From Ophelia neglecta (Eukaryota), in NCBI GenBank assembly GCA_965285935.1, contig OZ260662.1, positions 28,210,001 to 28,274,000 of the forward strand: a DNA stretch of 64,000 bases, given 5' to 3'. The position numbers and the translations under genes are program-made. The stretch's first letter is position 1. Each line of letters opens with the position of its first letter. Below, in pieces: positions 1 through 64,000 of this stretch. The notes beneath the pieces are model-generated. The model was not told the origin of the DNA. It did no database searches and worked only from the letters and a program-made list of their open reading frames with translations.

Positions 1-4
1 ACAC

Positions 5-533
5 ACGTGTCTAAGTGTTTGTTTTATTGTCGTTTACCCTCAAGAAGGACTCACTCATTAAACAAAATTTGACAGCCCTTTGATCCCCTGGCCTTTGTTC
101 TGAGCAGTTTAAGCGTATCAGGTTTCAATTGGGGGGGGGGGGATACCAATGAAAAAGGGAAAAGTTACATAATGTTTTCTATTAAACAAGTGAGCCAATA
201 AACAGCTGTCAATGAGGCAGTAAATAAAACTTATTTGTGGTTCCAGGTTAGTACAATAAAATGTTCACACTTAAATGCTTGACATAAAATACTATGTATA
301 CGCCTTCTTATATCCATATGTACAAAAAAAAAATCGCGGATTTTCATGGAAAACGATTGCATAATATGGACCATAAACCTTGGGAACATGTATATTTAGA
401 CTTGCAAGTGTGTCTAGAACTGGCTTAGTATTGATAACTTTTCCCAAGAGAAGAACTCATTCATTAATCAAACATTGACAGCCCTTTGATCAACAGGAGG
501 TTTGTTCTGAGGTGTTGAATCACATTTCGAATT
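5..533. repeat. Two diverged copies of an approximately 125-bp sequence (about 5-130 and about 408-533)
   Basis: Shared collinear blocks GTGTCTA, CAAGA, ACTCA.TCATTAA.CAAA..TTGACAGCCCTTTGATC and TTTGTTCTGAG. Confidence 0.65.
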
Positions 534-1022
534 GGGTCATAGCTGAGAAGATTGAATTAACCGGCACAAGCCGTCCTCGCCCGAGAATCGCGCTCGACCC
601 TCGTTTACCACACACCACTTCCTAAAATTTTAGGAGCGTGACGTCATAACGGGGTTATTTGGTGTGCACATCCGCCAGATTTTAAATGAGATGTTGTCTT
701 TAATATATGGATACATTGAAAAAACAAACTTGAATGTTTTGACATAAATGTATCGAAAATTGCGTATTTTGGAAGAAATACGTGCGCTACACACGACAGT
801 TACTAGATGATGTTTATCCATATAGGCCTAGGGAATGTCTCAGTGTACATGTACCGAGTACGCACGTGTGTAAGACGGACTACTTATTTCTTCATCCGCG
901 ACATTACCCAAGCCTCTAGGCCTATACGAGCAACCTCCGTCGGCCGAGCCCGGGCACAAGCCTCATATGTTGGTCATTGCCTGCCGTGTTAAAATGAAAA
1001 TAACGATGTAGCATACACAGGT

Positions 1023-1162
1023 GTCAACCCTTGTAAAGAAACCTGTCATAATAGTTTAGTATATCACAGCTAACTCGTAACTTTTCCCCGTAGTCAACAC
1101 TTGTAAAGAAACTTGTCATAATATTTGAGCATGTCACAGTTATTTCGGGACTTTTCCCGAAG
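1023..1162. repeat. Two-copy 70-bp tandem duplication
   Basis: GTCAAC.CTTGTAAAGAAAC.TGTCATAATA...CTTTTCCC at 1023 and 1093. Confidence 0.75.
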
Positions 1163-1561
1163 TTGTTATTGTTTATTGTTATGCGTGTATACAAAACGGA
1201 CATAAATGATCGATGGGGAAACAGGGAATGATATTAGCTTTTTGTTTTTCAGCATTCGGTTTTCGATAAAAAATTGGCTTTGATTTATGCAGAGTAGATT
1301 TTTGAACATACTTCAAATTACCGTCGGCACTTCTCTGGTTTCATTACACCGCTAGATTCTAATCAATACTTGACACCGGGAATCTTGCGGCCCTCGGACG
1401 GATATTGTAAGCTGTGAGAAAGAGTTACAAAGAAGATGGTACCAAATACAATTAAGAAGGAAATGAGGCGCGCCTCTACGGGCGGTTAAAAGACGACTTT
1501 CAAGAGGCGCGCTTCAGAAACTTTGGCTGAAGCGGGTCTCAAAAGACTTTTTTAACTCGCT

Positions 1562-1629
1562 CCAGTCCCGCTCCGATCGCGCCCCAGTCCCGCTCCGATC
1601 GCGCCCCAGTCCCGCTCCAGTCCCGCTCC
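1562..1629. repeat. 22-bp/11-bp minisatellite (CCAGTCCCGCTCCGATCGCGCC)
   Basis: Two full 22-bp units followed by two 11-bp CCAGTCCCGCT subunits. Confidence 0.8.
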
Positions 1630-1756
1630 AAAATAAAATAAACGATCCACTTATTCTGACATGTACTGTATATATTTCTTCCACCAATCTATAGAGCAGT
1701 GATATTTGCAAACACATTACAAGTTCCCGGTTGAATGACTGCCTGTTTATAATTAC

Positions 1757-4700
1757 CAGTAGCTTTCCCTAAGCCCATACTGAAACCTGTAGCCACTGGT
1801 TCAGGGGGTTCAAATCTACTCTTCCTAGAATTGTCTTCAATCAATCCAAAGTCAGTCTTCAATTTCTTTCTTTCCTGTCGCTCTTCTTGAATACTGAATA
1901 AAAGATTATGATTAGCACTTCAAAGATGAACTGACATAATAAGACTAAGCTTTTCTGTTTTTTCTCTACAAATACTTCACAAATTTAAGTGATATTCCAA
2001 TTCTACTTACACTTTCAACTCCTCCTTGAATAATTCTAAATTACTTTTTTTCTTTTCTTGTTGTTTCTTTTTCATTGCCTGTAAATGAAGTGACAAAATA
2101 CATTCAATGGATCATTATCATGCAGAGTTAAAGCTAGAATATCCACTGTAACAATGTATAAATTGTTTAAAATATTGAAAATACAGTGGGTTTTTTTTTG
2201 GTGGTCTTTGCATTGGATATTTTCTTCAGCGGCTCTTTTCATTTGTTTTAACAAATTTAAGAATGTTTAATTTCTGAGCCAGTGCTAACCAGTCTTGGGT
2301 TGAACTCTTCCTCTTCCAACTCTCTCCTAGATTGCTCCTTTGAAGACTTGAAAGTTGTGGCCAACTCAGCTAGCTTAGAACTAGGTTTGTACAGTCTGTT
2401 TGGTTTGGGTGGTTTGTCTGGCGTATCATGACCTATTGTAAAGAAAACAAAAGGTCGCGTGATTTGAACAAAAAACAAAATGTTTTCACCAAAACTTGAT
2501 AACCACAGATTATAAATTTATGAATGGTTGTTTTTTGCCCCAAGAAAATGTGAATATAATGTTGCATTTGCTCCTTGTTTGTTAAACTACTAGATAAAAT
2601 GCACTAATGAATCAAGGTGCCCTAATGGGTAAGGCCAGGAAAAGTTGAAGCTGAGGTTTAAAACACATTTTTTCTAAAGGTAGCAGAGATGAAAGTTAAC
2701 AGACAGGCCTAAAATGGTTAGGCCAAAAAAAAAAATACCTGTGTTTCCGGTCACCCGACCGACCCTATATATTGGCCGCCGACCCTAAACTTTTTTTCCG
2801 ACCGAACCGAAACGCCTCGTTTTCCATGATTTTCCGACCGAAACGCCTCGTGGACGAAACGAATCTGGGCCGAAATGACCTGCATACGTGTCATCGGAAA
2901 CGGGGGTTACCGAGACGCTAGAACGGTCAAAATGGCGTCGATCATCATCGTGCTATCGATCGAGGTGCTAAAATGCGTCCATTTTGGAGGCATTAAGTGC
3001 CTTAAAACCTTTGACACCTCCACGAGTCTTCACACGGTGTGGCGGACTTTCCACCCATGTGAAGCAAAAGGATCTACATTGAAAACGTATGGGTATACGG
3101 GGAATGAAAAGGTAATGTATTTTGTTTTGTCACCTGGTCGAACTTTGACACGAGGCAGTTGAGTTGCCATGTTTGACCGGTTATTTAATTAAAAAAAAGA
3201 AGAAAAAAAAAAAGAAAAAATCGACCTACCGACCCTAATTTTTTTTGGCATGTAATAGGAAACACGGGTATTTTTTTTTTGGCCTTAACAGCATGTTTCA
3301 TATCTAAGCTATACTATTATTCTAGGTCACTTTACTTTAATCACTTAAATATAAACCTTGTGTGCCATTGGGCTTCTCTTCACTCCAGCTTATTAACCTT
3401 TTGCTTTTATGACAATTGTTTAATGCAAATAAATCTTTTGTTTTCAAAATACACTGTGAGTTGATGGCAATCACACCGATTGCCAGCTGCGGGCAGACCT
3501 AAACCACACTTAGAAATCAGTTTTTATGGCCTAATGTTGTAAAAGGAATAACATACTGTGTATATGCTGGACATTCAATAAATAGGTATTGTGTTCGAAG
3601 GTTGATGCATATAAATGGGCCTCCATGACAAAAATAAATAAATACGATCAGAGAGTCAACAGTGCATTGATCATCAGTCAGGTAGTCCATGACGCTGGTA
3701 GATGAGAAATTCACTCACGCTCTCGATACCTACTTTTGCTTTTCTCTTGCTGGACCGTGCCCCCTTTCACCCATGGTCGATTAATACTTTTTCCTGTATC
3801 TTCGAATGATTCAACAAACTCTTCGTATACCTTCGCTGCTTCCTCTGCTTCCAGCTGTCACAGTAAATACAATACATGTGGAACATCAATATAACTTCTA
3901 ACATAACCTTCCGAAAAATAAGAATACTCGCAAACTAAATATATCACTTGCCTAAAAGATGATCAAGTCTTGGCTTTTAGTGAGGTTAATATCATTATTG
4001 GTCCATGAATACATATAATAGAAGACATCATGGAATACTTGCCCTTTTCTTCATGTCATCCTGTTCCCTCTTGCTCATGCCCTTTTTAATATTCATGCTT
4101 CCAATGTTGAAGGCTTTGAGTTTATTTTCTGATATATTCTGCAATAAAGAAGACCTATTGTTAACCTGCAAACCATGGGGTTTAGTACTTCAGTAGAACC
4201 AGCTGCTTGAAAACAATTCTCAAACTAATAGCAACTAATGAAACCGGTGGTCAAATAAAGATTTAGGTTATGGCTTGATAAAAGAAATTTGTAGGATATC
4301 AATTAATCTGTTAACTGTTCGGCCAGGCGTCATAGTAAAATAATGAGTTATTTCATACTTTTTGAACAGCCATAAACAATTGTTTATAAATGAACAAAGA
4401 AAAGTTAGACTATGCAGTAAAGTATAGGTTTGAGGCTGTGGCCCAGTTAGAGCTATTCCATTTAAAAAGCTTTGGGGGGGGGGGGGGGGGGGGGGGCGGC
4501 GGAAATGAGATCAAAATTCGTCGACCCTATGGTAGCCTGCAACAGTTCAGCATTTTACCCCAGGGCCTGTACAAGTTAATCAAAATACAATGGTAGGGCA
4601 AGTTTAGAACTCAAGTATAAATCGTTAGAGCGCCAATTTAAAATTTGGTTGGGGTTCTGTCTGAATTAAAAAGTTGATCCACAAAATTGGCACTTCGCTG

Positions 4701-7700
4701 TTTGAATAAATATTCACACTAATATATTCTATGTAAGAACACTATATGTTTTACAATATCATCATCCATTTTCCTGACCTTGTCAGGCCAGGGTCATCTC
4801 AAGTACAAAGGAAACTGCACCCTGATTGGTTGATGACATGAGCATTGCACTGATTTCAGGCAATCAAAGCTTGCATAACTACAGAGATATGTGTGTAGTG
4901 GTGACACCTGGTCAGTGGTGTGGAATTTGCTCATTGCTTTTGTCCTCTAAAAGATCAATCTAAGGCATTGACTTATTTCTCCAATTAAGGCCGAGACACT
5001 CTATCGTATATTACTGGCACATAGAAGCTTTGTAATTGCAATTGGTTCACGCAGACGCTGTATTTTTGTCATAATTTGTATTTAAAAAATGGAGCGCCAA
5101 TGCTTCAACGTATGCATTGCTTTTCAGTGCTCTATTTGGCCGGTCGCCTGGTCGCCTCAGGCGACATGATACCAGCTGATGCGACCTGTTTCTCCCTGAT
5201 AAGTCGCCTCATTTACTGCTGCCAGGCGACCAGGCATCTAGACAAGCATTTAGCTTATCAAGCCAAATTCGGTGCGGCCCATTGGTCCTAATATTAATAA
5301 AAAACATTTATTGTTATCTATCTCGAGTAGTCCTTGTTTATCCGACCTTATTTTTCACTTCCTGTAAGGAAAACACTGACCGTTAGCAGTGCTATAGTCG
5401 ACTAGCGTTGAATCTGGTCCATTGCCGTAATGCGCAACTGCTCATGTACTAGCGCACGTTGTGTTATCTCAACGAAGACCCCATAGCGCATGGGTTTAGA
5501 TTACACATTTGGTGTATCAAAACTCGGCTCAGGCATCGAGCATGTCGGGTGGGCAAGTACATGAAGAATCTGACGTGTGTGAGCATATTGAGTCTACTAG
5601 TTCGCGGTCCTCTGAATCAGGATGGAATTTCCTCTTGGGTTCAGGCGCAAAAAGGAAATCACCACCCGAGACATGGTGGTGGAATTAGAACTACAGCATA
5701 GACTCAAATTAACCGAACTTCGATTAACCGAATTTTCGGATTAACCGAACCGAATCCATGTCCCCCGAAGATAGCATATAAAATCTAAAAAAAAAAAGAT
5801 TCAATCTTATTTCTTGGGAAACAACAGGTTTAAGTCAGGAGTATGTCACAGGTACTCTACGGTGTTAACTGATTGCAGTTCGGTTAGGCGCCGCATTCGC
5901 ACTTCCCGCCAGCCTAGCATATTGCGATGTAATCAAAGGCCGTCTACATATGTGTCCGAGAACCGGCCCTTCTTTGATTGATGCTGATAATCTTATATCT
6001 AAGGCCTCCGTGGACGAAAAACTCACTTAAATCAGTGAATAAAATGACAGTTAGAAGTGTCAGAAAGAACTCGCGATAAGCCACGCTATGCAGCCTCGTT
6101 TTCAAGCTTTCGGAACCGCCATGTTGGGAAGTATTTTCACGGATCGCAAGGGCAAATCTCGAGCAACATTGTCACTTGTCCCGAATAACAGTTGTAAAGA
6201 GAACAAACTTTTATTGGCACAATAATCCTCGGCAAGTATTTATATGAAGTAAGTCTGTAGAGACATTCACTGCTACTACTGCGTATGCATTTCCAAAGCC
6301 TTGTCAGACGGGTACTGAAAAAATGTACAAGACCTATCTCCAAAGCGAGCTGATCTTGCAACTTGTATTTTTGTATGTTTGTGCCGATGAATAAACATTT
6401 AATTTTACTTTATTTGTCTTCTTTTCTGATAAATTTCCAGTAATCCATAACTAACTCAAACACAAAACCATATAAAATCGTACCGAACTCCGCTGAACGG
6501 AACGGGGGTGCCCGGGGTGGGGAGCTCAATCAAGCGAACCCCCTGTTAACCGAAAAAATTGTTGTCCCGGACGAGTTCAGTAAAATGAGTCTATGCTGTA
6601 ATATAAAAACCTCAATGAGGCTTTAATGTCAGGACTGGTGTTCAGGTTTCTCCCTTTACAAAAAAACGGTGAATAAAATTAGTGTTTTTGTAATAAAATG
6701 CCTCCATTATTTATGGGCGACCAAATCTTTCCTTGGGCCACTAAATTTTTTGGGTTTGTGGCCCAAATGATATTGCTTGGGCCACTAGCTGTTTTGATGA
6801 GTGTAGAGCAATGCTTTTGGCGGACCGCAATTTATTCTTGTTCACAAGTTAGTTTTATGGTCGGCCATTCTGTACAAGATGTGCCAAGTCACGTGATCAC
6901 GTCATAAAAATCTTGCCTCCAATGTTGGCAGATGTGAGTTTCGGGCTGCCCCTGTTCTAGTACAATATACAAATTAAAGACCCTGTACCTGGAATTTTCC
7001 CACATGGAAGCAAAATTTCAAACCCTGTTGTTTACAAGTAAGCACGCTAATAAAACCCTGGCGCCAACCATGTAAATGGGTGAAGGCTTTAGTATGGATC
7101 GTCACCTGGCAACTGCACTACAGTATGGATGGTCACCTGCAGCCAAAGCTCCAAATCTTTTTTACCTGCAGATTACGCTCTTGTGATTGGCATGATTGGT
7201 AGTCAGCATTTTGATTTACCTTAGACTGATAGTATAGAGCTTCTTGTTTGAAATGATTTGACAGGACTTATTGTGAGAAATAGGAGCGTCATCGATATCC
7301 TACATATCGATATATCGCTATTCCCTATTTATCAATATGTGTATCGATATACATGGCTAAATATCGAAATAATCATATTTATGCCATAAAAATGCCATAA
7401 AATTCCTTATAATGAAGAAAACAGAGAAAACTTTTCAAATTCGCAAGCATGCTTCACACAAACCACTATAGAAGCCCTCTTCTTATCCACACATACACAG
7501 ATTATAATAGAAACAGTCCCCTGCAAACATGGCTCGAAGAGACTTAGACCTGATTCTTGCAAAAACAATTGTTTCTGGTAACTTTTGTACCAGGAAAAGG
7601 CGCTAAAACTAGTATATCGAAATATCGACAAAATCGAAATATCAACAAAAAGTATCGTGATAATCGTATCGACAAAATTTGGATGTCAATGACAGTCCTA

Positions 7701-9725
7701 GTGAGAAATTCATTAAAATCTGCACCAATTTGCCGAATATTTTCAGCAACTATCAGACTACCGCTCTGCACTGCACCATGCCTGATTTGATTTAGTAATT
7801 TTTCACACAAACCAGTGATGTTTTACTAGGATTCGTCGATATACCGCACCTGACCAAAGTATTTACCGCACCTGGACTAATTATCCAATAATAAACGCCT
7901 TAAACAGTCCACCTCCTCCTAACAGTTGGCAAACAAATTCTGGTTGTACCATTATCCATACCGCCACTGGTAAACGCTTAACGGATATGCCTGGTCACGA
8001 GGCGCCATCTGTTGAATGTGGCAGAAGTGTAGCAGTACATCGCATCTGTCTCTCAAGTGCACAGCGCAAATTGTTGTCCTCAAGGCCGCAAACTTAGAGG
8101 GTGTAACATCATTTCTGCAGCTTTTGCCTACGGTACTGTTTAGTTCTTTAATCATTTAAATATATTTATATTTTTTGAATTATAACAGGTAAGTCTGGTT
8201 CTGCAAGTTATATTATTGGTCTGGGCCTTATATTATATCACTTGTGTGACCTTGTTTTTGATAGTTTGTTGGTGAATTGGAAAGACACAATAATAAACAA
8301 TGTGTGAATCTCTGACCACGGGACTTGATATTGATTGCAGTTTAAGTATTATCAGTGTTTCTGCAAGGTGGATTGTCACAAACATTCAAATATGCATGTT
8401 TGGTCAATGAACTATATAAGAATAAACCATGTGGACCAGTACATTTCAACATTGAATTCTTTTATTTATGATCATTTTTCTTCAAAAACATTAATTTCAC
8501 ATACCCAGTGTATTTTACCTTATATAACATTTAGAACATAATATCCATTTTTCTGAAGGAACTTCCTAAAATTAAATTAGACATATTTAATGTTGTGGCA
8601 ATTGCTACCCAGCCCCGTCATGTTAAATTTGACTTGTCTCGGTTTGTCTTTCTCCAAACGTCATAGTCTACATGCATTAAGGATAATTAGGCCAGGTGGG
8701 GTAAATACTTTGGTCAGGGGTGGTCAGGTGCTGTATATCGACGAACCGTTTTACTATAGCTCTATGCAAAGCCGTAGCTTGTTTACCTTATCACAGTCAC
8801 TTTCCCAGCTTTAGAAATATAAGGGTTTATCTAGGATTGGCATAAAAAAGGGCTCAAATTGGCAGTGTATAATGAAATTTAGGGTTACATTTTTCTTAGC
8901 AAAGATTGTTCCCTGCGAAGATTTGAACTTTGGGCCTCTCGCATTAGTCTAACTTCTTACCTCAAGCCCACCATTATGACATACTAAAAAATGCGAATTT
9001 TGAAGACTAGTGAAAATAAATGGGGATATGAGAACACTAGAAACAAAATAGCCTGGCGGGAATGAAGAAAATTACAAGTTGGGTTGGAGGGAGGGTGATT
9101 AAAAAAATTTGGGGGGGATCAGCATTTGGCAGTCAACATTTTTAGATTAAGGGTAATGAAATAAAATTCAGATCATTTTTTTCCTTTATTGACTATTTTC
9201 ATTGACTGTCATGTAACTCTGGTTATTCAAATAAAGTCAAAAATGTTGTGCCAGCCTGAAACATTTATTCATCTAGTACCATGCTTCTCTGATCACCAGC
9301 TTTGTTTTTTTGGCAAATATTTAATGTCTTCTGGCTGTCTCTGGGTATCTTGTTGACTAGCCTCCCTCATGTATATTTACATGTGGAAGCATTCAATGTG
9401 TATTTTTAACCTTCACTAATTTGACGGTAAAATGAAATTGTTATCAATTGTGACCAGTAATGAACTATTGAAGGAAATTAGATTAGCCCGGGTCTTAGGG
9501 TAAATCACTGGTGAATTCAACAGCGCAAATGGGACAGGTTTGTTGAATACTATTTGAATAAATCCTTCTTGAAGCGCGATCACAGAATTAAGGCATTTAC
9601 CTGGGCTTCTTAAGGAATCATTCAAGCATCAATTAAACTTTGCAGATAATTAGAAATTTGAGTACCTTCATTGATCCAGGCGTCAATCGCTCGCTCTTCA
9701 AACCCCATGGCAGCTTGTCCGCCAT
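1757..9725 (-). CDS. U2SURP: U2 snRNP-associated SURP motif-containing protein (SR140), N-terminal exons; the gene continues beyond the left edge
   Basis: Coding exons (minus): 9666-9725, 4043-4138, 3734-3854, 2290-2432, 2011-2078, 1757-1893, with compatible phases. The translation MADKLPWG...NISENKLKAFNIGSM...MKKRLEAEEAAKVYEEFVESFE...LYKPSSK...[21 protein letters not shown]...SRFEPP matches recalled U2SURP motifs ([49 protein letters not shown]). The donor of the last listed exon is less certain. Confidence 0.93.
2721..3284. mobile_element. PIF/Harbinger-type MITE
   Basis: About 28-bp TIRs GGCC(A)10-11TACCYGTGTTTCC, TTA TSD at 2718-2720 and 3285-3287, and subterminal CCGACCCTA repeats. Confidence 0.8.
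5125..6813. mobile_element. Non-autonomous DNA transposon with CAG/CAT termini and a 5-bp TSD (hAT5-like), hosting a nested MITE
   Basis: Termini CAGTGCTCTA ... TAGAGCAATG, CTTTT on both flanks (5120-5124, 6814-6818), and GGTCGCC/GGCGACC-type subterminal repeats at both ends. Confidence 0.6.
5694..6598. mobile_element. Tc1/mariner (pogo/Tigger-like) MITE
   Basis: Perfect 13-bp TIR CAGCATAGACTCA extending imperfectly to about 26 bp, TA TSD (5692-5693, 6599-6600), and repeated TTAACCGAA subterminal motifs. Confidence 0.85.
7281..7700. mobile_element. hAT-type MITE
   Basis: TIRs TAGGAGCGTCATCGATATCC / TAGGACTGTCATTGACATCC (16/20 identical), perfect 8-bp TSD GTGAGAAA (7273-7280, 7701-7708), and TATCGA subterminal repeats. 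Confidence 0.85.
7829..8747. mobile_element. Mutator/MULE-type non-autonomous element
   Basis: About 60-bp TIRs (GG(A)TTCGTCGATATAC.GCACCTGACC...AAAGTATTTACC.CACCTGG.CTAATTATCC) and a perfect 9-bp TSD GTTTTACTA (7820-7828, 8748-8756). Confidence 0.85.
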
Positions 9726-10057
9726 TTTGGTTCGTGCTAAGAGCTACGGAAACAGCCGATCGTTAACGTAAATATAATAATTTTATTTCTTCTTCGCCCA
9801 GAATTTCACCCAATACTTTTATTGACAAAGGAGTAATTTTTACCAAATATACACTGACTTTATTATTAGTATGCAATTATTGAAAAAATAAACATGCCCT
9901 GAAGCCACCTTACCAAGTTCAAGGCCGCTGTCACCTGTTGTATGCAAACAAATGCAATTTTATGAAAATTTAGACGTCAGCATCCGAATAATCAAGTTTA
10001 ATGGTCATTCCATGAAGAAAAGGTTATCGCGATGAACAAATCCATCGCTGAGTAAGT
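9719..10057. promoter_or_regulatory. Putative bidirectional promoter shared by U2SURP (-) and the SOCS-box gene (+)
   Basis: The U2SURP ATG sits in a YY1-type CCAAAATGGCGG context (minus, around 9719-9730). There is a CRE-like GACGTCA at 9973-9979 and a plus-strand donor GA|GTAAGT at 10052 that could splice to the acceptor TTTTCAG ending at 12371. Confidence 0.45.
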
Positions 10058-12379
10058 TCAACGTGCACATCTTATCTTTAATACTTTGGTTTCATGCGAA
10101 AACGTACTAAAATTCTTTTGTGATATTCATACAAGATATCCTGCACATATTCTGCCCAGCTGGAAAGACGACACTGTGGTGGGCCTATTGCTATTGTGGC
10201 CAAGGGCTCAAACGCTTCTTTAAACCAAAAAATGTTTCTAAGACGCAAAATAGCATGTCATTGTAGTACAATTGACCTATGGGAATATAGTCTAACTAGA
10301 AAATACAGGCACTGTTGCTCATAATTATCTTATAATATTATATTCCCCACAGTTGCACAGCTTTTTTTTACAATAGGGCTCTTGCACATCAATAGCAATT
10401 GCTGTGGGACTACGGTTTTTTTGCACCAACACCCGTGAAATCCCCCACGAGACTGACCTCCATACACTGTGCTTCAGATGGCCGAGTGGTTGGCCATACG
10501 ATTCTGCTGTGTTGCCGGGTGCAGTATATCCAATAAACAAATGCCAAATACAGGGCTCCCAACTCTCCTGGTTTCCCCGGGAGTCTCCAAGTTTTTGGAT
10601 ATATCTCATGGCAAAACAAATGTGTCCAGTTTCGCCTGGTTATTAACTTTTTCTCACTATTTATCCCGGGGTTAATTATGAGTACAAAGGTCCAATATTG
10701 GTAACAGCAATCAAAGGCTCTCCTGTTTTCTAGAAGGATGTCTCACTCATTATTTATGTACTAAACTAAGCCAACTTTGACTATTGTTTTGACTATTGTT
10801 TTCCAGAAATCCTCATGGTTTTCTCCCTAATATCAAATAAAGTCAAATCGCAATAGTTTATACATAAATTTGTGTGAATATAGCATAACCTCCATATTTC
10901 TGACTACATGAAAAAAGAAATCTCCCAGTAGGCCAGACCGAAAACTACCGGGACCTTCACATTGCTCTTCTACTGACTAAGCTTTATCGATACTTGATGT
11001 ACCCACCCCAACCATCTTCCACTCCTGATGATTAAATTCAAGAACGGGTAAAGTTCAAAACAGTCAACACATTTAACAACAAGCCTATAACTCCTATAGA
11101 CAATATGATAATCTCTGTGATAAAGGCAGATATCTTTTATGTTTCAGCAATATACACATGGCACATTGTAAAAGGAAAGAAAAATATAATGCAATGAAGT
11201 ATCAGGTGCCAGGATTGGTTTGGTGGAGGGTGACCAATTATTTTTAATTATAAATGTTTACTGTAATGATGACCTTAGAACTATTTCATATTATTGACTG
11301 TAGATAGCATCAATATTGATACACTGTGATGAGACCAAGTTTTGCATAAATTGGCCCCTTATCTAGCCTTGATCCGGCCTGTTTGTATACACTAAATGAG
11401 CCTCCTAAAAGCCTACTTTTCCTGGGCTTCTGTTTCATTCTCTGTCAGCTTCTGCTCAGACGACTGTGATGAAAATTAGGCCAAAGTGCACTCCATATCA
11501 GAACCTACTAAAGAGAAACAAAGGTGTCAGCTAATCTCTAAAGGTGCCGCTATTCTTTGCCAAATTAAATTTAAAAGATTTGGATATCAAGTGTATATGA
11601 TTTTCTGTTTTAATATGACTACCTAAAGGCACTTTGTACTGTGCCTACATTATTTTAAGAGTCATTAAGTGTCACTTAATAGATCTGTATAATACAATGT
11701 CATATCAATATTTAATGATTTTGCAAATAGATAGAGCTCCATCAACCATGTCTTAGCTTACTCGTATAAACTAAAATCTAGTATGGCAGTGTATTGAGGT
11801 CAGATTATGCAAGTGGCACCCTCTGGAGAGGTGTGTCATAAGGATTGGCAAAACGACTATTTCATTATGTGTAAACAGGTAAACATCCTCAGTCACCAGT
11901 TACATGATTGAACGCTTACCCTAAGCCTCTGCCACATGAGTTAACAGTAGACCTAGTTACAAAATATGGCCCCTAAGCTAACAATCCACCTCTGGGGTGG
12001 CCAGAGGGCCTCAGATTACATGATTAAACCTAGAACCCTCACAATCACAGGTGACCAACTTGCCTGTCCACTTCTGCCGATGTATAACTAGTTATACATG
12101 GGTAGTCTTAAACTGTGCTCAAAATAGCCAAGGCCAGAGAGCCTGGTTACATGTTTTAATCCTTGCTCTAACCCTCTACTTGGTGGCTTGAGAGACTGTT
12201 TATATAATTTAATGCTTGCCTTAATGCTCAACCACACCAAATATTTGTAACTATCATCTTTTTGGGCTTTTTTCATTTTTTTCTGTTAGTAAATTGTCAT
12301 TTTGTATTACATTTGTATTTTTGACAGCATATCTCATATTTAACTGAGCAATTTCTTTTCTGTCTTTTCAGAAAATTGT

Positions 12380-12457
12380 ATGGATGAAATTACTGAGGCC
12401 TATCATGATGCCAGAAACATGTATTCTATGGAGGACGGTGCTGTGTGGCCACAATGA
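12380..12457 (+). other. Upstream ORF (25 aa, MDEITEAYHDARNMYSMEDGAVWPQ*) in frame with the SOCS-box CDS
   Basis: ATG at 12380, TGA at 12455-12457, then 12 open codons to ATG 12494 in the same frame. It lies in the same exon, downstream of the 12371 acceptor. Confidence 0.5.
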
Positions 12458-12493
12458 CCTAGATCAGACTACCGTGTAGACATCTGTAGGGTT

Positions 12494-13756
12494 ATGGGGG
12501 CTGACCATTCTGTGGCTCGGGTGCCACGGCCACAAATCAACGTGTTTGCTAATGCTGAAGAACAGGCAAGAGCAGCAAAGCTCTTTATTCAAGACCCATG
12601 GGCTGAAGTCCACCATTGTGATCTGTCAGATTGGTCTCGTGGACAGTCTGTCATATTCGGGTTTGACCATAAAATAGACTATTGCGTACCACATCTACGC
12701 AATAATAATGATGTTTTCTTGCAAAACATACAGCCCTACTGTACAAGAGGTTACCAGTTCAAAATTGAAAAGTTGGAGAAAAAGGATAGGATGATACAGT
12801 CTCGGAATAGTGGTTATAAAATACCAGAGATAGTTACAAAACGTAGTCGCTACATGTACCCTATATATGCACCAAGTGTTAGTATTATAGGGTATCAGCG
12901 CAACATTGCTATTTTACAGGTGGTTTATAAAAAAACTAAGGAGCTACACTTTATAGCTATAGAATTAAGCAGTGGAAAACATTTATCAGTATACAGAGAT
13001 ATCTACATAAGTGAACCATGCATCTATGAAGCCTATTTAAGTCCAGATGAAACTTGTTACCTGTTGCGACCTAACTTTTTCTTTGCATATGCACGATGCA
13101 GTGACCCATTTGCTGCCTTTGCTATAACCAAAGATATCAAGGTAGTTTCCATTAAACTTTATGAAAGCAAGGTAATTAAGATAGTGGAGGACATATCAGA
13201 CTTGTGGCATAGCATCGCCTTTGATCCTAGATTAGGGCATTCCGTGATTGCTCTTGGAAACTATGCGCCTGACTGTATGGAGAACATGGACCATCAGGTG
13301 GCTCTGTACAGTCTAGATGAAATGCGTGTGATAGCTCAATCGGAGGAATACCATTCCACTCTCTCTCATCACATGGTATACAACCCCCAGGGTACCCTGC
13401 TGGTCTCGCTGGGTATACGACTGCGCTGGCCTCGTGTCGACATGATGTATCCTGCCAAGGTGCTTTTCTTCAACCCAAATGATCTCTCTATCCTACAAGT
13501 GATTTCACGTGACACAATCAGTGTCAATCATTTTCATGCTAGTCTCACTCCGCTCTTCTCTAAGACAGGCCAGTATTTAGCCCTGATAGGCTCTCATGGC
13601 CATAGTATTAGTGTCTATAAAATGCCACAGGATCTCAGCTTAAAGCATATGTGCCGTCTCAGAATTCTCGAGCTGGTTCCTGACGAGAAGATTGCAGAAC
13701 TACCATTGCCAAGAAAACTGGCAAACTTCTTGCTGTTTCAACCCCAATGGTGCTAG
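12494..13756 (+). CDS. SOCS-box protein (420 aa) with probable degenerate beta-propeller/WD40-like repeats (WSB-like architecture); putative Elongin B/C-Cullin5 E3 substrate receptor
   Basis: Uninterrupted ORF. The C-terminus SLKHMCRLRILELV...IAELPLPRKLANFLLF is a SOCS box (BC box plus LPLP Cul5 box). Blade-like segments SIAFDPR, MVYNPQGTLLVSLG and LFSKTGQYLALIG. The N-terminus MGADHS fits the MGxxxS myristoylation consensus. Splice acceptor at 12371 upstream. Confidence 0.85.
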   Translation: MGADHSVARVPRPQINVFANAEEQARAAKLFIQDPWAEVHHCDLSDWSRGQSVIFGFDHKIDYCVPHLRNNNDVFLQNIQPYCTRGYQFKIEKLEKKDRMIQSRNSGYKIPEIVTKRSRYMYPIYAPSVSIIGYQRNIAILQVVYKKTKELHFIAIELSSGKHLSVYRDIYISEPCIYEAYLSPDETCYLLRPNFFFAYARCSDPFAAFAITKDIKVVSIKLYESKVIKIVEDISDLWHSIAFDPRLGHSVIALGNYAPDCMENMDHQVALYSLDEMRVIAQSEEYHSTLSHHMVYNPQGTLLVSLGIRLRWPRVDMMYPAKVLFFNPNDLSILQVISRDTISVNHFHASLTPLFSKTGQYLALIGSHGHSISVYKMPQDLSLKHMCRLRILELVPDEKIAELPLPRKLANFLLFQPQWC

Positions 13757-16700
13757 TAAAGAATTTAATGCCATTTGATAAAATATGATAATATGTGACC
13801 ACATAAGTCATCAGTGTGCTTGTGCATTTATAAGAAGTGTTATAAATGGGTTATCAGATGTATAACAGAAACCAGACAATTTGACATGAATTGTTTAACT
13901 ATCTTGCTACAGCCATTGCCCATCCCTGTGTGCTTATTTTATAGAATCCAGGATCAATGCATAAAGGTTTCAGAAATTAATTTGCATATATCTCAAGACT
14001 CTGTGTACTATATGTCCTAATCATGTTCCAATGCTCAACTGATCTGCATTTAAAAAAATAAGACCTACCCTAGCATACTGGCATATTGTGCTGATTTTTT
14101 AAAAAAAACCTTTGTATACATTTATTTATATTGTTTACATTACACAACTAGTTGTAGATGACAGGCTCTCTTTTGTTGGGTTTTCAAAAGTATTCTAAAA
14201 ATAATGGTTTAATGTAGCATGTTTGTCTATTTTTTTAGATGGATTCAAAAGTGTAAAAAATATGTTCACTACCAGAAGGTTATATGGATGTCATTTACTC
14301 ATTGGCCTATTCATTCTAATTATGAAGTAATTATAAACCTGTATGTATTAAAACCAAGCTAATGTTCTTTAAAGTCATAATAAGGTTGTAACTGTCTTGA
14401 CTAAGACCTTATAATATAATATATAGGCCTACTGCCAATTTTGATATGAAAGCATTTTAGAAATACCAAATTTGTCTTGATTGTCTCTGCCAAATGCTAT
14501 AGATGTGCATACAAACCTCATAACAGAAGTGTATTTCAAAATCTATTCTCAGGAATTTTCGTAACTACAAATTATTTAAGTAGATTCTACACTTAACTTA
14601 TTCAAATGGTTGTTTTCTGTGATGATCACAACTACATGTATATTTAATATTGACAACTAATGATATATATGTGTGTGTGCGCCTCACTCTACATATAGGT
14701 CTAAATACAAAACTGAAATGGCTAGAAATAACTGTAGAAAAACACCTTTTAATGGCATAAAATAAAGGCCAGCTCTTAGTAAAAACAGATTTTTATTCAC
14801 ACCCAAGGCCTCTGAGCAAAGATGAACAAAACTTATTGTTTAATTTGAATAGTTTTTATTTATCTATTTGAGCGAGCATCTGGAAATATATAAGAGCCAC
14901 TTATTCCTGCCATTTATGTTGGTTTTGTAATATCCCCTCTCTACTTCCTTAGAGGACGAGAAGTGTGCCAGTTACCCAATTGGACAACCATTTGTTGTGC
15001 TTTACTTTTTAAGAAAAGCCTTATCATATAGATTATCTGAAAACTGTATTCAGGGAAAAAATCTTGATAAAAATGCATTAAGATTCCGGATTGAGATACA
15101 ATGTTGCTGGTACACTTTTTGAAAATCATTTCCTGCATTGGGCATTTCATTGTAAGACCTGAGGATTTAAGCAGTATGACAATCATTTCAAAGATTAGTT
15201 TATGATCTCTCAGAGTGTAAATCTCATTTTTGTCAAATACTGGGTTGACTCTTCACTGCCTAGGGCTAGAATTGAAGTGAATTTTTTCCTTTACTTTTTG
15301 GCAAATTAATTTGAACTCCTACTTATTGACAAAAAAGTTAAAAAAAATGATCATCAGTTAAAGACCTGTGTCTAGGTAGCTCTGAAGTGAGTTCTCTGAG
15401 AGATGAAGTGAGTTCTCTGATTGATAGTAACAGAGACAACAGTGCAAACACAGTCTCTTTGTACATCTCCCCCTTCTCATGTGGTACTTATCTGTGGGGT
15501 AGTGCACACTCCTCGTATGTTGTACGTTGGTTGCACCAGACTGTAACCCAGGTTACTATCACACCTAAAATAGATTGGCAGGTAACCTGGGTTATGGCAT
15601 GGTGCTTCTTTTGTTGAGTTTTGCAACTAAAACACTTTCAAAACCTGAAAGCTAGTAATTTTTTGTAGAATCATTCATTTAACAGTTAATCTGGTTTCAC
15701 ATTCACAGAGAAAATATGACTGTATTTAACAGTTCATATTTTGTTATCACATTTGTCCAAATCTCAGAACTAGCTAATATATGATTGAAGCTAGGTTGTA
15801 CAGAGTCAGTATTGAACATGAGTGTAGTTATTATAACTGAATTCTGGAATGAGCGCATGTCATCATTCCTTTGGGGTGAAAAAGGTGAGATGAAAGACCC
15901 ATCGTCTTTATCATCATTGTGCTATATGAACATGAAAAACAGGATGGTGAATTAGGATATTTCAAATACATGTGTCTAATTGTTGACTATTGACTTATTA
16001 TAATAGGTTGTAAGAATTTAAGCAGGCCAGTGAGAGAAGAGTGACTTGATAGTATTAAATACATTGCTGAATGACTATTTCATGAAGTTTCATCATTCAT
16101 ATTCTATATTACATGTGTGCATTTCATTCACTTTTAATAGTAAATATTCTAATATCCTGCAGATCCCAGGGTGAAGTCAGTATACTGTATATTCTTACTG
16201 TAACTATTCTATGTAGTATTTTCCATCTGAATAATCTTTCCTAATTCATGGAACCATTGAAGTTCCATAGATATCTTTCATTCCAACAAAAGTTTGTTAC
16301 GGTCAAATTTAAAATACTAACCAATGGATGGTTCTTTTGTCATTTAGCTTTGCATGTTAATTAATGTTTCTAAAATTTATTTTCAGATGTCCATTAACAA
16401 TTCAGAGTTTCTTGAAATAAATTTGCACAAACTGAAGTATTGAATACTGTTGACATGGGTATATGTGTCTGTGAATCTCTAAGAGGTTGCAGATATTTGT
16501 TCACTGTAAACCAGAACTTTCTCTTTTAAGAGACTGAATACATTTGCTGCATAAATTGTTTTGTTTTTAAATGAAGCCATAAGATGCAATCATTTTAATT
16601 CTTTCGACCACATGGCCTTTATCAAGATAGTGTACACAGCATAATCATGAATCCGTCAAGATGGTTGCATGGTGAAGATGTTCATGTATTTTGACCTTAA

Positions 16701-19257
16701 GGAGGCATTTGATCGAAATGTTAAGAAAGTGAATCTTATAGATTTATTTTAATCACTTTCCTCCAAATTTCTCTCTGTTTACAGTTGTTCTTATCATTGT
16801 AAATTGGCTTGGGATAGACATTTAAGGAAGCATTTTGTTGGTTTTTGGATTCAAGTCCTTTCAAGGAAGGTCATAAATTAGGATGAATATTTCTATGTCA
16901 ACAGTATGTTAATATCACATTTTAAAGATGGGAAAATGTTCTGTATTAATTCATTGGTGTTAACCATTTGTTTTCTTCTATCATGGATGACATATGATCT
17001 ATATATGGTATGATAATGACATGCCCAAGTTGATTGTACTTTAGAGCTGAACTGGAAATGTACACTTTGAATTAGAAATAAATGAATTTTCTCTTGTATT
17101 GCATACGACCTAAGCCTGTCTGTTTAAGCTAAGCAAAGATATATCTATCATTATTGAAAAAAGCGCAGTTCATATACATAGGCGATAGTAGATGGTAGAG
17201 AGGTGTAAACTTAGGCTTTCGTGTAGGTATATAGTTTATATGACAGATGTCACAGAGCTACTTCCGTCATGAACATAGATCTAACTAATTATATTTACAC
17301 TCCAAACGCCTATATTAATACTTGTTTTTAGGGATGCGGCTGCTGGTTGTTGGTGGCTTGGATCGACTCTTAAAAACAATATGATTTTTTAAGCTCAATG
17401 ACAAGCGTTAAAGCAGCATTTTTTGGCCAAATCCAAAATTCTCATGTATCAAGCCCTCCTCCGTTCAGCCATATACCGGTAGTCACAAATTACACGCACT
17501 GACACACACACACCACAGGACTGTGTGCCTAGCAGAAAAACAAAATCATTAATGACGAATAGTCCATTAGATGCGTCCAAAATCACAAGGAACCACCAGG
17601 TGAAGGCCCACAATCCCTAGCACCCAACAAATAAATTAATAGCTTCTAATGAAATCAGTGATACATTTTAAAATTGATGTCACTTGTAATGAGAAGCAGT
17701 CAACAGTTTACCATGATCCGAGTCAGAACACAAAACAAACGAGTCAGTGGTCAACGTAGAACAGATATAAAATATCCCCTTTAAGAGTCCATTGTGGATA
17801 ATAGTGAGACTAAAGGTGAATGTCTCATAAGACTTGAGATGAATGTGTCTCAATAAATTCAACGGAGAAGTATTTAATAGATTTCTATATACTTAGAAGA
17901 AAAAGGCATTCAAACTCCTCGTTAGGGCAATAAAGTTTACCTAGATGTAAAGTGAACCAGTTACAATTTTATTCTGCCCGGATCATGTGCATCTGCAATA
18001 TATCACATTACAGTGACATATTTTATATAGACCTATATTCTGAGTAAATTGTAATCGCATTATAAATATCAGACTCTTAATTATTTTCAATTTGTATCTT
18101 AAATATGGCAGTTCTGTAATTCCAAGAGGGTAAAATGGGTATACTGGGGAAGGTAAGTTATGCAGAGGACCGAGGAACCTACCCCTAAACGGGTCATTTG
18201 GGTGTATAAATGTATAAGTGAAGTGTACTGGATCTAAGAGTGGAGTCAGATGCTGAAAAAGTTAGATGCGTACCTTTACATAGCATTTCAGACCATCTCT
18301 AAATACATAATAATTATGAAACTCGTACATAAAATTTGCTGTACCATATATTTATTTCACGAATAATTGACTTCTATATCTCTATAGCAACTTTACGGCA
18401 TATCAAGTTCCATTGAACAAAGTAAAAATTGCACTGAAAATACGTTTTTCACTAAAACTGAAATTTGGCCTGGTAGCCGTCATTCAGGAACGCCTAATAG
18501 CACTGTTGTACTAATGTTTGGGGTGTTAGGGATAATAGACGGTTTTCGCGTCCACTCAGAGGGAGAAATAAGCGGCCAATAACGCTTGCTCTGCATACTA
18601 TATCCCATGATGAATATTGTTAATTGCATAAGACCCGAGTTTAGAAAATTGTCAGAATGTGTTGATCTGATTCCTGAAATCCTTTGATACTGACAACTTG
18701 TTACACTTGGATTAATTCATTCATTTTGTGTCAAAATGGCATAATGGCAAACACATCAATTGTATGAATGTATCATAAATAACATATTGTCGAAATATTC
18801 AGAGAATGAGAATAATGAAACAATCAAATGAATTTTGATACATTGATTCAAACTTTTAGGTCATCCGTAGACAAGATGATCATGGCTCGAATGCCAGAAG
18901 TGAAGTCAGCCTAAGTGAGGTGATCAGTCCTCACTCCAAGCAGGTTTCTTTTTTTTTAATTGCTCAATAACAAAAGATTCACTTTCACTGCTAACATTTT
19001 TAAATTGCGGTATTGGACTTATAGGAGCTATTCTGTTGCTCTCACACCGGCGCTACTCCAGTGGTAGTTGAGATATTGAAGCTCATTTAGAGGCATCAGC
19101 GGTGATTTAGCAGCTGAATTAGCGTCCTAAGTTATTTACCCAGGTTTTATGATAATGATTGAGCCATTTTGTGTCTCCAGTTCAAACTAACAATCTTTCA
19201 AATAAAAAAAAAACTCTAAAGAGGCATGTGCATACCGAATTTATGAACAATACGCGT

Positions 19258-20085
19258 TTCCCATTTACCGGCGAAGGTAAATCATTGCCATAACACACGC
19301 TCATCTCTTACGTTGAAAATTCCTTTAATGAAGTGTCGAACTGAGTATTTTAAATCATCTTTTTTCACAATATCTGAATGGAACTCCCTGCCTGTTGAAA
19401 CACAATTATTATCAACTTCCCTCGCTTTCAAACGTAAAATAAACCCCACACCTTGTCCACCTCCCGTGTTTTACCATCTGGGTTCACGCCCAATCAATGT
19501 TTGCGTAGCACAAATTCGACTCAATTGCAGCGAGTTACGCTACCATTTGTACTGTAATCACTGTGTTGAAAGCCCACTGTGCGAGTGTGGTGAGGAAAGC
19601 GAGACACCCTTTCATTATTTCTTTTGTTGCTTGCGTTTTGCGGCTCCCAGGGGCGCCCTGCTGGACTTTCTGCACTCAAATGGTATACCAGTGTCAGTTG
19701 CATCAATTCTCTATGGTACAAAAAATTCAACTATTAATATTAGATTAATGTCTACCCTTGAAACATTTATACAATCTACTAGACGGTTTTAATATAATTT
19801 GAACCTGTATTTACTTTGAACATATAAAGGTAATTTATCAATATTTTCTATGCAACAGACACGTACTACATTAATGAATGATCTGTGATTTTTTTTCTCT
19901 CTCTTTTACCTATAGTCTACTTGGTTTCAGCTTTGCTTCATTTTTCTTTGTTGTTGTAAATACGTTAAACTTTACTATGTTACCTTATTATATATGTCAT
20001 TTAATTTAATCTGTATTGTTATTAAGGAGAGACCGCTCGATTAGTCTAGCGCTACTCGGTCAATCCAAATAAATATGTTTAAACC
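19258..20085 (+). mobile_element. 5'-truncated non-LTR retrotransposon (CR1/L2-group LINE): 3' end of ORF2 plus 3' UTR
   Basis: ORF 19313-19792 has RTEYFKSSFF.TISEWNSLP and the Cys/His motif CECGEESETPFHYFFCC, typical of a LINE ORF2 C-terminus. The tail AATAAATATGTTTAAAC starts at 20068. A perfect 12-bp TSD AACAATACGCGT lies at 19246-19257 and 20086-20097. Confidence 0.85.
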
Positions 20086-20520
20086 AACAATACGCGTATA
20101 TATACCCAGATACAAGCCACTTACGGATAGGATAGTTGGTAGGCGATAATACACGGTTTTCGAGGCTACTAAATGGAAACAAAAACGGTCCGCAATCAAG
20201 TTATTTCTTATCCCGATGCGTAGCCGAAAAACCGTGCATTACCCTGCTTACAAAAACCTATACCCCAACTACTGGCGCTCTAAGACGACCGAGGTCATCC
20301 GAGATATAGGGGGTGAGAAATTTGAACCAATCACAGACAACGATCGAATCTATGTTAAGATATTCGTCTTTTTTTGTGGCTTTGAGACGAAAATGTGATC
20401 ATCACTTTTATGCGTGTAAATTCGGCACTTGTATATCTTGATTCTATCATTTAGTACTATTTGGTTTTCTTCAATACCATCTCCGGTTTAAAAAAGAAAA
20501 GCTGATCAAGAATGGGACCA

Positions 20521-20526
20521 TTTATT
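20521..20526 (-). terminator. Candidate polyadenylation signal of gene A
   Basis: AATAAA on the minus strand about 1.35 kb after the stop, followed by U/GU-rich sequence. Confidence 0.4.
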
Positions 20527-21122
20527 GCAATATTCAGTACAAAATAATGACAAGAGTTATTTCTTCTCTTTTTTTACAAATTGTACTAAATTAACGGCAC
20601 ACATCCTTCAATATATGGAAAACAAATATTTCATTGTAGCAATCACAATTTAAAAATCCTGTTTTAAGCTCATTAAATCAATTAAGTTAATTACTGATTT
20701 TAATTACTGGCAATACATTGGGAATAACTGTGCATTCTTCAGTATAAACATTAAATTATTGACTAAGGGGGAGAACAATGTTGAAAGTGTGTATCTAACA
20801 ACACATCAGGCTTGTATATACGAGCTGTCACAGCACATCACTATATATTACTCCTATATTCAAGCGTAAGTTATACGTGTGGCTTTCCATCAACGTTCAG
20901 AACATCTACAGCAAAAAGCTTCATGGCTTGTCAATTCAATAAACAAACATACTAGTATAAGATTATTTATAGGCCTATACGGGTCTTCAGTCATGTCTAG
21001 GGAGCATAAGTTGACGTTCCTAGTGGCAGAATGTTATCAAGCAGTAAGTTGTGTTAAGGAAACAATAATTATAAATACTGTATTCCATTAAAAATAAGGT
21101 TAATGTTTATGTGAAGCTGAAA

Positions 21123-21288
21123 CACTGGCGATTCCAGGAGAGTGTGGACGGGCATGACCTCCCATGTTCAGAGACTGGGTAGAATTTTAATCTGACAACC
21201 AGAGCTGCCAATCTGAGTATAGAAATTGGGGCTCCTAACCCTCCCCCTCCCTGGGGAGCTCCTGACCCCCATGCCAGAACCGCCAGTG
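21123..21288. mobile_element. Short MITE-like element in the probable 3' UTR of gene A
   Basis: Inverted termini CACTGGCGATTCC / CACTGGCGGTTCT; no clean TSD. Confidence 0.5.
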
Positions 21289-21880
21289 CAAAAGTAATTC
21301 AAAACACATAGATATAAATCACAACAAAATACTGAGGTGTGTATGTTATACTAAAGTCAGAGCTACTACAACGACAGACAAGCACAGAAAGCGTTATACA
21401 AAGCAAGCCTATACTAAATGCAATATTTCAAAAAGACAGTTTGGCCAAGCAATAGGTATGCTAGGCAATGGCATGTCGAGAGGTTGAATATCTGAAATAT
21501 AGGAAAGTGCCAACAGAATTGCTCACAGGAATATCTTACTTTTGTGAAATAAAGGTGATGTTAAATGTATATTAACACATCAAGCATTGTGCAGCTTTAA
21601 AAGTGAAAGTGGACGAAAGTATAGGTCTATCAATAGAACTAGATGGAAAAATTGTGAATGTTGGAATGGACAATACAGGTGTATTGGGGAAGTTAAAATA
21701 AAAAATCTAAACCATATTCAACTATATATGTCTACATTTCAGATCTTAATCAGGACTCTATATATCCGAATTACTGCACGGATAATTTTTCAAATATCAT
21801 GTGAATAACTCTATTGGACTGTTTCTCATATTTGTTTGTGAGATGGCGATCGCCACTCCTCGGTGTGTCTAGATCAGGTC

Positions 21881-24800
21881 CTATGCCGCCGAGTCCAGGC
21901 CGTGGAGGGCATGACGCCCGATGGTCCCTTTGGATATCACCACCGCACCACGCTTTCTGGGCAACGTGTTAGTTTCGGTGCTTGTCATTGATCCAAACAT
22001 ACCCTGTATGGAATGAAAATATCCCTTGAAAAAAAAAGTCAATTCATCAGTTGGTGTATGAATATGAATTAATAGACAAGTATTTTTAAAAATTAACATT
22101 AATAATTTAACGTTAAGCTCCTGGCAATTCACACGGGAAAATCAAGGATAACCTTGGCCTATATGAATTACTACGTTTTTGTTTCCCTATTAAGAAATTT
22201 AAATTCCACTTTTTATTGCGGAAATACATATGCGTATGCTCCCACACACAAGAAAAGGTTCAAAGTACTCCTATGTGACCCCCCCCCCCCCCCCTGCACA
22301 TATATACACAAGAATACACTGTTGATGTCCCGTGTACCGGCCTATGTCATTGACTATAGATACGAATAGAAGTAGATCTAGCATTCTATCATAATTGCTC
22401 TGAAAAGATTTATATTAAAAAATCACACATAATATCAATTGAAAGAGAACAAAGTAATGAATTCATGATCTTACAAGGAATGAGTTGGGTGGCCTTTCTA
22501 TGGATGGAAGCACATAGACGCTGTCGTATGGGAATTCTCCCACCAGACGAGACTGTTCACAGCGCCCCACCAGCCAATCCTCTCTCACAGGTAGGTTGTT
22601 CTCATCATCGATCAACTCTATCACATCACCCTGCTTGAACTTAAATTCTTTATCACCGGCCACGTGATCTGCAGATTAAAAAAAACGTTTTGATAGAACA
22701 CCCAAAACATTTGAACTAAGCCAACGTTCTTGTAATTACAATGAGTGTTTTTTTTTATATATGTTAACCATCTCCCAATTTAACTGAATTTACTAACTAC
22801 TGAATTTAGCGACAACATTCGGACGTATTCATAATAGTTAGTAAAGATGTAGTTACTCCGAAGCAAGCGTCTCATATACAACGATTTAGAAAACTTAAGA
22901 CAGAAAAATAGCATGTAATAAATAAACTGATTAACTACAGAGCTACTTGTCTTGATTACTACAACAAGATTATTATTTCTCTTCTCAGACCTACCTTGTA
23001 AGATAAACTCTTCGAGCCCGACTGCCCACTTGGAGCGTTTCCTGAGCCCCTCCAGGAAGGTCATCACTAACTTGGCTATCGTCTCCGAGTTGGGACTGAT
23101 GAAGGTGTACTCGTCTCCCTTAATGGTGATGATGCTGAAACTCTGACCTCGCATCTTTCCGGCCCTAATGTAGACAGAATACATTTTGTTGGCTCGTACG
23201 GAAAGCAAATAAATAACGTCCAACTTAATATGGATTTTAAAAATATACGGTAAACTGACGTTGAGCTCGGCTTTCATTTTCGAGTAATACACCGTTTTAA
23301 GATACACCACAACAAATAAGTCAGATTATAGCCTATATAATGTGTATCTGACAGTGGTATACAAACATTGGATATGATATTCAAAGGCGTGTATAAATGT
23401 TCACTGAGTTGGCATGCTCGAGTGTGGACTTAAATGATCGATATTTTAAGTTTTAATTTTTAAGTGTGTTTACTTTGCAAGCGTTGCAGTACGATTTTTG
23501 GAAATAGTACATGACAAACTCAAGATATGTTTGGACACAACTGGTAAAGAAGACAAACCTGCTGCTGAACACCTCGACTACCTCATAGAAGTGGAGGGCC
23601 AGGACCACTTTGTAGGGCTCGTCTAGGACGAAGAAGCCCGAGCTGGACACCGCTATCACCACCTCATTCCGGGGCAGACGTGGACCGGCTATCCTAGATA
23701 ATGAGACACAACACAACGTTGACGCACACCTTCATTAGTGACCAATTGTAGCCAGTATAATATAATATGTAAATATTGCATTTTAAAAGTTCGCCGGTCT
23801 ATCTCTTACGGCGCACTTTTAAAAAGGCAAACCACTATATCATCATGAATATTCACATCATGTACGCTTGTGAAGTCTGTGTTTCATTTTTTAAGGCTAT
23901 ACGAGGAATGCTGTAATAATTTATTTCAAGCATCAACACTAGTGTTCTCTACACATATTTTTATATATACTTGTACCGATAGCAATTTATTATGCAGCCT
24001 TCGCATGAATACAGGTCTGATTAACATTCATTTATGAACTACCTGAACGCCTCGAAGAGACCAGCAAATTGCAGTGGCCATTTCTTTGACGCCGACATGA
24101 CCATGGCCCATTTCACTTTGTCAGCAGACGTTTTCTTCTGAGCGTAGCCGAACTCGTCGTAACAGGCCATGATAGCCTGAGTCCAGCCATCTCGAGACCT
24201 GTTGCCGGTGAGGGCCGACTTGGGCAGGTAGTCGTGGAGGTTGGATTGCAGCTTACCCGGCACGAGGACACTACCCTCTTCAATGTACCACCGCTTGGCA
24301 GCTATCTTGGCCAGTTCATCCTCCTTGAAAACAAAGGCAGACACCATTTCTCGCAAGTTTCCAATTATTATGTTTAAAACAACTTGTGATTATAAGGAAA
24401 ATCCTTAAAAGCTAAAAGAGGCTTTAAAGTCTCCAGTAATACTTGGCAAATTTCAGATTGAAAGATTGGTGAGTTTGATCTTAAAATGATTGCCGTAAGA
24501 CAAGACTGCCACTACATTTCACACAAGTAATGTTCTCGAGACCAAAGTTTGAAAGGGCTTTATATGTATATAGGAAACTTTCCCATTTTCTGACATTTAT
24601 CACATGAAATAATTATACTTGATGGTCACGATTTAAGACAAAGTGTCTAACTTTGATTGTTTGACAACAATTCCAAGTGTGATAAAGTACGGGTGATTGT
24701 GGTGACTGAATGTAGTCCAGTGAGAATCATTAACAAAGCCATGGTACATATTTCATTGAATGGTAACCGAGACCGCCAGCATAATGATTTGTGAAAAGGA

Positions 24801-27800
24801 GAATCGAAACAAAATGATACAGATTTGTTTTATACATTCAGCAACATCAAATACAATATTATTACTGATTTAAATCAATATAATTTTTTGTGACTTTTAT
24901 TCGTTGTTTTCCGTGTAAAAACCTTTGTAAACAAGAAGTTCCATGTAACCTAGTCTATAGTTAAATCGTACCGATTTAGTCCTATATTCTTCTGACCGCA
25001 CGCCTTTAACTAGCTGCTGATATATAAGTTTGGTGGCAACCTCGTCAAAGGAGGGGTCATGCCAGGGGGTGAATAGTTCCTTTCGAAAGAACAGCCGCCA
25101 GGGGGCGTCCTCCTCTTTGGCGCCCTTGGCCCTCACCACTTGTTCGCACTCTGAGATGGCGTCCATGACATGGTCCAGTCCGCTCCCCAGAGACGACACC
25201 TGGAAGACGATAACCGGAAACCAGTGAGAATCAAGTAATTAGAAAAACCAGTAGTACTTATAAAAGACATGTCTACTCTTCAGTATCAGTTTGTTAGAAA
25301 ATCATGTTAATTCTGTATACATAACAGTGGCGGATGTAGGGGAGAGGGGGGGGGGGGGGCTTTGCCAAAAAGTGGGCCTGGACCAGCGCTCATTTCTGGA
25401 CCCGCGCAAGGTGGTTTCAGACGGTTGGTAACAGGGACAATCCAGACATTTGCCTTGTCAACCTTGGAAAGATCCCCCCCCCCCTCCCCCTTCCTGAAAT
25501 CTTGGACCGCCACTGCATAATCATTCACCTAAATGGAAGGTCTTATTTCATTCCTAGACTTGATCAACCTTGGGCTTAATACACTTTTGCATTATATTTC
25601 CTGTCTGTTGCATAGAGTTATCACTTTGCGTTATGTGATTCTTACTATCTATATAGGTACGTTTTTTTCGGTCCAGTACACATTATGGCTTTGCACCCAG
25701 CACACTGCACATGGACATATTTTGTGTTAGTGCCTAATCTCATGACACAGGACTATATTTAATCTCAAATCTAAACTCGTCTTTGTTTTAATGTTACTGT
25801 TCTATAGTGCAGAGCATGTAGGCCTATATCTCAGTTATAGACACAAAACCACAAAGAATGGGAAACCAGACTCAAGACAAGTCCTAACTGGGCTAGTAGA
25901 CCTATACCGTTTTTAATTACAAATCGGTTCTACGGAATAACCTATATATACTACATATATACCCAAATACACAGGCTACAAACAAGAAATTCTTATGGAT
26001 AGGCCTCCATGTAACTATCATTGTAGGCCAACGAGTACATGCAGTTTCAGCCCAAGGATTTCATTTATATTTGAAAAAAGTATGTACTCTTTTAATTTAA
26101 ACATGCAGCTATACTCCTTCAGTCCGTTTTAAAAATGCCTTTAATAGGTTTTTCTGAGCTTGTGGCACTTAGCAGGTTTGAATTTGTTTTCTTGAAATGC
26201 ATTTTTGGCATCAGTCACATTTCTTATTGTTTGCTAAATGTTATAAAGGCTCATATTAATTGATTATCGGAATGGTTTTAACTCTGACCCAGTTTCCTAT
26301 TTTTTTGATATTGGTTGCGCTTTACCTTGTCGTATATACAAATGTATATTGAGAAGCCGAACGTGTCTTTGAGACCGCGCATGGTGGCAAGTTTGTGGCA
26401 CATATCTGAGGCTGTGGTGGCCGAGTCTGCCTCAACCGACTCGACTTGACCGTCCGCGAACGCTACGGGTAACATCACATACTTCCTCATCTTAGTCGCC
26501 TGAAAAAGTCAATATTTACTCCAAAATTATTATGGCATATAAAAATATGTGGTTGGTCCGATTGAACAACATTTGACAATACAATCAGCAAGAATTATAC
26601 TCGAGAATTGAAAGATTTCTCGTTGATGAATGTTTACCTCTAAAACTTGTTTGTATATCAATTTAATTACAGATTCGGAAACTTTGCAACTTCATCGTAG
26701 CATGTAAATGGTCTATTATTCTGTAAATTTATTGAAAAAACTAGGGGGGGGGGGAGGGGGCGATTGCTATTATCAATTATGGGTAAACCTCAATTCCGAG
26801 TACTTGTGTAGCTTTCCAGTAACGTTAAGGGGTACCAACGCTCCTTTTGGTGAATTTGGACAGACGTTAACATTAAGCCTCGATCAATAGACCAGGATTT
26901 TTTCTGTCCTGTATCTTTGTCCGTTTCTTTCGAAACATGTAACAGCGCCCTCTACCACCTCACCTGATACTCCAGCCAGTTCGGTGGGTGATATCGCATT
27001 CCGTTACCCGACGTTCTCCGCAGTATCCTTCTTGTATAAATGGCATAATCTCGATAGTCGACAGGAGCGTCTTTTAAAAAGCACTTTAGGTACTTTGACA
27101 GCTGGTCGGTAGGTAGATAGCACCCGGCACAGAGGGCGAGCAACATCCAACCCCGAGAACAGCTCTCTGGGTTGGGGTTCTTTTGTACCTGTTTACAAAT
27201 CTGACAAAATATTTCGTCCCTGGAATAGAAAAGGTAACGTTTACAGATATGGTTTGTAGTTCAATGACTCATTCAATGTTGGACCTTATCTCAGCACACT
27301 ATAAGTTCTTTCACAAGAAACAAAACTAACGTTATCTGTGAAACTGTATGCTACCCAATTTTTAGGCCAATTAAATGACCTTACATGATAAATAATATAG
27401 TTTGTTGCAGGGACGATTCAACAAAGGAACAGACAGTCAATGCATAGAAAGCCCAAAAGGAACACATTTTTTCATGTTTCAATATTGAATGTTTCTTTAC
27501 TAATCAGGTTCATCATTATTATGAGTTCGGAAGAAATATGTAAATACAAAACTGACCGTAAGTCTCGTCGTAATATACCATGTCCAACGATATAGTGAAT
27601 TATATCCATTTCCCTACAGGGTACTCCGTTTGCTACTTCCGAAGGGTTATTACTGTAATCTAAATATGTGCCATTTTTGCCACCAGATGTCGTAGTAGTG
27701 ATACTACTATGATGTTGTAAATCATCATTCTTTTCTTTGTTTTTGTCTTTACCACTCTTGAATATTTTCTTCCAAGATTTTCTTTTTTCTACTTTGAATG

Positions 27801-30800
27801 GCACAAATTCTTTCTCTCCCTGAATTATAATTGAGACATTGTAAAGCTTGTTTTGTCGCCTAAAACATCAATAATTAAAACTAGTTTTGGTAGTATTGAT
27901 TGACTTATGAGAAACGAACATTCTTTAAACATATTTAGAAATCTGTATGTATATTAGTTATAATGGTTAACGTGTGTATCTATCCTTATACCTGGCCGTT
28001 GGCTGACCCAGCTGGTTGCTCCGTACCAGTACTACTATCACTACCCTGCCTGCTCCGCCGTTTTGAATAAGCCTCCAGTGCTCTGTAGATTTTTGTCATC
28101 ATGGGGGTTTTGTCCTGAAAACGAATTGGGCAGTAAAACTCAATATTCATAAATTCTAGCTATTTCTTCCACTTAAATGTTTAGGCCTAACATGCATTTC
28201 GCAAAGCATCCCACATTTATCTATAGATCTATGCTGGCCTATTATTACTAAAATGCCCTTTAAATTAAAACAGTTGAGAGCTCAAACAAAAGGGCCTATC
28301 AACACGTTTACCAAACTTACTAACGTTACGTGAGAGAGGAACCATTACCCTCGAAGACACACAAACCTCTACTATGTAGTTTTCTGAGCTAAATACCATC
28401 AACGATAATACCTAGCCTTCTTTTAAGAAAAAGACTATATCATACCCTAGGCCCGGAGTCTGTGGGGGTGGGGATGTCTCCCATAAACCTTTGTACAGCA
28501 ATCCATACAGCCAAGGCTGCCTACAAAACAACAGGTTGGTGGTATGCATTGAAAACCTATCAGGGTTTTAAACTTGCTGTCATGTTCGTTATTTAAATTA
28601 ATGATTATAATACGACGGGTTTTAGCGGTTGGTTCGATATAAAGGAATTTCAGTCAATTACTGTTCACATCAACATAAATATTATTATAAATAAATCACT
28701 GACTTTTCCTTACCCACAATTAAGTTCAACATCTTACCTTTCGGTCAACATCTTGTTTTTTTGGAATCAATGGCTCTCGCAAAGGGTCTTTACTAAACAG
28801 AAATGTCTGTCCGTTACTGAAATTATTTTTACAAAATCTAGAAAGTTTAAACTGTCGTAGTGTGGCCTCTATTTCTTTCTCTGGCATTAATTCCAGCTCG
28901 TCTATTTCGTTGATTGCCTCTTCCCCGTGCAAGCCTATACTGGCCTTAAACTTCTCAGTCAGGCCCTCTTCATCCTCCTAAAATACGGAATGTGTACGTA
29001 ACTACTTTTTGAAAAAGGAACGAATAAATGTTTTACCAATATTGTTTAATATGAAATATACTAGTATAGGATGTATTAAAATGTAGGCAAATTTAAGTAT
29101 AAACAATTATCTTCAGAGGGTAATCAAACAGGTTTAGGACGTTCAGATACTTCCAATATATCATTGCCTTTCAATTACAAGGACAACCATAATGAGCCAA
29201 ATACATTTGTATTTCCCTCAGGTCACACGCCAAGTTGATGATTCAAGTTCAAAATGTACATAGCTTTTCAAACTATATTTACAATAACAAAGTCCAATGA
29301 AGGGCCTATTAATAGTAAATTCTACTTGTTAACCAAGATATCTTTGAGAAACATTTTTTCTTAATCATACCTACCGCGAGGAGGCCAAGTTTAACTCGGA
29401 AATCAGCATTAAGAGCGTCATCACTGTCCTGAAAAGAACCCAGTCTCTTTGTTTATGATTTTCTTCAAATCAATAATCTTTTATTTATGTCCAATACGCA
29501 ATTATAATGGCTTCCGTTTGCCAAAAAGGGCAAAAACAAGCATATTGGTACATATTTGTTGGCAGCGTTCCCAAGACTAAGCAAATGGAAAGGTGAAGCA
29601 AAGAGACGCATTTATTAATGTTGTAGGAGCGATGTTTTATATTATTTCATATTGGTCAACATATTGAAGAACGGCCAACATGGGTAAGCGACTTGCCAAA
29701 TAATAAGAGGGGTGTGGTCTTGTGACTGTTCAGGTAAGCCAACACTGACAACCACGAGAAGGTACTCGCGGTTTTGAAGAGGGCGTGTTCGCAGAATGCA
29801 GGAATCATTCGTTCTTCTATTGAAATGTCGTGTATGATTTGAAATCACCAGACTGACAGAATTTCTAAAGTGCGACAGGCATGAGTTTACTTTAAGCAAA
29901 TCAATCAAGTTTCAATAAGTGTACATAGTACATTATGACATTTAATCTAATTTCGGTTCCTCAGTAACACAGCCTTTTTAAATAGTTTCAATACATGCAT
30001 ATTATGGGTTTAACTCTTAAAAGACCACAAAAGAGGACAGAATTGCATTTTGTAAACAAATGTACTCATTTGCATTTTGAATTGGCATCTTTAAAGCAAG
30101 CTAAAGAACCGCTTGACATAAACAGAAAAACATCCGACATAGAAAAAAACTGAGGTATTGGCATGCATAATATCAGGCTTGAGTCGACTTATTTTGATCT
30201 TTGCAAACTGTGTTCGACGCTCGGATGATCGCTGTCATCGTTTAAAAATTATTAAACTAAGTTTGACACGTCAACAAATATGACATTATATTATTATATT
30301 CATTGTGCATTCCGACTGTGAAGTCGCTCATCTATCAGTACTAGTTGGCTAAACACGTACAATGTGACACGTTCAAGAAAAGAAATAAAATTGTGGGTGA
30401 ATCATTCATATGATTTTTCCTGTTCGCTGGGTGATTTTACCAAGGCAAGTCGACTTGGTGCCACCCTTTTAATGTGTAGCGGGCAAAAATATCATATCAT
30501 GTCTGGTAGTGATTTTGGTTTGACATTGATATGTATATAGAAATCATTAAACTGACGAGGATGCAATAATCAAAACAATTATCAACCAATCGCGGACAAG
30601 TACACGTATATGTGCCATGTTTGTTTAAACTGGTTAAGAGAATAAGACCAGGAAGGAGCAGGTTAAAATTATAATATAAATATACATTAACTGATGCATC
30701 ATTATTGTAATTATATCATTAAATGACTTATATACTACTAGAACGCATTCATTGTTAAACTTAATATAAATTATGTAAGATTGCCGACTGACACAATGTA

Positions 30801-32206
30801 CTCCAAATGTGCTTTTATAACATAGTTTTTTAAACCATTACACTTAGTGTTAAGTAGGAAATGAAAGTCTGGGATCATGGAGTTACAAAATAAGTCGTTG
30901 TGAATATAGAGGAGGTTAGAGCCAGACACACACACACATACACACACAACCCAGACTTAGAACATTAGGTCGTCTATTATCACTCACGTTTTCCGTTTTA
31001 ATCTGAATTTTTTTAGGGGGCACCTGTTCAACATAAAATACATAGTATATTATATAATACACATAATATTGCGTGGTCATCCCTGTAAAAAAAAGCCGGT
31101 GAATGCAATTTAATGCCCCAGTAACCAGCACAGTATCCATTTTTGCGCCAATGTGATAAACTTTCAATTTGTTTTCTTCTTCACGTGTTCACGTGTCTGT
31201 CATTCAGCTGGCCTTAAATATTAACAATAAAGCCACGACCCATTTAAATACCACTTAGACTGCGTGTGTAGATACGGTTCATTTATATTTACCCCAGTCT
31301 ACATCCCTTCTTTCATACTAAGCATTAAGCTGTATTTTCCAGGGTACTTGAATACGAATTCCAATGTCTATATTATTTTTGATAGAACCATAATTGAATG
31401 TGAAGTGAATTAAGTTTATTTGGTGTTACTTAATACATCACATCAATATTTACAAGGGAGCAATGAATATATAAATTAAGAGTAAGCATAAATATGTCTA
31501 TAGTAGCTCATGGCGTGATCCTAAATACGTTATAAAATGTCTAAAAATTATTGAGAATGATTCATCTAGATAGCCAAAGGTGGGATTCTCCTGGTGGAGG
31601 AGACAGTGGCCAGGTACTGATAATGTAACGTGAATAAATAAATCTCAGTTCAACACGTGACGTAATTTGAAAATGTGCAAGCGAGGAATTCAGGATTAAT
31701 GAAATGTAAACACAAAATATGATCATCAGATACGGGAAGCCAAGTTCCAGGCAGGGAGGGAGGCACCCCTAGTGAACACGAAAGCATCCTTAAATGGTCG
31801 CACCCTATATCGTCATGATCGTCTGGTTGGCTGGACACGCCTTGTCTAACCAGAGTATTATTTCTACAGGCTAAAACGTTGTCGAAACTTAAGAAATGTG
31901 GCTAATAATAGAAAGGAAATAGTTGAGGGAAAAGCAAACAAGCAAGTTTAAAGTCTTACAAGGGCAAAATTATAAATGATTGATTGCGTCAATGCACTTG
32001 GGTTTGTACTGAGGCACGCTGTTTTAAAAGACACACGTATTTCGGTATGTTCAGCTAGACGCAGGCATGTAGTTTACTATCACGCTAGTATGTATTTAAA
32101 CAGATACCATATTAGATGCCATATTAGAGCTTACCTCCAAACCGAAATGGAACACACCAGATTCTTCGGAACTGTTCGAGACACTGTCGGGGCAGGCTTC
32201 CGCCAT
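21881..32206 (-). CDS. Myosin-VIIa-tail-like MyTH4-FERM-SH3 protein A (about 795 aa), apparently motor-less
   Basis: 14 GT-AG coding exons in continuous frame (minus): 32135-32206, 29375-29428, 28738-28977, 28446-28520, 27992-28114, 27557-27819, 26964-27219, 26326-26499, 24972-25199, 24043-24323, 23559-23693, 22995-23164, 22475-22668, 21881-22003. Motifs [105 protein letters not shown] and the SH3 segments [26 protein letters not shown] match the recalled first MyTH4-FERM-SH3 of MYO7A. The first two exons are supported only by splice signals and phase. Confidence 0.9.
25325..25515. mobile_element. MITE, copy 1 of a dispersed family (CAGTGGCGG termini)
   Basis: TIR CAGTGGCGG...CCGCCACTG with CATAA on both flanks; collinear with and highly similar to 57902-58083. 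Confidence 0.8.
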
Positions 32207-32580
32207 TGTATGGATGAATTGTTACCGACACTTGACTGAGGGCCTATAACTTCATTTCGATAAAAATATCCCTAGGAAATTGTAATTATTCCGGCATCTC
32301 TTTAAGAACACACACTCACATACATACACACACAACCTTCATGTATATTTGGTTTTCTTCATGCTTTGCTTCACACATGCTTCGTCAATGGTTTGGAATG
32401 CCTGTCAATGGGGCTGACATACAAACTGCAGTCTTCAGCAAGGTGCAGTGTGATTTGGAAATGTTGTAGCTTGTCTAAGAAATAACAGTTACATCTTGTC
32501 GATTTTAGCCTCCGATGTCCACAATGATATTTGAACTATCCGTTCTGAAAACCCTACAACTCCCCTCCCTATAGTCTTAC

Positions 32581-32715
32581 GGGTCTAACCATACGTGTCT
32601 GTCCTAGGTAGAAGGCCTTTTCATGTGTTGATTGATAAATCTCGGGTAGTTTAGTTGTAGTCGTGATCGGGCACCTCCATTTATAGGCCTACTTGTTGCA
32701 CTGACGACGTGATTG
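32581..32715 (-). promoter_or_regulatory. Candidate TATA promoter and non-coding first exon of gene A
   Basis: TATAAAT at 32685-32679 (minus), donor GTAAGA at 32580, and acceptor TAG at 32244-32246 leading into the ATG exon. Confidence 0.4.
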
Positions 32716-35700
32716 CTCTCGATCAAATAAATTATTCCACGCGGTTGTTGGTGGTTTTCTCTTGCTGTCTGTGTACCAGAAAGACTGACTATTGCTGTCA
32801 GCGATAGTCTATCTGTCATGGCCGTATTATATGTTGATCTATGTGATCTACATAATCGACAATTCGACTATCCAATAGCCATGCATTGAACGATACCTTT
32901 CATGTTTGTCCCATTCACCCATGAAAAGCCGGTTCTTAAATACTACAAGCTTATAATCAATGCATTCAAGGACGTCAAATTATACTTATTGTCTTCTCTT
33001 ATTGCTAATTTATGTGTGCAGAAGTGGACTTTTTCCTCTGGGTCAGAAGCCCCAGGGTATTGTCCTCGGCTTATAGTATCAAAGCCAAAATGCATGCTAA
33101 ATGCGGCTTTGTACAAACTTTGTATGTATACGCCTTAAGAAAATAACATTAAGGTAATACTGTATATAAAGGTATCTGTAACGGGAAACATTGTATGGAG
33201 TGTATACTAAATATTTAATATATTTTTAGCGTAACCCAAAACATGACCTTCAAACTAGCCAAAGCAAGGTTGACGCGCAGTTTCTATTTTTGATTTTGAC
33301 TTCGAAACACAAAACTTTACAGCTAGGGCGTCGTTTAATAGGACTGATGATGTTGCTTTTGTTGGAATACCTTGGTGGGCTGTCAAAATTGCGCTTAAAC
33401 GACCTCAGCTCCTTTCTTACACAAGGCGACTAACCATTCTTCTTGCGTCCGTTATAAGAAAACATGTTCTGTTTATAGGGACCGCTGTTTACCTTTCAAT
33501 TTTAAAATTACAATTATAATTATGAAATGCAATCTGTGTTTAAAGGAATATAAATAATAGAAAAAGGATGTTGACTTACACAATGTTATTATATTTTGTT
33601 TGTTGATATTGGACCACGCTCGATTGTCAATGGTACTCCGAAAAGCGTAATAAATAATTGAAACACCAAATTTAGGTTCATATGTTTTATAATGTGTTTA
33701 GTACACCAGCAGCAAACTGCTGATTCGAAGCATAAAGGCCTAGCATATAAATTATGTGCTATAGGTAACAACATGGAAAGCTACAAGATTTATTGATTCT
33801 GATCCGCACATGCACAAAGCATTAATAGTGCATCATTTTAATAGCCTTCGAGCTTCACCCCTCACAACGTCTTTTGGTATGCATGGCTAATGTTCCATCA
33901 TAAATACACCTGCACCATCGAAGCAAATTAGTCCGCTACCTGTTTAGCTTCCTGTGGGCCTATTGAGTATGTTTTAAGGCTAATGTCTCTCGCTGGCTTA
34001 ATATGAAAAACGCAAGCGCGTTTGGGTATGGAATGCACGCCGTGTGTTTTTTAAGCTGTCCTGTCTGGTCGTCTGCCGAGGCTAACCGCCTTCAGAAGTG
34101 ATCGCGAGCTGATTGGTCACGTCTCGATCACTCTCTCATGTCCTCACACCATTAACCCTTGCCGGCAGGTGAAGCGATTAGAGATTATTCATCAAACAGA
34201 GGACAGTCTGACCGAGGACGTGAAAGGTGCTGTCCGAATGCAAATTAAACGAACTGATACAGTCCAAATTGTTGCAGCCGAGATGGAATTATGGAAATCG
34301 AAATTTCAGCCTAACTGTGCATAGGTGCAAAACTATTGTTTCTAATGTGCCTTGGAGAAACTTAACAAAAACAATCAGGTAAGACTTTTCGTACACTTCA
34401 GTCAGGCATAACCATACAAACAAGACCGGCTTGTCGTCTGCTAGTCTGTTTATTCACCGTAACATTTACATGCATTTCCAACCCTATTCACCGAGTCCAT
34501 GCCTTATCCAACGATGTCGGCATTTAGTATAAAATTATTTTCTCAAGCGGACAATTGGACTGTTGGAGTGGTCATGGGACTTTCTCATGAATGTCACATG
34601 AATATCGTCTGTACTGCATTAAAGGCATACAAGAAAATGCCGTGTATGAAAATAACTGTATGATGTCCAGTATAGGCCTATACAGAGCTGCTAATTTATA
34701 CTAGAGAAGCGCAACTTTAAGCTAACTGGAAATTCAAAATTGTTTCCTTACGCTTGATTACTTAATGATTTACCGATGCATGAAGACACACTGCCCTTTG
34801 TATTTCGTCTTATATTACATAATTATCCCTGTTTTGCTTATTCACTCAATAATTGGTAGTGTATCTTTCTGCCCAACAATTTCGCATGTAAAAAAATGGT
34901 ATAATTGTTATTTTTAGATATATTTATGGAAATAGTCTAGAATCTGATGCATATTTTGTACTCGGCGTAAACACATCTTTCTTCTCTTGCAACTGGAAAC
35001 GAAATTTTGGACAGTGCAGGAAACACATTCCTTCTGGTTCGATTTGAAAGCATTCCCGTATGAACGAAAACAAGACTTAAGACTATCATGTGATCTGTAG
35101 TGATAATCCAGGGTTCTATGTGCCTGAGGCCTACTGAACTCAATGGTCAGACATTGGTGAATATCATTCGTCTTGGATCAATTCCAACTCTTACTGCTTA
35201 ATATAAGTAGTCTATCGGGATGTGTACTCAGCTTGCTATAACTATATTTTATACATCTGAGACATACTATACTACTATAATATAAGTAGGCCAATATATA
35301 TTCATATTCAGATGCATTATATTATTTGGTCAAATAGAGTGTCAAATTTCATAAAGTTTACAACGCACACTACTTATAGACTAGGCCTTTATCAATAAAC
35401 TTGGTTGCATTGAAGCGGTATCAAATAGTCCACAGGCCAGTAAACCTCGAGTGATAGTCCCCTGAAACTGCTTAGCCAGAGGGACCTTAGCTACTACTAT
35501 TTCTTAAATTATAGCTTGTTTTCGATTTTTTCTCTGCACAATATGTAGTTGTCTGACGATAATTGCGAAAGGCCTATGGCGTAAACCAATTACAGTGAAA
35601 GATGATATTGTTTCAAAAGTGCAACTAAGTCGCTCATTCAAAGTCGGTCAAGGAATGGGTGATTGATAGACCACAATGCCCTGAAGCCCCAACCCTGGTC

Positions 35701-38700
35701 GGGGCACAGGGCATCCCGTCATAAAGTCAGATAGGGACAAACAAATCTTCACCTGCTGCTTAAGAAAGCTTGAACATTTATGTTTTTTTAAACGCACAGA
35801 TGGACCTAGTCGTACGCATCAAAATGTTGATTTAATCAGTTGTGTAGCTGTAGAATGTGTGTTGCTGGGGTGAAATAAAGAAACCAAACAAAAATAATCT
35901 GTCGTTCAGGCTGTAAAAAACAATTACCTTTACAACGTCTTACTTCAAATGGCCAACATACATTTTTATACCCTGCTGACAATATATCGTTTACATGATA
36001 TTTCCAAAACGCACCGAACTTGAACTTGCATTCCAGATATCCGAATGGAAATATGTTTCTACCATTTGCAAAGATAATGCTTTAAATCAGAATTCATCTC
36101 TTGTTGCACCTTCTCTAGGTAGTGCAAAGTCAGCATTATTGAAATTGTGCTTGAAACCTAACCCTAAAGGGACTTGCCACAAAATCCCCCTTTCACTCTA
36201 TAAGAGGTAAGGGGCATTTTAACCATTTGCAAGCAGAAAAAAGGGTGCTAGGCCTATAAGCATATACTCTTATAGCGCAACTACTTTCATTAATGATAGG
36301 ATGATTCGACAGATTTTATCACATTTATAAAGGAATTTGCTTAAACGTTGGCGTCAAAGTTTGCATTTTGTAAAGGATATGCACGCTGAGTTTCAGCAGC
36401 GAACCGCTTTTGAAGCTTTAAACTATGGGCCAGATTTTTCGCTGGAATGTCTTGAGGTCCTTCTGGACTTGATGAAAAACTTGACAGTGTGGGAAAACCG
36501 TTTTAAATTGATGAATCTTTGAACATTTCTACAAAGTTCTACCTTTGACATATTTATTTACTTGGCAATTCAAACATATTCCAGGTTAAGTTAACAAAAA
36601 ATAACTTACAACTACCCTAATGCAAAGAACCCAGTAACTTTTGGCCTTTTAGTGGTAAAATGACATGCTCGTGTGATACAAATAACAGTAGTCCTACACA
36701 TTTAACTATTAAAACTGCAGAAATATAGTATCTATGTACAAGATGAATCAGCGATTGTGCTATTCGGACTTGGCATTTGCATTACTTCCAGAAATGAGGG
36801 AAATACAACAGAAAGAATCGATGGGTCGAGTTATGAAAAAGTAGAAAATTGTTTCGCGAAGTAGAAATGTTTTCTTTCGATTATTTTGAAAGTATGTTAC
36901 CAGTCTTTACGATAAAGAACAATCAATAATTGCAAACAATATCATGCCTTTCATAAACGAATTCAGATTATTTTGTTGCTGTTCTGGTGAACGTTTGGCA
37001 GTGGACCTCATTTATATGCTCGACTGGTTGGGGTAAGCTGAATCTAACTTAAAGCGATGTTAAACGCTTTTGAAATATGTTGCCGCATTCATTGGGAACA
37101 AAAGCTTTTTATTAAATATGATATAGCGGATGGTTTTACCTGGTGAATGCCCCTTTCATCGGATCACAGCCATGACCCAGACTAGACGCTCCCCATCAAG
37201 ATTTCTAAGAATATGGCTTACCAGAACTCATACCGAAAATGCACCGTAATCGCAGGCCAATGACCCCACTGGATCGCATTGCATTTATTTTAAAAGACAG
37301 GAACGCTAAGTCCGTCTAGGATATTCTCTGGTGTATGTAGGTATTTTATTAATGAAATAGACTAGTCTTATAAACAAAAATTAAAAAAGTGAAAACCGGT
37401 CTTGTCAAATCCGAGCGTATAATCCAATTAACAGTGCATTTCAATATTTCTCTATACATATATATGGTATAGACTTTAAGTTGGAACAGATTGCGTTGGA
37501 TGCAGATATGTATTATATAATCCATTTGCTGTACATGTATACCTATAAACACACAGTTTCTCCCTGCTTATAGCATCCAGGATAAATAACCAACTAATTG
37601 AATAATTTTTGCAACAAAATATGAAGTTTCCGTTTCATCAGAATGACCCAAATATTACAACAGCAGCAGGGATCTGCTGAGAATAACTCTCTCCTACCCT
37701 GAAATATGTTGTGACGAACATGAAATGGCCATTACTCACCTTTTACAAGACCAAGAGAAGAAACTTCTGATGTACTTTAAAACATTCGAAACACTCAATC
37801 TTCAAAAAATAACGTTTTCTAAGCTAGGCAACTTTAACCTGTCAAATCATAGAGCCGAAAAGGTCCAAGAAAATTAACACAAGAAAGATTTTATTCGTAA
37901 AATCGTTTGATTGTTGGCTTACATATGCCCCCCCCCCCCCCCCCTACGCTTGCAAAAGGCATACGTATATAGAAGGAATGGGAATGCCATCCTTTAAACT
38001 ATGGCTATATAAGTTATGTGTTTCCAATACTATTTGGAATAATGAAATTTCAGACATTCGCTCAATTATTTTGTGAACTCCATAAGCCAGGGAAGTTATT
38101 AACTGTGCCTGCCAATTAAGTTATATCGCCAGAGAAGGACTCGGATTTTAGGCCTAATTTCATCGAGAAATGAAAGTCATCATTAAAAGCGTGTCATACC
38201 TGTAAGTGTACACAAACATGATGATGAGCTTTGTTACGTGAATTCTGTACACCGTCTACTTATTTTTGATAACTATCAGTAAATCAATGTGAATGTACTT
38301 TAGGCCTATATGGTCAGTATCATATGGTATCTCTTCTAGAAATATACTTATAGCCGCTTTTCACACCTGGGAAGTGTGCAATAGTAAGGACGTTCAGAGT
38401 TTTGGGTCTGTCCCAGTAAAACGGCGTTCCCCATTACTTTTTGTTCTATGAGTAGGCACCACAAGGGTGGAGATAAAGCTATCCAAATTTATTTTTTAAC
38501 AAAATTGGTCTACAGCTGTTAATTGCAAAATTAATCAATATATTATTTTGAAAGAAGTTAACGTTAATTTCTACTGCAGTAAACTTCTTGGAATTGTGTT
38601 TTCGGTACTTTCTGTATAACAGAGGTTCTTCCAATATTTATTTTCACTATTATTTTTTAATTTACCAAGCATATCCCGCAGCCTTATCTCACCAACACAA

Positions 38701-41700
38701 AAACAACCATATGTGTAACCTACCGATGGATGATTATCAGATACCAATACTGGTTTGAATGGTATATATTGCGTTACCTTAAGGACTTTCAGGCCTACAT
38801 GAGATTGGATAGGGTACGAAAATATATACAGGAATACGTTAATACGCAAAATTATGCGGTTTTCCCGTATGCACAATGCGATTTTAAGACACTTACGCGT
38901 TCGCGTTATGTCTCTTTTATATGCATCACACTCTTCTTATGACGCCTTCCGACTATCCACGAGGCGCCATCCATGTATTCGGTACAGAAAAACCCCAACC
39001 AGAAATGAAACGGGTATTCTTCGATTATTCATGTTGTATAACGCATACTATGTGAAAGGAGTTAAGCCACGATAACTTGAATAACGGCTCCCGTCTATCT
39101 AGACCTGGCTCTATTTTTGAGTCATATTCATTTCAAAGTCGTTTTAAAAATCATAATAAGGCGTTAACTTTATCGACCGTACCTTTTGGGTAAATTCATT
39201 TTAACTAAATTTTGTCGAAACTTTGATAAGTGCTAGTTATTTTAATGGGTTCATCTGTTTGTTTGCAGTCTTTTGCACTTTCCTAATAACAAAACTATTG
39301 AATATTACCTACATATAATTAAAGTAATGCGTAAAAACATTACCATGCCACGTCATAACAATACATCATCTTCTTAAAACCCAAGAAAAGTGTAATTACG
39401 TGTTTTTGGTACTACACATAGTAAACACATATCACCTGCATCGCCTGCCTGTTGAGCGCAATCATAAAACCGAGAGTTTGTATGTTAGTCAAAGGGAAAA
39501 ACAGAATCATTCCTCTAGAATTTTGGACGCTTTCAAAGCAGTTGCTGTTGTTTTGTGAATCATGCAGAAACTGTTGGTGCCATATTGAAAATGTTAAATG
39601 TTTCGTTCATTTATGTTTTATCAAGTGTATTCTCGTCTACTTAAAGCTCATGAGTACATAAAATTGCAGGACGTTTGCATTCTCTTAAACCGGCACCTTA
39701 TGAATATGAATACATAAACATGTAATGTCAAATTAAATCATATTCCTTAGCGGACTGTTTGGAATAAATCAGTCAATATACAAGGAGAACAACTTCACCA
39801 ATATAACATTATTACACTTTTTGTCTTAGATCCTTTATTGAGTATTACATATTACATTGAACTCATGACGGTAAAACAATATCCTTATCAGCCTATTATG
39901 TACGTCCACCGACAGCTAATATATATAAATGCCCAAAATTATTTATATGACTCTCAAATAGACCTATTATCATTTAAATTATGTAGCGCACAAATAGAGA
40001 CGCAAGTTCTTTTATACATTTTAACATAACTATAATTTTCACTACAATTTTGGAAATAATTTTCTTGTCAATTTGAAAACACATACTCATAATAGCGAGG
40101 ATTGAACGTCTGTTAAAACAGTAGATAATTATCTACTGTTAATGCAAAGATGTATTAGAATACTGAAAACGGGTATATTAGAACTATTCGTGTAGTTTTT
40201 CATTAGATTAAAGTCAACAGTTTAAAAGATTACGCATTATGTGCAGTCCAATTTTGCAATTTAACTTCATCTCATTAATAAGTATTGTCAAGGACAACTT
40301 AACCGATTTATTTTTTATTTGTGCATTCAGGACAAAAGGTGTTTTTCAGTTTTGTGGCGATCCTGTCTTTACTACGCGGGGCGCATGGTGTCGTTCTTTC
40401 ATACACTGTCAACATATATCAAAGTGTATGTAAAGAATAAGATAAAGAAAGAGAGGAAAAAACCGACTGCTTTTGCATCATATATAGTGTCGAGAGAAAA
40501 AAGAAATAAAGAAATAAATAGCCCAGTCCTGGTATAAGTGTACGCTCTCATTTTCCCCGAACTTAAAATTTAACACGATGCTTTTTATATCTTCACTGCT
40601 TCTAAGAAGTAATTGGAAAATTAAATGACAATACAACAAGTTCCTTTTTTGCTTGTCTCTTTTTGGTTTTGTTTTCATAATAAACTTGTTTAACGCAGTC
40701 CTGATAAATACGCCATGGGTTTGGTATCAAGGTGTATAATAGTTACAAAATCATGAAGACTTGTGTCTATATTGTATAGAAAGAAGTCGGGCTTTTCTTT
40801 GATGTTCGAAGCAAAAATGAAAAGAATTTAAAACAGGCGCGTGCGCGAGTCGAACTCGCCACCGTCGGCATACCTTAAAGCTAATGCCCAAAGTAGGTAG
40901 ACGGGTTATGATCGCGGCTAATCAGAATACTGCATTTATTCAATGAGTATTATGAGAGAAGTAAGGGTGGTGATTGATTGGTGTGTATGGAAATAAGGGT
41001 GGGGTAGGGTTTGGGGAGAGGACCAAGGGTTTTATGTTATAAATGACCTCAAATTAAAGACAGTTGTCTCCTTATCATCCAGTGCGAGCGGGGCTGTGGC
41101 GGGGGGGGGGGGGTTGGGGTTGGGGTGGGGGAGGGGGAGGGGGAGAATAAAAGAGAAGATAAGAAGAAGAGAAGAGAAAACAGGCAGAGAAGGGGTGCCG
41201 GGAATTTATGGCGAAGGCTGGGTAGCATTGTTGAGTCAAATAAGGCAACATAATATTGGTCATAACTGCCTGTCTACAGTTTGAATTAAATGTTTGTTTT
41301 ATCTTTTCTGGCACCGCAAAATTCAAGGCAGCTATAGCTAGTAATGTCTTCAGCCTTGACCAAGCCATCGAAGCTTTTGTCTAGCCGAATATTATTACAT
41401 GTACCTCGTTTGTCTCAGGACGAAACACATGCTGAAGGTCTGGTAATATTGATTGGTTGCAGTGGAGTCCTCTGATGTTGTGATAGAGGAGTTTGCAGCA
41501 TACGATGTATTGTCTTACTGACATATAACTCCCTATCTTGGCTTTCTTTGACCACCGATGTTATTACACTGTATATGGGAGTTCCCTCCACAACTAGTTT
41601 TAATTTAAACACCATGTTTTGTATTGAATCTAGTCCATTTAGTTTTGTTATGTTCAAGCTGTCAAGCAACAAAGCAGTCCATTATCGATCCCTTCAGTGG

Positions 41701-44641
41701 AGCTCAGTCGACATCTCCCTGGTCTATCGTAGTCTTCTCTTCTAGTCTTGTGCCTGGTCTGCTAAGAACAATGACTACAACTGGTGGATGAGATTTCATT
41801 CTTTTGTCTCCTCGTCGTATATTTTGGAGTGGAACTGCTCTCAACTTTGTTGCTTAGTCGATCTCAGGTGTCCCGAAAATGGTTTAAGGCTATCCTTTTG
41901 GGTTCCATATCAAAGTTGAAGCCCATACTGGCAGTCCTTGGGTCGCATTGTGCCTCGTTCGGCCATGTCTGCAGACATGATATTTTCTGTCTACAATACT
42001 TTGGGATGAACGTCCTTAGTTTATTAAAATAGCTCAGTTTTCTTTTACTCTCTCTTGTCGGGCTAGGAAACGTTATACCTTGAAATTGACATTTTTGGTG
42101 TATTTGGCTCTGGACCAAGTCAGATATGAAGTGACATCCCTTGTTTAATATGTGACCTTTAATATAACAGGTCAAATCAATAACTCATATTCACAGCTTT
42201 TGTCTGAAATCAATGATAACTTCTATCGGATTCCATTGGTCATGTAGGTAAAATCATCGCAAGGCATGCAAATCATAGAATTGAATGTTTAAAATAAGAG
42301 CAAGTTATGAACGAACATTTTTGGACTACACAGATAGAATATATAGTCAGTAGCCTGGTGGTAAACAAACAATGACATTCCTAAACAAATATCTGAAATA
42401 GTTGCTGAAATCACTAGAACAATCGAAATACCAAGACAAAAGTTCATCAATAGCAGAATACATAAACTTGCTCATACTATAATGAGCTACTATTTCCCGC
42501 AGATCTGATCAGGGGGGTTATATATGCATCACCTTAACGTCTCGTAAATTGTAGAACTATTTCGGGCTCGAAGTACGACAAAATGAAAAAATAATACCAG
42601 CAGTTAATATAAAACTATTGACAATGAATGATAGATTGCTTTGTTTTTATTGCTATCATCATCTTTTCGCAACCTGAACGAACGATGTTTTTGTATAAGA
42701 ACTTTGTTTTAGCCCTAAAACAACTAATTTAGGCTGCCTCCCAGATATATCTGTAACATAGGCCGTTTAGTTTAAGCCTTACTGTGTTTCATACATCGTT
42801 GATAAGGATTCAAGGGAGTAAAATAATTTCGAAAACAAAATGCATTAATGAACGAGTTTTTGAGCTCGATGCTATCACCATAATGCGTGCGTGTGGTGCT
42901 AGGTACATCTTCATTCACACGTACAAGGAAAGTTTGCGTGATATTTCCTACTTTGACGGTTGCCAACATTTAACATTGCGGTCCAGGGAAGTTTTGCCCA
43001 TTTGGCAACCTTCCGTTAAGTTAGCTTTCTTATGGTCTTCGTTTAAATGGGATGTTTGTCAAAAATTACCAGTAGAACCGGCCTTACTTGAATCACCGTG
43101 CGTGACAAAAATAATATTCTCGTTAGTGTGGCCTGCCGTCGCTCGGTTGCGCGAAGCCCGAGACAGTTTGTGTTAGGACAGTGCCTGGACTATTTTGAAT
43201 CTTCCACCCCACTGGGACGTTTTTTTCACTGCGGGCTTCATGAACCATGGCGATGACCACCATGATTATAAATAATATCAAAAAGCATGTGAAAGGAGCA
43301 CAATACTATTTTTGTCATCTTGTAAGAAAACATTAATTTAGTTATGAATAATGTCGACCAATGTGACTCAAGCACCGATGAAAGTCAACCTGTGTATTGT
43401 GCAGTGGGCATGTATACTTCTTATCATAGGCCTATCATAATGGGCCTATAGGCCTACCATACATGGAAAGCAACGAACCATCTCGTCTCAGGCGTTTCTT
43501 AGAAATCTTATCCAGTTACGATTAAGAAAGGAAAGCCAAACAAATATTTATCTATCTTTTGCCAAATTATAGAAGTCAGATCATTTCGTACATAAATTAA
43601 ATCTTGCCAAATTTGAATGGCGTCTCTGTCATAATCATTGGTACACTACTTTGGTTTTACATGTTTATTAGTGAGTGTTCTATATTAGAATGAATATTTA
43701 TGATCTATAGTCTGCATTCTTTTCATAATTCTAAAGAGGTTTCTATTTCTAGCTATCTTGTGAATCGTAATTGGGAGAGTGCACTTATCTGGTCGAATGT
43801 ACTTGTAAATTTTCTGAATGAAGCAGTTGACAGTTTTTTTTTCTGATGTGTCGAGCGCCATGATTGGTTCCCACGTAGGCTTAGTATGACTCGCCAATTT
43901 TAGTCGACAGTTAATACGAACCAATCAAACGTTTTATTGTCCTCGTTTCCTTACGTCCTGTGGTACATTATTTTTTATCTGTATTCAGCCGTTTGTGTGG
44001 TATCTAAATCAGATCACCATATTATGTCAATCAGCAAAACACGGACAAAACTGCATGAGAAATTACGTGTCTGCCGCAACCGCGCAACCAGCGACTTGTG
44101 AAAGCTGGTAATTGTACGGCACGCTAGGGTCAGGACCTAACTCTATCCCATCATCTCTTCTGTTATTACGTATATTCGGCAAGAGAAAGTTTTAAACTCC
44201 TATTTCCTTCGCAACATACTGTCCCTTTAGAAAAGAGACAGAGGGGGTTTCGGGTCAATGCATTAACATTTCCTTTACTAATAGGGGAGTAAGTTCCGTC
44301 ACACAATCAAATCGGCCGATGCGCAAATTTTTCATCCAACCCCAGCCGCCGTGTTTCCACGCTTGTAATAAGTCCGCCAGCTGCAACGTCGCTGGAAGTG
44401 CATTTCTCTGCGGACTGTCATATTTTTATAAGTTGATGGCAGCCAATATAGAGGGACGGCACTTTTTTGAAAGCACGATTCGTACAAGAAGGTAGCCTTC
44501 AAATAGGACTTGACCTGGTCTAAAGGCCCTAGTTGCCGCGCGATTCGGCTTCACGAGGGAACGTGTGCGACAGGCCTTAGTTCAGTGGAAACAAAACAAG
44601 GAGTTCCTTCACCACCGTAATTAGTGGTGAATTGAATCAAA

Positions 44642-47600
44642 ATGCCTACTGAAGACAGGAGACGGCGGAAGGAGGTTATACCTCTCAGCACCCTCTTTCA
44701 GAAGGTAGGAATTTAGCGATTGAAATGTTCCAAGTCATTTTATCGAATGGCAAGCGTGTCATATAAATGAAAATACAAGTATATGGCGTTTACGAGGGCG
44801 TTATCAGTGAGAAGTACACCCTAGAGTTCTGGGGAGAATACATTGTTATAAATGGGCTGTTACTGTAGTGTGGCAAAGAAATCGATCACATTACAAAGTG
44901 GACTTAAGAGGTTTAGATATATACTATCAAGTTAACGTGTGTTTTCACTGGCAAAGTGTAATGATAGGTTGTAATCATGTAATGGAAGAGGCGTCCTCTG
45001 AGGTACTTCTATTCGCAATAAATTCTGTGCTTAATGTCCCGTGATTCCTTAAAAATCTGTATTCACATCAAAAAGATAAAGGACTAGACACGTCCACTAG
45101 GTTACGTACTATGTGGTCAAGAAAATGTCCTAAGCCCATTGACAAAACAAGTTGGCACGAGGTTTATGGTGTAATGTTATAATAATGACAACATTGCCGA
45201 AGCCCGGTAGTGTTTTATACCTATATATATCTGTGTGTGTGTGTTTTATAACCTAAAATCAACGTTCATAAGCGTGACATAACTTAAGTCGTTTGAGGAG
45301 TTGTAGGAGCTTGTAAGTGCGGTTCTCACGAGACGGGGAGTTTTGTTTGATAGTCATGTCGTCTGCAGTTGATGAACCCAGCATCGTGCACATGTGGGAA
45401 ACAATTAAACATTTCATATGTAGGTCTAGATGCGCCGAGCGTGTGAGACAATTTCCCGTCTACCCTTACAAAGATGCTGGTAGGCCTGCAGGTGTTAAAG
45501 TCACTTGATCTCAATTGAAGCTACAATATTTACGATATTGGTATGAAGGTTTTTTCCCCAAAAGCCTACAGCATGGAGCATTAACTATATTTTGTTACCA
45601 TGTGATCATTGAAACTAGTTGTACGACAAAATTGCAGCACACGGAGCGATTCTCTGAAGCTCGAGCCAAGGACCCAGAAGAGACGATGCCGATTTCCTTT
45701 CGAAAGAAATCCCAAAGCTCTCGCGATGATAAGAATGAAGAGATGCCCGGAGACGATGGGAGTGGACTGGGTATCTCCAATCTCGCCAAGATCTACTTCC
45801 AAACCGCAGCACCACCCTCCTACAGTCGAAAAGAGATCCGGCACCCGCTGTTAAAAGGGACTCAGGAATCTGACAAACAGGTAGGTTTACGTCCAAACTA
45901 ACTTACACCAAACGACTAAACCACAAAGAGATGACAAACAAACAAGCTATGTTGGAGTTGGGAGGCGTAGGTGTGTAACAAACACGACAAGGACTTGTTC
46001 ATTAACAGCTGCGGAAACGGGTCTTAGTGCAGCCGTTGTTTAAGGAAGACAAAAACAGTATCGTCTGTTTTTAAAATCTTTCCTCACGACGCGCTGTAAT
46101 GATCCTGAGACATTCTAGATGTGGTGTTCTAAACGTTGACACGCATGTCTAAATTAGGCTTTGTGCAATCCGGTTCGTTACCTTTATTTGCGACATGCAA
46201 TTATGTAGTGAAAAAGTTAGTTCCTTCGACCTCCCGAAAAGGTTAAACATTTTTGCCTTCTGTCATTCAGTGTGTAATTACAACTTCCATGCAAGTTGCC
46301 CGACTGTGGCAAAGACTTATTAGATGAAGCTACAGCAAGTCCCATCAGGCAGCCATTATTTACTTGATATACCCGGTGTAACAGTTTTAGGAGTCCCCTG
46401 GTCGGACCCCCCCCCCCCCCCCCCCGGACTACATACCCCAACCCAAACCCGGGAGTCCCCGTATATAGTATTCTAAGTCCGCCGGTCTAGAATTTATAGT
46501 ATATTTATGATCCGATCTTTAAATCCTATAGTAAAATACGTCCGCCGGTCCTAAAATACTGGCATATTTCATCCCAGGTTCTTATTACCCTAAGATTTTA
46601 GATTTTGTATAGGGGGGAGGGGGGGGGGGGGGTTTCAGTCGAGGGACCAATTAATGTTTATACATGAATTAGGCCCTTTATATAAAAGTAATAATTAACC
46701 TTAAACTCTTTGCTGTGTGTAGGCTCATTTTTTTGTCACCCTGAATGCAGTCACATGTACCACCATTGGAAATAGGCATGAAAGTATTTTCTATGTCCTT
46801 ATTGATATGCCTTATTTACTGCATAGAATTTTCCAAAGAAAAATGATTGAAAATGACTTCAAATGAAACATATAAGTATGACCGTAACGTTCAATGGCTA
46901 CCTGTAATGGCCTTATCATTCATATAATAGGTGAATGTTGACCAATCAGCGTGTTTCCTAGGTTAATAAACACTGTTAGTACCCCTCATGTTATCAATAT
47001 TGCAACAAACACCATTGTGGGTCCTGTCACTTTTCACCCGAATTAACCTTTTCGTTTATAACCATATCTATATTACCTTTGGTAATGTTCCGTTATTATT
47101 TTGAACTATATGCCGTTCAGGCCGAAGTTTAACCCCTGACTGTGTTGGCCTGTAGATTGTGGTGCAATGGTACGACAAACCCCGAGACTACGGGGCGCCT
47201 ATTTAGATATAGGATATCTATCATTTTACACAAGTTAAAATACAGATAGATTTATAACACGCATAGTCTCATTTTTAGATCTTGGCTTCGGTAAACAGTT
47301 TATCAATAATGCATGATTACGTTTCGATGAACAACACATTGTCTCTGCCATCGCATTGTCTTTACCACTTGTGAGATTGTCACATGAATTATTATTTAAA
47401 GGTGGCACTGAACATCAACAAAGTCATTTTAAAGTTCATGGGTGATTCTACGGACTACAGAGTGAATCAGACCAACCCCAACACTCAATCGGTATGTCAA
47501 TTACCTCCGTCTGTAATCATAATTACATCAGTAATAATAATAATCATAATAATAATCATAGTGTGTGACTGTTGACAATTATACAGCTACATGTTCTATT

Positions 47601-50600
47601 TTCAGTATAAATGTCCAACAGTACCATCTTATATATTATACATGCTTCAACTTTTTTTCTTTACACATCGTGCATGTGCATAAAGAATGTATTTAGTTTT
47701 GTTCATTGACTTCTTGGGCAGCATTAGTTTTTTCCGCATAAACAGTTCTTGCAGGTGGGGGTTGGACATAAGATTGTTTGTATGGGCCTGTTCTCTCAAT
47801 TAAAGAAGGCCTTTATTTATCGCGATAGAAAAAAACAATAAAAAAAGCCGCCATTTTGGATTTTTTCAAATCTGCCAGAACATAAAACCAATTGATAGAT
47901 GTTTCAGACAAACGGAGTGAACTTTACTGACCGCATTCCGAAGGTGTAACAATATAAAAGAAGTTGATTGGCACATCTGAAATTGTGATTTTTTGCATCC
48001 TTTTCATGTAGAATCTCGGGCCAGTGATGACTCGGCTATATCTGCAGCTGAGTGCTGGGTCTAGAGCCAATAAGTTGAGGTTAATGCCAAACATCGAGGA
48101 AGAACTGGTAAGTGTGAAGCCTGTGACTTAAATAGGATATAAAAAATGGCGGCACCTACCATGAGGCATTCTGGACGTAAGCCTATAAACAAGCAGCGAA
48201 ACGCCTGACCGTATTTGTGTTCATGTTTAGTACGGAATAACCAGAATTTTAACGCATCTTCTCTGCAAATACAAATCTGGGAATATTTATTGCACCTTTA
48301 TCAGCCCTTTTTGGCATGCTTCTCTATTTGACAACATCTCTGTCAGTCTATTTCACTTGTTAAACAAGTAACATAGGCTATAGACGCACACAGAATTCCT
48401 ATACACCAATACCAATTTACCTGCCGATAAATGACGTATTGCCTGAATAAAAAAGTTTTTAAATCCGCCCCCCCCCTCCCCCACTTTTTAACTGTTGTTT
48501 TCATAATGCTTGTGACAATGCTATTGCTGTCTTAATGTCACATGTACACCCCTCGATTATAGAATGAAGGGGAAGCTCCCACCAAAAAGCCCTCCAAGCC
48601 TCCGAGGGGAACTCTTCGCCGTCTTAGAGCGACTCTACATTCCAGGATGGGGCTGTTTCCTGAACAAGTCGCTGAATTTAATGAACAACCCATGGAAGGC
48701 ACCTTGGCGACGCCACTCGATCAAATTCACTATATCACAGGAAACGGTATACTGAGAACAAAACTCAGGTAGGGGAGCAGTGAAATAGGGGCAACATTTC
48801 TTAACAGTTGAAACTCAGTTAGACTGGTAAAGGTAGATAGAATACATGAAGACCTTTATTTCTGAATGATTTGTTTTAAAATGAGTCTCTAAGCATAACG
48901 GGTCATGCACAGGGGTCATGTGAAGTGAATAAAACAATAGGTCCCCAAGGTATATTTTGTCTAAAAACTGACTTAGAACAATCAAGAAAATAGCCAAATT
49001 GAACCACTAAATAGCCAATTTACGACTAATTTATCTCATCGTCACCGCATTTGGTATTAATTATTGAAATATAGCCTGGTGACCCTTTTATACCTCAAGT
49101 AATGATTAAGCGGCATCGTTAAATTATTTTTGTCAATTATGAACACAATTCGACAATTAAAAATTATTTCAGAAATACTTTTACTTAAATAGAGGGTCTA
49201 GAATGGCTTATTTGGGGTAACGACCCGTGAAAATCGCCCTATAAGGACTCATTTCAAAAAAAAAATTTCCCAATAAAAGTCTTCATATATTCTGTCTACC
49301 TTTAGAAGGCCAACTAAGTTTCAACTGTCCTAAATTTTTGCCCTTATTTCATGAAAACATTGTGAACTACTCCCTTTAAATACCCTTGTTTTTGGTGCTG
49401 TTCATGTAATAATTGAAAGTAGAGGCTTTCCTATATCCATATAGCGTCACCGTATCAGTTGACTTTTCAGAGATGAGATATACTGCCAGATCATCAAGCA
49501 GTTGATCGACAACTCCAACAAGTCGGGGCTGTCCCGGGGATGGCTTCTCTTGGCCCTGGTGGCCGGCTCCTTCGTGCCCTCCCCCGAGGTAGGCAGAAAC
49601 CCTTTCCAGACTTAGTCATCCAAATACATACTTAGACTGGAGGCATATTTTACTTGTTACCAAAAAAAACTATACTTTTAATTCTTTTCTAATATACAGT
49701 GAAACCTGACAACAAGGGACTACCAAGGGACTGGGAAATCTGTCCTCTTTTCTCAGTTTTCCTTTTTTCACAGGTTACTTTACATGCAAAGTATTACAAC
49801 TGTACTAAAAACAATGTCCTTAATAGTCAGTGTGTCCACAATTGCCAGGTGTCCTTTAGACCAGGTTTTACTGGAATTTTTATGAGATGTGACCGTAACT
49901 TTAGCTATATAGTTGCAATATGCTTCCATGCACCCGACAAAATATTGGATAGCTTGTGTGCATGACTACAACTAATCAAGTTTTGTCGGTGAAACGACGT
50001 TTTTGCACTTGAAGAATTCTGTCGAACTCTCGCTCAGTTCAGTTCATTTCGATGTTTATAGTCCATTAATATAGAAATTACTATAGGTTAGCGGTTAATA
50101 GTCACCCTTGACCGTTAAACTTCGATATCCCTCGACATCAGTAAACCACAGGAGAAACTTTTAGTGCTTAAAAGACAATAAACCCCGTTTGGTCTGCCAC
50201 ATAACTTTTTATGGTTATGTCGTGCATTATAAAGGATTTTATTTTTCCGTTGATAAACGGCCTGTTCTAACAAAAGTGGTGATTTTTGCGTTGTTTTGTC
50301 ATCCTCTCGACTTCAATGTACCATGATCAGCTTGGTAATGGTATTAGGAAATTACCTTTCACAGATATTTCCATACGTCATGCATTTTGTGAAGGAAGGC
50401 CCCGCCTACTACGCAACGAGTCTTCCGAAGCTTCTTGAACGAACGCAGAAAAACGGGACCAGATTCCAACCACCTGCATACATAGAACTAGAGGTTGTTT
50501 ACTAATTTGGCTATCCAACATAACAAATTATTTAAGGTGAAATAAACAATTGTTTAAACCTTTAAAGGTTTAAACCTTTGAGCTTGTATTCTTGTTCAAT

Positions 50601-53600
50601 TTTTTATATGCCAACCAGCTGCGTCCTGTGTCAAAATTGTGCTTCGTTGTAATTTCTATAATTTACCTGAACACAGGCAGCCCTACTGAAGAAGCCCGTG
50701 GAATTGACCGTGACCCTAATGGACGGGACTGACCACGCAGTGGCCATAGATTCGGCGATGACCTCCAAGGAACTATGTGAGAAACTCAGTCGTCTGATCG
50801 TCCTACATCAACATCAGGGCTTCGCAGTCTACATGGCATTTAACAACAAGATAGCCTCGCTCGGAGCTGGCTCCGACCACGTGCTCGACTCCGTCTCTCA
50901 GTGTGAGCAGACGTTCAGGGAGCAGGAGGGCGAGGGCAAGGAGGCGTATGCCAACTGGCGTCTCTTCTTCCGGAAGGAAGTGATTATACCGTGGGAGGAT
51001 GCGCAGGACGACTATGTCGCAATTAACCTGATATTCGCCCAGGTTGTGCGTGGTATAATCCTTGGAGAATTTTTGTGCGATACGGTCAGTTCACATATAA
51101 TGATCTCCTCCGTCAAAAAAAGACAACAGATAACTTATTTAATGTTTAGGATATAAACAATACTCCATGCAAAAGCCGATATTTCCTAAATAGACCATCT
51201 CTTCATTAGTGCACCTTTTGTTCATCATCCTTAACTATATATTTTGCAGGACACCGAGTTAGCTCTGGTGGCTGCCCAGCAGTACTATATCGAGTACGGC
51301 GGTAAAATCAGCGAGGAAGCGCTTCAGGCCGTGCTACCGTCCTATGTCCCCCCTGATAAACGAGAGAGTTCCCAGACCAACGATCCCCTGAAATACTGGC
51401 GAAAACTGGTCATTAAAATCTACAATAAGCTGTATGGAAGCAAAGACGACCAAGATCGACCTGACACACAACGGGTCAAGCTGGACATCGTTCGCTTTGC
51501 TAAGGGCAAGTGGCAACAAGAGTTTTCCCGCTTCTATGAGGCTACCAGGCTGGAGGGACCTACCTGGAACGACAATAACGTGATGGTAGGAGTGAGCGGT
51601 GGCGGTTTGGTCGTCATGTCAGCGGAAATGGTCAAACTCATGGATTTCACATACGCCGAGATATATCAGATCTCTGGGGAAAAGTTAGTCAACGCAAAGT
51701 TTTTTTTTAGCTGAAAGAATTAAAGGAAAACGCTTCTATCAAATCAATAGAATCCTTTAATCTTTTGAAAACCAGCAATCACGCCAAAGATGTTTGGCCT
51801 AGAAGTTCTCCCTGTTTAACAGAAATGAGTGTTTTTTTCTATTTGACGTGTTTCTGTTCTAACTTCAGAGAGACAGACGATGCCCCTGCCCACGTGGTCA
51901 CCTTCTTGTTGGCCACTGGCAAGCTCCTCAAGTTGGAGAGTGTGGATGCGGAGGAGATTCTACGGTCAGTGACCACTATGTTAGAGGGGCTGAGACAGAG
52001 ATCCCGCTGGGCCGTAGCCAGGCAAGATTACAGAGGTAACTAAAAAACCCCAAACCTTGTGTCTATTTTGTTCGCCATTTTCAAAGACTATTTACGATAG
52101 CTTCTTATTACTATTGATGTGTCCCTCTGCTGTGGGTACAATTCAGGAATTATTCTTGTCCGATGAGTTGCTTTCGAAGTCGGCATCTTAGAAGTTAGGT
52201 GATTCGTCCCGACTTCTTGATGGTGGTTTGTAATAAGGTCATATTTCATAAAAGAACAAAATCAAACAAACACCCGATAGCAGAGGCCCACTAGAGGTGT
52301 GCTTCCCCAGATGGAGTGTTGCCAAGTGCCATGGTGCATACCAGTAACCATAATGTTTGCGGATTGTGTTTCAATAACAAATATCGTGAGCCCGGCGGTA
52401 ACCTGATCAATGCATATATATCAGTCACTCCGAACAGGTCAAACCACAAACCAGCTGACTTTGTTGCGTGGGTGTGTGTGTGTGATGGGGGGTAAGGGGT
52501 GTTGGGTGGGGTGGGGGGACACAAACCTAGTATAGGCCCATTCTGTTCCGTACATCATTTACTGGGAAGCCAATGAATTTAAATGGTATCCTTCCCTTTC
52601 ACGACATTAACAGATTACTAATAAGGCCTACGGAGAGAACTCAGTTATGTGAATTATCGGGAGAAGTTATGCGTCGGTGTGTTTGTTGGATTTAGGGGGG
52701 GGGGGGGGGCGGCGGCAGGATCACACAGTAAGAAATGTCATCGCTTGTCCACAGGACAGGTAGCCATCACTGGCCATTTGCCAATTTTTTTTGTGACTGA
52801 AGATAGTGAAAGAAGCATTCCACAAGTGTTCAGGGATGCCCTAGCCCTCGAAATATATTTGAAGGGGCTCAAGACAGAAGCTTGAAAATTACTCTTTTTC
52901 AATGGCAAACCAAAATCATTTGCCTGGCCAAATCTCTTACATGTAAGAACAAATCGGAACCCCCCCCCCCCCTTGGGGTCCAGAACATGACCCCAAGCCT
53001 GTACCGGTGTGATTTAAAACCAGTTGCTTGCATTGCGCGGCTTGTGGCGTGCGGAGTGATTAAGAGCTAGAGCAGTATAATTTAGACAGGAAGAAGAGAA
53101 AGTGGGCTATCATTTTAAGGAGGTATCTGTGATTCGTGGCAGGTAACCCGATGCACGAGCCGGGGGTTGTAATGTCTGGTAAGGGGGGAGGGAGGGGGGG
53201 GGGGCTTCTGGCGCAAAACACCTTTTAGCCTGGATGTCTATACTATTTGCCCCTCCCCCTCAAAAAATGACAATGAACTTGCCTAAGCCGATTAAACCTG
53301 GTGGGAATTTTGATATCTGGGCCATATATTTTTAAATAGGCCTATACAGGCTTATGTACTACTAATAAGAAAGAATATCAAACCTTACATATCGGTATAT
53401 ATTTGGTTAATCTAAAATTTGGTACTGTTTTCTTAGGTAAATCAGCGGAGGAATTGACATTTAAAGAAGGAGATTTGGTGGTGCTTCAGCAGCGCGCCCG
53501 TGAAGCCGCCCTCACCGAACCTTTCTGCAAGGCACAGAACAAGAGGACCGGGCAGTTCGGTGAACTGGCCACAGACAAACTCTTCATAGTACCAACTGTG

Positions 53601-54354
53601 ACAGAGCCAGGAGAAGACACATTGGTAAAACCGTACAACTTATTCATTTGCAGACTGACATCTTGCACGATTCTTTACATTCCGCACGCCAAAAATAAAT
53701 AAAATGATATCTGACAAGCTTTAATGATTATTCTATATATATTTTCTACAGAAACTCTTCCGGAACAAGGCCAAGCGTTTGACAGTTCCTCCACCTGACA
53801 TGCTGATAGGAACCATAATCAGCTTGAACAAAGGCGACGAGGTGAGATCAAAATACGAGTGGAAGGACAACGCTTTGGCCCAGGTGCCCGGGGAGAAAGC
53901 GGGCGTTAAGGTGGACCTTCGTCCTGCTCCGGTACAACCACCGCCGTCCACTCAAACCAATGGAGAGTCCAACGACTTTGGAACTCGAGACACTGATTCT
54001 GGCCATGGATCAAGTGTCAGGGAGTCGGATACTCCGAATGTATCTTTGATTATTGACGACGAACAAGTCACAAAATATGAGAAAAATAACCTCAAACCAA
54101 ATGAGAACGAGAATAAACAGTCGGTCTATCAACGCCACGACCGTTCTCCTGCCACTCACATTGTTAATGGCCGCAAAACCGGAAGTACTGACATAATTAG
54201 CACAAATACGGACAATTACGTAACAATCGAGGACGAAACAACAACTACGGAAATAACTGACGATCTTTCAGAAAACCACACGCATCAGGACAAAATAGTC
54301 TCCAATGGTCACGTGCCGGAACTGACCGTGGTCCACTTTGATATAGCTCTCTGA
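44642..54354 (+). CDS. Myosin-VIIa-tail-like MyTH4-FERM-SH3 protein B (about 914 aa) with a long disordered C-terminus, apparently motor-less
   Basis: 12 GT-AG coding exons in continuous frame: 44642-44704, 45638-45880, 47402-47491, 48012-48107, 48563-48768, 49471-49588, 50365-50493, 50677-51084, 51250-51683, 51869-52035, 53437-53624, 53752-54354. Motifs [104 protein letters not shown] and [11 protein letters not shown] match the recalled myosin VII tail. The first exon and the 45637 acceptor (weak pyrimidine tract) are less certain. Confidence 0.9.
48771..49376. mobile_element. Long-TIR (foldback-like) non-autonomous element filling intron 5 of gene B
   Basis: Imperfect inverted arms of more than 100 bp (ACAGTTGAAACT.AGTT...TAAAGGTAGA.AGAATA.ATGAAGAC.TTTATT...AAATGAGTC on both arms), with termini AGGGGAG...CTCCCT. 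Confidence 0.7.
49697..49873. mobile_element. Tigger/pogo-like MITE
   Basis: TA-CAGTGAAACCTG ... CAGGTTTTACTG termini and GTCC/GGAC internal repeats; the 3' TA is not preserved. Confidence 0.65.
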
Positions 54355-54570
54355 ATTGTTCTTTGTTTTGAGCTGACTGTAAAATGATGCGAGTAAATTC
54401 GTGCTCCTTCGCTTAAGTGCCATATTTTCTTGTTTGCTTTGATTGTTAATTCCAGTACAATATGGTCGAAAAAATTGAAGCTTTGTCCTGTTTGTTTCTG
54501 TTCGTTTTATTTGTTATTTCTTTCCGAGGCTGCAATTTTTCAGTATTGTAGGGTTGTTAAATTTTGCCAT

Positions 54571-54737
54571 AATAAAAAGGGTCGCTAACATATCACTTAG
54601 GTTACCGTAGACTAGAAATTAGCTGACTAACTTAATATTATGTACATAATCAAATAGAACTCTACATGCAAAACATCTTGTTATATTGAAATCCATTTAT
54701 GAAGAGATTTATGATATACATATCTTACCCAAATAAA
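54571..54737 (+). terminator. Candidate polyadenylation signals of gene B
   Basis: AATAAA at 54571-54576 and 54732-54737, downstream of the stop at 54354. Confidence 0.35.
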
Positions 54738-57700
54738 TACATGTATGAAAATCTGAAGTCTTCTTTTGTACCTAACATATACTAAGCTATATAGTTTCCA
54801 CAGAAAAGCCCAACCCCTAAAATAGCCTGAGGCCAGTCACGGGTCCATAATCCAGACGTAGGTAAGAAAGTCTGGGTAGTTTGTTGAAAATCGGGCCTTC
54901 TTTGCTAGATCATAAAAGCGTACGTTTTCAAACATATATAGCAGACTCAGTGTAAATGGCAGTAAGTTTTATCTCACTCTAAATTTTCGTGTAGCTTCAA
55001 ACGATTAGAAGGCACATTTTTGTCATTTCCTCTGCTATTTTTTTTCGACACTAGACTGGAAATGATTTGTATTGTTCTGAAACAAAAAGCTATTTCCACA
55101 TTTGCCGAAGCATAAGACACCTCCTTTATTAGCCAAACATCGTCGTGTGAAATCACACACCGTGGACACGATTATTTTTACCTAATTTACATATTATTCC
55201 ATAAACCGGTGAAATGTGGCTGTGCTGAATAGTCTACAAAGGTATATTGCTTTTTTTGGAGCATGTGGTTGAGTGAGACATAAAAGAGCGGTGAAAACCG
55301 GTGGAGGTTGTTGGTACTCGGATAGATCTAACTTGGATTCGACTCCCATTATATCTACATAAGACAAAACCTACTTACTAACAAATGCACAGAAACTTGT
55401 AGCTTTTATATTACACAGCTCTTTTTTCTTCCGCAAAGTTTCGGTCTTTTCCTTGGTAAGTAACAAATGCCATTTCTTGTCCTTATTTCTTGCCCGGTGT
55501 AATATAATCTCCATTCTAGAAAGATCCGTTTGCTTCGCTCATTTGCAACCCTTGGCCCCTTACCGGCAGGTTTTTTTCTCAGGAAAACTTAATGCTATCA
55601 TTATACACACCGCCCATCCCATCTAACCTGCGTCCATGCAACCCCTCAAAATTTTAAAATCCTAACCAACAGACCATAGGGCCAGATGGGCGTGAGACAA
55701 AAGGGTTGGCCTCGCTCCGGGACACCCTCAGATGCACAAAATGGCGACTTCACCTCCCATCGCAAGCAATCTCTGTTTACTTCATTTTTGCTCTTTGTAG
55801 CGACCCATTTAAGCCTTAAAACAAAATTGAACAAGTATAAGATTTCGCAAGCCCACAGCAAAATTGCAGATCCTCAGTATTCAATATCAGAGGTTTTGGG
55901 CCTCGATATTTATTAGTATATAAAGATATTACTTAATACTGTAATACTATAAATAATGTTGAAAAACTATATTAAATTATGAAGATAAAAATAATGAAAA
56001 AGGATATACAGGCCAAGATAATTAACAATTAAACGTGCACCTTTCTAGTGGAGTAGTAACGTTAATTTGTTCTTTTCCACGTTTGCACATTTTCAATTTT
56101 GTCCCAGGTTATCTGAATTTCCGTCGACCAGGGTCGACTTCGGGCGGGCCTACACCAGTAACTTGTTGTTGCTGTTTTTCCCTTTGTGCTCTTGTTATGT
56201 AAGGCGTAAGTGTGCCTAATAAAGGGCACATACACCAGATGGCGTCCAGTCCTCCTTGTCTCCAAAATTTTTTTTGTATATTAATTTAGCTTCAAATTGT
56301 TTACATTTTGTGCGGGCAAAACTGCCTTTCGATTAAATTTGTTTGGGCTTTTTGTCTGAATTTATGAGTTTGATATGAAAACTTGATTGTTATCTGTTCT
56401 TGTTTGTATTTTATGATATATTGGAAGCACTAAATACTTACCGGTACTTACAATTTTATAGACTTCTTTTAGTGATCTGGTACATCATAGGAAACAAGAA
56501 ACATCATGCACTATATAAAACTCACAATATCAATTTAAGTTAATGTTAACTTTCAGTTTTTCTTTAATATAAACCTTCTTTTTGCATTCCTCGCTATTCA
56601 AAAGGAAAGAAGGAAAGAAGATATTTAAAAACCTAAGCGTTAATTTTACACTTTATGTGATTATGTCGTCAATCACACCCGGTTGGTGCCTTAAATGTCG
56701 GAGTTTGCGTGGATAAGGTTGATAAACTGATCAGCAGTGAATGGCACATGTCGGACGTTTTCCTCTCCTTAGATGCTGGTGATTCGGGGTGACAGCAACA
56801 TTTTGAGCAACGAGTTTAACTCAGTGAACAGTGACCAAACACATGAGGTTTAGCAGTTTTTAAAAATACCAGTGTTATGATTGCTGAAATAGAAGATGAT
56901 CCTTGACAAATAATAGAAGAGGAAAAGCATTGATCAAGAGTCGCCTCCCCAAGATATGTTCATTAAATTTATAACAAAGACACCAATGTCACATTTTTCT
57001 AAAATCAGTTGTAAGTAGCATGGAGACACGCCTCCAATTTCATGAATCAACCACACAAAAGGTATCTATGTAGGCTAGTTTTGATAGGTTTCCGGTATTA
57101 CCCGAGCAATTTTTATTGTATACTTATATACCGGCCTTTCATGGGCTTTCCATTTTTCAAAGAGTTGGAAGATTATCAGGGAATTATTATGATATCGGTG
57201 ACTTAAGATACCCCCAGGGTACCCCTACTATACTGCACTCCACCTCCGACCTCCGGACGTCGTAAAATTATAACTCCTCGTTAACATACACCGGCGTCTG
57301 AAAATCGGTCGATACCACCAAACTTCATCCATTAAATGTGACTGGTACGCAGATATAGACCAAAAAACACATCGGATAGGCGCCTTTTTCAAAATCGGAG
57401 CAAATGTGACTTCGGCATAAGTGGTATAGTCATATGAATAAGAAGTTTAAAGGTTCTAGAAGTACTACACGTGGTATACTACTTCTTTAATGCGGACGTT
57501 CGCTCGTCACCTCTATAACACTCTCCGAACCTTATACTAAACTACAAAATGTTTATAGGATCTATAAAGGTTTGAGAAGAAACTGTCACTTTCTCACGAT
57601 AAACACAAAATACAGTTCAGATAAAGAATCATTATTGAAAGTGACCTTTTCATGATCAAATTAATCTAACTATAATATACCCTATAAGATTAACAACTTA

Positions 57701-57901
57701 AGAAGGGTAAAATTTAAAAAAAAACAATTCGAGAGATGTGTGTTGTGTTTATGTTGTTTCATTAAAGTTTTAGAAAATATAATATATGCCTAGCCAGAAG
57801 CTGTCAAAGTGAAAGTCATTAGTCAAGTTAAACCATTTATAACCTCACTTGTTTAACTCAAGCTTGCATTCACTTTAAATTTATTGCGTGCAAGGGGTTA
57901 C

Positions 57902-58083
57902 CAGTGACGGATTCAGGGGGAAAGGGGGCCCGTGCCTAAAAGTGGACATGGACCAGAGCCATTTTCTGGACCCTCGCAAGGTGGTTCCAGAGGGTTGGTA
58001 ACGGGGACAATGCAGACATTTGCCTTGTCAGCCTTGGAAAATTTGCCCCCCTTCCCCTTCCTGAAATCCTGCATCCGCCACTG
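57902..58083. mobile_element. MITE, copy 2 of the same family
   Basis: TIR CAGTGACGGAT...ATCCGCCACTG; internal sequence shared with 25325-25515 (GGTTGGTAAC.GGGACAAT.CAGACATTTGCCTTGTCA.CCTTGGAAA). Confidence 0.8.
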
Positions 58084-61000
58084 GGAACTTATGTGTTCAT
58101 AATTGCTTATGATCATAATTAATTACCCTATAAAGCTGACACATTCTTATCAGTATATTTGCTATTAAAGGTCACAAACCTCGTTAGTAAAGGAAAGAAT
58201 CATTACTCATTAAGTTTCCTTCGTAATTTGTTGACGAATGTTTTCCGCGTGAGAACAAATCTCCGGCCGTCACTCCATCTGAGGAGGCTGGGGTGTTTTT
58301 CCGGCAGAGTGTAGTGTATTTTGATTTAGACTGTAGAACACGTGGCTTCCCAGCTACATATGATATATATCATGGCGCCATGTGATCACGTGCATGTGCA
58401 TCCCTCTTGGGAAACTTAACACATGATAACAGTTCATCCGCTGGCCCTTTTTTAGGGACAAAATTTACTATATTATCATATGTGAACTTAAAAACGAAGG
58501 AATAGTACTCGAGAAATAGTACGGCGTTTTGTATACGCGCTCCACTACATAATATAACAGGGTCAAATGAGCGTACATTTTAGAGAACAGATGAAAACAT
58601 TAACATGCGCATGGCAGCTTTGGAGAGCGTTCTGTATTAATAATGGGTCTGTGTTACAATTGTTCATGGTATTAAAGGTTTTAAATTACCAAGGCAATAT
58701 ATAGGAGGGGTTTTATATATATATATATGTTTATTGAACCTCCACTTTCTGGAGAGCATGTACATAGTACAATATTAATGAACCAATCGGTTTACATTTG
58801 AGAGAGAAAAAGTGAAAAACAAAAAGTTGGGTTCTTGACTGTTCAATGCTACGGCAAAATATAAAGTTATATAAAGGGAGAACTGATTACGACAAATGTA
58901 TAAGGTTATATAAAGTAAGAACTGATTATGTATACAAACAAAGTGTACCTGTGTCTTTCCCTTTATTTTTTTATATTGTTAACATTATAACCCACGTTTG
59001 TCAAAGGACCTGGTTTGAATTTTGTCTGATATTACCTTCGTAATTCACAAAAAGAGGGACCCAATAATAGCTAATTATTACACAAACTAATTTGAAATCC
59101 AATGTATGTATGAATAACGTCATTTTGTCAACACATTTCCACTCTTTATTTGTAAATCTGCCAATAATCAAACAAATATAAGTAACTTGTTTACATAAGT
59201 GAGCATCTGTTTAACACTTGAGGGAGATGAACAGAGCACCACAATTCTCCAAGTGGTGCAACATACTGTGTAAATAAGCGCCCAAGTTTGTATAAGCCAT
59301 GAACCTATACAAGTATCGGAACTGCCTTTGAAAATGCTGAGTTTGTATAGTGTAGTTTTCTCCTGTATAGAATGAACGAAGTGATATTCTTTGTATTTGA
59401 CAGATTAAATGGTACATATACCACAGACAGCACTGACAGACTAAATAAAGTATTGTTTAATGCCGAGATGTACTGATCAAACTGAATCATAGATCATTTC
59501 ATCAGTTTTGCGCTGTAATAGGGCATATTACAGAGCCATTACGCCAATTTGGGAGGAAATGCTAAATGCCATTAGATAAAAAAAACACGCTGCAGACAGT
59601 GAAAATGCTCATTTTTAATCATTCCACGCCGCTGAATGTGATGAAAAGGTTGATAAGGGTTATCCGAAGAGTTTCCCCAAATGTATATCCCAGGGGTTAT
59701 GATTGATAGTTGTATAGCAAACTGTATAAATTCAGAATAAAAGTCAAATCTGAGTGAGTTGCCTGCGCGCTTTCCAGGATGGAGTCCAACACACAGGAGC
59801 ATTCCTATAGATTCTAGCTTAACATGTCTCTTAGAAAAGCCTTTAGTCTGAGTACTTTGGAAACGAGCGGGGTAAAGCCATACATTTATGTAGGTAAAAA
59901 ACTATCGCCTTGTTGAGTTCATGTAGCATTGCCGGATGTCATGATAGATAGTAACGTACGTTACTAGATAAGTAGTTAGCTCAAGGGGCGAGTCTAGGAG
60001 TACTGTTTCAGCCAGAATATTATAACTTATTGGGCCAAATGGGGCCATCATGTCAGACTAGTTCCTTGTAGTTTAGAAACTCCCAGGTCGCCTTTTAACA
60101 TGAGAAAGAAATCAGGATAACAGTCAGCGAGGCGGAGCAGCTGGTCGCCGTTTGCCTCGTTGCTAGGCCCATTGGTAAACGCCCCTGGCAGCACACTTCG
60201 CGGAAAGCTGGTCGTTATCCGAGATATCTAACTTACGATAGGCCTATCACAGGCCAGGAGTGCGATATCATTCTCATACCGCACAGCATCACACTCGAGG
60301 ACGCTCACTCAGTTTGGAAGCTGATGTTTATGCCAAAACTACTATCGTTTGGCATTGAGTTTGGTGGCATGCTTATAAACCTAGCTAAAATAACTTCGAC
60401 AAATCACCCCGTAGGACGCCGGGAGGGCTTTATGTTGACGGCAATATGGTACTGCACCAAGGCTAGATTATATTTCCATGGAACTAACAGTTGAAATTGA
60501 CCGTTTATGTTTACACAAGGACAAATCTACTGTCATTGGCGTGAAAGAAAATAAATGAGGACAGGGCTAGCTCCCGGCAGACGATCGGACAACAGAAGCT
60601 ACCGCCAGGGCGCCATTCTCTGTGTGCGATTAATAATGTTTGCTCTGGTCTAACCGGCTGTGAAGGGGGTACATTTGCTCCATACCAACGGCTAGTGTTA
60701 TTTGCATTTTGTTGAAGCAGTCCGAAGATTTGCGTTACACACATCACCGCGTGTATATCACCCTTTATTCGTAAACATGGCGAGACCCGCCATCATCGAG
60801 TCCTGAAAGTTTCAACCAAAGTTTACACTCCAGAGTAGCAGCTCGTCAGAATCTAAACCTGCAGATTTGGGTAAACATATCAGATGTTTTCAATCTAGAA
60901 TATTGGTTTGGAGAGTCTCAGGGAAGGAAACAACACGCTAGACATCCGATCTAAGGCGAGGTCTGTCTGTAGACAGAACATTCCCTAAACACCGAACAGG

Positions 61001-61614
61001 TAAGCCTTGAGTGAAGTGGGTAAATTGATCTAAGGGCTCGTCCAATACTGAAGATTAACGGTCTATCAGTTTTCTAGGTGGCCGAATGAACACACTAAGT
61101 CTTAACGTATAACACACCCAGTATTCCAGCCGACATTTTGTGAATCATATACAAGTGGATATCCCGATTTTAAATCTAAGTGGCGGCTTCGATGGTATTT
61201 GGATTTGAAAATAAACTAGGTTAAAAGCTGGACGGTGGGTTATAAATCTTATCAGGGTGTCGTATTGGCTGTCTAGGTGTAGTGCAGTTAAGATAGGAAT
61301 ATAGGACCTAAATCGTTTTAAAGACACACCAATGAATCATTATCATACAAAGACACTTGAACACTATTTCAGTAGAGTCTTCTTTCATTTCATCTTTTGC
61401 TAAGTGGGCACTTTTATAACTAACATAATTATCACCAAGCAGAATGAAATAAGTCCATAAATACCAGGGTCGGGATTTTACCGGCTATTGTATCTGTATG
61501 ATAATTAAGCTTCTGTGATTACAGGGGATGAAATTTTTGCTTGGAATAATTAATAATCGAAATTAAATGCTAGCAGAAATTGCAAATGTATTTACTTTAG
61601 TTCCTGCATGATTA

Positions 61615-61946
61615 CTTGTTCAGTTGACATCAGTGACAAGCTAGTTACCAGTTGCTAGTTAATTATTCGTTACTTATTCGATACCTATTCAACATAAATA
61701 TGCAAATATATTAACTAGTTTTCTGGTTTACTACTCATTCCGTTGCTATTCCAGCCAAACTATTTGCCATTTCCTGTTGATATATGAGTCAATTTGATGA
61801 CCAACTCTTGGTCATAATGCGATAATTATTCACAATTGGCAAATGTATATACCTGTTCCAAATTGCTTATTCGGTTTAAAATTCAAAACAAATTAAATTA
61901 CTATTAACTGGTAACAAGCTGTATCGAATGTCAACTAAATAACAAA
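61615..61946. repeat. Imperfect large inverted repeat
   Basis: AGTTGACAT..AGCT.GTTACCAGTT is mirrored by AACTGGTAAC.AGCT..ATGTCAACT, with a central hairpin TGACCAACTCTTGGTCA near 61798. Confidence 0.5.
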
Positions 61947-62561
61947 CCAGCTACAAAATGAATCATTATCAAGTAAGTACCAATGAACTGGTCCCTAGTG
62001 AAGCAAAAGTGGTCCTACATAACAAAGTGTCCCTTCATCAGAGGTACATTAACATAGGGAAGATAGGACATGGGCATTGAAAATGTCCTGTGGTCCCTTC
62101 ATCAGAGGTTCCCTCCATCGCATGGACCACTGAAGTATGTCTCGACTGCCTACCGAATAGGCCTATGGGGACGAGAAACTGTTAACGGATGCTTATTTCA
62201 ACCGATTAAAGAATCCAAGTGGAAACTGGTCAGTTGATTCGTCTACCAAAGAAAGATATGTCAATGTATAAGTTATATTCTATGACTATATAGCACACAG
62301 ACTCCTAAGTTGGATTCTACATATGCGTACATAATTATTATGTGTCAAAAAAACTAGGCCTAATAATAATATAATTTATTAGATCTATAAGGTTATTATA
62401 ATAACTATTTCGATAAGATTTGTCACACTGATTATAATACTAATCATGTAATAGCAAAGCCTAATGCTTGGTAGGCTAATTATTATTACAAAATAACAGT
62501 TTTATTATTAACACATGCTTGAAGCAGGAGGTTATATAGCCAAAATTATCAAGCCAACTAA

Positions 62562-63055
62562 CACTAATTTGTACCACCGCAATACGTACTTATAACCATG
62601 TTTAATCATCGCCAACCAACGCCTACCTTTTTAACACCGCCTACCATTTTTTAGTCATCATCACCTATCATCGTCTACCTTTTTTGCCAACGCCTACCAT
62701 TTTCACCATTTTCTAGCATCACCTTTTTTTATCATCGACAACCACCGGCAGCCATGTTTTACTCTCGGCAACCTCCCCCTAACATATCCATCACCATTTT
62801 ACCAGCGCCTACCATCTTTCACCATTGCCTACCACCGCCTATTCTAACCATCGCCTACCACCGCTTACCCCCCCCCCCCCCCCCCACGGCCTACCATGCA
62901 CCGCCTACCTCGCCCACCATTTTTTTGCTATTGCCATTTTAACATTGCCTATACCACTGTATATTTGTTACCACTACCTACCACCGCCTATCATTTTATT
63001 ACCGTCGCTGTACTGCCTCCTCCCATCGCCTACCAATTTGGCGTTGGTACAAGTG
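62562..63055. repeat. Degenerate (CCACCGCCTA/CGCCTACCAT) repeat array with inverted CAC...GTG termini, probably a non-autonomous transposon
   Basis: Many CGCCTACC-like units; the ends TTGTACCACCGC and GCGTTGGTACAAGTG are inverted. This explains the Pro-rich spurious ORFs here. Confidence 0.6.
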
Positions 63056-63898
63056 TCAATTGGCTTATTATAATAATCTGTCGAATGCTGGGGCATATTA
63101 TGAGTTATACGTTTATATATAATATAGCGCGCAATAAATAGGGCACGCTTGTTTTGCTTCACCGTGAAAAATTAATAAACATATTGACAAGCAGTTGCAT
63201 GTTATGTAAATTGATACTCCAAACCAACTTACAGCGGGCGTTTATTTGTTATACGATCTGGTAAAATGTCATTGGATTATCTTACTGCTAAACAGGGATT
63301 TACAGACCTGGGGTAGGCTACATCGAGCAAGTACTGTTACGCTTAAAAAAGACAAGATTTGGTTGAAAAAGAAATTCAGTTGCTAGTGCATTAGTCAGAA
63401 TCTGTGCTTGATAAACTGAAGGCCCATCAGCGGCCAGTGGAATTGGCAATTTTCCGCTATTCTGATTTACAGGTACGCTATGCAGAGCTATGCAGTGTAT
63501 GTTGCTATACTGTCAGCAGAGCTTGCTACTGTCATCGACTCTCCTGCCCCCCCCCCCCCCCCCAAGTGTAATTAACTGGTCATATCATATGAACTACGCA
63601 TCAAATCAGGTTTCCACTCGACTTTCCATGTAACATACAGGTGCTATCGCTCGTAAATTACCTTCTCTGATTGTGTCTTATGTCAGTCTACTTGGACAGA
63701 CATTCTGGTAGGTATCTTTGTGCTCACTGAATGGACAAGTGATTTATACCTAGATGCCTTCGTGTTTATCGAGTTGTCACAGAATGTGGATTGTAAGGGT
63801 ACATACAAGCAGACGACCCAGATATCCCCGCCACTGTCAGTGTGTGTATACAAGTAGGCGACCTCGCAGGGGATGACAGATATGCTTTTCTAACGAGC

Positions 63899-64000
63899 AT
63901 GGCAGCAACCACAACAGTGAATATTTCACCACATACCGGACAGTTGGCTGATCGAAGGCCCATACCGGCGGACTACAATACAGCTAGATTCCTACATTTT
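63899..64000 (+). CDS. Possible N-terminus of a gene truncated by the window edge (rhodopsin-family GPCR-like N-terminus is a guess)
   Basis: AGCATGG Kozak-like ATG, with the frame open to the edge: MAATTTVNISPHTGQLADRRPIPADYNTARFLHF (N-I-S sequon). Candidate acceptor at 63781-63782 and candidate 5'UTR donor CAG|GTAAGC at about 61000. Confidence 0.25.
   Translation, partial: MAATTTVNISPHTGQLADRRPIPADYNTARFLHF

Follow-up and report, generated by a model that had tools for sequence, protein, structure and literature searches.

The question whether myosin VII transports its partners or anchors them statically has come up repeatedly in studies on stereocilia, microvilli and photoreceptors. The MyTH4-FERM cassette typical of this myosin also exists without any myosin motor: PLEKHH1/2/3 (MAX-1) have a single MyTH4-FERM preceded by PH domains, and in KCBP the cassette is combined with a kinesin motor, neither of these two kinds of protein having an SH3 domain after the FERM domain. 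The case of KCBP shows that plants, too, have a MyTH4-FERM cassette outside the myosins (PMC4574192). Headless Myo10, which is found in vertebrates, lacks the motor but retains the tail with which this MyTH4-FERM myosin binds its cargo (PMC6345916, PMC5725431). In the vertebrate class VII myosins, the fold formed by the first MyTH4-FERM module and the SH3 domain (MF1-SH3) binds SANS and ANKS4B. The binding of the CEN2 of SANS/ANKS4B requires the residues A1128, R1129 and K1192 located in the MyTH4 pocket of human Myo7b, and the triple mutation of these residues abolishes the binding (PMC5493754).

The window analyzed here, i.e., the whole stretch of 64,000 nucleotides of the Ophelia neglecta genome (contig OZ260662.1, positions 28,210,001 to 28,274,000), harbors two genes, A and B, which are in divergent orientation and face away from each other. 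We consider, with a probability of roughly 0.7, that both are real, selectively maintained motor-less genes, the products of which would be non-motor adaptors or scaffolds with replacement tails. The two intact multi-exon genes with start codons at 32206 and 44642 that were proposed in an earlier note on this DNA were both recovered when the genes were rebuilt exon by exon. Gene A, on the minus strand, is predicted to encode 776 aa (2331 coding nt in 13 exons), the last nucleotide of the stop codon being at 21884; gene B, on the plus strand, is predicted to encode 904 aa (2715 coding nt in 12 exons), with the last nucleotide of the stop codon at 54354. Both reading frames are unbroken, and the 23 introns of the two genes are all of the GT-AG type (23/23). 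The ATG of gene A, which has an in-frame TAA 6 codons on its 5' side, is located 17 residues ahead of the pre-MF1 motif, and the N-terminal motif of this gene spans exons 1 and 2. Exon 1 of gene B is taken to be tentative because no counterpart was found when one was looked for in the orthologue P0305. The positions and contents of the exons are given in Table 1.

Table 1. Exons predicted in genes A and B, and the spacer separating their start codons (positions are those of the window; "own" refers to the canonical myosin VII of the same genome).
Feature	Position	Strand	Content
Gene A exon 1	32135..32206	-	Start codon and first half of conserved A-type N-terminal motif; donor GTAAGC
Gene A exon 2	28738..28977	-	Second half of N-terminal motif and first MyTH4 helix; flanked by TAG and GTAAGA
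Gene A exon 3	28446..28520	-	MyTH4 N-terminal helix; 68% identity to own myosin VII piece (22 aa)
Gene A exon 4	27992..28114	-	Start of MyTH4 insert; frame continuous with neighbouring exons, GT-AG
Gene A exon 5	27557..27819	-	Low-complexity MyTH4 insert, leading to MyTH4 core entry
Gene A exon 6	26964..27219	-	MyTH4 core; Pfam MyTH4 E 2.5e-28
Gene A exon 7	26326..26499	-	First part of FERM F1; Pfam RA_2 E 2.9e-15
Gene A exon 8	24972..25199	-	End of FERM F1 and start of F2; 70% identity to own myosin VII; PDB 3PVL E 1e-31
Gene A exon 9	24043..24323	-	FERM F2
Gene A exon 10	23559..23693	-	First part of FERM F3; Pfam FERM_C1_MyoVII E 3.2e-9
Gene A exon 11	22995..23164	-	Second part of FERM F3; Pfam FERM_C1_MyoVII E 1.5e-11
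Gene A exon 12	22475..22668	-	SH3; Pfam SH3_1 E 1.8e-4, just below curated cut-off
Gene A exon 13	21884..22003	-	Family-specific 39-aa tail and stop; tail end ...DSAA
Spacer between start codons	32207..44641		12.4 kb
Gene B exon 1 (tentative)	44642..44704	+	Start codon; in-frame TGA 3 codons upstream; donor GTAGGA
Gene B exon 2	45638..45880	+	N-terminal leader and first MyTH4 helix; alternative Met inside
Gene B exon 3	47402..47461	+	MyTH4 N-terminal helix; same segment in P0305
Gene B exon 4	48012..48107	+	Start of MyTH4 insert
Gene B exon 5	48563..48768	+	MyTH4 insert, leading to MyTH4 core entry
Gene B exon 6	49471..49588	+	First half of MyTH4 core; Pfam MyTH4 E 1.7e-14; whole-genome MyTH4 match
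Gene B exon 7	50365..50493	+	Second half of MyTH4 core; 50% identity to own myosin VII
Gene B exon 8	50677..51084	+	FERM F1 and start of F2; Pfam RA_2 E 1.4e-25; PDB 3PVL E 9.1e-39
Gene B exon 9	51250..51683	+	FERM F2 and first half of F3; Pfam FERM_C1_MyoVII E 6.2e-9
Gene B exon 10	51869..52035	+	Second part of FERM F3
Gene B exon 11	53437..53624	+	SH3; 33% identity to own myosin VII SH3 exon; weak Pfam SH3_9
Gene B exon 12	53752..54354	+	200-aa low-complexity tail and stop; tail end ...HFDIAL

The databases were searched exon by exon, and the joined translations were used for the frames, alignments and trees. When each exon was submitted separately to Pfam, the only domains identified in the two genes were MyTH4, RA_2 (FERM F1), FERM_C1_MyoVII (F3) and a weak SH3. 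No Pfam match to a PH or kinesin domain was obtained with any exon of A or B, and the Pfam scan of the tail encoded by exon 12 of gene B returned no domain. Exon 6 of gene A was also detected in the whole-genome MyTH4 scan (E 2.5e-25). The top matches among the solved structures were 3PVL and 5F3Y, which correspond to the MF1-SH3 of Myo7a and Myo7b, the E-value between 3PVL and the orthologue P0164 being 1.5e-142. The structure predicted by AlphaFold for P0168, an A-type orthologue, gave target-normalised TM-scores of 0.89-0.90 with 3PVL and 5F3Y, and scores of 0.64-0.70 with the structures of the second MyTH4-FERM module (MF2). In these structure matches, A and B sit with the MF1 of myosin VII, apart from the other MF cassettes.

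The claim that motor exons, IQ exons and a second MyTH4-FERM are all lacking was confirmed both by Pfam and by tblastn searches, in which the canonical myosin VII of this genome, taken as all the open-frame pieces of its locus, was used to query a region of 184 kb consisting of the window and the 60 kb flanking it at either end. In this region, the matches were limited to the MF1-SH3 exons of A and B, and exons encoding a motor, a neck or a specific MF2 were not found. The neck pieces (84345618-84349199; IQ/SAH) had no match there, and with the MF2 pieces only cross-matches of lower strength were obtained, in the MF1 exons of the two genes. Each of the two genes stops one exon past the SH3 domain, without any second MyTH4-FERM after it. 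The spacer matched none of the myosin VII pieces, and its longest open frames are devoid of Pfam domains. The whole-genome scan detected no Myosin_head in the window, the closest one on the chromosome being about 800 kb off. Two further MyTH4-FERM loci are present on C12, and another myosin is located at 27.39 Mb.

The separate full-length myosin VII locus that the earlier note presumed to exist was identified at C2:84.33-84.35 Mb, on the same chromosome as A and B (28.23-28.26 Mb) and 56 Mb apart from them. Gene A shows 46.6% identity to this canonical myosin VII, and gene B 41.2%. Since most of the intron positions of A and B are common to this parent gene, the possibility that they are retrocopies was rejected. 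Exon comparison showed that the intron preceding exon 10 of gene A is missing from the canonical gene; the intron following exon 6 of gene B is specific to B, and exon 8 of gene B is represented by two exons both in gene A and in the canonical gene. Exon 2 of gene A gave tblastn matches to the canonical myosin VII and to P0164/P0165, a segment resembling exon 4 of gene A is present in the canonical myosin VII and the Ridgeia protein, and identities of 37% to the canonical gene were recorded for exon 12 of gene A (with the SH3 exon) and exon 9 of gene B (over 147 aa). The two genes share just 32.5% identity with each other (668 aligned residues), so that an assembly duplicate, one form of the misassembly envisaged previously, is impossible.

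As judged from their sequences, A and B each belong to a conserved motor-less family of its own, neither of which seems to have been described. The A-type orthologues include Helobdella 190655, Capitella 175577, a protein from Ridgeia and several transcript-like contigs 2.5-3.1 kb in length, and gene A shows 59.6% identity to the Capitella protein and 44.8% to that of Helobdella. The B-type orthologues, to which gene B shows 39-44% identity, are Helobdella 194873 and P0305, one transcript-like contig; in the case of the short Logan contigs, this term is inferred from their intron-free ORFs. P0305 was found using residues 231-830 of Helobdella 194873 as the query, after a first query with this protein had yielded nothing useful, probably because of its low-complexity N-terminus. 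The named members of both types are annelid proteins only. In a search with P0093, no specific counterpart of the mollusc 'Lottia 213603 / Aplysia' clade was found in the genome. The MyTH4-FERM phylogeny, for which two quick trees were built with PMSF and one with FastTree, grouped the A-type and B-type proteins into two clades (SH-aLRT 99-100, FastTree 1.0), both outside the canonical lophotrochozoan myosin VII clade. The entries HELRODRAFT_190655, CAPTEDRAFT_175577 and the Ridgeia NP493 protein (A-type) and HELRODRAFT_194873 (B-type) are automatic predictions, two of the four showing an N-terminal truncation. The guess that such genes would be annotated as 'myosin-VIIa-like' was borne out by the names found in the databases, namely 'hypothetical protein', 'SH3 domain-containing protein', 'SH3/FERM domain-containing protein' or 'myosin-7', and no description of either family was found in the literature searched. 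Filing these genes as hypothetical or 'myosin-7' inflates the myosin counts and hides a family with conserved N- and C-terminal motifs.

The members of the A-type family share a conserved tail (TLPRKRGxVV..TIGRH..HG[IL][DQ]S[AS][AI]): exon 13 of gene A shows 51-69% identity to the C-termini of Capitella P0170, P0164, P0165, P0167 and P0168. SAA, SAI, SSA, TSA or SLI is the C-terminal sequence of gene A and of 8 of the 9 A-type proteins whose tails are complete; the end of P0166 (TFI) fits the class I PDZ ligand pattern, which is a C-terminal S/T-x-hydrophobic-COOH, and that of P0194 (IGL) does not. The pLDDT values below 50 obtained across the last 23 residues of the P0168 model are those expected of a linear motif. 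The end of the A-type tail may be taken to resemble a class I PDZ ligand. As regards the B-type, the tail of P0305 is similar in length to that of gene B and ends in ...YFEEHL.

A and B might alternatively be natural dominant-negatives competing with the full-length myosin VII for an adaptor of the SANS/ANKS4B type, along the lines proposed for headless Myo10. Both genes retain the MF1-SH3 fold with which these adaptors interact in vertebrates (PMC5493754), and the pocket residues of gene A (S, R and K) are near the canonical A-R...K. However, the A-R pair, which occurs in 11 of the 13 canonical myosin VII rows aligned, varies widely in the A-type family, where LK, KL, KQ, DR, QK, KK, SS, HR, LR, VN or KK are found at these positions. 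At the position of K1192, which is one of the three residues changed in the Myo7b mutant unable to bind (PMC5493754), the three B-type proteins have L, W or E, the pocket residues of gene B being S, R and L. The mapping of the pocket was checked on a bird Myo7b row, in which all seven residues named in the same study (PMC5493754) are present. The fact that the CEN2 pocket is not conserved in either family suggests that plain competition for the same adaptor is not the best reading, and we regard it as unlikely. As to the interpretation put forward in the earlier note, the idea of dedicated headless genes is supported, whereas that of cargo-competing regulators is weakened by the state of the pocket.

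If A and B are indeed motor-less adaptors or scaffolds, as we favor, what replaced the motor, the neck (IQ/SAH) and the second MyTH4-FERM would be a conserved 40-residue tail with a PDZ-ligand-like end in the A-type, and a long tail in which no domain is recognised in the B-type. The two proteins cannot move on actin. Their MyTH4-FERM-SH3 platform would hold some of the partners, while the new tail would connect this platform to another scaffold, which may be a PDZ protein in the case of A. The structures and domain content of the genes, the lack of a motor, the conservation and the closed 5' ends of the orthologous contigs were observed directly, and the adaptor role and the PDZ link are inferred.

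It is very improbable that A and/or B represent the 3' portions of transcripts that begin with distant motor exons, or that they are joined to a motor through an error in the assembly. A search for sequencing runs yielded three DNA-like runs of a single sample of this species and no RNA run. Upstream of B, at a distance of about 800 kb, there do exist Myosin_head exons on the plus strand, but motor and neck exons are absent within 60 kb on either side, and in view of the divergent orientation, the upstream exons of each gene would fall beyond the other gene. The orthologous contigs L017, L021 and L019, which come from the runs ERR7672905, ERR10172503 and SRR19644540, have uninterrupted ORFs (848, 772 and 876 aa, respectively) with in-frame stops ahead of the ATG, which suggests that the motor-less form is the complete product; at the 3' ends of the orthologous contigs, the stop is followed by untranslated sequence. 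The N-terminal ends of A and of its A-type orthologues can be aligned with each other. Neither of the two Helobdella orthologues adjoins a myosin-head gene, and the upstream neighbour of the A-type gene in this species is a kinase gene. Most of the second half of gene B is covered by DNA contigs from three runs.

Allelic variants were examined in gene B. Among the 40 substitutions listed out of 76, there are 6 synonymous and 4 non-synonymous coding changes, and the 12 indels listed out of 23 are all intronic, although 37.6% of the stretch compared is coding. This pattern looks like purifying selection. The possibility that either gene, or each of the two, is a young pseudogene, an unexpressed relic the frame of which is still open by chance, would be in line with the fact that they evolved faster than canonical myosin VII (the A and B stem branches measure 0.5-0.8, versus 0.07 in the case of the terminal branch of the genome's own myosin VII), but it is highly unlikely given that 776 and 904 codons are open through 13 and 12 exons, that the orthologues show the levels of identity mentioned above, that the family-specific tail is conserved, and that the coding variants of B are mostly synonymous, with no exonic indel among those listed. 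The orthologues, the closed 5' ends of the contigs, the neighbours in Helobdella and the polymorphism of B all agree with the earlier view that these are dedicated motor-less genes and not pseudogenes.

The MF1-SH3 platform occurs as stand-alone motor-less genes in all the annelid lineages sampled, which would mean that a scaffold-only form exists beside the full motor in the same animal and can be compared with it. It is possible, although rather doubtful, that annelids have two old motor-less descendants of myosin VII, in which the motor and the harmonin-binding MF2 have been swapped for a PDZ ligand (A-type) or a long tail (B-type), and that these proteins build a motor-independent cadherin-to-actin adhesion complex of the Usher type in microvilli or sensory cilia. 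If this were true, it would constitute a natural experiment in which what myosin VII does as a scaffold is separated from what it does as a motor.

Compared with the class VII myosins (Myo7a, Myo7b and Drosophila crinkled), A and B show the same order of domains within the MF1-SH3 block, namely a MyTH4 with a large insert, FERM F1-F3 and SH3, but they lack the motor, the IQ/SAH neck and the MF2, they occupy separate loci and end in new tails, and conservation of the CEN2 pocket residues is lacking in the A-type and B-type proteins. They differ from PLEKHH/MAX-1 and KCBP in that they have no PH or kinesin match and carry an SH3 domain after the FERM domain. As regards domain content and tails, the Helobdella, Capitella and Ridgeia entries match either the A-type or the B-type. 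The Myo10 gene itself gives rise to headless Myo10, an alternative product that contains the whole tail, whereas A and B are independent genes that correspond to the first half of the tail; since the canonical myosin VII is located so far away on the chromosome and A and B have orthologues of their own, they do not arise from an internal promoter of a motor gene.

Upon scanning the whole 762-Mb assembly with the Pfam MyTH4 and Myosin_head profiles, one minus-strand MyTH4 match (26964-27221, E 2.5e-25) and one plus-strand match (49466-49591, E 5.1e-11) were obtained in the window, which spans C2:28210001-28274000, along with two others at 84.34 Mb on the same chromosome. Myosin_head had no match in the window, the nearest on the chromosome lying about 800 kb away (C2:27385819-27406534). 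A complete set of motor exons adjoins the MyTH4 pair at 84.34 Mb (C2:84350212-84353776), and since motor exons and two MyTH4 domains occur at the same locus, a canonical class VII myosin is present 56 Mb from the window: this is the separate full-length gene that the earlier note proposed to look for (C2:84.33-84.35 Mb). All the open frames of at least 20 codons on the minus strand of this locus (C2:84325001-84365000) were compared by tblastn with the window and 60 kb on each side of it (184 kb). The only canonical pieces matching this region were those of C2:84341704-84345433, which correspond to the first MyTH4-FERM module and the SH3 domain (MF1-SH3); they were found twice, in order, from 28887 to 22472 on the minus strand and from 45725 to 53660 on the plus strand, with identities of 30-70%. 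The motor and neck pieces had no match in the 184 kb, and those of the second MyTH4-FERM module (MF2) only cross-matched, more weakly, with the MyTH4 and F1 exons already found. The exon-by-exon Pfam analysis of both genes gave MyTH4, RA_2, FERM_C1_MyoVII and a weak SH3, and no domain beyond these. The Pfam scans and the tblastn search with the genome's own myosin VII thus confirm that the window carries two motor-less MyTH4-FERM-SH3 genes, named here A and B.

The models of these genes were assembled from splice sites and guide proteins.

Exon structure of the two motor-less genes (window positions)
Gene	Strand	Number of exons	Exons	Protein
A	minus	13	32206-32135, 28977-28738, 28520-28446, 28114-27992, 27819-27557, 27219-26964, 26499-26326, 25199-24972, 24323-24043, 23693-23559, 23164-22995, 22668-22475, 22003-21884	776 aa
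B	plus	12	44642-44704, 45638-45880, 47402-47461, 48012-48107, 48563-48768, 49471-49588, 50365-50493, 50677-51084, 51250-51683, 51869-52035, 53437-53624, 53752-54354	904 aa

All the introns are of the GT-AG type; neither frame is interrupted, and each ATG has an in-frame stop upstream of it. The exon pattern of A is that of the canonical gene plus one additional intron in F2/F3, while B has lost one F1/F2 intron and acquired another within the MyTH4 core. The fact that the exon pattern is common to the canonical gene indicates that A and B are DNA-level duplicates, and rules out their being retrocopies. The pairwise identities are 32.5% between A and B, 46.6% between A and the tail of the genome's own myosin VII, and 41.2% between B and this tail.

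Three DNA runs from one sample yielded contigs differing at allelic sites and covering most of 48400-54399, 37.6% of which is coding. Ten of the 40 listed substitutions (76 in all) fall in B exons, six being synonymous and four non-synonymous (V to I and N to D in the FERM domain, P to T and T to N in the tail), and all 12 listed indels (23 in all) are intronic; this pattern is as purifying selection would give, although it is indicative only, coming from a partial variant list. A 24-nt insertion is present in one haplotype at 48769, directly at the donor site of B exon 5; in the alignment, a GT is retained. In the same runs, the summed contig depth rises from about 24 to 44,000-116,000 over 400 bases of B intron 6 (49600-49999), with many loose contig ends at 49723-49879, which indicates a very high-copy dispersed repeat. 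A 137-nt direct repeat (25345-25481, within A intron 7, and 57915-58051; 83% identical) holds a C/G run giving rise to poly-Pro and poly-Gly ORF fragments across the window. Upstream of the pair, a single 432-codon open frame (12458-13753, plus strand) with a C-terminal SOCS box (Pfam E 7.4e-8) is probably the last or sole coding exon of a SOCS-box gene.

Databases were queried with single exons of A and B or with proteins that the searches themselves had retrieved. B exon 8, used in a profile-free search across 1.84 billion representatives, returned many myosin VII tails and no close relative. All these matches were then scored against A, B and the own MF1-SH3: two proteins, HELRODRAFT_190655 of Helobdella robusta (771 aa) and one from Logan, proved to be nearer to A than to myosin VII, and HELRODRAFT_194873 (960 aa) nearer to B. 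With the A-like leech protein as query, a block of 548-859 aa proteins carrying only MyTH4, RA_2 and FERM_C1_MyoVII ranked ahead of ordinary myosin VII; among its members are Capitella teleta CAPTEDRAFT_175577, a Ridgeia piscesae protein and several encoded on 2.3-3.1 kb contigs. When only the conserved region of the leech B-like protein was used as query, P0305 (876 aa) was retrieved; it shows 44% identity to B over 665 residues versus 38% to the own myosin VII.

Two quick IQ-TREE analyses (LG+C20 PMSF) of 58 and 43 rows and about 657 columns, with MF2 domains as the root, and one FastTree analysis agree on the following clades, the backbone being unresolved. The A-type proteins form one clade (SH-aLRT 100, FastTree 1.0), gene A being placed among Capitella, Ridgeia and Helobdella; B, P0305 and the B-like leech protein form a separate one (SH-aLRT 99-100, FastTree 1.0); and the own myosin VII joins mollusc myosin VII (SH-aLRT 97-99, FastTree 0.987). 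A and B therefore each belong to a well-supported clade of motor-less orthologues, as emerges from the MyTH4-FERM phylogeny suggested in the earlier note, and membership across the sampled annelids means that both families are older than the split of these annelids. All the named members are annelids, which also points to an annelid origin of the window.

In Helobdella, the genes on either side of the A-type gene encode a kinase and a RIG-I-like helicase, and no myosin-head gene adjoins the B-type gene; the A-type and B-type genes are located on separate scaffolds, so that the divergent arrangement observed in the window is not conserved. Intron-free ORFs were found on three contigs of 2.6-3.2 kb, L017 (ERR7672905, 848 aa), L021 (ERR10172503, 772 aa) and L019 (SRR19644540, 876 aa), where they occupy most of the contig and in-frame stops lie closely upstream of the ATG; judging from their sequence, we read these contigs as transcript-like, that is, as mRNA assemblies. 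The conserved families, the ORFs with upstream stops and the lack of a myosin-head neighbour in Helobdella all support the view that these are dedicated headless genes, the motor-less form being their complete product.

Both ends of the proteins are specific to their family. Members of the A-type family have short N-termini, with which that of A aligns through a common motif, F-R-H-x-L-G-x-x-P-E-E ... L-T-E-x-F-K, and the last exon of A encodes a tail strongly conserved in the A-type family (T-L-P-R-K-R-G-x-V-V ... T-I-G-R-H-x-x-H-G-[IL]-[DQ]-S-[AS]-[AI]-stop). Nearly all the A-type C-termini show the S/T-x-hydrophobic pattern of class I PDZ ligands. The tails of B and P0305, of about 200 residues, contain no Pfam domain and end in H-F-D-I-A-L and Y-F-E-E-H-L, and the end of the leech model differs. 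A and B are intact motor-less genes that derive from the MF1-SH3 part of myosin VII, and each is a member of a conserved family.

Other MyTH4-FERM or myosin sequences were also encountered. In the Ophelia genome, two C12 loci (39166931-39172023 and 28648731-28650879, plus strand), at least 20.98 Mb from the nearest Myosin_head on that chromosome, carry MyTH4 and FERM pieces that share 24-47% identity with A-type or mollusc tails, and could be PLEKHH-type genes or additional motor-less relatives. At C8:42860759-42862801 (plus strand), an entire myosin head, covering all 679 profile positions (E 4.4e-298), sits within a single uninterrupted open frame of 1908 codons; the locus resembles a myosin heavy chain gene without introns and may be a retrocopy. 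A clade apart from canonical mollusc myosin VII (SH-aLRT 100; P0034, Lottia 213603; P0268, Aplysia 'myosin-VIIa'; P0093, P0051, P0054 and P0026), the named members of which are molluscs, consists of 1017-1320 aa MF1-SH3-MF2 models without a motor, and may represent either incomplete predictions or a third lineage without a motor. In Drosophila rhopaloa and D. suzukii, NCBI-predicted 1073-aa 'isoform X2/X4' proteins beside the 2122-aa myosin-VIIa (P0100 cluster) hint at headless isoforms of a fly class VII myosin.

The A-type protein P0164 matches the structures of Myo7a MF1-SH3 with SANS (3PVL, E 1.5e-142) and Myo7b MF1-SH3 with ANKS4B (5F3Y, E 1.4e-118), versus E 1e-23 or weaker for MF2 and Myo10 structures; single exons of A and B also match 3PVL and 5F3Y. 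The AlphaFold model of P0168 (mean pLDDT 77, pTM 0.74), which is confident over residues 90-745 or so and of low confidence in the first 87 and last 23 residues, gave target-normalised TM scores of 0.89-0.90 on 3PVL/5F3Y versus 0.64-0.70 for MF2 structures.

The earlier note also suggested that the products might be cargo-competing regulators; in the simple form of this idea, A and B would compete with full-length myosin VII for the same adaptor, via its acidic CEN2 segment. In human Myo7b, A1128E-R1129E-K1192E abolishes SANS and ANKS4B binding, whereas K1194E-K1195E-R1171E-R1172E does not (Yu et al., PMC5493754). Bird Myo7b shows A, R, R, R, K, K and K at the seven mapped columns, exactly as expected, which validates the mapping. 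In the 13 canonical sequences aligned (vertebrates, arthropods and molluscs, the own gene included), A-R occupies the first two pocket positions in 11 (the exceptions being I-K and A-K) and the 1192 position is always K or R. This pair is SR in gene A and is replaced in the A-type family by LK, KL, KQ, DR, QK, KK, SS, HR, LR, VN or, again, KK; K1192 is mostly retained in this family and is L, W or E in the B-type one. A three-residue insertion in this part of MyTH4 is common to A-type proteins. The fact that the pocket is nearly fixed in canonical proteins and variable in both families suggests that it is free to vary in the latter, which argues against simple competition for the same CEN2 segment and weakens this simple form of the suggestion.

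We infer that A and B probably act as non-motor adaptors, and that the A-type tail may dock on a PDZ scaffold. In the literature searched for headless or motor-less MyTH4-FERM proteins and for the orthologues' accession names, the only subjects met with were headless Myo10, plant KCBP and conventional myosin VII. In the vertebrate complexes, harmonin is bound by MF2 and also by SANS, which in addition binds MF1 (PMC5493754). In principle, a protein combining MF1-SH3 with a PDZ ligand could thus link partners of this kind even without a motor.
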